A stretch of DNA of 64,000 nt from Spirochaetia bacterium (GTDB taxonomy: Bacteria; Spirochaetota; Spirochaetia; CADAEX01): assembly GCA_963662795.1 (NCBI GenBank), contig OY759746.1, positions 2,016,001 to 2,080,000 of the forward strand. The letters are read 5' to 3'. Numbering within the stretch: the stretch's first letter is position 1; the number at the start of each line of letters is the position of its first letter. Positions 1 through 64,000 of the stretch are shown here, piece after piece. Both the position numbers and the translations under genes were made by a program. The notes under the pieces were generated by a model that saw only the letters and a list, made by a program, of their open reading frames with translations, did not search any database and was not told where the DNA came from.

Positions 1-918
1 ATGAAAAAAATAAGCAATGAAAAAGAATTGCAATTATTTATTTCGAAGAATCCTTGGTTAATAAACATTAATTATGAAAATGTTCCAGATTTAAAAAATA
101 ATGGAATAGAATATCAAGCTGGTGATCAAAAAAGAATTGACTTAATATTAAAAGATAAAATATCAAGTAGACCAGTAATTGTTGAATTTAAAATATCAAC
201 ATTTTATCGTGAAAATATTGGACAAATACTAGAATATAAAGCCCGGATTATTTCTCTTTTAAATAATGAAGAAAATGAATTAAGCAAATTGTTTAAATCT
301 TATATTTCAGTACCAATATTAGTGCTAATAGTAAAAGAATGTGATGATTTTTCAAGAATAGCTTGCAACATGGCAGGTATTAAAATATATGAATATAAAA
401 ATTTTTCAAAACAAATTAATACTCCAAAAAAGCTTAAAACTATAGAAAACTTGTCAGCATCTTATAGAAAATCAATAATTCCAATTACCTTTAATAGAGG
501 TGATGAAATTGAAAACCTAATCTATCGTAAAATTAAAAAAATATTAGAAAAATATAATTTATTAAATAAATGGATGGAACCAAGAGGAAATCAGTCTTAT
601 TATCTACCTCATTATTGCAATATATTTATTAATAGATGGATGTTTTCAGATGAAATAGTTTCAATAGGTCTATTTGAAGATATAGTTAATGATAATAAAG
701 TTGTTATAAGTTATTTTTGCACAGATAAAAATAAAATGAAAGATTTCGTAGAAAAATATAATTTGTACAATCATAGTAAAATATCTTGGGAATGGAATGA
801 ATCTAATGAAGGGATAATGGATATAAAGTATGATTTAAAATATTTTAAAGAAAATGTGACAACAATATTTGAAAAAGAATTAAAAACTTACTTAAAAATT
901 ATTAGTGAAATCAAATAA
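1..918 (+). CDS. PD-(D/E)XK nuclease-domain protein (NucS/DUF91-like N-terminus)
   Basis: E..LQ.FI..NP, RIDLILKD and VIVEFK motifs followed by GQI.EY. Confidence 0.6.
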   Translation: MKKISNEKELQLFISKNPWLININYENVPDLKNNGIEYQAGDQKRIDLILKDKISSRPVIVEFKISTFYRENIGQILEYKARIISLLNNEENELSKLFKSYISVPILVLIVKECDDFSRIACNMAGIKIYEYKNFSKQINTPKKLKTIENLSASYRKSIIPITFNRGDEIENLIYRKIKKILEKYNLLNKWMEPRGNQSYYLPHYCNIFINRWMFSDEIVSIGLFEDIVNDNKVVISYFCTDKNKMKDFVEKYNLYNHSKISWEWNESNEGIMDIKYDLKYFKENVTTIFEKELKTYLKIISEIK

Positions 919-939
919 TATTAACAATACTATTTTGGA

Positions 940-1232
940 GTCCGGCCTTGGCGTTGCCGTGCGGCCTGGACAAGAAGCGGCTGGTACTGGAGCATAACAG
1001 CGATTATTTCGCTGCGCTCCCGATGGTCGCTTGGGCTCCTGCCAGTTGAGCTGGCAGATCGCCATATTTTGTTTTCATAAAACTGGAAGAACATGTATTT
1101 TATGCTTTTTAAAGTTTAAAAAACTAAATAAAAGTATTTTAGAGTTTAGCCACAAAACATCGAATAATCGCGAGACGTTATCCACAATATCATCGCAAGA
1201 TGCGATCGCCCGGACCTCCGGCCCACGGGCGA
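940..1232 (+). repeat. Composite junction site S1 (arm class 10 | alpha core | arm class 1)
   Basis: Hairpin A, GCGGCTGGTACTGGAGCATAAC ... GTTATCCACAATATCATCG, hairpin B. Confidence 0.9.
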
Positions 1233-1293
1233 AGAGATTATTATTGCAAACAAAACAATTATACTTTTATAATAAAGAATAAAGGAAATAGAA

Positions 1294-2367
1294 ATGAATT
1301 ACAGTCCAAAGATTAAACTGATTTCAGATAAGAATGATTTAAATATAGTATCATTTATTGTTCTCATCCTTTCAGATATTTTTATAAGCATTATTTTATT
1401 TTATGGATTAAGCCAGCAAATTGAGCAGTTTACTGATGAATACAAGTATTTCCCGTATGAATACAGAAACATATTGATTGATAAAAACTGGGTAGAAAAC
1501 AATATAATTGAAAAGACAGCAGAGCATATACTATCAAGAAAAAGAGCTACCTATGAAAAAATAAATATTGAATATAAATTACATCCAAAATGTCAGGAAA
1601 TTGAAGATGTATTTAAAGAAATTGAAAATGACAATAATTTAGTACTTTCTCTAGAAGAATATGAAAGGCTGTCAAATAACTATTATACACTTAATAAAGC
1701 AGAAAAAGAATCTGAAGCAGGAGAAAGACTACAGGAGGAAATAGTTACTGCTGAGAAGCGGTTAAAAGAAGAACAAAAAATTAATAATCTTATTGAAACA
1801 GTTTTTAGGCTTCAGAAGTATGACTTTACGAAAGATATAATCAGATTCAGAAAAGTATTTGCTTTAAAAAGAACAATATTTGATTTTATTTTTCTCTTAC
1901 CTGTATTGGTTGGTTTTATATATTGGAACAGAAGAGCATTTAAAGCAGAATCATATATACAGGTAATTGTCAGCTCGCATTATATAATAGTTGCATTCTT
2001 ACCAATATTTTTTGAAATAATCCGCCTTGTAATTGAGGTTATTCCAAAAATATTATTGAAAACAATTTACGATTTTCTGCTAAAACTAAATTTAATAACA
2101 TTATGGTATTATGTAGTGCTCTTGCTCTCAGTATTTTTCATTATTTTTATTATATGGTTTTTACAGACAAAGATATTTACAAAAGAGAAATATAGTATAA
2201 AACAATATGAAAAGAGTAAATGCATTATTTGCAATACTCGAGTTGATTACTCAAATAATAATTGTCCGGCATGTGGAGCATTATTAAAAGTTAAATGCAA
2301 AAATTGTGGAAAGGAAACTATAAATAATCTTCCATACTGTATTAATTGCGGTAGTAAAAATATTTGA
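1294..2367 (+). CDS. Membrane protein with C-terminal double zinc ribbon (copy 1)
   Basis: About 4 hydrophobic segments; four CxxC motifs at the C-terminus. Confidence 0.75.
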   Translation: MNYSPKIKLISDKNDLNIVSFIVLILSDIFISIILFYGLSQQIEQFTDEYKYFPYEYRNILIDKNWVENNIIEKTAEHILSRKRATYEKINIEYKLHPKCQEIEDVFKEIENDNNLVLSLEEYERLSNNYYTLNKAEKESEAGERLQEEIVTAEKRLKEEQKINNLIETVFRLQKYDFTKDIIRFRKVFALKRTIFDFIFLLPVLVGFIYWNRRAFKAESYIQVIVSSHYIIVAFLPIFFEIIRLVIEVIPKILLKTIYDFLLKLNLITLWYYVVLLLSVFFIIFIIWFLQTKIFTKEKYSIKQYEKSKCIICNTRVDYSNNNCPACGALLKVKCKNCGKETINNLPYCINCGSKNI

Positions 2368-2393
2368 GAGAAACTGGGTGCCTTGAAAAAGAA

Positions 2394-2664
2394 GTCCGGC
2401 CTTGGCGGTGCCGTACGGCCTGGACAAGAAGCGATGATACTGGTGGATAACAGAGGATAATGCGCTTCGCTCCCTTTGGTCGCTTGGGCTTCGCCACACA
2501 TCGTAGGTTTTGAACTACAACATTTATAAACAACAAGTGTTGGGAGAAGAATATTGCAGCTTTGGTATATTCATTCTTGGGTTACGATGCGTCGCTTATC
2601 CTCGGGACGTTATCCACAATATCATCGCAAGATGAGATCGCCCGGACCTCCGGCCCACGGGCGA
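2394..2664 (+). repeat. Composite junction site S2 (1 | beta | 1)
   Basis: CGATGATACTGGTGGATAAC ... GTTATCCACAATATCATCG. Confidence 0.9.
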
Positions 2665-2725
2665 AGAGATTATTATTGCAAACAAAACAATTATACTTTT
2701 ATAATAAAGAATAAAGGAAATAGAA

Positions 2726-3799
2726 ATGAATTACAATCCAAAGATTAAACTGATTTCAGATAAGAATGATTTAAATATAGTATCATTTATTGTTCTCATC
2801 CTTTCAGACATTTTTATAAGCATTATTTTATTTTATGGATTAAGCCAGCAAATTGAGCAGTTTACTGATGAATACAAGTATTTCCCGTATGAATACAGAA
2901 ACATATTGATTGATAAAAACTGGGTAGAAAACAATATAATTGAAAAGACAGCAGAGCATATACTATCAAGAAAAAGAGCTACCTATGAAAAAATAAATAT
3001 TGAATATAAATTACATCCAAAATGTCAGGAAATTGAAGATGTACTTAAAGAAATTGAAAATGACAATAATTTAGTACTTTCTCTAGAAGAATATGAAAGG
3101 CTGTTAAATAACTATTATACACTTAATAAAGCAGAAAAAGAATCTGAAGCAGGAGAAAGACTACAGGAGGAAATAGTTACTGCTGAGAAGCGGTTAAAAG
3201 AAGAACAAAAAATTGATAACCTTATTGAAACAGTTTTTAGGCTTCAGAAGTATGACTTTACGAAAGATATAATCAGATTCAGAAAAGTATTTGCTTTAAA
3301 AAGAACAATATTTGATTTTGTTTTTCTCTTACCTGTATTGGTTGGTTTTATATATTGGAATAGAAGAGCATTTAAGACAGAATCATATATACAGGTAATT
3401 GTCAGCTCGCATTATATAATAGTTGCATTCTTACCAATATTTTTTGAAATAATCCGCCTTGTAATTGAGGTTATTCCAAAAATATTATTGAAAACAATTT
3501 ACGATTTTCTGCTAAAACTAAATTTAATAACATTATGGTATTATGTAGTGCTCTTGCTCTCAGTATTTTTCATTATTTTTATTATATGGTTTTTACAGAC
3601 AAAGATATTTACAAAAGAGAAATATAGTATAAAACAATATGAAAAGAGTAAATGCATTATTTGCAATACTCGAGTTGATTACTCAAATAATAATTGTCCG
3701 GCATGTGGAGCATTATTAAAAGTTAAATGCAAAAATTGTGGAAAGGAAACTATAAATAATCTTCCATACTGTATTAATTGCGGTAGTAAAAATATTTGA
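2726..3799 (+). CDS. Membrane protein with C-terminal double zinc ribbon (copy 2, tandem duplicate cassette)
   Basis: Near-identical to 1294-2367 with a few substitutions. Confidence 0.75.
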   Translation: MNYNPKIKLISDKNDLNIVSFIVLILSDIFISIILFYGLSQQIEQFTDEYKYFPYEYRNILIDKNWVENNIIEKTAEHILSRKRATYEKINIEYKLHPKCQEIEDVLKEIENDNNLVLSLEEYERLLNNYYTLNKAEKESEAGERLQEEIVTAEKRLKEEQKIDNLIETVFRLQKYDFTKDIIRFRKVFALKRTIFDFVFLLPVLVGFIYWNRRAFKTESYIQVIVSSHYIIVAFLPIFFEIIRLVIEVIPKILLKTIYDFLLKLNLITLWYYVVLLLSVFFIIFIIWFLQTKIFTKEKYSIKQYEKSKCIICNTRVDYSNNNCPACGALLKVKCKNCGKETINNLPYCINCGSKNI

Positions 3800-3825
3800 G
3801 AGAAACTGGGTGCCTTGAAAAAGAA

Positions 3826-4096
3826 GTCCGGCCTTGGCGGTGCCGTACGGCCTGGACAAGAAGCGATGATACTGGTGGATAACAGAGGATAATGCGCTTC
3901 GCTCCCTTTGGTCGCTTGGGCTTCGCCACACATCGTAGGTTTTGAACTACATTGTTTAGAAACAACAGGCTTTAAAAGAGACAAATTACAACTTTGGAAT
4001 ATTCATTCTTGGGCTACGATGCGTCGCTTATCCTCGGGACGTTATAAGCAATGTTCCCGCAAGAGGAAATCGCCCGGACCTCCGGCCGACGGGCGA
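3826..4096 (+). repeat. Composite junction site S3 (1 | beta | 2)
   Basis: Right arm GTTATAAGCAATGTTCCCG. Confidence 0.9.
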
Positions 4097-4197
4097 GAGA
4101 TTTAATACAATAAATGATTTTCTCTATTGCCAAAATATGATATAAATAAAAGTTCTGAAAGCTTAAATATTGTGCCATTAAATGCTAAAGGATTTCA

Positions 4198-4827
4198 ATG
4201 AATTATCAGCCTAATAATATTCAGTTTAATTATAATGGAACGGAAGAATTATTATTATCAGATTATAATGAGAATACAAAATATTCGGGCATAGATTTTG
4301 CCGAACAAAATAATTCAAATATTGCTTTTGAAAATTGTAATTTTAAATCTTGTAGATTTGATAGTTTAATGTTAGAAAATATAAAATATTCATCATGCCT
4401 ATTTGAAAAATGTGAAATTATTTTAACTAAATTCAAAAATAATACCCTAAACGGTGTTAAATTTCTGGATTGTAAAATAATAGGGATTAATTTTACGGAA
4501 TGTAATGATTTTGGATTATCGCTTGATTTTGAAGGATCAATTCTTGACAGTGTTGTAATATTTGGAAAAGCATTAAAAAAAACAAATATTATTAAATGCA
4601 AAATAAAGAATTCATATTTTACTGACACTGATTTTAGAGAATCAAATTTCTCTGAAACTTACTTTGAAAAAGTAATCTTTCATAACTGCAATTTAGAAAA
4701 AAGTGATTTTAGAACAGCTTCAGGTTATGAAATTGATCCAAAAGATAACAAAATAAAAAATAGTAAATATAGACTTCCGGAAGCTCAATCGTTCTTAGGA
4801 TTTTTAGGGATAAAAATAGACTTCTAG
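4198..4827 (+). CDS. Pentapeptide repeat protein
   Basis: Five-residue periodicity (FENCN FKSCR F..., FHNCN LEKSD FRTA). Confidence 0.85.
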   Translation: MNYQPNNIQFNYNGTEELLLSDYNENTKYSGIDFAEQNNSNIAFENCNFKSCRFDSLMLENIKYSSCLFEKCEIILTKFKNNTLNGVKFLDCKIIGINFTECNDFGLSLDFEGSILDSVVIFGKALKKTNIIKCKIKNSYFTDTDFRESNFSETYFEKVIFHNCNLEKSDFRTASGYEIDPKDNKIKNSKYRLPEAQSFLGFLGIKIDF

Positions 4828-4850
4828 TTGTGGATAAAAAAGGAGGTTGA

Positions 4851-5444
4851 ATGTTAATATGCAATTCATTTTGTCCTGATGTGGATCAAGTAAAACATTT
4901 TCAAAAAAATAAGATAGATAATGAAAATATCAAAATGATCATAATATCAGAATCAGTACCCAAAAATATAACGGATTATTTTGACGGGAAAGGAGTTCCT
5001 GCATTTATTAAGAATACAAATACTTTATTTAATCAAATCGGATATGATTATAAAACATATGATGACTATTTAAGTAATGGTATTTATTTAACAACGGCAA
5101 TAAAATGTATAAAAAAAGGATATTTAGTATCAATAAAAACAATAGAAGAATGTTCATATATTCTGGAAAAGGAAATAATGTCTTTTATTAATGTAAAAGT
5201 AATAATGCTGATGGGTGATTTTGCTATTAAATCTATAAATTACATATGGAAAAGAAAATATAAGCAAAAAGTATTACCAAACGGTGCGACTTATAAAATT
5301 AGAAATGAAAAATATATATATAATGGAGTAAGGTTTATACCTTCATATACACAAACAGGAGATAGTTTTGGTATTGAAAAAAGTAAAGTATTAATGATGA
5401 AAGAAGATCTAGAACAAGGAATGAAAATAATAAAAGAAAAATGA
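4851..5444 (+). CDS. Uracil-DNA glycosylase-like superfamily protein
   Basis: IIISESVP, YLTTAIKC and VIMLMGD motifs. Confidence 0.65.
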   Translation: MLICNSFCPDVDQVKHFQKNKIDNENIKMIIISESVPKNITDYFDGKGVPAFIKNTNTLFNQIGYDYKTYDDYLSNGIYLTTAIKCIKKGYLVSIKTIEECSYILEKEIMSFINVKVIMLMGDFAIKSINYIWKRKYKQKVLPNGATYKIRNEKYIYNGVRFIPSYTQTGDSFGIEKSKVLMMKEDLEQGMKIIKEK

Positions 5445-5491
5445 ACAGGAAATATATATAGGTATAGTGTAATTACCTAACAGTTTAAGAA

Positions 5492-5744
5492 GTCCAGCCT
5501 TGGCTCCGCCGAGCGGCTTGGACAAGAAGCGGGAACACTGCTTATAACAGCGAATGACCGGTTCCGGCTGTTTCTAAGGAAACAGCCTCCACTCAAATTG
5601 CCGAAATAATACATGTTAAGAATAATGGAATAGAGTATAAACTTTTGGAGTGAAAAACACCATCGGCAACTTCGGTCATTCGCGAGACGTTAGCAGCAAT
5701 ACGTCCCCAAGATGCAATCGCCCGGACCTCCGGCCCACGGGCGA
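5492..5744 (+). repeat. Composite junction site S4 (2 | gamma | 3)
   Basis: CGGGAACACTGCTTATAAC ... GTTAGCAGCAATACGTCCCC. Confidence 0.9.
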
Positions 5745-5844
5745 AAGATTTAAATATTTTTTAAAAAATAGTGAGATATATAATTAATAAACTGAGTGAT
5801 TTGTGAATATAAAATATAATGCATTGGAATAGTTAAAGTTTAGC

Positions 5845-6630
5845 ATGAAAAAGACTAGGAATAACGCAGAAGAATTTGCAAAAGAAATTATTGAGAGAGT
5901 ATTGAATAAAGAAGTTTTTATAAATGATGACAATACTCAACCAGGTATGTACGATTTGCGAATTGGTGAAATTGATGCTCCTGAATATGCAATAGAATGT
6001 ATTAGCTCTGCTGATCCAGTGTTTACAGAAACATGGAATGTTGGTCCTGCTAAAGGATCCTTTTATTGTAAAGTTCAAGGAGATTGGACAATAGAAATAG
6101 AAACTAATGCAATAATAAAAAGTATTAATAAAAAAATTGAGAAATTACTTCAAGAAATGGAAAATGCGAAAATATTCCAAATATCTACTAAAAAGCTTCA
6201 AAACTACTATTATGATGAAATATTAAAACGATTAAAAATATCATTTGTAAATTGTTATAGAAAAAATGGTACAGGGAAAATAATTCTTACAATGTCTGGA
6301 GGTGGTGGGGGAGTTGATTATAGAGGGAATTCAATTTCTCCATGGATTGAAGAATTTATAACAAAAGAAAAAAACAAAGATGTTATTGATAAATTACAAA
6401 AATCTAATGCAAAATATAGGCATATTTTTGTTTTTGTTGCCCTAACACAAAAAAAAGAGGATTGGGGAATAATCTCATATTTAACAGATGATTTTAAATA
6501 TCTTCCATCTGAAGTTCCTAAACTACCAGATTCAATAAATGGAATATGGATAATACCCATTTTGGGTAGTAGTAGTAATCAAGGTATTTATTATAATGGT
6601 CATAATTGGAATATTTTTAATATAAACTAA
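5845..6630 (+). CDS. Hypothetical protein, possible PD-(D/E)XK-like fold
   Basis: 261-aa ORF filling one cassette; AEE...YDL...AIEC pattern. Confidence 0.5.
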   Translation: MKKTRNNAEEFAKEIIERVLNKEVFINDDNTQPGMYDLRIGEIDAPEYAIECISSADPVFTETWNVGPAKGSFYCKVQGDWTIEIETNAIIKSINKKIEKLLQEMENAKIFQISTKKLQNYYYDEILKRLKISFVNCYRKNGTGKIILTMSGGGGGVDYRGNSISPWIEEFITKEKNKDVIDKLQKSNAKYRHIFVFVALTQKKEDWGIISYLTDDFKYLPSEVPKLPDSINGIWIIPILGSSSNQGIYYNGHNWNIFNIN

Positions 6631-6689
6631 ATGTAATACTTTAAATATACAGATTATTAATAAAAATAAATTTACGAGTATTCCAAAAA

Positions 6690-6943
6690 GTCCGGCCTTG
6701 GCGGTGCCGTGCGGCCTGGACAAGAAGGGACGTACTGCTGCTAACAGCGAATGACCGGTTCCGGCTGTTTCTAAGGAAACAGCCTCCACCCAAATTGCCG
6801 AAATAATACATGTCAAGAATAATGGAATAGAGTATAAACTTTTGGAGTTAAAAAAACACCATCGGCAACTTCGGTCATTCGCGAGACGTTATATGCAATA
6901 CGACCCCAAGAGGACGCCGCCCGGACCTCCGGCCCACGGGCGA
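6690..6943 (+). repeat. Composite junction site S5 (3 | gamma | 4)
   Basis: GGGACGTACTGCTGCTAAC ... GTTATATGCAATACGACCCC. Confidence 0.9.
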
Positions 6944-6958
6944 AGAAAATAGTATCTA

Positions 6959-7017
6959 CTGTATAATATACTTTATACACAAGATATATAGTTTTCTAGT
7001 TATTTAATATGTTATGT
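6959..7017 (+). promoter_or_regulatory. attI-like capture segment of carrier cassette 1
   Basis: CTGTATAATATACT...TTTCTAGTTATTTAATAT|GTTATGT; similarity to the other six copies ends at GTT. Confidence 0.7.
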
Positions 7018-7045
7018 CGACAAAAAATCAATAATGGAGTGTTAA

Positions 7046-8605
7046 ATGGTTAAAATCAATAAACTAATAATAGAAAATTTCAAAAAATTCCGTTATAGGC
7101 TTGATGTTGATTTTAACGATGAAATAAACATTTTTATCGGTGATAATGAATCTGGAAAAAGTACTATTTTAAAGGCTCTTGAATATGTTACAAGTGGAAA
7201 TAGATATAAAATAGAATCGGATGGTTTTGATAAGATAATAAATTTAGACTCTGTAAATGAATTTATGAAGTCCGAAAAAAAGTATAATGACTTACCAGTA
7301 GTATTTGTAGAAGTCTACCTAGATTCAAAAGATAATCCAGCCCTAAACGGCAAAAATAATCTTCTTAAAAAAGAATGTGATGGATTAAGACTAAAAATAT
7401 GTCCAGATGATGATTTGTCTAGTGCAATTAAATCTATTCTTGAAGAAAGTGATGGCATATTTCCATATGATTTTTATACTATCAAATTCAATACATTCCA
7501 AGGTGAAGGTTACACAGGTTACAAGAAGTATATTCAATCACTTTTAGTTGATAACAGTTTGATCGGTGATGAGACTGCAATAAAGCAGTATATAAAAGAT
7601 GTTTATTCTGGTTTTGTGTCTGAATCAGAGGATAATAGGAATGAAAGTAACTATAGAAAATTAAAGAAAAAATTCACAGATGACACATTAAGTGCTGTTA
7701 ATTCTAAAATTGAAGACTATTCTTTTGGTTTAAAACATGATCGAAAATCTAATTTGAAAACTGATTTATCAATATATGAAGATGAGATCAGCATAGATAA
7801 TAAAGGAAAAGGTCGCCAATGCTTCATAAAGACAGAATTTGCATTAATGAAAGATACTGGACATATAGATATTGTCCTTCTTGAAGAGCCAGAGAATCAT
7901 CTTAGTCACAATAATATGAATCTACTTATTGAAAAAATACTAATATCAAAATCAAGGCAATTATTTATTGCTACACATAGCAATGAAATCTGTTCTCGGC
8001 TGAACCTTCTGAATAGCCATCTAATAAATAGTAGTTCTGAAAAAACATTGAAGCTTAATAAAATAAATCCTGAAACTGCTGATTTTTTTATGAAAGCTCC
8101 AAATAATGATCTTCTAAGATATGTCACTTCAAATAAGGTAATTTTAGTTGAAGGAAACGCAGAATACATCCTTATGGATGAATTAGTGAAAATTGTTTCA
8201 GGAAAAACATCCAAAGAGAATGGATTCTCAATAATTTCTGTTGGAGGACTTAGTTTTAAAAGATATATGGAAATTGGAAATTATTTAAAAATAAAAACAG
8301 CAGTAATTAGAGATAATGATAGTGATTATAAAAAGCATTGTATAAATAATTATACCGATTCTGTTTCCAAAGAAACAAAAATTTTCTATACAACTGATAA
8401 TGATTTATATACTTTTGAAGTTTGTTTGTATAATGATAATAAAAAATTATGCAATGAGCTATTTAGTGCAGGCCGTAAATCATTATCAGTTAAAGAGTAT
8501 ATGTTACAAAACAAAGCTGAGTCAGCTTATCAATTACTCAAAAATGGTTCTATAATAAATGTCCCAGACTATATTTGCGCAGGAATAAAATGGATAATAG
8601 ACTGA
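7046..8605 (+). CDS. gajA: OLD-family ABC-ATPase/TOPRIM nuclease, Gabija GajA-like
   Basis: Walker A GDNESGKST, LLEEPENHL, TOPRIM ILVEG and RDND; directly upstream of a UvrD-like gene. Confidence 0.8.
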   Translation: MVKINKLIIENFKKFRYRLDVDFNDEINIFIGDNESGKSTILKALEYVTSGNRYKIESDGFDKIINLDSVNEFMKSEKKYNDLPVVFVEVYLDSKDNPALNGKNNLLKKECDGLRLKICPDDDLSSAIKSILEESDGIFPYDFYTIKFNTFQGEGYTGYKKYIQSLLVDNSLIGDETAIKQYIKDVYSGFVSESEDNRNESNYRKLKKKFTDDTLSAVNSKIEDYSFGLKHDRKSNLKTDLSIYEDEISIDNKGKGRQCFIKTEFALMKDTGHIDIVLLEEPENHLSHNNMNLLIEKILISKSRQLFIATHSNEICSRLNLLNSHLINSSSEKTLKLNKINPETADFFMKAPNNDLLRYVTSNKVILVEGNAEYILMDELVKIVSGKTSKENGFSIISVGGLSFKRYMEIGNYLKIKTAVIRDNDSDYKKHCINNYTDSVSKETKIFYTTDNDLYTFEVCLYNDNKKLCNELFSAGRKSLSVKEYMLQNKAESAYQLLKNGSIINVPDYICAGIKWIID

Positions 8606-9615
8606 TTCTTGCTGTCGCTGGAGCTGGAAAAACAACTTACATAATTAGAAAATTAACCCTTGAAAAAAGAGCCTTAATTATCACTTATACAAATAATAAT
8701 TTCGAAAATTTAAGAACATCGGTAATCGATAAATTTGGCTATATTCCACCCAATATTACAATTATGACTTATTTTTCTTTTATTCATTCATTTTGTTATT
8801 TACCTTATTTAAAAGATGAATGTAAAACAAATGGAATTTTCTTTAAGCCAAACATAAATCAATATGCGAAAGGACGATCTCGATACATTACAAATGGAGA
8901 CCGACTTTATTCTAATCGAATTTCTAAATTTATAATGGAAAAGGGAATTTTAAAAAATGTGATAGAAAGAATAGAAAGATATTTTGATTTACTATTTATT
9001 GATGAAATACAAGATTTTGCTGGAAATGATTTTAACTTTTTACTCAGTCTAAATACTTTGAAAATTCCTCAATTATATGTTGGTGACTTTTATCAGCATA
9101 CTTTTGATACGAGCAGAGATGGTATCGTAAATGGAACTCTTCATGATGATTTACAAAAATATAAAGAGTGGTATACAAAAATAGGATTTGATATTGACGA
9201 AGAAACATTATCAAGAAGCTATCGTTGCGGTCCTGTGATATGTGACTATATTTCAAGAAATTTAGGAATTAGCATAAAATCTCATAAACAAGATAAATCT
9301 TACATTAAGTTTACAAAAGATGAAGCAGATGTCAAAGAATTATTCTTAAACAATACTATTATAAAATTATTTTATCAGAAACATTATGCTTATAAAAAAT
9401 ATACAAGAAATTGGGGTGACTCAAAAGGAGAAAACCAGTATTTAGATATTTGTGTTGCATTGAATGATGGTACATATAAAAAATATTGCAGTTCTGAATT
9501 ACATAATTTACCAGAACAAACAAAAAATAAGTTATATGTTGCACTAACACGTGCAAATAGAAACGTATATATGGTTCCTGAGAAGGTTGTTAAAAAAATT
9601 GTGCAATCCAATTAG
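8590..9615 (+). CDS. gajB: Short UvrD-like helicase, Gabija GajB-like
   Basis: AVAGAGKTT, FIDEIQD, VGDFYQ, SYRC, LYVALTRA; overlaps the gajA stop. Confidence 0.8.
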   Translation: MDNRLILAVAGAGKTTYIIRKLTLEKRALIITYTNNNFENLRTSVIDKFGYIPPNITIMTYFSFIHSFCYLPYLKDECKTNGIFFKPNINQYAKGRSRYITNGDRLYSNRISKFIMEKGILKNVIERIERYFDLLFIDEIQDFAGNDFNFLLSLNTLKIPQLYVGDFYQHTFDTSRDGIVNGTLHDDLQKYKEWYTKIGFDIDEETLSRSYRCGPVICDYISRNLGISIKSHKQDKSYIKFTKDEADVKELFLNNTIIKLFYQKHYAYKKYTRNWGDSKGENQYLDICVALNDGTYKKYCSSELHNLPEQTKNKLYVALTRANRNVYMVPEKVVKKIVQSN

Positions 9616-9635
9616 TCTTTATCTTTTTTTGTAAG

Positions 9636-10310
9636 ATGGGGTATGTTCAATTGAGTGAATGGTTAAATAAAGCAAAAGAAAATCTCTTCAATTCCAGTGT
9701 AGAAAAAAATAACCTTCAAAAAGCAATAACTGAATGGAGCGTAACAGAAAATGTAATAGATTATCTTGAAGAGGTAGAATCATTTGAGGATTTTTATGCC
9801 AGTTGTGAACTATGTGAGCATCCAAATCTTAGATGGCATTTTGAAATACTGAATGAGTATACAAATAAATCTTTATGGGTAGGTTCAAAATGTATTTTGA
9901 AGTTTGGAATAAGGCTTCTTGATGAATATGGATCAGAGTACAATCATGAAGAGAAAGAAAAAAAGTTAAACTCCATAATTACTAGAAAAAGAAAGTCAAT
10001 TAAAGATGAAAAGTTACTGTCTATTTTAAGGAAATTATGGAATAGAGATACAGAATTCAGAAGCTATATTGAAAAATCGGTTAAATTTTTTAAAAAAAAT
10101 AACTCATTTACACCCAAACAAATTCTTACGATAGATTGGAGATTAAGTAAACATCACATTAAATTTGCTAAAGAAATATTCAAAGTTAGAATAAGAAATC
10201 AAAAAGAACGAGATGAAATATATAATTTAGAAGATTGGCAGAAGGAGAAATTGATTAAGTACTTAACTCATGATCAGATAGAAAAATATATGAAAGGAAT
10301 GCGGACATAA
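9636..10310 (+). CDS. Hypothetical Zn-binding protein, third gene of the Gabija-like cassette
   Basis: CELCEH...H...VGSKC motif; stop codon lies in the attC inverse core. Confidence 0.6.
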   Translation: MGYVQLSEWLNKAKENLFNSSVEKNNLQKAITEWSVTENVIDYLEEVESFEDFYASCELCEHPNLRWHFEILNEYTNKSLWVGSKCILKFGIRLLDEYGSEYNHEEKEKKLNSIITRKRKSIKDEKLLSILRKLWNRDTEFRSYIEKSVKFFKKNNSFTPKQILTIDWRLSKHHIKFAKEIFKVRIRNQKERDEIYNLEDWQKEKLIKYLTHDQIEKYMKGMRT

Positions 10311-10442
10311 CAAGAGATTTGGAGTAGTCAAAATTTATTGTCACGATTCTGGCTAAAGACGTTCGGCTGATAGCCTCACTCCAGAATCGTGACAATTCCG
10401 CGAAGACACGGAACAATTTTGCTACTCAAATCGTCGTTATAC
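10305..10442 (+). repeat. Canonical-type attC site
   Basis: ACATAAC ... GTTATAC, imperfect inverted repeat; inverse core matches GTTATGT at 7011. Confidence 0.8.
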
Positions 10443-10466
10443 TGGAATATTTAGAAAAGAGGAAAA

Positions 10467-10757
10467 GTCCGGCCTTGGCGGTGCCGTGCGGCCTGGACAA
10501 GAAGGGGTCGTACTGCATATAACAGCGATTATTTCGCTGCGCTCCCTGTGGTCGCTTGGGCTCCTGCCAGTTGAGCTGGCAGATCGCCATATTTTGTTTT
10601 CATAAAACCGGAACAACATGTGTTTTATACTCTTCAAGTTTGTAAAAACCAAATAAAAGTATTTTAGAGGTTAGTCACAAAACATCGAATAATCGCGAGA
10701 CGTTCTCCGAAATACCGCCCCAAGAAGAGATCGCCCGGACCTCCGGCCCACGGGCGG
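10467..10757 (+). repeat. Composite junction site S6 (4 | alpha | 5)
   Basis: GGGGTCGTACTGCATATAAC ... GTTCTCCGAAATACCGCCCC. Confidence 0.9.
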
Positions 10758-10865
10758 AAGATAGGAAAAGAAAATATAATAATCAGAAAGTGTTTAATAT
10801 TGCTAAAATGGATATTGATTATTTGACAACTTGACAAATAAAATAATTCAAAATATATTAATTGT

Positions 10866-11105
10866 ATGAAAACAATGCAAATAGGGGATTTTAAAGCTCA
10901 ATTTTCAAAGGTTCTTGAAGAAGTGAAACAAGGGGAAGAAATAATAATTTCTTATGGCAAGAAGAAAAAAAATGTAGCTGTAATAATTCCATATGAAGAG
11001 TATAAAGAGAAAAATAAGATAAAACTGGGCTTATTAAAGAATAAAGTAAGCTATAAATTTAATACTGATTATGAAATGACAGAAGAGGAGTTAGTAAACC
11101 TTTGA
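10866..11105 (+). CDS. Phd/YefM-family antitoxin
   Basis: DFKAQFSKVLEEVKQGEEIII motif; overlaps the PIN toxin gene. Confidence 0.85.
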   Translation: MKTMQIGDFKAQFSKVLEEVKQGEEIIISYGKKKKNVAVIIPYEEYKEKNKIKLGLLKNKVSYKFNTDYEMTEEELVNL

Positions 11106-11500
11106 AATATCTTCTCGATACGCATTATTTAATCTGGAGTTTGATTGATCCGGAAAAAATAGATAAGAAGAAAAAAAAGATATTATTAGATGAAAATTCG
11201 GAAAAATATATAAGCCAAATAAGCTTTTGGGAAATATCAATCAAATATTCACTTGGTAAGTTAGAATTAAATGGAATTACCCCTGAAGAATTGCTTGAAG
11301 CAGCGATTGAATCAGGATTTCAAATATTGGAATTGGAAACAAAAGTACTAGCAACATCGTATAAACTACCGAAGAAAGACAAGCACAAAGATCCTTTTGA
11401 CCGATTAATGATTTGGGAATGTATTTGCAATGAATATATTTTCTTGACAGAAGATGAAAAGGTAAAGGAATATAAAGAAAACGGCTTAAAAATAGTTTAG
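11102..11500 (+). CDS. vapC: VapC/PIN-domain toxin
   Basis: YLLDTH, SFWEI, HKDPFDR. Confidence 0.9.
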   Translation: MKYLLDTHYLIWSLIDPEKIDKKKKKILLDENSEKYISQISFWEISIKYSLGKLELNGITPEELLEAAIESGFQILELETKVLATSYKLPKKDKHKDPFDRLMIWECICNEYIFLTEDEKVKEYKENGLKIV

Positions 11501-11550
11501 AATAAAATCTATCAAATAAGTAGCAAACATAGACAGTAACAGAAAAACGC

Positions 11551-11833
11551 CCAAGCCTTGGCGGTGCCGTGCGGCTTGGAAGAGAGGGGCGGTACTTCGG
11601 AGAACAGCGATTATTTCGCTGCACTCCCGATGGTCGCTTGGGCTCCTGCCAGTTGAACTGGCAGATCGCCATATTTTGTTTTCATAAAACCAGAACTGCA
11701 TGTATTTTATGTTTTTTATGTTTAAAAAACCAAATAAATGTATTTTTAGAGGTTAGCCACAAAACATCGAATAATCGCGAGACGTTATTTGAAATGCCCC
11801 GTAGGAAAATATATCGCGCCTTCCTGGCGCGAT
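11551..11833 (+). repeat. Composite junction site S7 (5 | alpha | 6)
   Basis: GGGGCGGTACTTCGGAGAAC ... GTTATTTGAAATGCCCCGTA; variant hairpins. Confidence 0.9.
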
Positions 11834-11878
11834 GGGAAATTCTAAAGACTAATGGAAATTAGTTAAAATGAAATGTAA

Positions 11879-12289
11879 TTATAAAGTATTGAGACCAGCT
11901 TTGATACAAGCTGCTGTTAATTCTTTATCTAAAGATCCTATTGAACCCTGTTTTCTAATTCCAAGTTCCAAATAAGCAGCATCATAAGCACTTAAGTTAT
12001 AGATCTGAGTAAGTTCCAGAAGTTTTTCAGTGTATTCACTACCATAATTTGAATCAGTTATAAAATTAAATGAAGAAAGAAGCTTATTTATATTTAGAAC
12101 ATCATTGTGTTTTAAGCGTTTTCTTTTTACAGCAGTTGTTAAAACATTACTCATTTCATACCACCATAGTAGAGGAATATAAACTTCATCATTTTCTTCA
12201 ATATTTAGAAAAGATTTTTTAATAATTTCTGATTTTTCATCAGGAAGAAATAGAGATGCACAAAAAGAGCAATCAAGAATATAAACCAT
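11879..12289 (-). CDS. vapC: VapC/PIN-domain toxin (inverted TA cassette, copy 1)
   Basis: YILDCS, WWYE, LSAYDAAYLEL; start placed at MVYILD. Confidence 0.85.
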   Translation of the reverse strand: MVYILDCSFCASLFLPDEKSEIIKKSFLNIEENDEVYIPLLWWYEMSNVLTTAVKRKRLKHNDVLNINKLLSSFNFITDSNYGSEYTEKLLELTQIYNLSAYDAAYLELGIRKQGSIGSLDKELTAACIKAGLNTL

Positions 12290-12290
12290 T

Positions 12291-12521
12291 TTATTTCCTG
12301 CCAGATTTAATAGCTTCAAGTATGTTAAATTTCTCGTTTAAAGAGCTTTGATATTGAAATAATTGTGCAATTATCTCTTTACGAAGATATGTGTCTTCAG
12401 AAAAAGGAATAATTTTAGCAACAGGTTTTCCTCTTTTTGTTATGGTATAATTCTTGCCTTTTTGAACTTCTTCAATTATTTCTGAAAAATGTGTTTTAGC
12501 ATCAAAAGTACCAATATTCAT
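12291..12521 (-). CDS. Phd/YefM-family antitoxin (copy 1)
   Basis: DAKTHFSEIIEEV...ITKRGKPVA. Confidence 0.85.
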   Translation of the reverse strand: MNIGTFDAKTHFSEIIEEVQKGKNYTITKRGKPVAKIIPFSEDTYLRKEIIAQLFQYQSSLNEKFNILEAIKSGRK

Positions 12522-12637
12522 AAAGACCTCTTATAATCTAGTATAGTAAGCTAGTAGCATAAAGTCAAGAAATATAGTAAAGAATAATTACAAGAGTAAA
12601 AACTTTTAATTTTGTAAGATATAGCGCTAAAGCAAGA

Positions 12638-12902
12638 AAGCCTATAGACGTCCTGTCTATAGGCTTAATACGGGGCACTTCAAATAACAGAGGATAATGC
12701 GCTACACTCGGAGTACCTCGCTTGGCCTGCGGCACACATCGTAGATATTAAGAATACAGCTTCTATAAACAACAAGTTTTTGAAAAAATATATTACAACT
12801 TTTAGGTATTCACACTTATCCTACGATGCGTCGCTTATCCTCGGGACGTTATATGCAATACGACCCCAAGAGAAATCGCCCGGACCTCCGGCCCACGGGC
12901 GA
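12638..12902 (+). repeat. Composite junction site S8 (6 | beta | 4)
   Basis: Hairpin AAGCCTATAGACGTCCTGTCTATAGGCTT; TACGGGGCACTTCAAATAAC. Confidence 0.9.
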
Positions 12903-12917
12903 AGAAAAGGTGATTTG

Positions 12918-12976
12918 CTGTATAATATCCTCTATATTTAAAATATATAGTTTTCTGGTTATTTAATATGTTAACT
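12918..12976 (+). promoter_or_regulatory. attI-like capture segment of carrier cassette 2
   Basis: CTGTATAAT...TTATTTAATAT|GTTAACT. Confidence 0.7.
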
Positions 12977-13039
12977 GTACAAATCGATTGAATAAATTTA
13001 TGTTATACTAATAAATGAATATTATTCTGGAGTAAAAAA

Positions 13040-15055
13040 ATGACTGAACTCCCGAAAGTTGGATATACACATACAAAAGAAAGAAAAAGCATTAAACAAC
13101 TTGCAAATATATTACCAGATGAATTATTTATCCTTAGATCAGAAGATGGTGGAGATTATGGTGTTGATCGCATTATTGAAGTAATTGAAAATTGGGAAGC
13201 AACAAATATTCGATGTCATATTCAAATAAAAAGTACAACAAAAAACTCTAAAAATGAAAAGCTGAATTATTCTGTTCCAATAAAGACAATTAATTATTTA
13301 TTGAATAGCTTGAATTCTATTTTTATTGTTTATTCTGAAAGCGAAAACAAATATTATTGGGAATGGGTCGGTCGTATATCTACAAAAAAGAATCAATCAA
13401 ATAGTAAAGGCAAAAAAACATTTTCCTATTATTTTTCTTCAATATTAGATATCGAGTCATTCAAGAAAATTCACACACGATTAATTAGTGATTCAGAATT
13501 TGTAAAGAAAATTAATTTATCTGCAAGTCCATATAAAAAGGTAATTTTAACTGAAAAAATACATGAAAGTTCATATAGAGAATATCTTATTATGTACGCT
13601 GAAGGAAAATATGAAAAAATCATTGCAATTTCTAAGGAAATAGAAAAGATCACACCCACATTAAATTCTCTAATTTCTCTCTGTTATTATAGTATTTATA
13701 ATTATGATGAAGCTTTAAATCATATATTAAAAGCCGAACAAGAAGAGAAAAATAGTGAATTTCAGAAAATAAAGGCTGCAATTTTATGTGAAAAAGGATT
13801 AGCAGAAAATAATACAGAGATTCTTGAGCAAGCAAAAAAAATATTTTTGGAAATTAAAAGTAATGATTGGGGGTGGATGGATTTATACAATTATGGAAAT
13901 ATTTTATCTGGTTTGGCAGAATTTGAACAAGCTGAAGATTGTTATAAAAATGCGATACAACTTGAAGAAAATGAGGCAATTGTTTGGAAAAATCTTAGTA
14001 GCATATACTATCATAAAAATGATTATGAAAAAGAAATGGATTGTTTAAATAAAGCTCTGGAAATTGATGAAAACTTAATTGAGGCATTAATTTGTAAGGG
14101 GATTTCTCTTGGAAATAACTATTCTGAATATTTAGAAGCTATTACTTGTTTAAGGAAAGCATTAGAGCTCTCAAGGAAGAATCTGTATAAAAATAACTCA
14201 GTTTATTATTGGTTAAGTTATTTCCTAAATCAAAGTAAGCAATATAAAGAATCTCTGATAATGATTGAAGAAGGTTTAAAATATCATCCAGGAGATAGAA
14301 ACTTAGATGGTTTAAGGGTAAAAACCTTAATAATAGCCTCAGAATCCTTAAAAGAATATGAAAATATTGTTATAACTGAACTTGATAGAATTATTGATAA
14401 ATACCCAGATAATATTTGGGCACTAAAAGAGAAAATAAAAATATTAGGTCGTCAAAAATCCTTACACGAAATATTCCCATTAATTAAAAAATGTTTTTTA
14501 CTCTATAATTATGATATTGACATTGAAATAATTATGGATTTAACACTAAATCAAATCATGTATATTCTGGACAATATAAATATCGTTTCTGAATATAGAA
14601 AAAATAACAATATCGGCAGTTATTTTTTTGAAAGCTATAATATTGGAATTTCAATTATGCAGAAAATAGAAATGAAAATGAATCTAAAATTTATTGCTTT
14701 CTTTTACCTATTGAATGATTTAGATGAAAATGCAGTCTTTCCTGTTATGGAAGATCATGCAAAGGCTATATTAGACTTAATCGAAAATATAACAGAGTTC
14801 TTAGTTTATGATCTTATTGATGGATCAATTGATGAAAAATCGGAAAGAATAACACATATAATAACCACACTTCCTGAAATTCTCCTAATTGAACTATCAA
14901 GACAGAATGGATGGAATCTTGTAAAGCATAATTTTAAGATCGAAATAGCAGATTATTTTATTGAAAATTCTTTAATAATACATAATTGGTTGAACAATTG
15001 TTTGGAACCTATTTTAAAAGGAGCAAATAACATTTTTAAATGGGATAAAAAATAG
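13040..15055 (+). CDS. DUF4365-like PD-(D/E)XK nuclease fused to TPR repeats
   Basis: DYGVD..IE...IQIKS at the N-terminus; TPR-like helical repeats in the middle. Confidence 0.75.
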   Translation: MTELPKVGYTHTKERKSIKQLANILPDELFILRSEDGGDYGVDRIIEVIENWEATNIRCHIQIKSTTKNSKNEKLNYSVPIKTINYLLNSLNSIFIVYSESENKYYWEWVGRISTKKNQSNSKGKKTFSYYFSSILDIESFKKIHTRLISDSEFVKKINLSASPYKKVILTEKIHESSYREYLIMYAEGKYEKIIAISKEIEKITPTLNSLISLCYYSIYNYDEALNHILKAEQEEKNSEFQKIKAAILCEKGLAENNTEILEQAKKIFLEIKSNDWGWMDLYNYGNILSGLAEFEQAEDCYKNAIQLEENEAIVWKNLSSIYYHKNDYEKEMDCLNKALEIDENLIEALICKGISLGNNYSEYLEAITCLRKALELSRKNLYKNNSVYYWLSYFLNQSKQYKESLIMIEEGLKYHPGDRNLDGLRVKTLIIASESLKEYENIVITELDRIIDKYPDNIWALKEKIKILGRQKSLHEIFPLIKKCFLLYNYDIDIEIIMDLTLNQIMYILDNINIVSEYRKNNNIGSYFFESYNIGISIMQKIEMKMNLKFIAFFYLLNDLDENAVFPVMEDHAKAILDLIENITEFLVYDLIDGSIDEKSERITHIITTLPEILLIELSRQNGWNLVKHNFKIEIADYFIENSLIIHNWLNNCLEPILKGANNIFKWDKK

Positions 15056-15062
15056 CATAGAC

Positions 15063-15168
15063 AGTTAACAAACGCATGCAACTGATAAAATCTTTGTCAC
15101 ACATTTTGCTTACGCAAAATATGCGCCAACCCTTCGGGACGATTTTGCAACTGATGCGGCCGTTAAAT
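15063..15168 (+). repeat. Canonical-type attC site
   Basis: AGTTAAC ... GTTAAAT; inverse core matches GTTAACT at 12970. Confidence 0.8.
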
Positions 15169-15196
15169 ATACTGGAATATTTAGAAAAGAGGAAAA

Positions 15197-15449
15197 GTCC
15201 GGCCTTGGCGGTGCCGTGCGGCCTGGACAAGAAGGGGTCGTACTGCATATAACAGCGAATGGCCGGTTCCGGCTGTTTCTAAGGAAGCAGCCTCCACCCA
15301 AATTGCCGAAATAATTCATGTTAAGAATAATGGAATAGAGTATAAACTTTTAAAGTGAAAAACACCATCGGCAACTTCGGTCATTCGCGGGACGTTATCC
15401 ACAATACCCCCACAAGAAGCGATCGCCCGGACCTCCGGCCGACGGGCGA
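15197..15449 (+). repeat. Composite junction site S9 (4 | gamma | 7)
   Basis: Same architecture as the other sites. Confidence 0.9.
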
Positions 15450-15509
15450 GAGAATCCAGAATAATGAATATGTTTAAAGAAAGCTGATGATATATAATGT
15501 AAATAGTAA

Positions 15510-16163
15510 ATGGAGAATGATATGGGAATTGTTTATATTTTAACTAATGATGCAATGCCAGGAATAATCAAAATAGGAATAACTGATGGAACTGTTGAAG
15601 ATAGAATAAAAAATCTTGACAATACTTCTTTGCCATTACCATATAGGTTTTATTTTGCTATTAAAAGTAGTAGATACAAGGATATTGAAAAATTAGCGCA
15701 TAATGCTTTTTCTGAATATAGGGTAAGAGAAAATAGGGAATTTTTCCGAATTGATCCGGAACGTGCAGTCTCAGCATTAAGGATATCTGGAGAGAATGAA
15801 ATAAAATTAAAGAATGAAATGATAGATGAAAGTGGAAGTGTTGTAGAGAATAAAATCGAAGAAACAAAGTCATATAAAAAACGATTTTCTTTTGATAATG
15901 TAGGTATTCCTATCGGGGCAGAATTGGCATTTACTCGAGATGAGAGTAAAAAATGTATTGTAATATCAAATAGCGAAGTTGAATATAATAATCAATCTTA
16001 TTCATTATCAAAATTAGCAGATATATTTCTTACTGAAATGGGTTATAATTGGAAATCAGTACAAGGACCTGCATATTTTGAATATAATGGGAAAACACTT
16101 TATGAACTTAAAAAAGAAATGGAAGAAGAAGTCTTAGAGATAGAGGAAGAAGAATCCAAATAG
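15510..16163 (+). CDS. T5orf172/GIY-YIG family nuclease-domain protein
   Basis: GIVYILTN.AMPGIIKIG and REFF motifs. Confidence 0.8.
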   Translation: MENDMGIVYILTNDAMPGIIKIGITDGTVEDRIKNLDNTSLPLPYRFYFAIKSSRYKDIEKLAHNAFSEYRVRENREFFRIDPERAVSALRISGENEIKLKNEMIDESGSVVENKIEETKSYKKRFSFDNVGIPIGAELAFTRDESKKCIVISNSEVEYNNQSYSLSKLADIFLTEMGYNWKSVQGPAYFEYNGKTLYELKKEMEEEVLEIEEEESK

Positions 16164-16205
16164 CAAATGTTCAATTTTTTAATCCATTAATTTTTGAAAA
16201 AGCTA

Positions 16206-16477
16206 GTCCGGCCTTGGCTCCGCCGTACGGCCTGGACAAGAAGTGGGGGCACTGTTGGATAACAGAGGATAATTCGCTGCGCTCGGAATACCTCGCTTGG
16301 CCTGCGGCATATTTTGCTATCAATAAAACAGTTCATATTATATTTTTACTCTCTTTAAATATATTTCCCAAGACTATTATGTTAAAAAAGGTTTTAGCAA
16401 AACATCGCTTATCCTCAGGACGTTATCCACAATGCCCCCACAAGATGCGATCGCCCGGACCTCCGGCCGACGGGCGA
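16206..16477 (+). repeat. Composite junction site S10 (7 | beta variant | 7)
   Basis: Same architecture. Confidence 0.9.
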
Positions 16478-16543
16478 GGATATTCAATATTGAAAATGTA
16501 CAATACCAATCATAAAATGTGTTTGATTATAAAAGGGGAAAAT

Positions 16544-17158
16544 ATGACGTGTTATTACAAATATTGTAAAAAATGTCGTGAAAGAAATGATGAATATGAA
16601 CCAATTGAAAGTTTTCAAAAAAATGACGGGAATATTAAAATTATGTTTATTGGGCAAGATCCAACAATTAGAAAAAGGCAAGAAAGAGTAAGAATGGCAT
16701 TAATGCTTGATGATGAGAATAGTCAAATAAAAAGATGGATAAAAAATATTTTTGGAAATGAATTATTAATTAAAAGTAAAATATTAGGGACAAATCTTGT
16801 AAAGTGCGTATTAAAAGAAGTGCCAACAAATGATGGTGTTGGAGGAATAGATTATTTAATCGCTCCTTTTAATCATTGTAAAGAGCATTTAATAAAAGAA
16901 TTCAATACATTTAAACCCGACTATGTGTTTACATTAGGTGAACCTTGTCATCAATTGTTTTATTCGTTAATAAAAAATATCGATAATCCAAAAAAACAAA
17001 AAATGAGCGAATATTTTAATGGTGAATTGCATGAACTAAAATACAATGAAATAAATTTTAAATATAGTCCATTATTACATATTCAAACATATCGTGTTGC
17101 TCAAAAATATGGTGACATAGTTAAGAAATTTGAAAATGAAATAAAAAAAATAAGATAA
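16544..17158 (+). CDS. Uracil-DNA glycosylase-like superfamily protein
   Basis: IMFIGQDP, TNLVKC, VFTLGE, PLLH; start placed at ATG 16544 after an RBS. Confidence 0.7.
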   Translation: MTCYYKYCKKCRERNDEYEPIESFQKNDGNIKIMFIGQDPTIRKRQERVRMALMLDDENSQIKRWIKNIFGNELLIKSKILGTNLVKCVLKEVPTNDGVGGIDYLIAPFNHCKEHLIKEFNTFKPDYVFTLGEPCHQLFYSLIKNIDNPKKQKMSEYFNGELHELKYNEINFKYSPLLHIQTYRVAQKYGDIVKKFENEIKKIR

Positions 17159-17203
17159 ACCGATAATTTGTACTAGTAGAATAATTACCTGACAATAGAA
17201 GAA

Positions 17204-17475
17204 GTCCAGCCTTGGCTCCGCCGTACGGCCTGGACAAGAAGTGGGGGCACTGGTGGATAACAGAGGATACTGCGCTACGCTCGGAGTACCTCGCTTGGCC
17301 TTCGGCACACATCACAGGTTTTAAATTACTGCTTTTAGAATTAACAAGTTTTCAAAAGAAAGATATATAATATTTGTCTTTTTATTCATTGGCTGTGATT
17401 CGTCGCGTATCCTCAAAACGTTATCCACAATGCCCCCACAAGAGAAAATCGCCCGGGCCTCCGGCCGACGGGCGA
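17204..17475 (+). repeat. Composite junction site S11 (7 | beta | 7)
   Basis: TGGGGGCACTGGTGGATAAC ... GTTATCCACAATGCCCCCA. Confidence 0.9.
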
Positions 17476-17561
17476 GGATTTTATCCAAACAGAATCCATT
17501 GGGAAAAAGCGCAAAGACTATTTTCATAATAAACTATTATTGAAATAAAGGAGAAAACAAT

Positions 17562-17825
17562 ATGATTGAGTCAAGGTGTGGTTTATTGTGTAGTATTTGT
17601 AAATATCGTGAGCAATTTAACTGTGCTGGATGTTTAACAATCGAAAAACCTTTTTGGAGTGATAGTTGTCCTGTGAAAAATTGTTGTGAAAAAAGAAACT
17701 ATGAGCATTGTGGAAAATGTAATGATTTTCCATGTGAGTTATTAAATCAGTTTTCATATGATAAAGAACAGGGTGATAATGGGAAACGTATTGAACAGTG
17801 CAGATACTGGATAAAAGGAAAATAA
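17562..17825 (+). CDS. DUF3795-like Cys-rich small protein
   Basis: CGLLCSIC...CAGC...C.VKNCC...HCGKC.DFPC. Confidence 0.75.
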   Translation: MIESRCGLLCSICKYREQFNCAGCLTIEKPFWSDSCPVKNCCEKRNYEHCGKCNDFPCELLNQFSYDKEQGDNGKRIEQCRYWIKGK

Positions 17826-18149
17826 ATGTCAACAACAGCTGATTTTGTGGAATATATATGTGAACAAGTAAACGGAGTAGGTAATATCCGTTATAAAAAA
17901 ATGTTCGGCGAATATATGGTTTATATAAATGAAAAACCAGTGTTACTGGTGTGTGACAATACTCCATACATAAAAATGCTAGATTGTATTTCTGAATTAA
18001 TGAAAAATGCTGAAACTGGATATCCATACAAAGGGTCAAAAGAACATTATATTTTAGATATTGACAATTCAGATTTCGCAAAAGAGATTGTCACGATTCT
18101 TGAAAAGAATTATGAAGTACCAAAGAAAAAAGCTAAAAAAGCAAAATAA
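17826..18149 (+). CDS. TfoX N-terminal domain protein
   Basis: KKMFGEYMVY motif. Confidence 0.75.
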   Translation: MSTTADFVEYICEQVNGVGNIRYKKMFGEYMVYINEKPVLLVCDNTPYIKMLDCISELMKNAETGYPYKGSKEHYILDIDNSDFAKEIVTILEKNYEVPKKKAKKAK

Positions 18150-18233
18150 TTCATCTTTGGATAAATTGTTGCAGTAATGAGCATTTTTAATAGATGTATG
18201 TACTGGTAGAATAATTACCTGACAATAGTATAA

Positions 18234-18506
18234 GTCCGGCCTTGGCTTCCAGCCGTGCGACCTGGACAAGAAGTGGGGGCCCTGGTGGATAACAGAGGAT
18301 AAAGCGCTTCGCTCGGAGTACCTCGCTTGACCTTCGGCACACATCGTAGGGTTTAAACTACCTCTTTAAGAAATACTTAGTTTTGGAAGAAAAATATTAC
18401 AACTTTGAAATAATAATTCTTGAGCTACGATGCGTCGCTTATCCTCGGGACGTTCTCCGAAATACCGCCCCAAGAGGAGACGCCCGGACCTCCGGCCCAC
18501 GGGCGA
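18234..18506 (+). repeat. Composite junction site S12 (7 | beta | 5)
   Basis: Same architecture. Confidence 0.9.
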
Positions 18507-18779
18507 GGAAATATAGGCAAAGAAATAATATTTGATATTTTCCCTATAGCATATTCTGAACAACCAAAAGATTGTATTTTGAGAATATTTATTTGGATTT
18601 AAATAAAATTAATAAAAAAAGATCGAATTCTGGATATTTTAAGGATTTTGTCGTGTGATATTATTCCGAAAGAAATGTTTAATAAGTGTTTTAAAAAAGT
18701 AATATTACGAATTAAAAAACCTTGTAGATTTGGTATTTAAAGTGTATACTATGAAGTGTATACTAAAAGAGGTAGAATT

Positions 18780-19025
18780 ATGGAAATAAGTACAAAAGAA
18801 CTCAGGATAAAACCTGGTAGAATAATAGAAAAAGTCTCAAATGGACAGGAAGTTGTAGTAACTTTCAGAGGAAAAGCATTGGCTAGAATAGTGCCTATGC
18901 CTAATTTGGGAAAAAATATCGAAGAGAATGAAAAAGAAGAACTCTTTGGATTATGGAAAAATCATAAAAATATTGGTGATGTTGATAATTACGTAAGAAA
19001 AATAAGAAAAGGAAGAGAGTTTTGA
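18780..19025 (+). CDS. Phd/YefM-family antitoxin
   Basis: ISTKELR...VVVTFRGKALARIVP. Confidence 0.8.
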   Translation: MEISTKELRIKPGRIIEKVSNGQEVVVTFRGKALARIVPMPNLGKNIEENEKEELFGLWKNHKNIGDVDNYVRKIRKGREF

Positions 19026-19399
19026 TAATTGATACAGATGTAATAATATGGTTTTTAAGAGGAAATGAAAAAGCCAAGGAAGTAGTTTATAAAAATATCC
19101 CATTTAAAATATCTGTAATAACCTATATGGAAATTGTGCAGGGAATGAAAGATAAAAAAGAATTATTAGTTTTTCAAAAGCAGTTGAGAAAATGGAATGT
19201 AGAGATTTTACAAATAGATACAGAAATATCGTCAAGAGCGATGTTTTTTGTAGAAGATTATTTTTTAAGTCATTCAATGGAATTATCAGATGCTTTAATT
19301 GCAGCGACAGGAATACAAACAAAAGATATAGTATTAACAGCAAATGATAAACATTATAAATTTATTCCCAACATTCAGTTGGAAAAGTTTAAACCTTAG
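19022..19399 (+). CDS. vapC: VapC/PIN-domain toxin
   Basis: IIDTDV, DALIAAT, TANDKHY. Confidence 0.9.
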   Translation: MIIDTDVIIWFLRGNEKAKEVVYKNIPFKISVITYMEIVQGMKDKKELLVFQKQLRKWNVEILQIDTEISSRAMFFVEDYFLSHSMELSDALIAATGIQTKDIVLTANDKHYKFIPNIQLEKFKP

Positions 19400-19405
19400 A
19401 AAGCC

Positions 19406-19666
19406 CCAAGCCTTGGCGGTGCCGTGCGGCTTGGAAGAAGGGGCGGTACTTCCGAGAACAGCGGTTAAAGCGCTACGCTCGCAGTAGCTCGCTTGGGCTC
19501 CTGCCTGTGCGCAGGCAGTTCACCAAAAAAACACGAGTTACTCCAAGCTATAAATTAAAGAAAGTAAACATACAATGCAAATAGATTAATGTGTTTTCTT
19601 CGCTTAACCGCGGGACGTTATTTGAAATGCCCCGTAGGAAAATATATCGCGCCGTCCTGGCGCGAT
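19406..19666 (+). repeat. Composite junction site S13 (5 | delta | 6)
   Basis: Same architecture. Confidence 0.9.
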
Positions 19667-19711
19667 GGGAAATTCTAAAGACTAATGGAAATTAGTTAAA
19701 ATGAAATGTAA

Positions 19712-20122
19712 TTATAAAGTATTGAGACCAGCTTTGATACAAGCTGCTGTTAATTCTTTATCTAAAGATCCTATTGAACCCTGTTTTCTAATTCCAAGTT
19801 CCAAATAAGCAGCATCATAAGCACTTAAGTTATAGATCTGAGTAAGTTCCAGAAGTTTTTCAGTATATTCACTACCATAATTTGAATCAGTTATAAAATT
19901 AAATGAAGAAAGAAGCTTATTAATATTTAGAACATCATTGTGTTTTAAGCGTTTTCTTTTTACAGCAGTTGTTAAAACATTACTCATTTCATACCACCAT
20001 AGTAGAGGAATATAAACTTCATCATTTTCTTCAATATTTAGAAAAGATTTTTTAATAATTTCTGATTTTTCATCAGGAAGAAATAGAGATGCACAAAAAG
20101 AGCAATCAAGAATATAAACCAT
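19712..20122 (-). CDS. vapC: VapC/PIN-domain toxin (inverted TA cassette, copy 2)
   Basis: Protein identical to copy 1. Confidence 0.85.
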   Translation of the reverse strand: MVYILDCSFCASLFLPDEKSEIIKKSFLNIEENDEVYIPLLWWYEMSNVLTTAVKRKRLKHNDVLNINKLLSSFNFITDSNYGSEYTEKLLELTQIYNLSAYDAAYLELGIRKQGSIGSLDKELTAACIKAGLNTL

Positions 20123-20123
20123 T

Positions 20124-20354
20124 TTATTTCCTGCCAGATTTAATAGCTTCAAGTATGTTAAATTTCTCGTTTAAAGAGCTTTGATATTGAAATAATTGTG
20201 CAATTATCTCTTTACGAAGATATGTGTCTTCAGAAAAAGGAATAATTTTAGCAACAGGTTTTCCTCTTTTTGTTATGGTATAATTCTTGCCTTTTTGAAC
20301 TTCTTCAATTATTTCTGAAAAATGTGTTTTAGCATCAAAAGTACCAATGTTCAT
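20124..20354 (-). CDS. Phd/YefM-family antitoxin (copy 2)
   Basis: Protein identical to copy 1. Confidence 0.85.
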   Translation of the reverse strand: MNIGTFDAKTHFSEIIEEVQKGKNYTITKRGKPVAKIIPFSEDTYLRKEIIAQLFQYQSSLNEKFNILEAIKSGRK

Positions 20355-20470
20355 ATCGTCCTCTTATAATCTAGTATAGTAAGCTAGTAGCATAAAGTCA
20401 AGAAATATAGTAAAGAATAATTACAAGAGTAAAAACTTTTAATTTTGTAAGATATAGCGCTAAAGCAAGA

Positions 20471-20733
20471 AAGCCTATAGACGTCCTGTCTATAGGCTTA
20501 ATACGGGGCACTTCAAATAACAGAGGATAAAGCGCTACGCTCCCTTTGGTCGCTTGGGCTTCGCCACACATCGTAGGGTTTTTACTACAACATCTAAAAA
20601 CAACAAGTTTTGGAAGAAAATATTGCAACTTTGAAAATATCATTCTTATCCTACGATGCGTCGCTTATCCTCGGGACGTTATATGCAATACGACCCCAAG
20701 AGAAAATCGCCCGGACCTCCGGCCCACGGGCGA
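20471..20733 (+). repeat. Composite junction site S14 (6 | beta | 4)
   Basis: Same architecture. Confidence 0.9.
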
Positions 20734-20747
20734 GAAAAAATAATTCG

Positions 20748-20805
20748 CTGTATATACACTCTATATATGAAATATATGGTTTTCTAGTTATTTAATATGT
20801 TAAAT
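20748..20805 (+). promoter_or_regulatory. attI-like capture segment of carrier cassette 3
   Basis: CTGTATA...TTTCTAGTTATTTAATAT|GTTAAAT. Confidence 0.7.
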
Positions 20806-20821
20806 ATACAAAGGGGATTAA

Positions 20822-22531
20822 ATGAAGAAAAATTCATTATTTTTAGGTGAAACAAATGATACAGACATTAATCTCATAATTTCAGAAAATGATTATAGAC
20901 CTGCTATCTTAAGCTTAAATAATAAACATTTTCCCAAAATAATTCCACAAGACGATCAAATAATGAAATTATTAAAAGAATCACAGAATAAATATAAGGA
21001 TTCAATACGATTCGTATATAATAATCGTAGATATTCAGCTTTAAATAATCAATTTGATTTTTCTGTAATATACGCAGAAACAATTATTGAAGCAGATATA
21101 AATAATATTGAAGATATACAAATTCAAAGTGTTCGATATTATTTATCTAATTTTAATCGTTATATTTTAGATGGCAATATTAGCAATAAATTTGAGAATA
21201 GTGAATTTACTCGTAAAATATCAATGCCTGAATTTAGTACAAAAATTAATTATAAGAACTTAGAAGTATCTATTTTCAACAAATACTTATTTGATACAGA
21301 AAAGAATGATAGAAAATTTAAGATTGATGAGTATCCAGTAATAGAATATAGAACCAATGATAAATTCGAATTTTATGACATTGTATCATTTTCACATGAT
21401 TTGAGCATGATTTTTACTTATTTGACAGGATATGAATGCTATCCTATGCATATTTGGGTTAGTGATGATAATTCGTATTATAGATCTTTATATAAACCTG
21501 TACCTACAATAAGAGACATTAACATTGTTACTTCTCATGAATTTATTTTCAAATTTAAAGATCTTTGTGAAAAAAATGATTTCTCAAAAATATTTACAAA
21601 TTACTATTCAAATGAGCGATTTATAAAGTTTAAAAAACTTTATTCAAGATTTTATTATTTATACTCTTCTCAAAACGAATGGGAATATGAATTGCTTGGC
21701 TATTTAAGTGTTTTTGAGAAGTCTATTAGTAATATACAAAAGTATAAATATATTGATATAGAAATTAAAAAAAATATAATTGATACGGTAAAAAATAGTT
21801 TATTGACCGAATTTAAAAAAAATAGAAATATTGATTATGAACCCATAGAAAAAAGCGTTTTGAATTATAAAGAAAAATTAACTTACCAAAAGAAGCATTT
21901 TTTAACTTTTAGAGAGAAATATTTAGTTTGGATTGAAAACTTAGATCAAACATTGAATTCTATATTCAGTTTTGATGAAAGAGAGTTTAAAATAATAAAA
22001 AAATTAAGAGATGATATTGCTCATTCAAATTCGATTGATTATTCAGATTATGATATATCTAAAATATTTGAAATAATTGAAAAAATGAAACTAATATTAT
22101 TATATCTAATATACACCGATTTGGGATTCGATCTTAAGAGAATAATTTCGAATTTACATTCAACAATGAATCCTATATTAAGAAAATCCAATATAGATAA
22201 AGTAGCATTAAAACGGGCTAGTGGACGAATTCCATTTATTAAAATAAACAACCATGATTTTAAGTATTTCGCAGAACATAATTTAATGTATCTTGTTGTG
22301 GAAAAGAAAACAGAAAATACAGATATCAATTATTTAATTAATAAATCGTTTACAGAAAACGTTAATAATTCATGGATAAATGATGACGGTAAACAATTTC
22401 ATAATATACGTGACTTTTTGAAGGATTTATATAAACCTAATAATATAGAAATCAACTTTTCTTCTGGTTATGTAGAAACAAAGGATGGTTTGTTAAAAGA
22501 TGTTCATGGATTATGTATTATTGATATTTAA
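20822..22531 (+). CDS. ApeA-like HEPN-domain protein
   Basis: Rx4H motif (RDDIAH) in the helical C-terminal half; size and layout resemble ApeA. Confidence 0.6.
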   Translation: MKKNSLFLGETNDTDINLIISENDYRPAILSLNNKHFPKIIPQDDQIMKLLKESQNKYKDSIRFVYNNRRYSALNNQFDFSVIYAETIIEADINNIEDIQIQSVRYYLSNFNRYILDGNISNKFENSEFTRKISMPEFSTKINYKNLEVSIFNKYLFDTEKNDRKFKIDEYPVIEYRTNDKFEFYDIVSFSHDLSMIFTYLTGYECYPMHIWVSDDNSYYRSLYKPVPTIRDINIVTSHEFIFKFKDLCEKNDFSKIFTNYYSNERFIKFKKLYSRFYYLYSSQNEWEYELLGYLSVFEKSISNIQKYKYIDIEIKKNIIDTVKNSLLTEFKKNRNIDYEPIEKSVLNYKEKLTYQKKHFLTFREKYLVWIENLDQTLNSIFSFDEREFKIIKKLRDDIAHSNSIDYSDYDISKIFEIIEKMKLILLYLIYTDLGFDLKRIISNLHSTMNPILRKSNIDKVALKRASGRIPFIKINNHDFKYFAEHNLMYLVVEKKTENTDINYLINKSFTENVNNSWINDDGKQFHNIRDFLKDLYKPNNIEINFSSGYVETKDGLLKDVHGLCIIDI

Positions 22532-22658
22532 CAAAGCCATGAACAGTGATCGAGTCTTTGGCACAACATCTGCTCACCGCTTCACTCTGAGGTAAATGTA
22601 GCGCCAATTCTTTCGCTTTGCTACAGAAGCGAGTCGGCTCGTTATGGTGACGCTAATT
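22526..22658 (+). repeat. Canonical-type attC site (core GTT changed to GCT)
   Basis: ATTTAAC ... GCTAATT; inverse core matches GTTAAAT at 20799. Confidence 0.7.
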
Positions 22659-22686
22659 ATACTGGAATATTTAGAAAAGAGGAAAA

Positions 22687-22940
22687 GTCCGGCCTTGGCG
22701 GTGCCGTGCGGCCTGGACAAGAAGGGGTCGTACTGCATATAACAGCGAATGACCGGTTCCGGCTGTTTCTAAGGAAACAGCCGGAACCCAAATTGCCGAA
22801 ATAATACATGTTAAGAATAATGGAATAGAGTATAAACTTTTGGAGTGAAAAACACCATCGTCAACTTCGGTCATTCGCGAGACGTTATGTGCAATGAGCC
22901 CGACAAGAGGAAGACGCCCGGACCTCCGGCCGACGGGCGA
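22687..22940 (+). repeat. Composite junction site S15 (4 | gamma | 8)
   Basis: Right arm GTTATGTGCAATGAGCCCGAC. Confidence 0.9.
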
Positions 22941-23009
22941 AGAGATGATATTTTTACTATTATTTCAGTATTAAATGTTATAATCATATAAAAAGAGGTA
23001 ATAAATTAT

Positions 23010-24980
23010 ATGGAAACAATAAATATATCACATGCGAAACTTGCTTCAGGAGCAATAGAAGTTTTTAATTTAAATATCATTCTTAAAAAAGTTAACATCT
23101 TTGTAGGCCCTAATAATTCTGGGAAAAGTAGACTTATTAGAGCTTTGATAGACCCTTTAAAATGTAGTTATGAATATAAATATGATGTTCTTGTTGAAAA
23201 TATATATAGCATTGCAGAAGCTTTTAAATCAATTCCACTTTTAAATGATATAGTAAGTGATGATGCTACAAAAGTCTCTGTTAAAGTATTAACGGAATTG
23301 ATTGATATTTTGAAAAATAATCCAGGAATAATAATAAATCAGAATTTTATAGATGATATAAATAAAATAGGAAATACTTTCAATAATATTACTAGAAACT
23401 GTAAAAGAAATAACCTTAGTATTTATGCTGAAATTAAGAAAGTCAATGTTAAAATAGATAAAAGTAAAAATGAAATATTAGGATTTTGCGAAACAAGAAA
23501 AGATAAAGAAATTAAACGTACTATATATTATGTTCCAACTTTGAGAGGATTACGTACAATAGACTTCTTTGATGTTGCAAAAGACAAAATTGAAGAGTCA
23601 TTTATAAAAGCTCAATTAAATAGAGCCTTATCTTTTAACAAAGATTTTTACAAAGGCCGTACGTTAAAAGATTATTGGTCTAATGATAATAAAGAAATTG
23701 TCTCTTTTAAAGATAACTCTTATAATTACTCTGAATTCGAAAAAAGTATTAAAGTAAATATTTTTACAGGATTAAGTCTATATGATGAATTAATGGCTAT
23801 GATGTTAGGTGATTATTCTGAAAGAGAATCTATACAAGAGTGGTGTCAATTCTTAGGCGATAACTATTTTGAACAAAAGATAAATATAACTCCAAATCTT
23901 AAAGAACAAGTAGTAAAAATAAAGCTTGGAGATGAACCAGAAAGAAGTATTCATGATCTTGGTGATGGCTTACAATCTATTATAATAATAACTTTTCTTA
24001 TGTTTAAATGTAAAAATCAAAATACGCTAATAGCAATTGAAGAACCGGAGCTATATCTCCATCCCGGTATGCAAAGAATTCTAATAGAAAATATGTTAAA
24101 TGTTGAGTTCAATAAGATACAATATCTAATAACTACGCATTCCAATCATTTTTTAGATGTTTTTTATGAAAATAAAGATGTAGTCAATATTTACAATTGT
24201 TATAGAAAAAATAGTAAAATAGAATTAGATAATATTTTGAATACTAAAAAAGGAGAGATTCTAACTAATATAGGTGTAAAACCCTCATCAATATTCTTAA
24301 GTAATGCAATCATAATGGTGGAGGGGATTTCAGATATAATATATTTTCGAAAATTCTTGGATTTATATATGAGTAATGGTGGCCAAAAGAGATTTATAGA
24401 AGATAAACATTATACATTTGTAGAGAGTTCTGGCAACAATATTGTACATTGGGATTTCATTGGTGGAGAGATTAAAGCTGAAACAGTTTTTAAAAATATA
24501 TTTGTAATTGCTGATAGTGACGGTATAAATATAGATGAAATAAGTAAAAAAGATGATGAAACACTTACTCTTAAGGAAAAAAGGATTAAAAAGATAAAAG
24601 AGCTAGAACATAGTTATGTTTTATATTGCAGAGAAATAGAAAATTTATTACCGTGGTCTGCAATAAAAAATTATATTGTTGAAAAAGAATCCTTTTATGG
24701 TGGTATAAAACGTGAAATCAATAAAGACTTAATAGATGATATTGCTAATATGGAAAATGTTCCTCTTGGTGATGCGATACAAACTAGTTTAGAAAAACTA
24801 AAAAGCAATTTAGAAAATAAAAAAGTCTATATTTACAAAACTGATAACGGAACAATTGTAAATAAACTTGAATTTTCTAAAGGTATTATTATGCATTTAG
24901 ATAATTTTGAACAACTAACGGTTGAAGCCCAAAAAGTAACTAAGGAAATTTATAGATTTATAAGTGAAGTTAATAAATAA
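23010..24980 (+). CDS. OLD-like ABC-ATPase plus TOPRIM nuclease
   Basis: GPNNSGKS, LGDG, IEEPELYLHP, TTHS, IMVEGISD, ADSD. Confidence 0.8.
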   Translation: METINISHAKLASGAIEVFNLNIILKKVNIFVGPNNSGKSRLIRALIDPLKCSYEYKYDVLVENIYSIAEAFKSIPLLNDIVSDDATKVSVKVLTELIDILKNNPGIIINQNFIDDINKIGNTFNNITRNCKRNNLSIYAEIKKVNVKIDKSKNEILGFCETRKDKEIKRTIYYVPTLRGLRTIDFFDVAKDKIEESFIKAQLNRALSFNKDFYKGRTLKDYWSNDNKEIVSFKDNSYNYSEFEKSIKVNIFTGLSLYDELMAMMLGDYSERESIQEWCQFLGDNYFEQKINITPNLKEQVVKIKLGDEPERSIHDLGDGLQSIIIITFLMFKCKNQNTLIAIEEPELYLHPGMQRILIENMLNVEFNKIQYLITTHSNHFLDVFYENKDVVNIYNCYRKNSKIELDNILNTKKGEILTNIGVKPSSIFLSNAIIMVEGISDIIYFRKFLDLYMSNGGQKRFIEDKHYTFVESSGNNIVHWDFIGGEIKAETVFKNIFVIADSDGINIDEISKKDDETLTLKEKRIKKIKELEHSYVLYCREIENLLPWSAIKNYIVEKESFYGGIKREINKDLIDDIANMENVPLGDAIQTSLEKLKSNLENKKVYIYKTDNGTIVNKLEFSKGIIMHLDNFEQLTVEAQKVTKEIYRFISEVNK

Positions 24981-24993
24981 ATATAAATGAAGA

Positions 24994-25237
24994 ATCCAGA
25001 CCTAACTCCGTTGAACGGTCTGGATGTCGGGCTCACAGCACATAACAGCGAATGACCGGTTCCGGCTGTTTCTAAGGAAGCAGCCTCCACCCAAATTGCC
25101 GAAATAATACATGTTAAGAATAATGGAATAGAGTATAAACTTTTTAAAGTGAAAGACACCATCGGCAACTTCGGTCATTCGCGGGACGTTATACGAAAGA
25201 CCGCGCCAAGAGAAATGCTCGCCATCCATGGCGAGCA
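24994..25237 (+). repeat. Composite junction site S16 (8 | gamma | 9)
   Basis: GTCGGGCTCACAGCACATAAC ... GTTATACGAAAGACCGCGCC; variant hairpins. Confidence 0.85.
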
Positions 25238-25251
25238 AGAAAGGAGGAGTT

Positions 25252-26259
25252 GTGAACAACCCAATACCAGATAAACTATTAAAAAATATTCAATATTGTA
25301 TTTCACTAAGACCGGTAATTGTATTAGGAAGTGGTTCGTCCTGTCAATATTGCATTCCTGGTATGAAGGAATTGACTGATTACCTTATAAGTGAAATAAA
25401 ACCTAAAAAAGATGATGAAAAAGTATGGCAATCATTTAAAGAATTGATAAGTATTAATAATGATTTAGAAAAAACATTACATAATATTTCATTACCAGAA
25501 GGTTTAGAAAAACAAATTGTTATAAAAACTCATCAATTATTATTAAAAGCAGATAATCAAGTTTTGAATAAAATTATTAATGAAGAAATAAAATTACCTT
25601 TATCAAGATTATTGAAATATTTAAATGCAACCGCAAACCCTGAAATAAAAATTATAACAACAAATTATGATAGAATAGCAGAATATGCAATCGATGCAGC
25701 GTATATAAATGGGTATTATGGCTTTGCTGGCTCATATTTAAAATACTTCAATGGTTTTGAGAATAAGAATTATATTAATTGTATTTTACTCTTAAAAGTT
25801 CACGGATCATTGGATTGGTTTGTAGATAAGAATAGCAATATTCTATCTATTCCAGATTCAATTGTCAAAAATAATGATTACATACCTTTAATTGTTACTC
25901 CAGGTATTAAAAAATATGAACATACACATAATGAACCTTTTAGAACAATTATAACAAAAGCTGATGAAGCATTTAAAAATGCAAATTCTATAATATGCAT
26001 TGGGTACGGATTTAATGATATTCATATACAACCAAAATTATTAGATAAAATTAAAAAAAGTAAAATACCAATATTAATAATAACAAAAGAATTAACAGAG
26101 AACACAATTAAATTTATTAAATCGTCTGAACATGAAAATATAATTGCTATAAGCAAGAGTAAAAATGGCTCAATAATTCATCAATCTAGTATCGAAAAAC
26201 ATATTGAAGTTAAAGAGGAAGTATGGCAATTAGCGGAATTGATAAAATACATAATATAG
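25252..26259 (+). CDS. SIR2-like protein (Sir2-HerA defence system)
   Basis: LGSGSS, ITTNYD, KVHGSL, IGYGFND; GTG start after AGGAGG. Confidence 0.85.
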   Translation: MNNPIPDKLLKNIQYCISLRPVIVLGSGSSCQYCIPGMKELTDYLISEIKPKKDDEKVWQSFKELISINNDLEKTLHNISLPEGLEKQIVIKTHQLLLKADNQVLNKIINEEIKLPLSRLLKYLNATANPEIKIITTNYDRIAEYAIDAAYINGYYGFAGSYLKYFNGFENKNYINCILLLKVHGSLDWFVDKNSNILSIPDSIVKNNDYIPLIVTPGIKKYEHTHNEPFRTIITKADEAFKNANSIICIGYGFNDIHIQPKLLDKIKKSKIPILIITKELTENTIKFIKSSEHENIIAISKSKNGSIIHQSSIEKHIEVKEEVWQLAELIKYII

Positions 26260-26268
26260 GAGAAAAAA

Positions 26269-28014
26269 ATGTCATTATTTAATTACAAAGATGCTGACGC
26301 GCTAGGTAAAGTTATTGCTGTTGATACTGCAAGTGTTACTGTTTCTGTAGAAAATATTGAACTATTGCGGAAAATGCAGGTTAACAGATTAGTTGCATTA
26401 CGAAGTTGTAGAGCTGGACAACATTTAATAGGAATTGTGCAAAAAATTATTCGTAGTATGATTAATATTCCAGAAAATGAAAATGAAGAAGAAGTAAATC
26501 AAATCAATGAGAATAATATTGTTAGAATAACATTAATTGGCACTTTCTTCGATAAGCTTTTATCTAAAGAAAATATATTTCGTAGAACTTTAGAAACAGT
26601 GCCAGAAATCGATTCGCCATGTTTTTCAATAGAAGGAAAATTGTTAACTGAATTTATGAAAGCAATATCCTATCAAACAGGATCTCAAGATCAATCATTG
26701 AGTTTAGGTGTTTATACAATGGATGATGATGCCATAGCGTATCTTGATGCTAATAGATTTTTTCAACGACATGCTGTAATTGTTGGAAGTACTGGTTCTG
26801 GTAAATCCTGGACAACTGCACGATTATTGGAACAAGTCTCAGAATTATCTAATTCTAATGCAATACTATTTGATATCCATGGAGAGTATAAAACAATTAA
26901 AGGTGATGGTATAAAACATTTAGGTATAGCTGGCCCAAATGATGTTATCAAAGGGAAAGGATTAAAGGATGGTGTACTTTATTTTCCTTATTGGTTACTA
27001 GGTTATGAAGATATGACTTGTATGCTTGTAGATAGAAGTGATCAAAATGCTCCTAATCAATCTATGGTTTTATCAAGAACAGTTACACAGTCTAAAAAGA
27101 CTTTTCTAGAAAAAAATAATGAAACTGATATACTAACTAATTTTACAATCGACAGTCCGGTTCCATATCTTCTGGAGGATGTATTAGTAGAATTAAATCG
27201 ATTAGATAAAGAAATGGTTCCTGGAGCAAGAGCAGGAGTAGATAAACAGGGTGATTTTCATGGGAAATTAAGTAGATTTATTGCAAGACTTGAAAATAAA
27301 AAAAGTGATCGTAGATTATCATTTATGATGTCTCCACCTAAAGATGTAAATACAATGAATTGGTTAAATGACTTAGGTAATTCTTTATTAGCAGGAAGAG
27401 ATAATCAACCTGAAAAAAAAGGAGGTGTTAAAATAATAGATTTTTCTGAAGTTCCTTCTGATATATTACCATTGGTTGTTGGTAGAATAGCAAGTTTTAT
27501 TTTTTCAGTTCAGCAGTGGACACAGAAAATAAATAGACATCCAGTAGCACTTATTTGTGATGAAGCACATTTGTATATTCCTGAGAGAGTAGGAGTATCA
27601 GGTCTTGCTGATTCCTCTCTTCGATATTTTGAAAGAATTGCAAAGGAAGGAAGAAAATATGGTGTTGGACTGGTTGTTATAAGTCAGCGACCTTCCGAGG
27701 TTAACAAAACAGTATTAAGCCAATGTAATAATTTTGTTGCACTAAGACTTTCAAACGCTGAAGATCAAAATGTTATAAAAAGGTTACTACCCGATAACTT
27801 AGGAGGATTTGCCGATTTATTACCAATATTAGATACTGGAGAAGCTCTTGTTGTTGGTGATTCTAGTTTGTTACCAAGCAGGATAAGAATTTCTGAGCCA
27901 AAGAATAGGCCGGATAGTGGTACAATTGATTTTTGGGATGAATGGAAAAAAAATAATAAAAAGAATATAATATCAGAAGCAATAAAAGCTTGGAGAAAAC
28001 AAAGTATTTTGTAA
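26269..28014 (+). CDS. herA: HerA/DUF87 ATPase (Sir2-HerA defence system)
   Basis: GSTGSGKS, FDIHGEY, CDEAH, IAKEGRKYG, SQRPSE. Confidence 0.9.
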   Translation: MSLFNYKDADALGKVIAVDTASVTVSVENIELLRKMQVNRLVALRSCRAGQHLIGIVQKIIRSMINIPENENEEEVNQINENNIVRITLIGTFFDKLLSKENIFRRTLETVPEIDSPCFSIEGKLLTEFMKAISYQTGSQDQSLSLGVYTMDDDAIAYLDANRFFQRHAVIVGSTGSGKSWTTARLLEQVSELSNSNAILFDIHGEYKTIKGDGIKHLGIAGPNDVIKGKGLKDGVLYFPYWLLGYEDMTCMLVDRSDQNAPNQSMVLSRTVTQSKKTFLEKNNETDILTNFTIDSPVPYLLEDVLVELNRLDKEMVPGARAGVDKQGDFHGKLSRFIARLENKKSDRRLSFMMSPPKDVNTMNWLNDLGNSLLAGRDNQPEKKGGVKIIDFSEVPSDILPLVVGRIASFIFSVQQWTQKINRHPVALICDEAHLYIPERVGVSGLADSSLRYFERIAKEGRKYGVGLVVISQRPSEVNKTVLSQCNNFVALRLSNAEDQNVIKRLLPDNLGGFADLLPILDTGEALVVGDSSLLPSRIRISEPKNRPDSGTIDFWDEWKKNNKKNIISEAIKAWRKQSIL

Positions 28015-28278
28015 TTAAGCTACGCCATCCATGGCGTAGCTTAAAGGCGCGGTCCTTCGTATAACAGAGGATAATTCGCTGCGCTCGGAGTACCTCGCTT
28101 GGCCTTCGGCATATTTTGCTATCATCAAACTTGAATAGTAAAAGTAAACCCCTTTTCAAAGTATATAAAGTAGACATAAATGTTTTAGAGTTTGAACCGC
28201 AAAACATCGCTTATCCTCGGGACGTTATCCACAATGCCCCCACAAGAGAAATCGCCCGGACCTCCGGCCGACGGGCGA
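28015..28278 (+). repeat. Composite junction site S17 (9 | beta variant | 7)
   Basis: Hairpin TTAAGCTACGCCATCCATGGCGTAGCTTAA; GGCGCGGTCCTTCGTATAAC. Confidence 0.85.
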
Positions 28279-28318
28279 GGATAGTAAAAGTAGAATATTT
28301 TACAATAAAAGAGGTTTA

Positions 28319-29641
28319 TTGATGAAAATATCTGAGGTTCTCAGTGAAACCAAATACATTATGTATTTTTTTGAATGCATTAAACTGACATATAAACCAA
28401 AAAAGTTAATATCTTTTGCGGAAAAACAATCTACATCAAATTTATTATTATTTATAGTTTCAGCATATTATTCATTAATTTTTATTATTTTTAATAATGA
28501 TTATTCATTTGAGAAACAAATTAGGTTATCATTTAATTCATTGTTTTTATCATTAATATTTTTACCAAGTGTAATAGCTTCAATTTCGTTTAGAAAAAAA
28601 ACTTTAAGATCAAGAGTAAAAACTGCATTTTATATATCAATAAATTTTATTGTCTTTTATTTATCAATACCCATTACTTTATATATAATATTTATTAAAA
28701 CCGAAAAATATTTTTATTATTATTCATTTTGGATTGGATATTTTATAATTTGGATTTTTTGTATTGTAATTTTTCCAATACTAATAAATACCAGTTACAA
28801 TAGAATATTTAGTACGTTACTTTCTATATTTCTTATAGTGATAATGAATATTACGATAAACCTGATTATTAGTAATGGTGATAATAATATTTTAGAAGAA
28901 TTTGATCCGATAATTTATGAAAATAATAGTAAAAGAGTAATGGAAAATGCTCATATTGATTTTTTATCTGAAAATGGACAAATTATAGTGAGTAGTTTTA
29001 ATAATTATCTTGATACTATGAAATATTATTATCTTGAAAATATAATGATAGAAGAAAAAACAATGGATTTGATAATTAGTAATTTACAAGATATAGAAAG
29101 TAAAATAACGTTTAAAACAAATCAAGAAATAATAAAAACAAGTAAAGAAAAAGCCTTATTGCTAAAAAAAATTATTGTGCAAACAACTCGAATAAAAAAA
29201 ATATCTGATGAATTACCTGAAGGATTAAAAAGAAGTATAGCTTTTAATGAAGAAGCAAATACGATACTTGTAAAAAATAAAGAACTTATTAAAGAAGAAT
29301 TAAGAAAAATACAAGATATAGAAAATAGGATAAAAAATAATTCGAATGAAATAACAAATAAAGAAGCAATTAAAATAAAAGAAGAAATCAAACGAATGAG
29401 TATAAAATCAAAAGAATTAGATGAAGAAATAGAAAAAATTACTGAACTACTAGAAAAATCACAGACTGAAATGGAAAACACAAAAGCCTATATTGATTAT
29501 CTTCAAAAGGTTAATAGTGTTGGAAAAGAAGTAAATATAATAATAAATGATTATAATATTGTTACTCAGAATAGTATTAAAGCAGTTGAAAGAATTAATG
29601 CAATATATAAGATGAAAATATTTTTATGGATGTTTCCATAA
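28319..29641 (+). CDS. Membrane protein with long C-terminal coiled coil
   Basis: About 5 hydrophobic segments followed by an E/K-rich heptad region. Confidence 0.65.
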   Translation: MMKISEVLSETKYIMYFFECIKLTYKPKKLISFAEKQSTSNLLLFIVSAYYSLIFIIFNNDYSFEKQIRLSFNSLFLSLIFLPSVIASISFRKKTLRSRVKTAFYISINFIVFYLSIPITLYIIFIKTEKYFYYYSFWIGYFIIWIFCIVIFPILINTSYNRIFSTLLSIFLIVIMNITINLIISNGDNNILEEFDPIIYENNSKRVMENAHIDFLSENGQIIVSSFNNYLDTMKYYYLENIMIEEKTMDLIISNLQDIESKITFKTNQEIIKTSKEKALLLKKIIVQTTRIKKISDELPEGLKRSIAFNEEANTILVKNKELIKEELRKIQDIENRIKNNSNEITNKEAIKIKEEIKRMSIKSKELDEEIEKITELLEKSQTEMENTKAYIDYLQKVNSVGKEVNIIINDYNIVTQNSIKAVERINAIYKMKIFLWMFP

Positions 29642-29709
29642 TACTTACTATGAAATATTGTATAAATAGGGCATGTACAGGTAGAGTTATTGCTTGACAC
29701 TTGAAAGAA

Positions 29710-29979
29710 GTCCGGCCTTGGCTCCGCCGTACGGCCTGGACAAGAAGTGGGGGCACTGGTGGATAACAGCGGTTAAAGCGCTGCGCTCGCAAGCTCGCTT
29801 GGGCTCCTGCCAGTTGTGCTGGCAGTTCGCCAAACATCGCAGCTTGAAATAAAAGTAAAAGAACTAAACAGCTTGTGGAATAATGTAATCATAAATTGCG
29901 ATGCTTCGCTTAACCGCGGGACGTTATGCTCAATACCAGCCGCAAGAGGAAATCGCCCGGACCTCCGGCCGACGGGCGA
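29710..29979 (+). repeat. Composite junction site S18 (7 | delta | 10)
   Basis: Right arm GTTATGCTCAATACCAGCCGC. Confidence 0.9.
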
Positions 29980-29994
29980 AGAAAACAGGATCTG

Positions 29995-30054
29995 CTGTAT
30001 AATATACTTTATACATAAAAATATACAGTTTTCTAGTTATTAAATATGTTTGAT
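29995..30054 (+). promoter_or_regulatory. attI-like capture segment of carrier cassette 4
   Basis: CTGTATAATATACT...TTTCTAGTTATTAAATAT|GTTTGAT. Confidence 0.7.
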
Positions 30055-30081
30055 TGACCCTATGGGCCAAAAGGAGAAAAT

Positions 30082-31002
30082 ATGATAAATATCAAAGAGT
30101 TAAACCAACTAAGAAAAGATTTTACGACTATTTATGAAGCGTATAAATCTGATAACTCATTAAAACCAAGACTGAAAGAAATTGTCTTCAACTTAGAAGA
30201 AATGCAAAAACAATTTGACATTGAATCTGGCTTTGCAGAGGCTCAGCAAATTGTTCACGATCTTTTAGTTGCAATACCAACAGAAAATTTAGGTAAACTT
30301 GAAAATCGAAAAGCATTAAATATTGCTGAAAATGTTCAAGCCTTGGCTGATATTATACAACCTAATAATGAAGAAAGTATGGAAATTAGCTTGGCTGGTA
30401 TAAGTCCTGGAAGTGCAATCCTGATGTATGATTTTATACAAAAAGAGAAAAAAGGATTGGCTCCATTCGTCAATGTAGAAGAAACAAAAGAGCGAATTAC
30501 TAAGATTATAAAAACAGCCCCTATGTTAATGGAGAAAAATTTCAATAAAACTAAATTTGAAGAATTTAAAAAAGAAACTGGTATAAAAGATGAAAGTGCT
30601 TATGAAATAGCAAAGACTATATTAAAAATTGTACCAGCAACAAGTGATATAAATGATAATATTATATTTTCAATAAATAACGAAAAAGAAAAAATTGATT
30701 TAAATATTGAGAAGGCAGATAGGCTGAATATAGCAAAAGCAAAAACAAATATATATAATATAGTAAAACCTGAGGAGCGTAAAGAATTAGAAGGTAAATT
30801 GGGAATAATGGAAGAATGGGATGTGAATCATAAAATTGTAATTATTGATGTTGATAGGAATAATTATACTGTAAATTATGAGCCAACACAACAAAACCTA
30901 AAAAAAATTAAAGACAATATTGGCAAAGAAGTAAAAATAAGACGTGAAAAGGATCCTGATGATAATAGGCGTTGGATTTTAACTGAATGGGTAAAAAAAT
31001 AG
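30082..31002 (+). CDS. Hypothetical protein
   Basis: 306-aa ORF with RBS AAGGAG. Confidence 0.7.
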   Translation: MINIKELNQLRKDFTTIYEAYKSDNSLKPRLKEIVFNLEEMQKQFDIESGFAEAQQIVHDLLVAIPTENLGKLENRKALNIAENVQALADIIQPNNEESMEISLAGISPGSAILMYDFIQKEKKGLAPFVNVEETKERITKIIKTAPMLMEKNFNKTKFEEFKKETGIKDESAYEIAKTILKIVPATSDINDNIIFSINNEKEKIDLNIEKADRLNIAKAKTNIYNIVKPEERKELEGKLGIMEEWDVNHKIVIIDVDRNNYTVNYEPTQQNLKKIKDNIGKEVKIRREKDPDDNRRWILTEWVKK

Positions 31003-31011
31003 GAGGTAATT

Positions 31012-31812
31012 ATGAGAAGTCATAGAATTGTCCTATTATTATCAGTTTTCTTAATTAGCATCTTTGGAGTTTATTTTTATTTAAATACAAATAGACACCA
31101 ACCAATAAATCTGGTATTAACTCTTGAAACAAATATAAATGATAAATTAGTTATAAGTGAAAAATCATTATCCGAATTGAATCATATAATTAATGAAAAT
31201 CTTATTGTAAAAGATCAGAACAAATTAATTGAAATATTTCAGGAAGAAAAATCAAATTATATAAATTTAATTACTATAATTTCAATTCTGCTAACTGTTT
31301 TTAGTTTATATACAGTCTTAAGTGCTTTTGTTGAAAAAAATGAAATAAACAGATTAAGTCAAGATATGAAGGCTAAAATTGATGAGTATGAAGGTGAATT
31401 ACAAAATGTGTATTTTAATACACTTATATCACATATTCAAAAAGTGAAGGAATCATATATAAATGGTTCAACAAAATGTCTTGAAGACGGATTAAAAGTA
31501 TCTGATTCGCCATCATTTTTGAAGGCTATAAATCTTGATCTTGGTAGTTTGTTTGAGTTTATTCGCAGGAAAGAATTGACACAAAGAATCAATGATAAAA
31601 GCTTTTTTATTGAATATGCAAATCTAACATTTGCACTAATTAAATATGGATTTGATAAAAAATATCTTCCAAATAGTGATTACAATATGAATGAAAATGA
31701 AGTTTTTAGGTTTAGCATTTCAATGTTGCATAATAATATCGATAAAAAGATTTTCAAGGATTTTAAAGAAACTATTAGTCAATTTAAAACTATTGAATGG
31801 GGTCGTTATTAA
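31012..31812 (+). CDS. Hypothetical membrane protein
   Basis: RBS AGGAGG; two hydrophobic segments. Confidence 0.7.
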   Translation: MRSHRIVLLLSVFLISIFGVYFYLNTNRHQPINLVLTLETNINDKLVISEKSLSELNHIINENLIVKDQNKLIEIFQEEKSNYINLITIISILLTVFSLYTVLSAFVEKNEINRLSQDMKAKIDEYEGELQNVYFNTLISHIQKVKESYINGSTKCLEDGLKVSDSPSFLKAINLDLGSLFEFIRRKELTQRINDKSFFIEYANLTFALIKYGFDKKYLPNSDYNMNENEVFRFSISMLHNNIDKKIFKDFKETISQFKTIEWGRY

Positions 31813-31927
31813 TCTAATTACTGTTTCAATCTGATAATTCCTATTGTCACACTTTTTGCTGTCGTCATTATAGGCTAAAAGTCAACAATCTCTTCTGGCC
31901 AAATTACAAACTAGGCATATGTTCTAA
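31811..31927 (+). repeat. Degenerate canonical-type attC site
   Basis: AATCTAAT (near inverse of GTTTGATT at 30048) ... GTTCTAA. Confidence 0.4.
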
Positions 31928-31946
31928 TAATTAAAAAAGAAAAGAA

Positions 31947-32221
31947 GTCCAGCCTTGGCTCCGCCGTGCGGCTTGGACAAGAAGCGGCTGGTACTGGAGC
32001 ATAACAGCGGTTCAAGCGCTTCGCTCGGAGTACCTCGCTTGGCCTGCGGCAAACATCGTAGGATTTGAACTACAACTTATAGAAACAAAAAGTTTTAAAA
32101 GAAAATAAATAAAAGCTTTGAGTTTTCGATTCATGTTCTACGATGCTTCGCTTAACCGCGGAACGTTATCCACAATGCCCCCCACAAGAGGAAATCGCCC
32201 GGACCTCCGGCCGACGGGCGA
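31947..32221 (+). repeat. Composite junction site S19 (10 | delta | 7)
   Basis: Same architecture. Confidence 0.9.
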
Positions 32222-32277
32222 GGATATGCAGTATAATATTAAATGTTATATACAATACATTATGAAGGTGTATAAGA

Positions 32278-33375
32278 GTGAGAAAATTAATTATTATTGG
32301 AAATGGTTTTGATCTTTCACATGGTTTTGAGACTAGCTATAAGTCATTTTTGCTTTATTATCTTAATAAAGTACAATTAGAATTCTTTAAGATTCGAGAA
32401 AATAACAATGATACAATATATGAGAATCCACTGATTAAGATTAAGACTTCATTAAGTAAAGAAAAAATTATGGAGAGTATAAATAATAAAAAATTATTAG
32501 ACTGGTTCCAATTCTATAATGGGATGTCGTATAGTTATCAAATAAAAAAAGGGATTGTCGATGAACAATCAGTTCTTGGTTCAGATAAATATAAAAAAAT
32601 AGTTATCTCTATAAAATCAAAACTTTTTGATAAAATATTTGATAAAGTGTCTTTGAATTGGGTAGATATTGAAAATGAATATTTTTCTACAATACTAGAA
32701 AATATAGACGATAAAGATAGTTTGAATACAATAAATAATGATTTATCATATTTAAAAGAGCATTTAATTACGTATCTAAAAGAAATAACCCAAAATAATG
32801 ATAATATAATCGAAAAAGAATATATACGCAAATTCACAGAAAATAATCCGGATGAAATTATGTTTCTAAACTTTAATTATACTAATACTATTGAAAGATA
32901 TAAAAACGCAATAGTATTGAATGAAGGTAATAAATTAAATGAAGATAGTATTAAAATAAATTATATACATGGAAGTTTAGATAATTTACATGGAAAACCA
33001 ATTTTTGGTATTGGTGATGAACATCATAAAAGATATGAAGAATTAAAAAATCATGAGAACTGTTTAGCAGCTTTTAGAAATAGTAAATCAATATGTTATT
33101 TAAAGAATGGTAATTATAAAGATTTACAATATTTTTTAGGGAAATATTATGATGTTGAAATATATGGCCATTCTTGTGGATTGTCAGATCGAACACTATT
33201 GAAATATATATTTCAAAATAAAAATTGTATAAAAATTAGAATATTTCATTACAGGGGAGAAGAAGATTATTCAAATAAAACTATAGAAATATTACGTCAT
33301 TTTGATGATCCACAAATATTTAGAGATAAGGTAGAAACATATAATCCTGGTTACTCTATGAATCTAAAGAATTGA
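32278..33375 (+). CDS. abiH: AbiH-family abortive infection protein
   Basis: IIGNGFDLSHG, FNYT, YIHG, IYGHS motifs. Confidence 0.8.
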   Translation: MRKLIIIGNGFDLSHGFETSYKSFLLYYLNKVQLEFFKIRENNNDTIYENPLIKIKTSLSKEKIMESINNKKLLDWFQFYNGMSYSYQIKKGIVDEQSVLGSDKYKKIVISIKSKLFDKIFDKVSLNWVDIENEYFSTILENIDDKDSLNTINNDLSYLKEHLITYLKEITQNNDNIIEKEYIRKFTENNPDEIMFLNFNYTNTIERYKNAIVLNEGNKLNEDSIKINYIHGSLDNLHGKPIFGIGDEHHKRYEELKNHENCLAAFRNSKSICYLKNGNYKDLQYFLGKYYDVEIYGHSCGLSDRTLLKYIFQNKNCIKIRIFHYRGEEDYSNKTIEILRHFDDPQIFRDKVETYNPGYSMNLKN

Positions 33376-33415
33376 AATAGTGTACAGGTAGAATAATTAC
33401 CTGACAGGTTAATGC

Positions 33416-33688
33416 GTCTGGCCTTGGCTCCGCCGTTCGGCCTGGACAAGAAGTGGGGGCACTGGTGGATAACAGCGGTTAAAGCGCTTCGCTCGGATTA
33501 CCTCGCTTGGCCTTCGGCAAACATCGCAGGATTTGAACCACAACTGTATATAGCAACAAGTTTTCAAAAGATAGAAAATACAACTATGTGTTTGTTATTC
33601 TTAATCTACGATGCTTCGCTTAACCGCAGGACGTTATCCACAATGCCCCCACAAGATGCAATCGCCCGGACCTCCGGCCGACGGGCGA
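33416..33688 (+). repeat. Composite junction site S20 (7 | delta | 7)
   Basis: Same architecture. Confidence 0.9.
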
Positions 33689-33814
33689 GGAATAAGAGAG
33701 TAAATATTTTAATATAGAAAAGCCATGTAATTTAAAATTATTTCCCAAAAAAAAGAAAAAGAAATATTTGACATAATATATATCATGGTATATATTATCT
33801 ATAGAGGTAATATT

Positions 33815-34045
33815 ATGAATACAGCTAAATTATTTCAGAATGGTCGATCTCAGGCTGTTCGTCTGCCTAAAGAATTTCAATTTAGTGGAGAAGAGGTTTT
33901 TATACAAAAACATGGAGACGCTGTACTTTTAATTCCTCATGAAAAAGCCTGGGAAGTATTTATGGAAGGTCTTTTAGGTTTCTCAGATGATTTTATGAAA
34001 GATGGTAGGGATCAAGGTGTAAACCAAGAAAGAGAAAGCTTCTAA
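33815..34045 (+). CDS. vapB: VapB antitoxin (AbrB/MazE fold)
   Basis: [18 protein letters not shown]. Confidence 0.9.
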
Positions 34046-34446
34046 TGTACCTTCTTGACACTAATATTTGCATTTATGCAATTAATAGAAAGCCAGAGAA
34101 TGTTCTGGAGGCAATAAAAGAAAAATCTAAAAATGGAATATATATTTCAGCACTTACTGTTGCAGAATTAGAGTATGGAGTGGAAAATAGTAAACAAATA
34201 GAAAAAAACCGAATAGCTTTGTTGAAATTTATTTCAATTTTTAATATTTTAAATTTTGATGATTCAGATGCTATTCCTTATGGGAAATTAAAATCAAAAC
34301 TCAAGAAAGATGGAAAAATAATTGGACCAATAGATATGCTACTTGCAGCACAAGCGATAAGTAAAGATATGATATTTGTTACAAATAATGTTGGTGAATT
34401 TGCAAGAATTGAAGGTTTGAAAATTGAAGACTGGACAAAATATTAA
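34045..34446 (+). CDS. vapC: VapC toxin
   Basis: YLLDTNICIY, IGPIDMLLAAQA, VTNN..EF. Confidence 0.9.
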   Translation: MYLLDTNICIYAINRKPENVLEAIKEKSKNGIYISALTVAELEYGVENSKQIEKNRIALLKFISIFNILNFDDSDAIPYGKLKSKLKKDGKIIGPIDMLLAAQAISKDMIFVTNNVGEFARIEGLKIEDWTKY

Positions 34447-34502
34447 GAATTATATTAAAAATATTTTATCAAATTAATTAAAATAGAAGAAAAAGAATCT
34501 AA

Positions 34503-34696
34503 GTCCGACCTTGGCTTCTCCATACGGCCTGAACAAGAAGGGGACGTACAACTGCAAACAGCAATTAATTCGCTACGTTCCCTTCGGTCGCTTGAACTTA
34601 ACTAAAATTCGCAGTTGAAAAGAATAAAAGAATTAAGCAAATTTTAAAAAATACAACAATTATCTGCGATGTTTAGTTTACCAACTATCGTTAAGT
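34503..34696 (+). repeat. Degenerate junction site S21 (class 3-like arm, decayed core, no right arm or hairpin B)
   Basis: GTCCGACCTTGG...GAACAAGAAGGGGACGTACAACTGCAAAC ... CGTTAAGT. Confidence 0.7.
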
Positions 34697-34712
34697 GGCA
34701 TTGCACTATGCT

Positions 34713-35597
34713 TTATGATGCAAGTGGTAATTCTAATTGCTTTATGACAGTTATTTTGGGAATATCAACGTCGATTGTATCAATTGGACTTTTAATATCT
34801 AAAAGATCAAACCTTTGGGCATGTAAGTATATCATTGTAGAGTTTATTGAAGAGTGCCCTAATAGCCGCATAATATAAAATATATTTACATTATGCTCTA
34901 ATAGATGTGTTGCAAAACTATGTCTTAATGTGTGAACATGTGCTGATTTATTTATATTTGTTTTTCTAAAATATTTTTGAAAAACCTCCTGAATACGCCT
35001 TGATCTCATAGGTATAGCTTTATTTTTAAAATTAAAAAATAAATAATTAATAGGGGCATAATTTAGTATATATTCTTTTAATAATTTAATTGTATTGTCA
35101 CCAATTATTGCATATCTTTCCTTTCTATTTTTTGATTCTGATACAAATATAAGTTTTCTGTTAAAATCTATATCAGTTATTTTAAGATTTAAGCCTTCTG
35201 ATATTCGAAGTCCTGAAGAATATAGTAATGTGAATAAAGTCTTATATCTAAAATCAGAACAGTTATTTAAAAATAGTTTTATTTCTTCCTTTGTCAGAAT
35301 CGTTGGAACTTTAAATACTTTTTTAGGTCTTGGAATGGAAACAATATATTCTTTCATATTGTGAAGAGAAAAGAAAAATAAAAGAGCATTATAATAGCAA
35401 TGAATTGTGGAGAGACTATTCCCCGAATCATATAAATAAAAGAAAAATCGTCTTAACTCCTGTTTTGTTATATCTGTGGGTTTTTTATTGAAAAATAAAG
35501 CAAGTTTATGAACATAAAAGACATATATATTTATTGTTCTTTGGCTATATCCTTGTAAAGTCATTTCTTCTATCATGTGCTCACGTAAATATCCCAT
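34713..35597 (-). CDS. Tyrosine recombinase, integron-integrase-like but lacking the IntI-specific insertion
   Basis: SGLRISE, K, HTLRHSFATHLLE, LLGH, TMIY and C-terminal SPID; N-terminal SAM-like domain. Confidence 0.92.
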   Translation of the reverse strand: MGYLREHMIEEMTLQGYSQRTINIYVFYVHKLALFFNKKPTDITKQELRRFFFYLYDSGNSLSTIHCYYNALLFFFSLHNMKEYIVSIPRPKKVFKVPTILTKEEIKLFLNNCSDFRYKTLFTLLYSSGLRISEGLNLKITDIDFNRKLIFVSESKNRKERYAIIGDNTIKLLKEYILNYAPINYLFFNFKNKAIPMRSRRIQEVFQKYFRKTNINKSAHVHTLRHSFATHLLEHNVNIFYIMRLLGHSSINSTMIYLHAQRFDLLDIKSPIDTIDVDIPKITVIKQLELPLAS

Positions 35598-35775
35598 AAT
35601 TATCTCCTATAAAAAAAAAGTAATTAAGTATGGAGAATATTTGAAAATATTTAAAGGTATTATGTTATACTTTTAAAATTACACAATAAAATGTGTTAAA
35701 TATTACGAGAAAATAACTGGCAGCAAAATTAACTATAGATTGTACAGGTAGAGTAATTACATGACAATGAATGGA

Positions 35776-36048
35776 GTCCGGCCTTGGCTTCCAGCCGTGC
35801 GGCCTGGACAAGAAGTGGGGGCACTGGTGGATAACAGAGGATAAAGCGCTACGCTCGGAGTACCTCGCTTGGCCTGCGGCACACATCGTAGGATTTGAAC
35901 TTCAACATCTAGAAACAACCAGTTTTGAAAGAATAATAAAACAGCTTTGAATATCAATGCTTATCTTACGATGCGTCGCTTATCCTCGGGACGTTATCCA
36001 CAATGCCCCCACAAGAGAACACCGCCCGGACCTCCGGCCGACGGGCGA
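35776..36048 (+). repeat. Composite junction site S22 (7 | beta | 7)
   Basis: Same architecture. Confidence 0.9.
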
Positions 36049-36124
36049 GGAGAAGAAGCAGATAAATGATTGATGAATATTCGGAAAAGGATTATTTTGA
36101 AAATATACATAGTAGGAGAAAAAT

Positions 36125-36796
36125 GTGAATAAAAAAGAAAATGAATTATTTGAAGGATGTAAATCAGGGAATATCGAAATAGTAAAAAAAGCTTTAACAA
36201 GTGGAATTTTATCACCAAAAGCAAATGTAAATGTAAAAAATGAAAATGGAGTTACTCCTTTGATGATCGCAGCGCAGAATGGATTTTTAGAAATTGTAAA
36301 TATATTAATTACAAACGAAGCAAGTATTAATGAAAGTAGCAAGGGTGAAATGACAGCGCTCAAAATGGCTGCTTACAATGGAAATGTTGATGTTACCAAA
36401 TTATTGATAGAAAAAGGAGCCACTGGATTTAATAAAATATTGAAAACGGAATTTAAGAATTTTACAGCAAATGCAAAGCATGAATTACTGCAAGTTATAA
36501 ATATAATAAACCAAAAAATATCATCGAAAGATGCTATGCAACATATATTTAATATTGGTTTTAGATTTGATTCACAAATGAAAGGATTATTTGCTGATAA
36601 AAAATGTTATGAAGATGGAATATTTTATATGAGTGAAAATGGACTTTTAGCTCTTAAAAGAGGAGCACAAGGTGAAATAATAGCTATTGATTATATTCAA
36701 ATAAGTAATAACTTTAAAAATAGAATAACATTAATAAAACCAGTTGATGACGAACATGGAGAGATTTTATTCAATGATATAATGGAAAGCTTATAA
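36125..36796 (+). CDS. Ankyrin repeat protein
   Basis: GVTPLMIAAQNGFLEIVNILI; TALKMAAYNGNVDVTKLLI. Confidence 0.85.
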   Translation: MNKKENELFEGCKSGNIEIVKKALTSGILSPKANVNVKNENGVTPLMIAAQNGFLEIVNILITNEASINESSKGEMTALKMAAYNGNVDVTKLLIEKGATGFNKILKTEFKNFTANAKHELLQVINIINQKISSKDAMQHIFNIGFRFDSQMKGLFADKKCYEDGIFYMSENGLLALKRGAQGEIIAIDYIQISNNFKNRITLIKPVDDEHGEILFNDIMESL

Positions 36797-36847
36797 AATA
36801 GTTAAAAAAATTAAAATTAAACTTTTAAGTTTTAAATTGGAAAGTAA

Positions 36848-37120
36848 GTCCGGCCTTGGCTTCCAGCCGTACGGCCTGGACAAGAAGTGGGGGCACTGGT
36901 GGATAACAGCGGTTAAAGCGCTACGCTCGGAGTACCTCGCTTGGCCTGCAGCATATTTTGCTGTCATTTAAAAAGAGCGATTAATATATAATTCTTCTCT
37001 GGTTTCGAGAAAAAGTCAGAAGTGTTTTAAATGTTAACTGCAAAACATCGCTTAACCGCGGGACGTTATCCACAATGCCCCCACAAGATGCGATCGCCCG
37101 GACCTCCGGCCGACGGGCGA
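36848..37120 (+). repeat. Composite junction site S23 (7 | delta | 7)
   Basis: Same architecture. Confidence 0.9.
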
Positions 37121-37192
37121 GGAAATATGCATAATCAAATATTAGAGATAAATCATTTTTAACTGTACTCAATAGGAATAAATATTTAAAAT

Positions 37193-38467
37193 CATAGGTG
37201 TCCAAAACAAGGACTATTAATTGCCTGAAATCCCAACTATAATGAATTAAGCTTGGACGGCTAATTCTTTACAGGAAAAGGAAATCAGGCAATGAGTTAC
37301 AATAATACCATTTTAAAACAAATTCTACAAATAATTCCGAGACATGAATTTGAAAAATCTGTAAAAAAACATAAAGGGGACTTTGCTTCCAAAGGTTTTA
37401 CCTGTTGGCAGCATTTTGTCTCCATGCTCTTTGCACAACTTTCAGGACAGACCGGGTTAAGAGGCATTGAAAACTCTTTTGAATCAATCAGTAACCACCT
37501 TTATCATATGGGTGTAAAAAAGGTAAAACGCTCTACATTATCTTACGCAAATAATAATAGAAGCTGTGAAGTTTATGAAAATGTTTTCACTGATCTTCTT
37601 GATAAGATATTATCCATGAAGAGAGCGCATAAACATAAATTTAAAAATCCTCTTTACAGTGTTGATGCATCAACTATTGACTTGTGTTTAAATCTCTTTC
37701 CATGGGCAAATTTCAGAAAATATAAAGGCGGAATAAAACTTAATGTAAAACTTGACCATAGTGGATATATTCCAGCTTTTGTATCAGTTACAACTGCAAA
37801 AACACATGAAGTCAATTCCTTGAAAAAAATGGCTTTCAACAAAGGCGATGTCATCACGTTTGATCGTGGTTATACTGACTTTAAATTATTCGCAAATTAT
37901 TGTAATACCGGTATTTATTTTGTTACCAGGTTAAAAAAGAATGCTGATTATAAAATTGTCCAGAGAAAAGATACCTCCTCCTTTAAAAATATTACATCTG
38001 ATCAGATCATAGAAATGAAAGGATTTTACACCAGTAAAAAATGCCCGTTAAAATTAAGACGAATCAGAAGCAGAGATCCTGAAACCGGTAAATATATTGT
38101 AATTCTTACCAATAATTTCCTTTGGTCTCCAACAACAATTGCTGCTGTTTACAAAGACAGATGGCAGATTGAAATATTTTTTAAAACTATCAAACAGAAC
38201 CTCAAGATCAAGAAATTCTTTGGTACTTCCAGAAATGCTGTAATGACACAAATCTGGATTGCCCTAATTGCTTTTCTGTTACTTCAGTTCCTTAAAATGT
38301 TTTCATGTAGAAAATGGACTCATTTTTCACTGATGAAATTGATTCCTGTAATACTGACATCAAGAAAAGATATCTGGACTGTTCTCAATAAACCGCCTTC
38401 AGAACAGACTAAAAAAACTAGTTTCAATCTTCAACTGGAGCTGTTATGATTGTTTTGGACACCTATG
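37193..38467 (+). mobile_element. IS4-family insertion sequence, copy 1 (1275 bp)
   Basis: 18-bp TIR CATAGGTGTCCAAAACAA; 9-bp target duplication ATTTAAAAT. Confidence 0.92.
37292..38449 (+). CDS. IS4-family DDE transposase
   Basis: VDASTI, FDRGY, Y..RWQIE.FFK (YREK) motifs. Confidence 0.92.
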   Translation: MSYNNTILKQILQIIPRHEFEKSVKKHKGDFASKGFTCWQHFVSMLFAQLSGQTGLRGIENSFESISNHLYHMGVKKVKRSTLSYANNNRSCEVYENVFTDLLDKILSMKRAHKHKFKNPLYSVDASTIDLCLNLFPWANFRKYKGGIKLNVKLDHSGYIPAFVSVTTAKTHEVNSLKKMAFNKGDVITFDRGYTDFKLFANYCNTGIYFVTRLKKNADYKIVQRKDTSSFKNITSDQIIEMKGFYTSKKCPLKLRRIRSRDPETGKYIVILTNNFLWSPTTIAAVYKDRWQIEIFFKTIKQNLKIKKFFGTSRNAVMTQIWIALIAFLLLQFLKMFSCRKWTHFSLMKLIPVILTSRKDIWTVLNKPPSEQTKKTSFNLQLELL

Positions 38468-38577
38468 ATTTAAAATAATTATTAAAATACTTAAATATTA
38501 TAGAAAGAGAGATTGATTAATGACTTTTAAACAGAAAGATTTTTTAAAAACCTATGAAATATCTAGTAAAGTAATTG

Positions 38578-39852
38578 CATAGGTGTCCAAAACAAGGACT
38601 ATTAATTGCCTGAAATCCCAACTATAATGAATTAAGCTTGGACGGCTAATTCTTTACAGGAAAAGGAAATCAGGCAATGAGTTACAATAATACCATTTTA
38701 AAACAAATTCTACAAATAATTCCGAGACATGAATTTGAAAAATCTGTAAAAAAACATAAAGGGGACTTTGCTTCCAAAGGTTTTACCTGTTGGCAGCATT
38801 TTGTCTCCATGCTCTTTGCACAACTTTCAGGACAGACCGGGTTAAGAGGCATTGAAAACTCTTTTGAATCAATCAGTAACCACCTTTATCATATGGGTGT
38901 AAAAAAGGTAAAACGCTCTACATTATCTTACGCAAATAATAATAGAAGCTGTGAAGTTTATGAAAATGTTTTCACTGATCTTCTTGATAAGATATTATCC
39001 ATGAAGAGAGCGCATAAACATAAATTTAAAAATCCTCTTTACAGTGTTGATGCATCAACTATTGACTTGTGTTTAAATCTCTTTCCATGGGCAAATTTCA
39101 GAAAATATAAAGGCGGAATAAAACTTAATGTAAAACTTGACCATAGTGGATATATTCCAGCTTTTGTATCAGTTACAACTGCAAAAACACATGAAGTCAA
39201 TTCCTTGAAAAAAATGGCTTTCAACAAAGGCGATGTCATCACGTTTGATCGTGGTTATACTGACTTTAAATTATTCGCAAATTATTGTAATACCGGTATT
39301 TATTTTGTTACCAGGTTAAAAAAGAATGCTGATTATAAAATTGTCCAGAGAAAAGATACCTCCTCCTTTAAAAATATTACATCTGATCAGATCATAGAAA
39401 TGAAAGGATTTTACACCAGTAAAAAATGCCCGTTAAAATTAAGACGAATCAGAAGCAGAGATCCTGAAACCGGTAAATATATTGTAATTCTTACCAATAA
39501 TTTCCTTTGGTCTCCAACAACAATTGCTGCTGTTTACAAAGACAGATGGCAGATTGAAATATTTTTTAAAACTATCAAACAGAACCTCAAGATCAAGAAA
39601 TTCTTTGGTACTTCCAGAAATGCTGTAATGACACAAATCTGGATTGCCCTAATTGCTTTTCTGTTACTTCAGTTCCTTAAAATGTTTTCATGTAGAAAAT
39701 GGACTCATTTTTCACTGATGAAATTGATTCCTGTAATACTGACATCAAGAAAAGATATCTGGACTGTTCTCAATAAACCGCCTTCAGAACAGACTAAAAA
39801 AACTAGTTTCAATCTTCAACTGGAGCTGTTATGATTGTTTTGGACACCTATG
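38578..39852 (+). mobile_element. IS4-family insertion sequence, copy 2
   Basis: Same TIRs; 9-bp target duplication AAGTAATTG. Confidence 0.92.
38677..39834 (+). CDS. IS4-family DDE transposase
   Basis: Protein identical to copy 1. Confidence 0.92.
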   Translation: MSYNNTILKQILQIIPRHEFEKSVKKHKGDFASKGFTCWQHFVSMLFAQLSGQTGLRGIENSFESISNHLYHMGVKKVKRSTLSYANNNRSCEVYENVFTDLLDKILSMKRAHKHKFKNPLYSVDASTIDLCLNLFPWANFRKYKGGIKLNVKLDHSGYIPAFVSVTTAKTHEVNSLKKMAFNKGDVITFDRGYTDFKLFANYCNTGIYFVTRLKKNADYKIVQRKDTSSFKNITSDQIIEMKGFYTSKKCPLKLRRIRSRDPETGKYIVILTNNFLWSPTTIAAVYKDRWQIEIFFKTIKQNLKIKKFFGTSRNAVMTQIWIALIAFLLLQFLKMFSCRKWTHFSLMKLIPVILTSRKDIWTVLNKPPSEQTKKTSFNLQLELL

Positions 39853-40610
39853 AAGTAATTGAATTAATAAATTCAAGTGAAAGTAATATTTATATTATTA
39901 CTCCTTATTTGAAACCGTGGATTCAACTTGAAAGAACTCTTGAAATAGCTGCTAATAAGAAAAAAAAAGTAACCTTTATTTTAAGATCTGGTGAAGAAAA
40001 AAAAGACTTTGTTAAAAAATTGTATCAAAATTATGGTTTTGAAGTTTATATATATGAATATTTACATTTAAAATTATATACTGCAGATAATAAAGCAATT
40101 TTCTCATCTATGAATCTTTATGATAGTTCAAATGAAAAAAATATAGAAATGGGGTTAATAATTAATTTTTCACCAAAAGATTATATAACTTTTAAAAAAG
40201 AATATATTTATGAAAACATTTTTATGAGCAATCCACAATTTTACTTTAAAGGAAATTTTGAAAATGAGTATTTTAAATATCAAAACAATGAAAAACAAGC
40301 GTTAAATGAATTTGGTAAAATTGGATATTGTATAGTTTGTGGTAAGAAAATTGATCATCTCAAAAATTCAAATAAATATGAACCTTACTATACCAGATGT
40401 GAAGAGTGTTATTTCAAAAATCCAAATCTAAATAATTATTATGATAAAAAAGTAAATTATTGTTATATTTGTGGAGAAAAAGGTAATTATATAATTGGGA
40501 AGCCATTTCATGAAAACTGTATTAAAACATTGAAAAGTTTAAGACCTTATTAAATCTATTCATAATAAATATAGGTGTACAGGTAGAGTAATTACCTGAC
40601 AACGCAAGTA

Positions 40611-40886
40611 GTCCGGCCTTGGCTTCCAGCCGTACGGCCTGGACAAGAAGTGGGGGCACTGGTGGATAACAGCGGTTAAAGCGCTACGCTCGGAGTACCT
40701 CGCTTGGCCTACGGCAAACATCGTAGGATTTTATCTACAGCTATTGGGAACATCAAGTTTTAAAAGAAAGAAATATTTAGATTTTTATTTATTATTCTTG
40801 GTCTACGATGCTTCGCTTAACCGCGGGACGTTATCGGCAATGGCTGGGCGAAGAGGACACCGCCCGGACCTCCGGCCCACGGGCGA
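40611..40886 (+). repeat. Composite junction site S24 (7 | delta | 11)
   Basis: Right arm GTTATCGGCAATGGCTGGGC. Confidence 0.9.
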
Positions 40887-40934
40887 AGAAAATATTCAAA
40901 CCAAAACGATTATAAAAATAAAGGAAGTTGAATA

Positions 40935-41333
40935 ATGATTAAAAACTATTATTATTTTGTAGTAGGATTACTTTCAATACTTTTTGCGATTACACATGCA
41001 CTAAATGGACAAGCTGTAATTTTACCTTCTCTTGAAATTGAATTAATAAGCATAGAAATTAAAACTATATTCTTTTATGTGTGGCATATTATATCAGCCG
41101 AGAACATGGTGTTTGGAATATCTTTTTTAATTATGGCATTTTATAAGAAACTGGAAAAAGTCAGATTTACAGCTTTTATTATAGCTGGTTTAATGGTTAT
41201 AAGATGGATTGTAATATTTTATGGAACTTTTCTGTATAACCGTCAAGGACTGGGAAGTATAACAATCGATACTGTTGCAATTATAATATTTACTGCGCTC
41301 ATTATTTTGGGAACAAGAGTTAAAGATAAGTAA
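40935..41333 (+). CDS. Small integral membrane protein
   Basis: Four hydrophobic segments. Confidence 0.7.
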   Translation: MIKNYYYFVVGLLSILFAITHALNGQAVILPSLEIELISIEIKTIFFYVWHIISAENMVFGISFLIMAFYKKLEKVRFTAFIIAGLMVIRWIVIFYGTFLYNRQGLGSITIDTVAIIIFTALIILGTRVKDK

Positions 41334-41410
41334 AATATTAGAAATTGAAAACAACATGAGTTGAAAGGAAATAGAACAGTATTTATGATTATGGCAGAGA
41401 AGAGGATAAA

Positions 41411-41962
41411 ATGAATACAGCATTGATAATTATTGATGTTCAAAATGATTATTTTACTGGCGGAAGAAAAGAACTAAAAGGAAGTCTTGAAGCTTTAGGA
41501 AATATTCAAAAAGTTATTAAAAATTGCAGAGAAAAAGATTATAAAATCATCTTTATCAAACATATAGCAATTAAACCAACAGCAACATTTTTTATAAATG
41601 GAACAAGTGGAGTTGAAATTCATAAAGGAATAGAGCCCGAAGAAAATGATGAGATCATAATAAAAAATTATCCTAATAGTTTTCGAGAGACAGTTTTAAA
41701 AGAAGTGTTAAGTAGAAATCAGATTACGGATTTAGTTTTTACTGGAATGATGACTCAAATGTGCGTAGATACAACAGTCAGGGCAGCTTTTGATTTAGGA
41801 TATAGCAGTATTTTAATTTCAGATTGTTGTGCAACATTGGATTTAACCTACGAAAATGAAATGATTAAAGCCAAAGAAGTTCAAAATGCATATCTTGCAG
41901 CTTTGAATGGAACATTTTGTAAAATAAAGACAACAGAAGATTTTATAGAACAAAATAAATAA
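41411..41962 (+). CDS. Cysteine hydrolase / isochorismatase family protein
   Basis: ALIIIDVQNDYF, K.YPNSF, GMMTQMCVDTT. Confidence 0.9.
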   Translation: MNTALIIIDVQNDYFTGGRKELKGSLEALGNIQKVIKNCREKDYKIIFIKHIAIKPTATFFINGTSGVEIHKGIEPEENDEIIIKNYPNSFRETVLKEVLSRNQITDLVFTGMMTQMCVDTTVRAAFDLGYSSILISDCCATLDLTYENEMIKAKEVQNAYLAALNGTFCKIKTTEDFIEQNK

Positions 41963-41996
41963 ATTCTGGTTTGAAGAAGAATTTACGAAAGAAGAA

Positions 41997-42287
41997 GTCC
42001 GGCCTTGGCGGTGCCGTGCGGCCTGGACAAGAAGCCCAGCCACAGCCGATAACAGCGATTATTTCGCTGCGCTCCTTGTGGTCGCTTGGGCTCCTGCCAG
42101 TTGAGCTGGCAGATCGCCATATTTTGTTTTCATAAAACCGGAACAACATGTGTTTTATGCTTTTCAAGTTTGTAAAACCCAAATAAAAGTATTTTAGAGT
42201 TTAGTCACAAAACATCGAATAATCGCGAGACGTTATCCACAATATCATCGCAAGATGACACCGCCCGGACCTCCGGCCAACGGGCGA
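41997..42287 (+). repeat. Composite junction site S25 (11 | alpha | 1)
   Basis: GCCCAGCCACAGCCGATAAC. Confidence 0.9.
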
Positions 42288-42352
42288 AGAGTAGAAAAAG
42301 ACATAATGGTTAACCAATTAAACCGATACATTCAAAGAAAGCAGAGGAATAT

Positions 42353-42700
42353 ATGAAAAAAGAAATTGTTAAAACACAAAAAGGAGAAATAACAGTTTAC
42401 AGCGATATTGAAGTACCAATATCAGATGCATCAGATTTTCTTGATCTGCTTGCAAATACAAATACTAAAACAATATCACTGGATAAAGAATATTTAGATA
42501 ATAGATTTTATGAATTAAGCTCTGGTCTAGCAGGAGAAATACTTCAGAAAGTATCAAATTATAGAAGAAGCGTGATAATTATAGGAGATTTTATCAATAT
42601 CAATAAAAAGAGTTTAAAAGACTTTATATATGAAAGCAATAAAACAGGGCAGGTTGTATTTGCCAAAGACTTGGAAGAAGGAATCATTTTGCTGAAGTAA
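42353..42700 (+). CDS. DUF4180-like protein
   Basis: FYELSSGLAGEILQKVSNY...SLKDFIYESN. Confidence 0.8.
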   Translation: MKKEIVKTQKGEITVYSDIEVPISDASDFLDLLANTNTKTISLDKEYLDNRFYELSSGLAGEILQKVSNYRRSVIIIGDFININKKSLKDFIYESNKTGQVVFAKDLEEGIILLK

Positions 42701-43132
42701 TTGGAAAAAAGAGGAAAGATTTTGAAGAAAGATTTAATAGCTGCATGTGGAATTAATTGCTCATTATGTACAGGCTATCAAAGAGAAAAGAATAAATGCG
42801 AAGGTTGCAGGAGTGTTGGCAATAAACCAAAGAATTGCTTGAATTGCATAGTAGTAAATTGTAACAAGAGAGAAGGGAAGGAAGATTTTTGCTTTTCATG
42901 CGATACTTATCCATGCCAGAAAATTAAAAAGCTTGCAAAGCGTTATAGTATGCGGTATGGAGTAGATATTTATAAAAATCTTGAAAGAATTAAAGCCAAA
43001 GGAATAAAGGTATTTGTTGAAGAAGAAAATGAAAAATGGAAATGTATAAAGTGCAAAGCTTTATTATGTATGCATAGCAAAAATTGTTTAAAATGTGGTG
43101 AAGTAAATCCATATTATATTGGAACTTTATAA
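42701..43132 (+). CDS. DUF3795-like Cys-rich protein
   Basis: ACGINCSLC...CEGC...CFSC..YPC; start uncertain. Confidence 0.7.
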   Translation: MEKRGKILKKDLIAACGINCSLCTGYQREKNKCEGCRSVGNKPKNCLNCIVVNCNKREGKEDFCFSCDTYPCQKIKKLAKRYSMRYGVDIYKNLERIKAKGIKVFVEEENEKWKCIKCKALLCMHSKNCLKCGEVNPYYIGTL

Positions 43133-43156
43133 TAGGTCTTTAAAAAGGATAAAGTA

Positions 43157-43567
43157 ATGATTTACCATATAGTACCGGAAAAAGAGTATTTGAAATTAGC
43201 TGCAAAAGAGAAATATATCCCAAATAATTTCAATGATTTCGGATTTGTACATTGTGCTTTTAAAGTTTCGGTTTTATCAGTTGCAGATGACTATTATTCA
43301 AAAGTAAAGGATAAGCTTATTCTTTTGAAAATAAACCCTGAGAAATTAAAGTCAGATGTAAAATATGAGGAAGCAACTCCGGAAGAAGGTTTAGGTAAAG
43401 AGCATTTAAATACTTCAAATGTTTTTCCACACGTATATGGGCCAGTAGATAATGATGCAGTTGAAGGAGTAGGCGAATTGGGGAAGAAAGAGGGAAAATA
43501 TAGCTGGCCAGTTAAATTCATTCCTTTTGCAGAATATTTGGAAACAAATAAGAAGATAAAAGATTAG
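43157..43567 (+). CDS. DUF952-like protein
   Basis: MIYHI, GFVHC, FPHVYGP. Confidence 0.8.
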   Translation: MIYHIVPEKEYLKLAAKEKYIPNNFNDFGFVHCAFKVSVLSVADDYYSKVKDKLILLKINPEKLKSDVKYEEATPEEGLGKEHLNTSNVFPHVYGPVDNDAVEGVGELGKKEGKYSWPVKFIPFAEYLETNKKIKD

Positions 43568-43858
43568 TCCGGCCTTGGCATTGCCGTGCGGCCTGGACAA
43601 GAAGCGATGATACTGGTGGATAACAGCGATTATTTCGCTGCGCTCCCTGTGGTCGCTTGGGCTCCTGCCAGTTGAGCTGGCAGATCGCCATATTTTGTTT
43701 TCATAAAATCGGAATGACATGTGTTTTATGCTCTTCAAGTTTGTAAAAACCAAATAAAAGTATTTTAGAGTTTAGTCACAAAACATCGAATAATCGCGAG
43801 ACGTTCTCCGAAATACCGCCCCAAGAGAACATCGCCCGGACCTCCGGCCAACGGGCGA
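43567..43858 (+). repeat. Composite junction site S26 (1 | alpha | 5)
   Basis: Same architecture. Confidence 0.9.
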
Positions 43859-43939
43859 GGAAATTGAGTATAAAGTCGTCTTTTACATTGCTATTGAATA
43901 TTATAAGTTCAATCTCTTTTTTTAGGTAAATAAAAGGTT

Positions 43940-44263
43940 TTGCAAATGATAAATGAAAAAATCGAAACAATGGGATGCTGCGGTGCATACTGTGGAAAGT
44001 GCAAAGAGTTTGAAAAAAAATTATGTGCGGGGTGTAAAATTGGTTATAAGAATATCGAAAGAGATATCAAAAAAGCAAAATGTAAAATTAAAAAATGTTG
44101 CCTTTTGAAAAAGATAAATTCATGTGCTGATTGCTATGAATATGACAATTGCGTAATAATAAATGAATTTTATAGTAAAAATGGTTATAAATATAAAAAA
44201 TACAAAGAAGCATTGGATTTTATAAAAAAGAATGGCTATCCAACATTCTTTAAAAATAATTGA
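43940..44263 (+). CDS. DUF3795-like Cys-rich protein
   Basis: CCGAYCGKC...CAGC...CKIKKCC...SCADC. Confidence 0.7.
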   Translation: MQMINEKIETMGCCGAYCGKCKEFEKKLCAGCKIGYKNIERDIKKAKCKIKKCCLLKKINSCADCYEYDNCVIINEFYSKNGYKYKKYKEALDFIKKNGYPTFFKNN

Positions 44264-45075
44264 AAAATGGAATATGCAATATGGAAAGTATTAAGAAAAA
44301 TCAAATGAAAGTAACAGCTTTTATTGGAAGTGCCCGTAAGAAACATACTTACAATACATGTCAAATGTTATTAGAAAAATTAGAATCTTTTAAAAACATA
44401 GAAACAGAAATTATATGTCTGAATAATTACAATTTGCAGGTTTGTAAAGGGTGTAAGGCTTGTCTTGACAGGGGAGAAGAAAATTGTCCTTTAAAAGATG
44501 ATAGAGATATTTTAATAAAAAAGATGAAAGAATCAGATGGAGTAATATTTGCTACACCAAATTATAGTTTTAATGTATCAGCATTAATGAAATTATTTCT
44601 TGATCGGCTTGCATATTTTGGACATAGACCAGCTTTTTTTGGAAAAACTTTTACCAGTGTTGTTGTGCAGGGAATATTTGGGGGAGAAAAAATTGTTAAA
44701 TATTTAGATTTTTTAGGGAATGCCATTGGATATAATGTAGTAAATGGGTCTCTTATAAATTCCCTTGAACCTATGACAGAAACAAATCAAAAGAAGAATG
44801 AAATAGCTATAGAGAAACAGGCTAATAAGTTTTATAAGCAATTAATCAAAAATGAATTTAAAAACCCTACATTACTTGAATTATTTATTTTCAGAATGTC
44901 TAGAAGCAGTATTAAGACAATGCTTGATGAAAATTATAGGGATTATGAATATTATAAGAAAAATGGATGGTTTGATTCAGCTTTCTATTATCCAGTAAAA
45001 ATAAACATATTAGAAAAAAAACTTGGAAATATTTTTGATAAAATATCGGTGAAAATATCTAAAAATCGTAAATGA
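44260..45075 (+). CDS. Flavodoxin-like NADPH-dependent FMN reductase (iron-sulfur flavoprotein type)
   Basis: GSARK, CKGCKAC...C, ATPNY, MKLFLDR; true start may be 44281 or 44305. Confidence 0.85.
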   Translation: MKNGICNMESIKKNQMKVTAFIGSARKKHTYNTCQMLLEKLESFKNIETEIICLNNYNLQVCKGCKACLDRGEENCPLKDDRDILIKKMKESDGVIFATPNYSFNVSALMKLFLDRLAYFGHRPAFFGKTFTSVVVQGIFGGEKIVKYLDFLGNAIGYNVVNGSLINSLEPMTETNQKKNEIAIEKQANKFYKQLIKNEFKNPTLLELFIFRMSRSSIKTMLDENYRDYEYYKKNGWFDSAFYYPVKINILEKKLGNIFDKISVKISKNRK

Positions 45076-45099
45076 GTTTTATAGAAAGAAATATTTTTA

Positions 45100-45370
45100 G
45101 TCCGGCCTTGGCGTTGCCGTGCGGCCTGGACAAGAAGCGATGATACTGGTGGATAACAGAGGATAAAGCGCTACGCTCGGAGTACCTCGCTTGGCCTGCG
45201 GCACACATCGTAGATTTTGAACACAACTTCTATAAGCAGCCAGTTTTAGAAGATAAATACTGCAACTTTGTAATATTCAATCTTAGACTACGATGCGTCG
45301 CTTATCCTCGGGACGTTATCCACAATATCATCGCAAGAGAACGCCGCCCGGACCTCCGGCCAACGGGCGA
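45100..45370 (+). repeat. Composite junction site S27 (1 | beta | 1)
   Basis: Left arm does not match the S26 right arm. Confidence 0.9.
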
Positions 45371-45385
45371 AGAAAATAGAATCTT

Positions 45386-45443
45386 CTGTATAATATACTT
45401 TATTCATAACATATATTGTTTCTAGTTATTTAATATGTTAGAT
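45386..45443 (+). promoter_or_regulatory. attI-like capture segment of carrier cassette 5
   Basis: CTGTATAATATACT...TTCTAGTTATTTAATAT|GTTAGAT. Confidence 0.7.
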
Positions 45444-45468
45444 CGACGCTTTTGGCGCGAGGAGTGAA

Positions 45469-46617
45469 ATGAAAAAATCAATTTCAATAATGCTTGATAC
45501 CTCCATCTATAAACAGACGCCCAAACTAAACTCCGAACTATTTAAACGCTTCATAAAATACTCTCAAATAGGTTTTTTTAAACTGTATATATCTGAAATT
45601 ATTGAGAATGAATATATAACTTGGATTAAGAAAGAATCACAAGACGCACATGAAAACGTCGTTAAAAGCACAGAAGCCTTGAACAAGTTCTATGAGAAAC
45701 CTGATTTCTTTGGTTTGAATTTAAGGTACAACATTACAGCAGAAATAGCACAGACTCAAATCAATGAAATACTTAAGAAAGTACTCGAGAATTGGAATAC
45801 CTATAAGAAAGAAACAAAGGCTATTGTGATTCCGATTCATGACACTGATGGTAAACAAGTTATGAATGCATACTTTAACGGGAGCAAACCATTCAAAGCC
45901 GTTAAAAACAGATTGGATATTCCAGATGCCTTTATTTATTTCGCAATTATTCGAATATTAAAAACCGTCGATAAGATGGTATTCATTACACGTGATAAAG
46001 ACTTTTCAAATAGGATTAATAATGAAAGGATCAAAGTTTTTGAGAATCTAACAGAATTATTCTCAAAAGAAGAATATTCATTACAAAATGACTATTTCAA
46101 AGAATTAAACACAAATGACAAGGCATACTTCGTATTACAATACTTCAAGAAAGAAATAACAAGGAAGCTAGAACGACAAATCGAGATTACAGCATTATTC
46201 CCTGATTCGGAGCAAGAGCTAATCGATCACATTATTGGTGAGTATAAAGATTTAACTATAAAAACTAAGAATAGTGTACTGAATCTTAAGACTGTAAGAA
46301 TAATATCTGCCCTTTCGTTTCTCATTGAATTCACATCAGAAGTAGAATACTTGATCTCTTCAAAGGCAACAAAGGCTGACTTAGAATATGCAGGATCAGA
46401 AAGAATAAAAAAACTCAAAGGAAAGGAAATAAACGATGAAGACCTTTTTGATATCATCGAAGAAACTGTGATATCAATCGGTGGTAATATAAGTATTTCG
46501 TTCAAGGATTCCGATCCATTGATGTGGTCAGAGAAAGTAGTTAGTAACAATATTTTTCCAATAACTGAATTAGAGGAAATTAATATTGTTATAGAAGATT
46601 TTAAAAGATTGACCTAA
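45469..46617 (+). CDS. PIN-domain protein (DUF4935-like)
   Basis: IMLDTSIY, KPF, DIPDAFIY, FITRDKDF. Confidence 0.75.
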   Translation: MKKSISIMLDTSIYKQTPKLNSELFKRFIKYSQIGFFKLYISEIIENEYITWIKKESQDAHENVVKSTEALNKFYEKPDFFGLNLRYNITAEIAQTQINEILKKVLENWNTYKKETKAIVIPIHDTDGKQVMNAYFNGSKPFKAVKNRLDIPDAFIYFAIIRILKTVDKMVFITRDKDFSNRINNERIKVFENLTELFSKEEYSLQNDYFKELNTNDKAYFVLQYFKKEITRKLERQIEITALFPDSEQELIDHIIGEYKDLTIKTKNSVLNLKTVRIISALSFLIEFTSEVEYLISSKATKADLEYAGSERIKKLKGKEINDEDLFDIIEETVISIGGNISISFKDSDPLMWSEKVVSNNIFPITELEEINIVIEDFKRLT

Positions 46618-46670
46618 CAATCGGTTCAACTTGATTCAGCTACGCCTCACAAGTTAAGCTAATGTTATAA
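46612..46670 (+). repeat. Canonical attC site (59 bp)
   Basis: ACCTAAC-AATCGGTTCAACTTG...CAAGTTAAGCTAAT-GTTATAA with an extrahelical base. Confidence 0.85.
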
Positions 46671-46694
46671 AAATCAAAGATAGAAACGGGGGAA

Positions 46695-46949
46695 GTCCGG
46701 CCTTGGCGTTGCCGTGCGGCCCTGGACAAGAAGCGATGATACTGGTGGATAACAGCGAATGACCGGTTCCGGCTGTTTCTAAGGAAACAGCCTCCACCTA
46801 AATTGCCGAAATAATACATGTTAAGAATAATGGAAAAGAGTATAAACTTTTGGAGTGAAAACACCATCGGCAACTTCGGTCATTCGCGGGACGTTAGCAG
46901 CAATACGTCCCCAAGAAGACAATCGCCCGGACCTCCGGCCGACGGGCGA
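46695..46949 (+). repeat. Composite junction site S28 (1 | gamma | 3)
   Basis: Same architecture. Confidence 0.9.
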
Positions 46950-47036
46950 AGATAGTAATATATAAAAAATCAAATACTAAATATACCATCTCGAAGCTCT
47001 TTGAGAATAAACACAATGCAAATATGAGGATAAAAT

Positions 47037-47777
47037 ATGAGATATAAAATGAAATATTCAGAATATTCAAAATATTATTCATCAATTATTAATAAAAGTC
47101 GTTATGGTTTTGATAAACGTTCAAAGTATTTTCTGAAATATTTAGAAAAAACAAGTAATGAAAAAATATTAAAATTACCTTATGATTTTGAATTATTCCG
47201 AACTCAAAGAGGACATGTTGAAATTGAAGACAACTTTCAAATAACAATATCGCCATATAATAAAGAAAGAATGCTACCTAAAGCTGAAAAAATAAAAAAT
47301 GGACGTGTAAATCCAACTGGGATTCCAGTTTTATATCTATCTGATGATTATTTAACAGCAATAGCAGAAATTAGGCCATGGTTACAAGAAACAATTAGTA
47401 TTGCAAACTTTAGAACTACAAGAGAACTTTCATTGATTGATGTTTCAAAATATCGGAAAATATCAAGAATATTTATTAAAGAACCTAAAGATCCAATGAT
47501 TATTAAAGATAAAATATGGTCAGATGTTGGGCATGCTTTTTCACAACCAGTAACTATTGATGATCAGGAAATTGCTTATATTCCTACTCAAGTAATTAGT
47601 GAATACTTTAAAATGCTTGGATTTGATGGAATTTGTTATAAGAGTTTTCTAGGAAAAGGTAAAAATTATGCCTTATTTGATCTTGAATCAGTAGAAATAA
47701 AATATGGATTTGTTGTGGAAGTAAATGAAATTACAATAAATACGGAAAAGATTTGCAATCCCATACGCATACTATAA
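47037..47777 (+). CDS. RES-domain protein
   Basis: GRVNPTGIPVLYL, AIAEIRP, YIPTQVISE, DGICYKS. Confidence 0.85.
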   Translation: MRYKMKYSEYSKYYSSIINKSRYGFDKRSKYFLKYLEKTSNEKILKLPYDFELFRTQRGHVEIEDNFQITISPYNKERMLPKAEKIKNGRVNPTGIPVLYLSDDYLTAIAEIRPWLQETISIANFRTTRELSLIDVSKYRKISRIFIKEPKDPMIIKDKIWSDVGHAFSQPVTIDDQEIAYIPTQVISEYFKMLGFDGICYKSFLGKGKNYALFDLESVEIKYGFVVEVNEITINTEKICNPIRIL

Positions 47778-47856
47778 AAAAGATTAAAAAGTTAAGATGC
47801 AATAGAAAACATAAAAACGGTTTGTTAATAATACTTAATTCTAAATAAGGTGAATT

Positions 47857-48441
47857 ATGTCTTGGAAAAAATTTGGATCTTTTATTGAAGGAATTACGGC
47901 TGCACAATTTTTAAAAAATAGGGCTGGAGAAAAAGGTTGTTTTATTGAATATCTATGTCTAAGCGCAACAATAACTGATGCAATACTACGAACTGCAATT
48001 ATATTAACAAATCAAATTAATAATTCTAATAAAGAAATTGATAGTAAATTATGTTATCAGGATAAACTTAAAAATAAAATCACAGAAAGAGAAATATATA
48101 GAATATCATATAAAATGAATATTATAGATAAAAAGCTATTTGATAAACTTAATAATATTTATGATAACAGAAATGAATCAATACATAGATATGCGATTAC
48201 TGAGATTAAATATAATGATATATTATCTTATTGTGAAATATATGACACAATCATTAAAGAATTAAATAGTATATTATATGGTATTGAAAAATTACAAATA
48301 GAAAAAGAAATTGGAATAACAGTATTAGGCCCAGAATGTACAGCTGCGGAATTATTTGATACATATGCAAAGGAAAAAATAAATAATGATTCAATTATAA
48401 AAGAAATTAAGGAAAATAAATACTTTAAGTCCAAAGACTGA
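47857..48441 (+). CDS. Hypothetical protein with HEPN-like Rx4H motif
   Basis: RNESIH in a helical protein. Confidence 0.55.
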   Translation: MSWKKFGSFIEGITAAQFLKNRAGEKGCFIEYLCLSATITDAILRTAIILTNQINNSNKEIDSKLCYQDKLKNKITEREIYRISYKMNIIDKKLFDKLNNIYDNRNESIHRYAITEIKYNDILSYCEIYDTIIKELNSILYGIEKLQIEKEIGITVLGPECTAAELFDTYAKEKINNDSIIKEIKENKYFKSKD

Positions 48442-48480
48442 AAAACATTGTAATTTAATTATTTCCTATTAATATAAAAA

Positions 48481-48752
48481 GTCCAGCCTTGGCTCCGCCG
48501 TGCGGCCTGGACAAGAAGGGGACGTACAGCTGCTAACAGAGGATAATTCGCTTCGCTCGGAGTACCTCGCTTGGCCTGCGGCACACATCGCAGGTTTCGA
48601 ACTACAACTTATATAAGCAACAAGTTTTTGAAAAATAAATACTGCAATTTTGAAATATTTATACTTTGGATGCGATGCGTCGCTTATCCTCGGGACGTTA
48701 TAAGCAATGTTCCCGCAAGAGAACATCGCCCGGACCTCCGGCCGACGGGCGA
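48481..48752 (+). repeat. Composite junction site S29 (3 | beta | 2)
   Basis: Same architecture. Confidence 0.9.
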
Positions 48753-48767
48753 GGAAAAGTTGATCTG

Positions 48768-48826
48768 CTGAATAATAACCTATATTCATAAAATATATAG
48801 TTTTCTGATTATTTAATATATTATGC
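48768..48826 (+). promoter_or_regulatory. attI-like capture segment of carrier cassette 6 (GTT changed to ATT)
   Basis: CTGAATAATA...TTTCTGATTATTTAATAT|ATTATGC. Confidence 0.6.
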
Positions 48827-48853
48827 TGCCCTTTGGGCAGAGGAGGTAAAATA

Positions 48854-49723
48854 GTGTATAAAGCAACAGTAATTGAAACATTCATTGCCACGCCTAGTGA
48901 TATTGTTCAAGAAAGAGCATTCATTAGAGAAATTATTAATGAATGGAATATTGTAAATTCTAAAACTAGAAATGTAATTTTGAAGGATCTGGGCTGGGAA
49001 AATGATATTTATTCATCTTTTTCAGATGGGCGACCTCAAGAAAGCATAAACAAACAAATCTTAGAAGACGCTGACTTATTAATCGGTGTTTTTTGGACAC
49101 GAGTTGGAACCCCTACAGGTGATTATATCAGTGGTAGTGTTGAAGAAATTACAAAACATATTAATGCTCATAAACCAGTATTACTTTTCTTTTCAGATAT
49201 GCCAGTTAGACTTGATAGTGTTGATCAAAATCAATATCAAAAATTATTGGATTTTAAGAAATGGTGTCAAGAAATTGGAATTTATAATTCATATGACAAC
49301 CCAGAAGATTTTGTAAAAATATTTACAAGACAATTAGGTTTAGTTATGAATTCAGAAAAAAAAATACTTGATTTAATAGGATCTCCAGATCGTGTAGAAT
49401 ACTATGAAAATGAGTACAGAAATACAATCAAATTATCTGATAATGCAAAACAACTATTAAAAGAAATATCATTAGATCGTAGTGGCCAATTAATCGCAAT
49501 TATGACTTTAGGAGGTTATAATGTACAAACAAATGGCAAGAGCTTCGGATCTAAAAGAAATGATGCAAGAGCGAAAGCAGAGATAGATTCTGCGATTGAA
49601 GAACTTGAATCATTAAATTTGATTCGATCAAATCCCAAAAGAGAAATATTTACTATAAATGCAAAGGGGTATGAAATTGCAGATGAAATAACCCTCAAAA
49701 ATTATTTTGAAATCAATGAATAG
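48854..49723 (+). CDS. DUF4062-like protein
   Basis: FIATPSDI..ER, GVFWTRVGTPT, SGSVEEI; GTG start after AGGAGG. Confidence 0.75.
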   Translation: MYKATVIETFIATPSDIVQERAFIREIINEWNIVNSKTRNVILKDLGWENDIYSSFSDGRPQESINKQILEDADLLIGVFWTRVGTPTGDYISGSVEEITKHINAHKPVLLFFSDMPVRLDSVDQNQYQKLLDFKKWCQEIGIYNSYDNPEDFVKIFTRQLGLVMNSEKKILDLIGSPDRVEYYENEYRNTIKLSDNAKQLLKEISLDRSGQLIAIMTLGGYNVQTNGKSFGSKRNDARAKAEIDSAIEELESLNLIRSNPKREIFTINAKGYEIADEITLKNYFEINE

Positions 49724-49907
49724 ATATATGCAATTAATATTCTTTATATTTTTAAAGAGGCAATTAACCAGGCAGCTTGAGGCGATGTTAAATGCACGGA
49801 AATATTCAGTTTTAGAATAACGATGGTTGTGTTAGAATGTATGAGAATAATAAAAATGTCTTATATTCTCGGGACGTTAAACGTAAGATAAAAAATATGG
49901 AACAAAA

Positions 49908-50765
49908 ATGGTTTATGAAGAAATAATAAACAATTTAAATGATATTATTGAAACTAATAAAAAGTGTGAAGATGTCTATAATACGTTCAAATTTTCTCAG
50001 GGTGTTATTAACGACAAACAAGTTTTATTGAAAAAAGATCCTGAAAGAAAAAATATGCTAGATGGATCTACATTTGTAAAGCCTAAAAAGTCAAATAGTA
50101 TTTATATTTATTTTGGATCAAAGTATTTAGATACATATTTAAAAAACAGTACATTACATAACACTATTCTAATACATGAATTAAAGCACTTATATGATTA
50201 TTGCCAAAATAAAGAATCTTTTTTTGAAAGCTCTGTAAAAGAGAAATATTTTTATGAATTTGAGGCAAGAAAAATTGAAGCAAAATTTATAAAATATTAT
50301 CTTGAAGGGAAATATAATTTAACAAAATTAGAACAATTAATGTTGAATAGCTATAATAATGATGGGTTAAATAATTTTATAATTTTATTTCAAAGAGTTG
50401 ATATGAATATCTACTGTATTTTTAAAGAATTGGAAGATGATTTCAATAAAAATATGATTTCTAAAGAAGAAATCATAAAGACATTAATTAATGGAGGGTA
50501 CAAAGTAATTGAAAGCTTTAAAATAGCTAATGAACAAAATAGAAAGTTTGCAAACTATGTTAGTATAATATCTTTTAGAAATTGTCTTGAAGATATTATA
50601 CTAGAAAATGAAAATAGTCATATTGTTTTTGAAGATTTAATTTTAAATGAAGAAATATTAAAAAGCATCTATATTAACTTGTATGAAATAATCGATAATT
50701 TTGAAACTTTTTTTAAAAGATATGCTTATTCAGTGGATATAGATCTTGAAAAAAATTATATGTAA
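49908..50765 (+). CDS. Hypothetical protein with HExxH motif
   Basis: LIHELKHLYD...YEFEA. Confidence 0.6.
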   Translation: MVYEEIINNLNDIIETNKKCEDVYNTFKFSQGVINDKQVLLKKDPERKNMLDGSTFVKPKKSNSIYIYFGSKYLDTYLKNSTLHNTILIHELKHLYDYCQNKESFFESSVKEKYFYEFEARKIEAKFIKYYLEGKYNLTKLEQLMLNSYNNDGLNNFIILFQRVDMNIYCIFKELEDDFNKNMISKEEIIKTLINGGYKVIESFKIANEQNRKFANYVSIISFRNCLEDIILENENSHIVFEDLILNEEILKSIYINLYEIIDNFETFFKRYAYSVDIDLEKNYM

Positions 50766-50827
50766 TAACTCTGTATTCTTCGTTAAACAAAGTGTACAGT
50801 TAGAATAAATATCTGACAGTTTAGGAA

Positions 50828-51083
50828 GTCCGGCCTTGGCTTCCAGCCGTGCGGCCTGGACAAGAAACGGGAACACAGCTTATAACAGCGAATGACCGGT
50901 TCCGGCTGTTTCTAAGGAAACAGCCTCCACCCAAATTGCCGAAATAATACATGTTAAGAATAATGGAATAGAGTATAAACTTTTGGAGTGAAAAACACCA
51001 TCGGCAACTTCGGTCATTCGCGAGACGTTATGCTCAATACCAGCCGCAAGAGAAAGCCGCCCGGACCTCCGGCCCACGGGCGA
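50828..51083 (+). repeat. Composite junction site S30 (2 | gamma | 10)
   Basis: Same architecture. Confidence 0.9.
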
Positions 51084-51112
51084 AGATATGAACAAAAACA
51101 GGGAGTGAAATA

Positions 51113-51628
51113 GTGGATGTGAGAATTGAGAAATGCAATTCTGGTGATTTAGATGAAATAATAGAAATAGGAATAAAAACATACTACGATACTTTTCATA
51201 CAAACTGTTCAAAAGAAGTAATGGATAGTTATCTAAAAGAAGCATTTACAAAGAAGAAAATATCTTCAGAAGTAAATAATAAAAACAGCCATTTTTATTT
51301 TGCATATGTAGATAATAAATTAGCAGGTTATATAAAAATAAATACCGACGATGCACAATGTGATTTAAAAGATCAGAATGGACTTGAAATTGAAAGAATA
51401 TATGTGAAGAAAGAGTTTAAGGGAAAGGGTGTAGGCCAAAAACTAATGAATCTTGGAATTGAGAAAGCAAAGGAATTTAACAAGGACTTTGTGTGGCTTG
51501 GGGTATGGGAGATAAATCAGGCAGCAATAGAATTTTATAAGAAAAATGGTTTTACAAAAGCAGGAGAACATAGTTTTAGAATGGGAGATGAAATACAAAA
51601 CGATTATATAATGAAAAAAGCATTGTAA
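51113..51628 (+). CDS. GNAT N-acetyltransferase (PaiA-like)
   Basis: EIERIYV, KGKGVG, WLGVWE.N..AI.FY. Confidence 0.9.
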   Translation: MDVRIEKCNSGDLDEIIEIGIKTYYDTFHTNCSKEVMDSYLKEAFTKKKISSEVNNKNSHFYFAYVDNKLAGYIKINTDDAQCDLKDQNGLEIERIYVKKEFKGKGVGQKLMNLGIEKAKEFNKDFVWLGVWEINQAAIEFYKKNGFTKAGEHSFRMGDEIQNDYIMKKAL

Positions 51629-51638
51629 ATTAAAAATA

Positions 51639-51998
51639 ATGGATGAATATTATATTCCGAATAATTTCAATGATTTTGGATTTGTACATTGTGCATTTGA
51701 TGTTTCAGTAGTTGCTATTGCAGATGATTATTATTCGAAAGTAAAGGATAAACTCCTTCTTTTGAAAATAAATCCTGAGAGATTAAAGTCAGATGTAAGG
51801 TATGAGGAAGCAGTGCCTGAAGAAGGAACTGGAACAGGACATTTAAATACTTCAAGTATTTTCCCTCACGTATATGGGCCAGTAGATAATGCAGCTGTTG
51901 AAGGAATAGGGGAATTAGGAAGAGAAAGAGGAAAATACAGCTGGCCTGTTAATTTTATATCATTAAGAGAGTATTTAGAAGTAAAAAAAAGAAGATGA
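51639..51998 (+). CDS. DUF952-like protein, N-terminally shortened paralogue of 43157-43567
   Basis: High similarity from YIPNNFNDFGFVHC onward. Confidence 0.7.
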   Translation: MDEYYIPNNFNDFGFVHCAFDVSVVAIADDYYSKVKDKLLLLKINPERLKSDVRYEEAVPEEGTGTGHLNTSSIFPHVYGPVDNAAVEGIGELGRERGKYSWPVNFISLREYLEVKKRR

Positions 51999-52003
51999 GA
52001 GAA

Positions 52004-52259
52004 GTCCGGCCTTGGCTGTGCCGTGCGGCCTGGACAAGAAGCGGCTGGTACTGGAGCATAACAGCGAATGACCGGTTCTGGCTGTTTCTAAGGAAACAGC
52101 CTCCACCCAAATTGCCGAAATAATACATGTTAAGAATAATGGAATAGAGTATAAACTTTTGAAATGAAAAACGCCATCGGCAACTTCGGTCATTCGCGGG
52201 ACGTTATCGGCAATGGCTGGGCGAAGAAAACACCGCCCGGACCTCCGGCCAACGGGCGA
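52004..52259 (+). repeat. Composite junction site S31 (10 | gamma | 11)
   Basis: Same architecture. Confidence 0.9.
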
Positions 52260-52294
52260 AGAAAATAATATTATAAAAAAATGGGGGAGTTAAA

Positions 52295-52825
52295 ATGAAT
52301 ATTGTTGTTGTTTCTTATTCTTTAACTGGAAATAATGAAAAACTGGCAGAAAGTATTGCAAAAGTATTATCAGTTAAACACATAAAGATAGAAGAAATAA
52401 AAAAGAGATCATTCGGGACTATTGCATTCGATATGCTTTTTAACAGAAAACCAAAGATTATTATGCAGTATGATGAAAATGAAAAATATGATTTAGCAGT
52501 ATTTGTTGGACCGGTTTGGATGGGATGTGTGGCTTCTCCTTTACGTAATTGCATCAAAAGATTAAAAGAGATAATTGATAAATACGCTTTTATTTCTATA
52601 AGCGGAGGAGCAGATGGACCTAATCCAAAACTGGAAAGTGAGTTGGAGAAAAGAATTGGGAAAAAAGCAATTGCAGTAATTGATTTACATATCGCAGATC
52701 TTTTACCAAAAGAGCCAAAGCCGGAAAGAAAAGATACATCAGTTTATAAGATAACTGATAAAGATTTAAAACAATTAACTGATACTGTTGTAAAGCGCTT
52801 TAATGAGATGAACATTTTAAAATAA
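52295..52825 (+). CDS. Flavodoxin-like protein
   Basis: YSLTGNN..LA; GPVW. Confidence 0.75.
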   Translation: MNIVVVSYSLTGNNEKLAESIAKVLSVKHIKIEEIKKRSFGTIAFDMLFNRKPKIIMQYDENEKYDLAVFVGPVWMGCVASPLRNCIKRLKEIIDKYAFISISGGADGPNPKLESELEKRIGKKAIAVIDLHIADLLPKEPKPERKDTSVYKITDKDLKQLTDTVVKRFNEMNILK

Positions 52826-52837
52826 TGGAATAAGATT

Positions 52838-53317
52838 ATGAATAAACAACAGTTTGAAGTTACAAGTACCAATTTTAAAGATGGCGATTGGATACCTTTA
52901 AAGAATACTGCCAGAGGAGATGATCAATCTCCTCAATTTGAATTAAATAATATTACTGAGAAAGCTGTTACTTTATCTATTATCATGGATGATGCATCGC
53001 ATCCACTTTTTCCTGATTATAATCACTGGTTAATTTGGAATATTCCAATAATGAAAAATATTCCTTCTGCAATACCTAGGGGAAAGACCGTTGAATCCTT
53101 AAATGGAGCAAAACAGGGAATAGCCTATGGACGACATAGATATAAAGGTCCTAAACCACCATTTAAATGTATTCATACTTATACATTTAAATTTTATGTT
53201 TTAGATTGCATAATAGATTTATCAGCTAAAAGTAGGAAAAAAGATTTGCTTAGAGTAATGAATGGTCATATATTACAGCAAGCAACTATATCAGGGAAAT
53301 ATCAAAGTAAAAGATAA
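52838..53317 (+). CDS. YbhB/YbcL (PEBP) family protein
   Basis: HWLIWNIP, YKGPKPP, H.Y.F..Y.LD. Confidence 0.85.
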   Translation: MNKQQFEVTSTNFKDGDWIPLKNTARGDDQSPQFELNNITEKAVTLSIIMDDASHPLFPDYNHWLIWNIPIMKNIPSAIPRGKTVESLNGAKQGIAYGRHRYKGPKPPFKCIHTYTFKFYVLDCIIDLSAKSRKKDLLRVMNGHILQQATISGKYQSKR

Positions 53318-53343
53318 CTTAAAATAAAAAAGAATTGAGGACA

Positions 53344-53590
53344 GTCCGGCCTTGGCGTTGCCGTGCGGCCTGGACAAGACGCCCAGCCACAGCCGATAAC
53401 AGCGAATGGCCGGTTCCGGCTGTTTCTAAGGAAGCAGCCTCCACCCAAATTGCCGAAATAATAAATGTTAAGAATAATGGAATAGAGTATAAACTTTTGA
53501 AGTGAAAGACACCATCGGCAACTTCGGTCATTCGCGGGACGTTATTTGAAATGCCCCGTAGGAAAATATATCGCGCCGTCCTGGCGCGAT
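53344..53590 (+). repeat. Composite junction site S32 (11 | gamma | 6)
   Basis: Same architecture. Confidence 0.9.
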
Positions 53591-53635
53591 GGGAAATATT
53601 TAAGAATAATGTTAATTGGGAAAAGGAAAAGGCAT

Positions 53636-54046
53636 TTAAAGAGTATTAAGACCAGCTTTAATACAAGCTACTGTTAGTTCTTTATCTAAAGTTCCTATGG
53701 AACCCTGTTTTCTAATTCCAAGTTCCAGATAAGCAGCATCATAAGCACTTAAGTTATAGATCTGAGTGAGTTCCAGAAGTTTTTCAGTATATTCACTACC
53801 ATAATTTAAATCAGTTACAAAATTAAATGAAGAAAGAAGCTTATTAATATTTAGAACATCATTGTGTTTTAAGCGTTTTCTTTTTATGGCAGTTGTTAAA
53901 ACATTACTCATTTCATACCACCAAAGTAGTGGAATATAAACTTCATCATTTTCTTCAATATTTAAGAAAGATTTTTTAATACTTTCTGATTTTTCATCAG
54001 GAAGAAATAGAGATGCACAAAAAGAGCAATCAAGAATATATATCAT
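53636..54046 (-). CDS. vapC: VapC/PIN-domain toxin (inverted TA cassette, copy 3, diverged)
   Basis: Close paralogue of copies 1 and 2; start placed at MIYILD. Confidence 0.85.
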   Translation of the reverse strand: MIYILDCSFCASLFLPDEKSESIKKSFLNIEENDEVYIPLLWWYEMSNVLTTAIKRKRLKHNDVLNINKLLSSFNFVTDLNYGSEYTEKLLELTQIYNLSAYDAAYLELGIRKQGSIGTLDKELTVACIKAGLNTL

Positions 54047-54047
54047 T

Positions 54048-54278
54048 TCATTTCCTGCCAGATTTAATAGCTTCGAGTATATTAAATTTCTCGTTTGAAG
54101 AGTTTTGATATTGAAATAATTGTGCAATAATATCTTTTCGTAGATGATTATCATCCGAAAAAGGAATTATTTTAGCAACAGGTTTACCTCTTTTTGTTAT
54201 GGTATAGTTTTTACCTTTTTGAACCTCTTCAATTATTTCGGAAAAATGTGTTTTAGCATCGAAAGTGCCAATATTCAT
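54048..54278 (-). CDS. Phd/YefM-family antitoxin (copy 3)
   Basis: Close paralogue of copies 1 and 2. Confidence 0.85.
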   Translation of the reverse strand: MNIGTFDAKTHFSEIIEEVQKGKNYTITKRGKPVAKIIPFSDDNHLRKDIIAQLFQYQNSSNEKFNILEAIKSGRK

Positions 54279-54400
54279 AAAGACCTCTTATAGACTAGTA
54301 TAGTAAACCAGTATTAAGAAGTCAATGAATATGTTGAAGAAAATTAGTAATTAAAGAAGTAGAAATATTTAATTTTGTAAGATATAGCGCTAAAGCAAGA

Positions 54401-54663
54401 AAGCCTATAGACGTCCTGTCTATAGGCTTAATACGGGGCACTTCAAATAACAGAGGATAATTCGCTGCGCTCGGTTTCCCTCGCTTGGCCTGCGGCACAC
54501 ATCGTAGGGTTTGAACCACAACTTCAATGAACAACCATTTTTGGGGAAAATAATACAACTTTTAGATTTTCATGGTTATTCTACGATGCGTCGCTTATCC
54601 TCAGGACGTTCTCCGAAATACCGCCCCAAGAAGAGATCGCCCGGACCTCCGGCCAACGGGCGA
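54401..54663 (+). repeat. Composite junction site S33 (6 | beta | 5)
   Basis: Same architecture. Confidence 0.9.
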
Positions 54664-54769
54664 AGATAGGGTGAGATATTAAAGAATACACTATATAATA
54701 TAATAAAAAGTATTGTAAAAACTTGAATAATAGTGCTGTATATCGTATTATATAAAACAGGATGAAACT

Positions 54770-55027
54770 ATGAAGAATATAATAACTGCAAATGATCTAA
54801 AAGTAAGAGGAATCTCAATAATAGATGAGGTAAGCTCTTCTAACCAGGAAGTTGTAATTACTGTTCATGGAAAGGATAAATATGTTGTTTTGCCCATAGA
54901 TGAATACAACCAATTAAGAGAATATGAACTTGATGCGGCGATAAAAGAATCCCAGGAAGATCTTAAAAATGGGAGAATTATTGAAGAATCTGTTGAAAAG
55001 CATATCAAGAGAATAAGAAGTGTATAA
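54770..55027 (+). CDS. Phd/YefM-like antitoxin
   Basis: ITANDLKVRG...VVITVHGKDKYVVL; overlaps the toxin gene. Confidence 0.75.
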   Translation: MKNIITANDLKVRGISIIDEVSSSNQEVVITVHGKDKYVVLPIDEYNQLREYELDAAIKESQEDLKNGRIIEESVEKHIKRIRSV

Positions 55028-55292
55028 AATTATATATACAGAAAGCTATGTAAAAAGGGCAAAAAAATTTGCCCAGAAACATCCGGAATTATTAAATCAG
55101 TATAAAAAAACACTCCAATTACTTGAACTAAATCCTTCACATCCATCATTAAGGCTTCATAAGCTGGAAGGAATATTTTCGGAATATTATAGTGTATCAA
55201 TAAATATGACTTACAGAATAACAATAGATTTTCTGATAAAAGAAAAGGAGATTATTCCAATAAATGTTGGAAAACACGAAGAAGTCTATTAA
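55020..55292 (+). CDS. RelE/ParE (YafQ-like) toxin
   Basis: HPSLRLHKL.G...SVSINMTYRI...VG.H. Confidence 0.85.
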   Translation: MYKIIYTESYVKRAKKFAQKHPELLNQYKKTLQLLELNPSHPSLRLHKLEGIFSEYYSVSINMTYRITIDFLIKEKEIIPINVGKHEEVY

Positions 55293-55316
55293 ATACTCTT
55301 AGCTTTTTTTAACAAA

Positions 55317-55874
55317 ATGAAAATACATATATTAGGTCCGTCAGGATCAGGAACATCGACACTTGGAGAAACAATATCTACAAAATATAATTCTCCATGG
55401 TTTGACTCAGATAATTTCTTTTGGGAGAAAACAGACCCACCATTTTTGAAGAAGCGAACAAAAGAAGATCGCGTAAAATTATTGGAAAAAGAACTTAATA
55501 AAACTGATAGTTGGGTATTGAGTGGTTCAGTAATTGGATGGGGTGATTTTATAAAAGAAAAATTGGATCTGGTAATATATTTGTATATTGAACCCGAGAC
55601 AAGAATAAAACGTTTAATAAATAGGGAGCGGGTTATTTATGGAAATAGAATTGATCCAGGAAATGATATGTATCAAATTCATATTGATTTTATAGAATGG
55701 GCTCTAAGTTATGAAACTGACAACATGAATACGAGAAGTAGAAAAAGTGAAAAAGAATGGATGAAAGATTTGAAATGTAAAATTATAAAAATTGAAGAAG
55801 AAATATCATTGCAGAAAGAAATGGAAATTGTTTCAAAAGAAATTGACTTGTTGTTTATAAATATCGATAAATAA
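55317..55874 (+). CDS. P-loop kinase (adenylate-kinase-like)
   Basis: ILGPSGSGTSTLG, DSDNFFW, WVLSGS. Confidence 0.8.
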   Translation: MKIHILGPSGSGTSTLGETISTKYNSPWFDSDNFFWEKTDPPFLKKRTKEDRVKLLEKELNKTDSWVLSGSVIGWGDFIKEKLDLVIYLYIEPETRIKRLINRERVIYGNRIDPGNDMYQIHIDFIEWALSYETDNMNTRSRKSEKEWMKDLKCKIIKIEEEISLQKEMEIVSKEIDLLFINIDK

Positions 55875-55915
55875 TTATCAGAAAGTTATTTTAATAAAAA
55901 TATTAAATAATTAAT

Positions 55916-56205
55916 CCAAGCCTTGGCGTTGCCGTGCGGCTTGGAAGAGAGGGGCGGTACTTCGGAGAACAGCGATTATTTCGCTGCGCTCCCTATGGTA
56001 GCTTGGGCTCCTGCCAGTCGAACCGGCAGATCGCCATATTTTGTTTTCATAAAACCAGAACTGCATGTATTTTATGCTTTTTAATTTTAAAAAAATTAAA
56101 AAAATGTATTTTTAAAGTTTAGCCGCAAAACATCGAATAATCGCGAGACGTTATCCACAATATCATCGCAAGAAAGCGCCGCCCGGACCTCCGGCCAACG
56201 GGCGA
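55916..56205 (+). repeat. Composite junction site S34 (5 | alpha | 1)
   Basis: Same architecture. Confidence 0.9.
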
Positions 56206-56220
56206 AGAAAGTAGAATCTG

Positions 56221-56279
56221 CTGTATAATATACTTTATACATAACATATATAGTATACTAGTTATTTAATATGTTATGC
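56221..56279 (+). promoter_or_regulatory. attI-like capture segment of carrier cassette 7
   Basis: CTGTATAATATACT...CTAGTTATTTAATAT|GTTATGC. Confidence 0.7.
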
Positions 56280-56708
56280 TGCACATAAGAAAAATATACA
56301 ATAATTTAATTTGGAGGAAATTATGAATGTTCATAAACTAAGAATTCTATTGCTAAATGTAATTATTATTTTGATCAGTTGCCAAACAATGAATGGTGGT
56401 GATAAACCTTTCTTATTGCAAGGGCCAAAAGAGACAGTTGTTAAAAAGCAGAATTATATTGCTAACGAACTAAAACGAATATTCTTAACAAATGAGAGAA
56501 TTGCAAATGGTGATTCATCAATTGATGAAATTTATAAAAACTATATTGAATCTGTAAATTCTGTAAAAATAGAAGTTGAGAAAGCTTTAAATGAATTTAC
56601 TTCTAAACCTGGTAACATGAAAAATAACAAAAAAATATATACTTACTTTACAAAATTATCATCTTTGGCTGAACTTCAAAATATATTCAGTGATAGTTTA
56701 AATAAACT

Positions 56709-57983
56709 CATAGGTGTCCAAAACAATCATAACAGCTCCAGTTGAAGATTGAAACTAGTTTTTTTAGTCTGTTCTGAAGGCGGTTTATTGAGAACAGTCC
56801 AGATATCTTTTCTTGATGTCAGTATTACAGGAATCAATTTCATCAGTGAAAAATGAGTCCATTTTCTACATGAAAACATTTTAAGGAACTGAAGTAACAG
56901 AAAAGCAATTAGGGCAATCCAGATTTGTGTCATTACAGCATTTCTGGAAGTACCAAAGAATTTCTTGATCTTGAGGTTCTGTTTGATAGTTTTAAAAAAT
57001 ATTTCAATCTGCCATCTGTCTTTGTAAACAGCAGCAATTGTTGTTGGAGACCAAAGGAAATTATTGGTAAGAATTACAATATATTTACCGGTTTCAGGAT
57101 CTCTGCTTCTGATTCGTCTTAATTTTAACGGGCATTTTTTACTGGTGTAAAATCCTTTCATTTCTATGATCTGATCAGATGTAATATTTTTAAAGGAGGA
57201 GGTATCTTTTCTCTGGACAATTTTATAATCAGCATTCTTTTTTAACCTGGTAACAAAATAAATACCGGTATTACAATAATTTGCGAATAATTTAAAGTCA
57301 GTATAACCACGATCAAACGTGATGACATCGCCTTTGTTGAAAGCCATTTTTTTCAAGGAATTGACTTCATGTGTTTTTGCAGTTGTAACTGATACAAAAG
57401 CTGGAATATATCCACTATGGTCAAGTTTTACATTAAGTTTTATTCCGCCTTTATATTTTCTGAAATTTGCCCATGGAAAGAGATTTAAACACAAGTCAAT
57501 AGTTGATGCATCAACACTGTAAAGAGGATTTTTAAATTTATGTTTATGCGCTCTCTTCATGGATAATATCTTATCAAGAAGATCAGTGAAAACATTTTCA
57601 TAAACTTCACAGCTTCTATTATTATTTGCGTAAGATAATGTAGAGCGTTTTACCTTTTTTACACCCATATGATAAAGGTGGTTACTGATTGATTCAAAAG
57701 AGTTTTCAATGCCTCTTAACCCGGTCTGTCCTGAAAGTTGTGCAAAGAGCATGGAGACAAAATGCTGCCAACAGGTAAAACCTTTGGAAGCAAAGTCCCC
57801 TTTATGTTTTTTTACAGATTTTTCAAATTCATGTCTCGGAATTATTTGTAGAATTTGTTTTAAAATGGTATTATTGTAACTCATTGCCTGATTTCCTTTT
57901 CCTGTAAAGAATTAGCCGTCCAAGCTTAATTCATTATAGTTGGGATTTCAGGCAATTAATAGTCCTTGTTTTGGACACCTATG
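56709..57983 (-). mobile_element. IS4-family insertion sequence, copy 3
   Basis: Same TIRs; 9-bp target duplication AAATAAACT. Confidence 0.92.
56727..57884 (-). CDS. IS4-family DDE transposase
   Basis: Protein identical to copies 1 and 2. Confidence 0.92.
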   Translation of the reverse strand: MSYNNTILKQILQIIPRHEFEKSVKKHKGDFASKGFTCWQHFVSMLFAQLSGQTGLRGIENSFESISNHLYHMGVKKVKRSTLSYANNNRSCEVYENVFTDLLDKILSMKRAHKHKFKNPLYSVDASTIDLCLNLFPWANFRKYKGGIKLNVKLDHSGYIPAFVSVTTAKTHEVNSLKKMAFNKGDVITFDRGYTDFKLFANYCNTGIYFVTRLKKNADYKIVQRKDTSSFKNITSDQIIEMKGFYTSKKCPLKLRRIRSRDPETGKYIVILTNNFLWSPTTIAAVYKDRWQIEIFFKTIKQNLKIKKFFGTSRNAVMTQIWIALIAFLLLQFLKMFSCRKWTHFSLMKLIPVILTSRKDIWTVLNKPPSEQTKKTSFNLQLELL

Positions 57984-58604
57984 AAATAAACTATATAATG
58001 AAAATGGTGGAAAATATAATGTCCTTGGTTCAGATAAGTATGCACAAAATAAACATTATTTTGAAAATGAAGAGCAGTTATTACTATTTTTCAATAATAA
58101 ATATCCTGAAATTGAAAAATCATTTACTATTGTAAATGATGTTTTAGCAACAGTTGATATTGAGAAAGAGAATATTCTTAAGTATTCAAAAGAGCATGAA
58201 TACAGTGAATTGCTAAAATTTGTTGAAGAAAAATATAACAAACAATTAACAATGTCTCTTAGTAAAATAGTTGGTGAAAATACTTTGTTATCTGCAGCGA
58301 TATTTAATAATTACAGCAATGATCGATTGTATTATCTTGGTAATGCATTTGAACAATTACAATTATTAGAAGACGGGATTTTGATTATTGCAACATCAAA
58401 TTTAAATTCATATAGTTTCTTCTTAAAAACAGAAGAAAAGAATCCAGATGGATATAGATTCACTGATAAAGATTTTGTGTTCATTGATGGATTGTATGAA
58501 TATGAAAGCTTAACAGGAAGAAAAACAGTTTATAAATTAATTCATGTAAAAGCACTAAAAGAATACTATTTCATCTAGATAAAAATTAAAAATTGAAGAG
58601 TTCA

Positions 58605-58701
58605 GCATAATATTCAATTGGATCAGACAAACCTACCTGTCATGGTTTTTGCATTCGCAAAAACACACGCCAGTTTACGGTTTGCAGGTCAATTGGGCGT
58701 T
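58605..58701 (+). repeat. Canonical-type attC site split at its GTT by an IS1182-family element
   Basis: GCATAAT-ATTCAATTGGA...GTCAATTGGGC-GTT; near inverse of GTTATGC at 56273. Confidence 0.7.
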
Positions 58702-60457
58702 GAGGCTGTAGATAAAGTGTAAATTTTCAACAATTGCTTTATATCCAGATATTCCCATGATAAAATTCTATCAGACTGGGAGATTACAAAATGGGTAAAT
58801 ACAAAGAGTATTCTTATGAACAAAAAGTGCTGCTGCCGATAGATTTTTCCGAGCAGGTTCTTCCCGGAACCTTTGAACACACACTCAATTTTCTCATTGA
58901 CCGGGAAATTGATTTAACCATGTTTTATGAAAAACATAAAAATGATGAAAATGGAGCTCCCGCCTACGATCCGGCGATCTTACTGAAGATAATTCTTTTT
59001 GCTTATTCACGGGGAATTATTTCCAGCAGAAGAATTGCCCGATTATGTCGGGAAAATGTCGTTTGCATGTCCCTCTCCGCAGATACCCGGCCGCACTTTA
59101 GCACCATAGCTGATTTTATTTCTACGATGGATAAAGAAATCGCTCCCCTGTTTACCCGGATTCTCTCGGTCTGTTACGCCAATAACGTCATCGATAAAAA
59201 CATGTTTGCCATCGACGGCTGCAAGATTTCTTCCAATTGCTCAAAGGAATGGAGCGGAACGAAAAAAGAACTGCTAAAAAAAGCGGGAAAGATAGAGGAA
59301 TCTATCAAATACCTGTTGGAAAAACATAAACAGGAAGATAAAAGCCGGTATAGTCAAAGTCAGGAAGAGAAAGAAAAGGCTTCGATAGAGAAACTGAAAG
59401 CTAAATCCCAAAAGATCCATGACTGACTGAACTCAAATGACGATAGAATGGGAAGCCAGGGGAAACCAATAAAAAGCAATATTACCGACAATGAAAGCGC
59501 GAAGATGTCCACCTCCCATGGAGTTATCCAGGGTTATAACGGAATTGCGGCGGTTGATGAAAAGAACCAATTAATCGTTTGGGCGGAAGCATTTGGCGAC
59601 AGCAATGAATCCAAACATTTCCCCGAGATTCTGGATGGAATAAAAAACAATTTTAAATCGATTCAGGCATCGGAAGATATCTTGAAAGAAACAGTGATTA
59701 CCGCCGACAGCGGTTTTCATAATGATAATAATATGAAGCTGATTGTGGAAAATAACCTGACAGCCTTTGTCGCGGACAACCAGTTTCGAAAGAGGGATGT
59801 GAGATTTGCATCAGCCCAGAAACATAAACAAAAACCTGTCACGAATTGGGAACCTGCCAAAGGGAAAAAATATTACTCAGTAGATGATTTTATCTATGAT
59901 GAAAATACAAAGAAATTAATGTGCCCAGCTGGTTTCGAAATGAAACTGAAGTGCAGGAACTTTCAAAGCTCTGGCTATAGTGGAACATCCTACATAGGGA
60001 GAAAGGAAAACTGCTTAACCTGTCCGCTAAGAAAGAAGTGTATACGTAAAGAGAGCACGGAAGTCAGACAGGTGACCAGGTTTGATAGTAGTCGGGGAAA
60101 AGAAAAGGTCTCATTTACAGAACGAATGAGGAGAGTCTTTGACGCGCCTGAAGGTCGGAGTATCTACAGTAAAAGAATGGGTACTGTAGAACCGGTGTTT
60201 GGAAATATCCGATCGACACTGGGGTTAAATTATTTTACACTGCGAAGTAAGAATAAGGTAAATGTTCAATGGTTGCTTTTCTGTATTGTGCATAACATTG
60301 GAAAAATACAGAGGTATGCGGAAGCATAGGGGAAAATAGAGGATGAAATGAATCAGGGATTACATTTTGACCTCACAAGACAATCTTATGGACTTTATGA
60401 TCTTGTAGAATGGGAGAAGTAAATGAAGATTGAAAATCGGGGTTTTTCTACAGCCTC
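58702..60457 (+). mobile_element. IS1182-family insertion sequence
   Basis: TIR GAGGCTGTAGA / TCTACAGCCTC, flanked by GTT on both sides. Confidence 0.85.
58791..60329 (+). pseudogene. IS1182-family transposase with in-frame TGA at 59424-59426
   Basis: PAYDP..LLKI..FAY, AIDG.K, TD.ES, ADSGF, Y.KR...VEPVFG; the two ORFs share one frame. Confidence 0.85.
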
Positions 60458-60481
60458 GTTATATCGAAAAAGGTATTAAAA

Positions 60482-61876
60482 ATGATTAGACAGAAAGAAA
60501 TTGAGAGAATAAGACAAAATAGAGTTAAGTGGTTTTGCCATCATGTGAAAATATTCCAGGAAAACATTAAAGATGGAATTTCACTTGAAGGCCATGGAAC
60601 TTTGGAAGTGAATGATAGGGGTAGTCTGTACATCGATTTCATTTGCACAAGGTCAAATATCCGGCCTGATTTTAGGGAATCTATACCAAATGATACACTA
60701 GATACAAATGCTTTACTGATACTTAATGCCGAAACAATAACTGGAATCAAAATTACATCAAAAAATATTATTATAAAGCCTCAATTATTCAATTCAATGC
60801 AACCAGAACCAACATATTATAGAATACCTCTAGACGAAATAATATCAACAACTGAAGATAAGTCATCATATCAAAATCAGTCTATGATTATTGAATGCCA
60901 TGAAAATTTATTAATTCCTTCAAATAAATCGAATAGCATTGTATCAACATTAGGGAATGAATCACATAGTTGGAATGAAACAGAATTAAATATTGCTGAA
61001 AATAAAATCAATATAATAAAGCACGATAATTATTCAGAAATAATTATACGAGGAGAAAGTTTTGAAGAACAAGAATACCTTGAATCAATACTCTTGTATT
61101 TAAAAATAACAAGCGGAAATAATTTACAACCATATTACATATCAGTTCATAAAGAAAATATTATTAATGAAAAAGTTATTAGCATAGACTTAAATAATCT
61201 AAATAAAAGTATACCTTCACCTATTCCAGAAAATGCTGCTGATGTAAAAGGATATAGGTTGGATAACTACCATTATGATTTATTAGAAAATATTATAAAG
61301 ATAAAACAATCTTCGGAACATTATTTTACTACAATAGCATCTCACTGGCATAATATATGGTCAGCATTTCATGTGAAGAATCTATATATACCTAATTTAG
61401 TCTTATCTTTATCAATAGAAGGTATATTAAACGATATATTTATTCCTGTTTTAGAAAAAGTAACAATGGATTCTGAATTTGAAAAAATAAAAAAAGAAAT
61501 AAATTGTAAAATATCAAAAATTGATGGAATAGAAGAAAAGTATATAAAAAATATTAATGATTATGTAAATAGATGGGGAAATATTCATCCTAAAAAAGCA
61601 TTAGAAATTCTACAAGAGAAAGACCTCATTGAGAAAAAGCAAAAAGAGATATGGGAAATTTTAAGAAATAAATCAGCACATCCAAGAAATTCTGATAATC
61701 TTAAAACAATCAGAAAAAAGGATTATGAAAGATTAGTAGTATGCCTTGGATTGTTTTATGTTTTAATTCTAAATGTTTTTAAATTTGAGGGTGCACAATT
61801 TTCTTTTGCAAAAATTAAAGATGAGAAAATAGTGCTAAATCCTTATATAAACATATTGTACAATAATTCGATATAA
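60482..61876 (+). CDS. Hypothetical protein with C-terminal HEPN-like motif (ApeA-like layout)
   Basis: LRNKSAH (Rx4H); stop codon lies in the attC inverse core. Confidence 0.55.
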   Translation: MIRQKEIERIRQNRVKWFCHHVKIFQENIKDGISLEGHGTLEVNDRGSLYIDFICTRSNIRPDFRESIPNDTLDTNALLILNAETITGIKITSKNIIIKPQLFNSMQPEPTYYRIPLDEIISTTEDKSSYQNQSMIIECHENLLIPSNKSNSIVSTLGNESHSWNETELNIAENKINIIKHDNYSEIIIRGESFEEQEYLESILLYLKITSGNNLQPYYISVHKENIINEKVISIDLNNLNKSIPSPIPENAADVKGYRLDNYHYDLLENIIKIKQSSEHYFTTIASHWHNIWSAFHVKNLYIPNLVLSLSIEGILNDIFIPVLEKVTMDSEFEKIKKEINCKISKIDGIEEKYIKNINDYVNRWGNIHPKKALEILQEKDLIEKKQKEIWEILRNKSAHPRNSDNLKTIRKKDYERLVVCLGLFYVLILNVFKFEGAQFSFAKIKDEKIVLNPYINILYNNSI

Positions 61877-61934
61877 CAATCGCATGAACCAGATTTTCGC
61901 CATGTACGGAAAACAGGTTATGGGGGCGTTATAA
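61871..61934 (+). repeat. Canonical attC site (64 bp)
   Basis: ATATAAC ... GTTATAA; inverse core matches GTTATAT at 60458. Confidence 0.8.
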
Positions 61935-61954
61935 AAAAAATAGAAACGGGGGAA

Positions 61955-62200
61955 GTCCGGCCTTGGCGTTGCCGTGCGGCCCTGGACAAGAAGCGATGAT
62001 ACTGGTGGATAACAGCGGTTAAAGCGCTGCACTCGGAGTACCTCGCTTGGGCTTCGCCATAAAGGCGCGAACAAATACAGGTTAGGTCTAGAGTAATCAA
62101 TAAAACTTGTTTATTTTAAAGCAAGTGCGCCTTCATCGCTTAACCGCGGGACGTTAGTAGCAATACCCCGCCAAGAGAGAAGCGTGCCGTCCTGGCACGC
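61955..62200 (+). repeat. Composite junction site S35 (1 | delta | 12)
   Basis: Right arm GTTAGTAGCAATACCCCGCC; variant hairpin B. Confidence 0.9.
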
Positions 62201-62246
62201 AAGAATACAAATATAATTATTTTTAACTAATAAGAGAGAAAGAAAA

Positions 62247-62747
62247 ATGAAAACATTAAATGATTATGTATCAGAGTACAAAAAGCAAATGGAGAAGAGT
62301 GATATTCAAAAAGCCTATAGAGGAATCATTGATTACATGATGAGCCTTAGAACATATTTTGAAAAAAATTATAGTGATTATTTTGTTTCCGGAAGCCTTT
62401 ACAATGGTTATATGGATATGACTTATTTCTCTCTTACACCAGCATTTTTAAAAGAAAAAAAATTAAAAATAGCTATAGTTTTTATACATGAGAATATAAG
62501 TTTTGAAGTTTGGCTTTCAGGATACAATAAAAGCATACAGAAAAAGTATTGGAAGTATTTTAAAGAAAGGAAATGGAATAAATATCTTATACCAGATGAT
62601 ATAAATGGAAAAGATTCAATAATTGAATACATTATTGAAGATAAACCTAATTTCGATAATTTAAACTTTTTAACACGAAAAATAGAGAAAGAAGTCCTCA
62701 TATTTATTAAGGATATAATAAAATTGTTAGAAAAAGAAACTGAATAG
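62247..62747 (+). CDS. Conserved-looking hypothetical protein
   Basis: 166-aa ORF, GYMDMTYF...FEVWL.G.N. Confidence 0.7.
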   Translation: MKTLNDYVSEYKKQMEKSDIQKAYRGIIDYMMSLRTYFEKNYSDYFVSGSLYNGYMDMTYFSLTPAFLKEKKLKIAIVFIHENISFEVWLSGYNKSIQKKYWKYFKERKWNKYLIPDDINGKDSIIEYIIEDKPNFDNLNFLTRKIEKEVLIFIKDIIKLLEKETE

Positions 62748-62802
62748 AAAACTTGATTAATAGTATAAACATAGTATATACTATTAATCAAGGATGATTT
62801 AT

Positions 62803-63039
62803 ATGGAAACTGTAATTAAGAAATGGGGTAATAGCCTGGGAGTAAGAATACCAAGTCTTATGGCTAAAGATTTATCTTTAAAAGACGGCTCATTTGTAGA
62901 AATTGAAGAAGAAGGGGATAAAATAGTCATAAAACAAAAGAAAAAGACTAATTTAAATGAAATGCTAAGGAGCATTGATATTAATAATCTTCATGGCGAA
63001 ATAGATACAAATAGTCCGGTAGGAAATGAAATATGGTAA
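62803..63039 (+). CDS. mazE: MazE/AbrB antitoxin
   Basis: IKKWGNSLGVRIP. Confidence 0.9.
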   Translation: METVIKKWGNSLGVRIPSLMAKDLSLKDGSFVEIEEEGDKIVIKQKKKTNLNEMLRSIDINNLHGEIDTNSPVGNEIW

Positions 63040-63374
63040 AGAAGGTCTATATTCCTGAAAGGGGAGATATAATCTGGTTAGATTTTACACCGCAATCAGG
63101 CCATGAACAGATGGGGAAAAGACCTGCAATTGTAGTTTCCCCAAAAGAATATAATGAAAAAGTAGGACTAGGACTATTTTGTCCCATAACAAGTAAAGAA
63201 AAAGGTTATCCATTTGAAGTGAAGATAGAAAATAAGAAAATAGATGGAGTTATATTATCAGATCAGCTTAAAAGTCTTGATTGGAAGAGCCGAAATGCAG
63301 AGTTTATAGTAAAAGCAAAAAAAGAAGAAATAAATGAAGTTATAGAAAAAATCAGTGTATTGATATTTGTATAA
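63033..63374 (+). CDS. mazF: MazF/PemK endoribonuclease toxin
   Basis: PERGDIIWLDF.PQSGHEQ...RPA. Confidence 0.92.
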   Translation: MVKKVYIPERGDIIWLDFTPQSGHEQMGKRPAIVVSPKEYNEKVGLGLFCPITSKEKGYPFEVKIENKKIDGVILSDQLKSLDWKSRNAEFIVKAKKEEINEVIEKISVLIFV

Positions 63375-63390
63375 AAACCCCAGAAAAAGA

Positions 63391-63676
63391 AACCAAGCTG
63401 CCGTCCATGGCATCTTGGTTAAGGCGGGGTACTGCTACTAACAGCGATTATTTCGCTGCGCGCCCGATGGTCGCTTGGGCTCCTGCCAGTTGAGCTGGCA
63501 GATCGCCATATTTTGTTTTCATAAAACCTGAACGATATATGTTTTATGCTTTTTATGTTTGAAAAACCAAATAAATGTATTTTTAGAGTTTAGCCACAAA
63601 ACATCGAATAATCGCGAAACGTTATCCACAATGCCCCCACAAGAGAAAATCGCCCGGACCTCCGGCCGACGGGCGA
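63391..63676 (+). repeat. Composite junction site S36 (12 | alpha | 7)
   Basis: GGCGGGGTACTGCTACTAAC ... GTTATCCACAATGCCCCCA. Confidence 0.9.
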
Positions 63677-63717
63677 AGAAAATAGCTGTACAATATATTT
63701 TATAGAAGGAGTTATAA

Positions 63718-64000
63718 ATGAAACTTTTAAAAAATATTCTAATAATCATACTTTCTATAGTAGTTATATTAATTATTGGATTTGCAGTTTTTAAAGGTGT
63801 TTTCTTTCTGTTTAAATATTTAGATTCATTACAAAAAGAAGTTGCTGCATCAATTATTGCTGGATCTACAACAATAATTGTTTCAGTAATATCAATTACA
63901 TTAGCAAAATATAAAGAAAATAAACGTAGCATTGAATTTGAGATACGAGGTAAAAAAATACCAGTTTATGTTGAATTTATTAATTTTATAATGAAAATAC
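63718..64000 (+). CDS. Membrane protein, truncated by the window edge
   Basis: RBS AAGGAG, ATG at 63718, open to the end, two hydrophobic segments. Confidence 0.65.
   Translation, partial: MKLLKNILIIILSIVVILIIGFAVFKGVFFLFKYLDSLQKEVAASIIAGSTTIIVSVISITLAKYKENKRSIEFEIRGKKIPVYVEFINFIMKI

Follow-up and report, generated by a model that had tools for sequence, protein, structure and literature searches.

Shared cassette ends in a 332-kb integron-like array of a Spirochaetia bacterium as the probable halves of one giant split site

The array and its cassettes

The window considered here, a stretch of 64,000 nucleotides from a Spirochaetia bacterium (GenBank assembly GCA_963662795.1, contig OY759746.1, positions 2,016,001 to 2,080,000), lies inside an integron-like array of 331,662 bp that makes up 8.4% of the 3.93-Mb genome and carries about 188 sites, all of them on one strand. 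Table 1 lists the cassettes of the central part of the window; the cargo that an original prediction, made from the sequence, proposed for eight of them was confirmed by Pfam. The central observation of that prediction, that cassettes with different genes share their ends, was also confirmed, and its limits are exact: the G of a G↓TT junction stands at 15394, and the C of an ..ATAAC box at 40670 (arrows mark boundaries within motifs). The eight cassettes that it listed as class 7 have the 5'-end sequence GTTATCCACAATGCCCCCAC and the 3'-end sequence GTGGGGGCACTGGTGGATAAC in common. Matched ends with the hairpin CCAAGCC...GGCTTGG enclose three antitoxin-led pairs, as described (10866-11500, 18756-19399 and 54770-55292); two are Phd/PIN pairs, the third combines Phd with a 90-aa protein without family match, and the three are only distantly related to one another. 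The cargo had been called unrelated, which is clear for the largest class (the ‘big class’, 42 cassettes) but does not hold for the toxin-antitoxin class, where a Phd-type antitoxin is present in 10 of 16 cassettes, against none of the 42. Stop codons abutting hairpin A are real at 28014, where the stop of the HerA-like ATPase lies 3 nt ahead of the 3' hairpin, and at 43567, but they are rare: only three of 72 small cassettes have the stop within 5 nt, and the median gap is 51.5 nt.

Among the individual cassettes, the TTG start listed for the UDG-like gene (16214) falls in the preceding core, and the true start must therefore be later. Cassette 19617..20521 is one of three copies in the window, the arm class GTTATGTGCAATGAGCCCGAC is also present in several other Spirochaetia genomes, and the tyrosine recombinase carried as cargo lacks the IntI insertion. 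The array is a very large store of toxin-antitoxin and anti-phage genes. Single cassettes of the segment 28224-37064 are present in contigs of three other samples (public runs), which are not counted as evidence here; contigs of the public runs (12 runs) break at the repeated sites, and the joints there have short sides of 20–36 letters.

Table 1. Cassettes and site elements between positions 15,394 and 40,670 of the window.
Position	Strand	Feature	Details
15394..16263	+	T5orf172 cassette	Ends GTTATCCACAAT(A/G)CCCCCAC / GTGGGGGCACTGTTGGATAAC; hairpin B 15424-15448, gene 15510-16163, hairpin A ~16206-16237
16264..16421	+	attC-like core, beta type, 158 nt, between ..ATAAC box and G↓TT	L boxes AGGATAA(T)TCGC / CGCTTATCCT, spacer CAGGACG
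16422..17261	+	UDG-superfamily cassette, big class	Gene end 17158 (Pfam)
17420..18293	+	DUF3795 (17562-17825) and TfoX_N (17826-18149) cassette, big class	Pfam; variant spacer in upstream junction
18452..19459	+	Phd antitoxin and PIN toxin (18756-19399), class GTTCTCCGAAATACCGCCCC	Hairpin A variant CCCAAGCC..GGCTTGG
19617..20521	+	Cassette of class GTTATTTGAAATGCCCCGTA, second-family hairpins (loop GTCCT)	PIN and Phd on minus strand, 19712-20354
20678..22743	+	Cassette of class GTTATATGCAATACGACCCC	Own attI-like site, crossover ~122 nt in; ApeA-like HEPN gene 20822-22531
22884..25046	+	AAA_15/AAA_21 ATPase (23010-24980), class GTTATGTGCAATGAGCCCGAC	Pfam
25188..28065	+	SIR2_2 (25228-26259) and HerA-like ATPase (26269-28014), class GTTATACGAAAGACCGCGCC	Second-family hairpins (loop ATCCAT), both ends
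28224..29767	+	440-aa protein without Pfam family (28319-29641), big class	Pfam
29923..32005	+	Cassette of class GTTATGCTCAATACCAGCCGC	Pc-like box and attI-like site ~29987-30050; two ORFs without family, 30082-31812
32165..33473	+	AbiH (32278-33375), big class	Pfam
33633..35835	+	MazE-type antitoxin and PIN (33785-34446), big class	294-aa tyrosine recombinase on minus strand, 34713-35597
35740..36060		Complete site, both neighbours of same class: hairpin C, hairpin A, left arm, core, right arm, hairpin B	Folding
35993..36907	+	Ankyrin-repeat gene (36125-36796), big class	Pfam
37065..40670	+	PLD-like gene (39831-40553), big class	Pfam; cassette interrupted ahead of the gene by two tandem IS4-family copies (transposases 37292-38449 and 38677-39834)

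Structure of the site

Each site spans about 300 nt and consists, in order, of hairpin A, a left arm, an attC-like core, a right arm and hairpin B. Hairpin A (32 nt, GC-rich, with a bulged T) is followed by CAAGAAG, and the left arm is formed by an outer box of 8–10 nt, a small bulge and an inner box ending in AAC. The core, of 140–180 nt, has paired L boxes and a long variable loop; after it come CGGGACG↓TT and a right arm complementary to a left arm, then CAAGAG with a free linker and finally hairpin B, of 25 nt. The array sites thus have the features by which attC sites are recognized, namely AAC/GTT boxes, paired L boxes, an unpaired spacer, an extrahelical base and a variable loop. AAC and GTT are paired in 99–100% of cassettes, covariation of the L boxes follows core type, of which there are six or more, and the spacer is unpaired and the L box bulged in the fold. 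The box-to-box length, 155–195 nt, exceeds the 63–132 bp given for attC sites of Treponema (PMC3607928). The complete site at 35740..36060 folds as one long composite stem with small flanking hairpins, at -61.7 kcal/mol for the bottom strand (z -7.6) and -57.5 kcal/mol for the top strand (z -4.5). No Rfam family was matched at the gathering score in the window, so the junctions fit no curated Rfam RNA family.

Crossover position and inheritance of the core

Duplicated cassettes suggest where the crossover lies. Their alignments start 4–25 nt before the first T of G↓TT, inside a spacer that is conserved in all cores, and stop 2–13 nt past the next G↓TT where the neighbours differ; the left boundary is at G↓TT in all duplicated pairs. 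In 29 cassette pairs with at least 96% identity, no pair has an upstream core in common at 97% or more (the highest value being 92.1%); the downstream core is shared at that level in 13 pairs and replaced in 16. The 13 pairs have the same downstream core at 97–100%, for which the chance within a type is 0–3%; in 12 of the 29 the downstream core is of a different type. Where the downstream core differs, identity ends at ..ATAAC↓AG. Between core type and upstream arm class there is a link (mutual information 0.606 vs 0.364 ± 0.041, a value reached in none of 2000 shuffles), but core type shows no link to the downstream arm class (272 of 2000 shuffles).

These data bear on a movable unit formed by the gene and its two arms, which would act as terminal inverted repeats cut at G↓TT and AAC↓, the cores being fixed docking spacers. 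The 16 pairs that differ in their downstream core, with identity ending at the AAC box, are what such a unit would produce, and arm classes do combine with all core types. However, the unit does not account for the 13 pairs that keep the downstream core or for the dependence of core type on the upstream arm class, and every junction of the array has a core, with no two cores adjacent. Core swaps could also come from homologous exchange in the shared 60–100-nt 3' shell or from top-strand events. A gene-plus-arms unit is regarded as very unlikely. Top-strand excision was itself considered as a source of the swaps and rejected: in no case did the match between one copy's downstream core and its partner's upstream core exceed the type background.

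Matching and conservation of cassette ends

Arms match within the cassette in 174 of 184 cases and within the junction in 51 of 185, compared with 10.4% of random pairs; outer boxes are paired at seven or more of eight positions in 167 of 184 cassettes (11% of random pairs), and positions 4–9 of the inner box are Watson–Crick paired in 91–99% of cassettes, with two to four pair types per position. At least four of the ten mismatched cassettes are compound units or have an extra inner junction. Matched arms are also the rule in genome G005. Folding is 13.5 kcal/mol more favourable for a site assembled from the two arms of one cassette than for the hybrid present in the array (136 junctions).

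Conservation ends 4 nt past hairpin B (165 sites) and starts 1–5 nt ahead of hairpin A (135 sites). The big class shows no variation in its arms and hairpin stems, and varies in a linker of 5–6 nt and in the loop of hairpin A. Exact copies of the 25-nt hairpin B occur at 49 loci in other genomes, most of them of Spirochaetia, where the arm classes are the same and the cargo is different. Two cassettes of about 80% identity from end to end have kept hairpins and outer boxes, and their inner boxes differ at both ends in a compensating manner. The near-identity of the ends is, judging from these sequences, a reflection of selection on the site and not of recent copying, because linkers and loops vary between invariant arms and stems, hairpin B is exact across Spirochaetia, and the arms change together in the homologous pair. 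As the cargo can diverge to about 80% or beyond recognition under an unchanged shell (the right arm with hairpin B and the hairpin A with left arm that enclose it), identical ends neither date nor reveal the birth of a cassette.

Gene conversion among the repeated sites might also keep the ends alike, with the matching of ends and the sharp junction as by-products. Long and similar direct repeats are indeed numerous in the array; alpha and delta cores have a median likeness of 92–94%, neighbours of the same class are commoner than chance (51/185 vs 10%), and the right arm at C1:1962777 reads as an exact copy of the complement of the left arm. Conversion of one end at a time would nevertheless leave many mismatched cassettes, and only the ten mentioned above were found; moreover, free linkers and loops lie between the invariant arms and stems, and the same hairpin and arm classes are maintained across species. 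Concerted evolution of this kind is regarded as unlikely. The original prediction had named the lack of a consistent cargo junction, next to gene conversion, as the finding that would speak against it; the junction is sharp and constant.

Recombinases associated with the array

The array is headed by a gene for a recombinase of 339 aa, which has the same orientation as the array and lies about 150 nt ahead of the first right arm. The enzyme has an extra N-terminal part. Alignment with three true IntI proteins indicates that the IntI-specific insertion (I2 helix region) is missing, and the match to TIGR02249, in two stretches, reaches 200.1 bits, the cut-off being 265. Orthologues are found at array heads in genomes G001/G016, G004, G005 and G019. 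No match above the IntI cut-off is present in or beside the array; the true intI of the genome is a pseudogene, with a frameshift and stops, 1.43 Mb away behind IS copies. An attI site with Pc divergent from intI was not found at the array head, where the first cassette follows the recombinase gene on the same strand. In T. denticola, intI is co-oriented with its array. The true IntI genes of two relatives (G005, contig 3, and G003) are divergent and lie beside cassettes with hairpin B.

The original prediction had suggested a search for HUH endonuclease and reverse transcriptase genes. The genome has a single HUH gene, a Y1_Tnp at C1:3660696-3661037, outside the array and 1.5 Mb away, and hence no HUH transposase tied to the hairpin-ended units. 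An intron-type reverse transcriptase was not found in the genome, nor an intron RNA in the window (Rfam scan); the only RVT_1 match is cassette cargo of the Abi/defence type, split into two frames beside a membrane protein.

A giant split site as the source of the shared ends

The shared ‘chassis’ is best explained, with a probability of roughly three in four, as the two halves of one giant site that is split by the crossover, in an integron-like array. Strand exchange at G↓TT would pass the right arm, together with hairpin B, to the start of the following cassette, and the two ends of each cassette would therefore hold the two arms of its own site. The ends being halves of one site, their matching is explained by that alone; unrelated genes would share ends because the site, not the cargo, is conserved and reused. 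In the excised circle the cassette's own arms would pair to form a stem that exceeds the one in the array by about 20 bp, and the arm classes would represent families of this closing stem, held complementary by selection. Folding energies and conservation suggest that weakening of the stem after integration may damp re-excision and favour growth of the array, and that hairpins A and B may serve as accessory protein-binding elements. The giant sites would be worked by the intact, IntI-like but insertion-less enzyme at the array head.

Some counterpoints have to be considered. No recombination product was observed, the contigs of the public runs being broken at the repeats. The downstream core is replaced in more than half of the near-identical pairs (16/29), which a single crossover at G↓TT does not predict. 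In addition, IntI may work the giant sites, with the head recombinase doing something else, because the true IntI of G005 and G003 adjoins cassettes with hairpin B.

Shells with attI-like sites and the loading of cassettes

The original prediction had read the shared ends as ready-made shells repeatedly filled with new genes, i.e. as cassette birth in action. What stood of this reading is the sharp and constant cargo junction at the feet of the hairpins, together with a candidate loading route in 26 shells, which carry a promoter-like (Pc-like) box, TGCTGTATAAT, and an attI-like segment ending in ..AATATG↓TT at 112–130 nt from the cassette start. These shells are spread over arm classes 7, 8, 3, 6, 5 and 1 (one match being borderline) in the numbering of the array-wide arm comparison, which is not that of the original prediction; their mutual similarity stops at ..AATATG↓TT, and the segment resembles the attI next to the true intI of G005. 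All seven shells of one class have different cargo and different sequence up to an inner G↓TT, followed by the same segment ahead of hairpin A; in cassette 20678..22743 this inner G↓TT is near 22655, and the segment ..ATACTGGAATATTTAGAAAAGAGGAAAA follows. An inner attC with paired R boxes is present in two of five checked shells of this class. A strict search for inner attC boxes gave paired 7-mers in only nine of 23 shells; with a looser test, the first heptamer of the cargo is complementary to a box near the 3' end in 18 of the 26 shells with an attI-like segment, where 9.9 are expected. Homologous cargo is also found in shells of different arm class.

What did not stand is the idea of pre-formed pairs of ends, since the ends are better read as halves of one site. 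No empty shell was found in the genome. A spacing of 278 nt proved to be a false match within an inner attC; the smallest cassettes measure 624 nt and are elements present in four copies. A left attI segment joined directly to a right one was not found, and neither was, apart from variant cores, a hairpin B without a preceding core junction. The big class has no real attI-like site, in agreement with the original prediction: one match (unit 89) ends in GGT, not GTT, and another (unit 128) fits the promoter-like motif weakly. The 5' and 3' sub-variants of its ends are weakly linked at best (the observed value is reached in 359 of 5000 shuffles), and the toxin-antitoxin class resembles one diversified lineage. 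The only RVT_1 gene is cargo and the only Y1 HUH gene is remote, as described above, and outside the array no paralogue of any cargo gene exceeds 81% nucleotide identity. Recent recruitment of cargo, which was sought through the closest non-cassette homologues, was rejected: IS copies aside, the best matches outside the array are 68–81% identical and cover coding sequence only. Repeated filling of ready-made shells seems rather doubtful.

A minority of shells, on the other hand, appear to carry a small docking site through which ordinary integron cassettes were loaded. Capture could then be two-tiered, the insertion-less IntI-like recombinase shuffling shells with giant sites and a classical IntI loading attC cassettes into shells with a promoter and attI; we put this forward tentatively, as a possible reading. 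If true, the loading of shells would be a visible and testable route by which a foreign cassette is turned into a member of the big array, and the class-specific arms would serve as a lock, leaving the integrated copy a far poorer substrate than the excised circle.

Relation to known integrons and significance

The array has much in common with sedentary chromosomal integrons such as that of Vibrio cholerae, with its VCR repeats. Both are long and lie on one strand, their cassettes mostly hold one or two genes, and their sites, homogeneous although the array is large, combine AAC/GTT triplets and R and L boxes with a bulged base, an unpaired spacer and a variable loop. The crossover is probably at G↓TT here as well, and the cargo of both is rich in toxin-antitoxin and anti-phage genes. 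Its bottom strands are on the leading-strand template, as in 25 of 30 sedentary chromosomal integrons in PMC5371416, a set in which such integrons reach up to 203 cassettes. It differs in the site of about 300 nt, with class-specific arms of 20 bp outside the crossover and two flanking hairpins; in the array-head gene, which lacks the IntI insertion and is co-oriented with the cassettes; in the true intI, here a remote pseudogene; in cassettes that carry their own promoter-like box and attI-like site; and in its span of 332 kb. Of the parts by which IntegronFinder defines an integron (intI, attI and an attC array), it has the attC sites, whereas its head shows neither an integrase with the IntI insertion nor an attI with a divergent Pc.

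Clusters of attC-type sites without an IntI gene nearby are known as CALIN (Cury et al. 2016, PMC4889954), defined by at least two attC sites and no integron integrase in the cluster, and the array, with its many sites, falls within this definition. Pseudogenes of intI elsewhere in the genome are one origin proposed for CALIN in PMC4889954. Unlike typical CALIN, the array is far larger and has a conserved insertion-less IntI-like recombinase at its head in at least five genomes. Among spirochaetes, integrons were reported only in Treponema in the set examined in PMC3607928, where attC arrays of T. phagedenis outlast the loss of intI. Those chromosomal integrons are likewise spirochaetal, but the consulted part of PMC3607928 describes no flanking hairpins, long arms or second recombinase for them, all of which the present array has. 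The main texts covered by a literature search describe no integron-like array with long arms, with flanking hairpins or with a recombinase that lacks the insertion.

The origin of integron cassettes is given as unknown in PMC4889954, and the insertion of IntI has been linked to single-strand recombination (PMC7790495). Since the halves of a site can be read at both ends of a cassette, the history of each cassette is traceable. Shells that hold their own attI-like site and different ordinary cassettes provide a concrete, assayable route of entry into a standard frame, and a second recombinase, related to IntI but without the insertion and conserved at the heads of such arrays, offers a handle on the making of cassettes.

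Array architecture and the unit of exchange

The genome is a single contig (OY759746.1, here C1) of 3,931,449 bp and about 30% G+C, in which the window occupies C1:2,016,001-2,080,000. A search for the junction motif CGCGGGACG|TT with two mismatches allowed gives 189 matches, all on the plus strand, between C1:1,849,036 and C1:2,180,698; one of the 189 is false, and at least five variant junctions escaped the pattern. The array measures 331,662 bp (8.44% of the genome), with a median junction spacing of 1,525 bp, and in 168 of 184 cassettes the longest ORF reads along the plus strand. From GC skew the origin maps near 1.40 Mb and the terminus at about 3.43 Mb, which puts the sites' bottom strands on the template for leading-strand synthesis; in this the array resembles sedentary integrons, for which PMC5371416 gives the same placement in 25 of 30.

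The elements of a junction are listed in the table; no junction lacks the core, the attC-like segment between left arm and G|TT. A junction whose neighbours both belong to one arm class (a family of matching end sequences) folds into a single long stem that runs from outer and inner box through spacer and L box to the loop stem, with small hairpins on either side, at -61.7 kcal/mol for the bottom strand (z -7.6) and -57.5 for the top strand (z -4.5). A second hairpin family stands in for hairpin A, hairpin B or both in 14 of the 184 cassettes. Its loop RTCC(A)T is constant and sits on at least nine different, fully paired stems; of 2000 random windows, 7 match the pattern.

The two ends of a cassette carry reverse-complementary arms, right arm at the head and left arm at the tail, in 174 of 184 cases; within a single junction the arms match in 51 of 185, and random pairs do so in 10.4%. 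At the variable positions of the inner box, 91-99% of cassettes show Watson-Crick pairing, with two to four pair types per position; outer boxes pair at seven or more of eight positions in 167 of 184 (11% of random pairs). In all there are 21 different inner boxes and 35 different outer ones. Clustering of arms yields 24 classes. The largest (n=42) corresponds to class 7 of the original prediction, and its eight members within window 15394-40670 enclose the very cargo listed there. The match fails in 10 cassettes, at least four of them compound units or bearing an additional inner junction. At one junction the right arm departs from its usual form and complements the left arm exactly, even in the bulge bases, which looks like copying from the opposite side.

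Duplicated cassettes provide natural markers of the crossover. Measured to the first T of G|TT, aligned copies start 4-25 nt ahead, within the spacer common to all cores, and stop 2-13 nt past the next G|TT when subsequent cassettes differ. Of the full-length duplicate pairs, 46 in all, 29 reach at least 96% identity. No pair of the 29 has an upstream core in common at the 97% level (the highest value is 92.1%), and 13 share the downstream core at 97-100%, against a background of 0-3% for core identity of at least 99% within a core type. Core type is tied to the upstream arm class (observed value reached in 0 of 2000 shuffles) and shows no association with the downstream one (272 of 2000). A cassette appears to extend from TT up to the following G and to carry its own core at its 3' end, as in classical integrons. 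On this reading both ends are one site opened at G|TT, which would explain their matching, and the pre-formed end pairs that had been proposed are not needed. Among 136 junctions between unlike neighbours, the site made of a cassette's own arms folds better than the array hybrid by 13.5 kcal/mol, a difference that might act as a lock in favour of the excised form.

As a departure from this geometry, the downstream core differs in 16 of the 29 near-identical pairs and is of another type in 12. In one pair, 99.94% identical over 1,710 nt, a delta core follows one copy and an alpha core the other, and identity ends at ..ATAAC|AGCGA. Such swaps may reflect exchange inside the 60-100-nt 3' shell (the cassette end without cargo) common to cassettes of a class; occasional events on the other strand are also possible, but a direct prediction of that route was not borne out.

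Cargo and the loading of shells

The proposal that shells are loaded with new genes is favoured by a sharp cargo junction and by 26 shells with attI-like segments, but several results speak against it as a general account. Conservation breaks off 4 nt after hairpin B and begins 1-5 nt before hairpin A. A TGCTGTATAAT box lies 3' of hairpin B in 26 cassettes of arm classes 7, 8, 3, 6, 5 and 1 (numbers from the arm clustering; one match borderline), and next to it comes a segment that ends in ..TAGTTATTTAATATG|TT at a constant distance from the start of the cassette (112-130 nt), with divergence beyond. This segment aligns with DNA directly upstream of a true intI in the relative G005, where it ends ..TAATATG|TT. 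At their 3' end these cassettes have an inner G|TT junction and then a class-specific segment; all seven of one class carry ..ACTGGAATATTTAGAAAAGAGGAAAA before hairpin A, with different cargo and pre-junction sequence. An inner attC with paired R boxes was detected in two of five cassettes checked, and in 18 of the 26 the inner cargo opens with a heptamer complementary to a box close to that cargo's 3' end (9.9 expected). To judge from sequence, ordinary integron cassettes seem to have been inserted into an attI that the shell carries.

No genuine attI-like site was found in the largest class, its lone match ending in GGT, not GTT. Within this genome no empty shell was detected, and no cargo has a close paralogue elsewhere than in the array; the single HUH gene lies far from the array. 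The only reverse transcriptase is itself split cassette cargo; it reads as 342 and 134 aa in two frames, next to a membrane protein of 184 aa, and looks Abi- or defence-like, not intron-like. Sub-variants of the 5' and 3' ends are at best weakly linked.

Recombinases

A tyrosine recombinase gene (339 aa), co-oriented with the array, stops about 150 nt short of the first right arm. It scores 214.5 bits with the XerA/"integron integrase" family (cut-off 220) and 200.1 with IntI (cut-off 265), and among solved structures it comes closest to IntI4 (2a3v) and the archaeal XerC-like protein 4a8e. Catalytic residues are kept; the IntI insertion, present in three true IntI of relatives, is absent. Orthologues share 80% identity in G019, 59% in G024 and 40-46% in G016, G004 and G005, and stand at the array head in G001/G016, G004, G005 (contig 4) and G019; in G024 the sequence that follows the gene is ambiguous. 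Hairpin B, one mismatch allowed, occurs in 5 of 20 genomes of the order, and all five have a head-type gene; IntI is intact in three and a pseudogene in the present genome, and was not found in G019 (95% complete). The true IntI genes of G005 (contig 3) and G003 are oriented divergently from neighbouring cassettes that also bear hairpin B, so the pairing of enzyme with site is ambiguous.

The intI pseudogene (loci L001 and L002), 1.43 Mb from the array, has one frameshift and in-frame stops, keeps the IntI-specific insertion ALEKKYPNA..W.WVFP and has IS copies directly upstream. Another recombinase without the insertion (294 aa, 35% identity with the head enzyme) is encoded antisense within a cassette, and a partial copy, 88% identical, sits in a cassette of different arm class.

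Other elements in and around the array

A mobile-element end ..CAATCAGGACATAGGTAACAC.. (repeated) twice interrupts the right arm GTTATGCTCAATACCAGCC at one identical position, and looks as though it targets that arm; its opposite end abuts outer box and hairpin B in another genome. An IS4-family element (1.28 kb, many near-identical genome copies) has repeatedly landed in cassettes just 3' of hairpin B, once in tandem. In a cassette of 624-661 nt without an obvious gene, present in four copies, 12-nt G-rich and C-rich end blocks, situated beyond the arms, are mutually complementary and do not form local hairpins. Four kinds of anti-phage-type cargo occupy one cassette each. Three stray pieces outside the array comprise hairpins C and A without an arm, an IS-cut cassette end with arm and core, and a lone arm and core after a gene.

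Elements of the junction and coordinates of features (C1, contig; W, window)
Feature	Coordinates	Strand	Description
Junction element 1		plus-strand reading	gene stop codon, then small AT-rich hairpin C in 24/135
Junction element 2		plus-strand reading	hairpin A, GTCCGGCC..TTGGC-loop-GCCG..GGCCTGGAC, bulged T
Junction element 3		plus-strand reading	CAAGAAG
Junction element 4			left arm: 8-10-nt outer box, 3-4-nt bulge, inner box ending AAC
Junction element 5			AG and core of 140-180 nt; paired L boxes, long AT-rich loop
Junction element 6			CGGGACG|TT and remainder of right arm
Junction element 7			CAAGA and 5-6 free bases
Junction element 8			hairpin B, CGCCCGGACCTCCGGCCNACGGGCG
Junction element 9			A(G/A)GA, then cargo
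Folded junction	W 35740-36060
Right arm complementary to left arm	C1:1962777
Pair with swapped core	C1:1,920,491; C1:2,137,176
Pair with changed inner boxes	C1:2,115,688; W 62153		TCCA/TGGA; GTAG/CTAC
Reverse transcriptase	C1:2157066-2159451
intI pseudogene	C1:412089-413302		outside window
Second recombinase	W 34713-35597	minus
Partial copy of second recombinase	C1:1881755-1882309
CAATCAGGACATAGGTAACAC element end	C1:about 2180725		array end
CAATCAGGACATAGGTAACAC element end	C1:2489560-2489920	minus	also at locus L048
IS4-family element	W 37292-39834; 56727-57884
Cassette without obvious gene	C1:1891173; 1953478; 1967591; 2144387
Anti-phage-type cargo	W 25188-28065		SIR2 and HerA
Anti-phage-type cargo	W 20822-22531		ApeA-like HEPN
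Anti-phage-type cargo	W 7046-9615		OLD-like ATPase/TOPRIM with helicase
Anti-phage-type cargo	W 32278-33375		AbiH
Stray pieces	C1:450380-451730; 2344500-2344860

Likeness of the ends

Homogeneous sites around unrelated cargo are known from large arrays, and the origin of cassettes is described as unresolved (PMC4889954). Literature searches gave no description of long class-specific arms outside the crossover or of flanking hairpins, nor of an attI-like site carried by cassettes or a recombinase without the IntI insertion at the head of an array. The prediction of near-identical ends around unrelated cargo holds for the largest class, but the class with the CCAAGCC variant of hairpin A shares an antitoxin type: Phd-type antitoxins occur in 10 of its 16 cassettes and PIN toxins in 8 of 16, against 0 and 1 of 42 in the largest class. 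These toxin-antitoxin proteins are barely alignable, and in this class the shell has outlasted any recognisable likeness of the cargo.

In the largest class arms and hairpin stems are invariant, with at least 13 forms of the linker before hairpin B and three of the hairpin A loop. Exact hairpin B recurs in 49 loci of other genome records (mostly with Spirochaetia titles, a few under other bin names), which show the same arm classes but differ in what lies downstream, and matched arms are found again in G005. Two cassettes about 80% identical end to end keep hairpins and outer boxes and differ in their inner boxes, both ends having changed together. Along with the second hairpin family, the presence of hairpin B across the order, the toxin-antitoxin class and the better fold of a cassette's own arms, these results point to constraint on the site, and not recent copying, as the source of the likeness of the ends.
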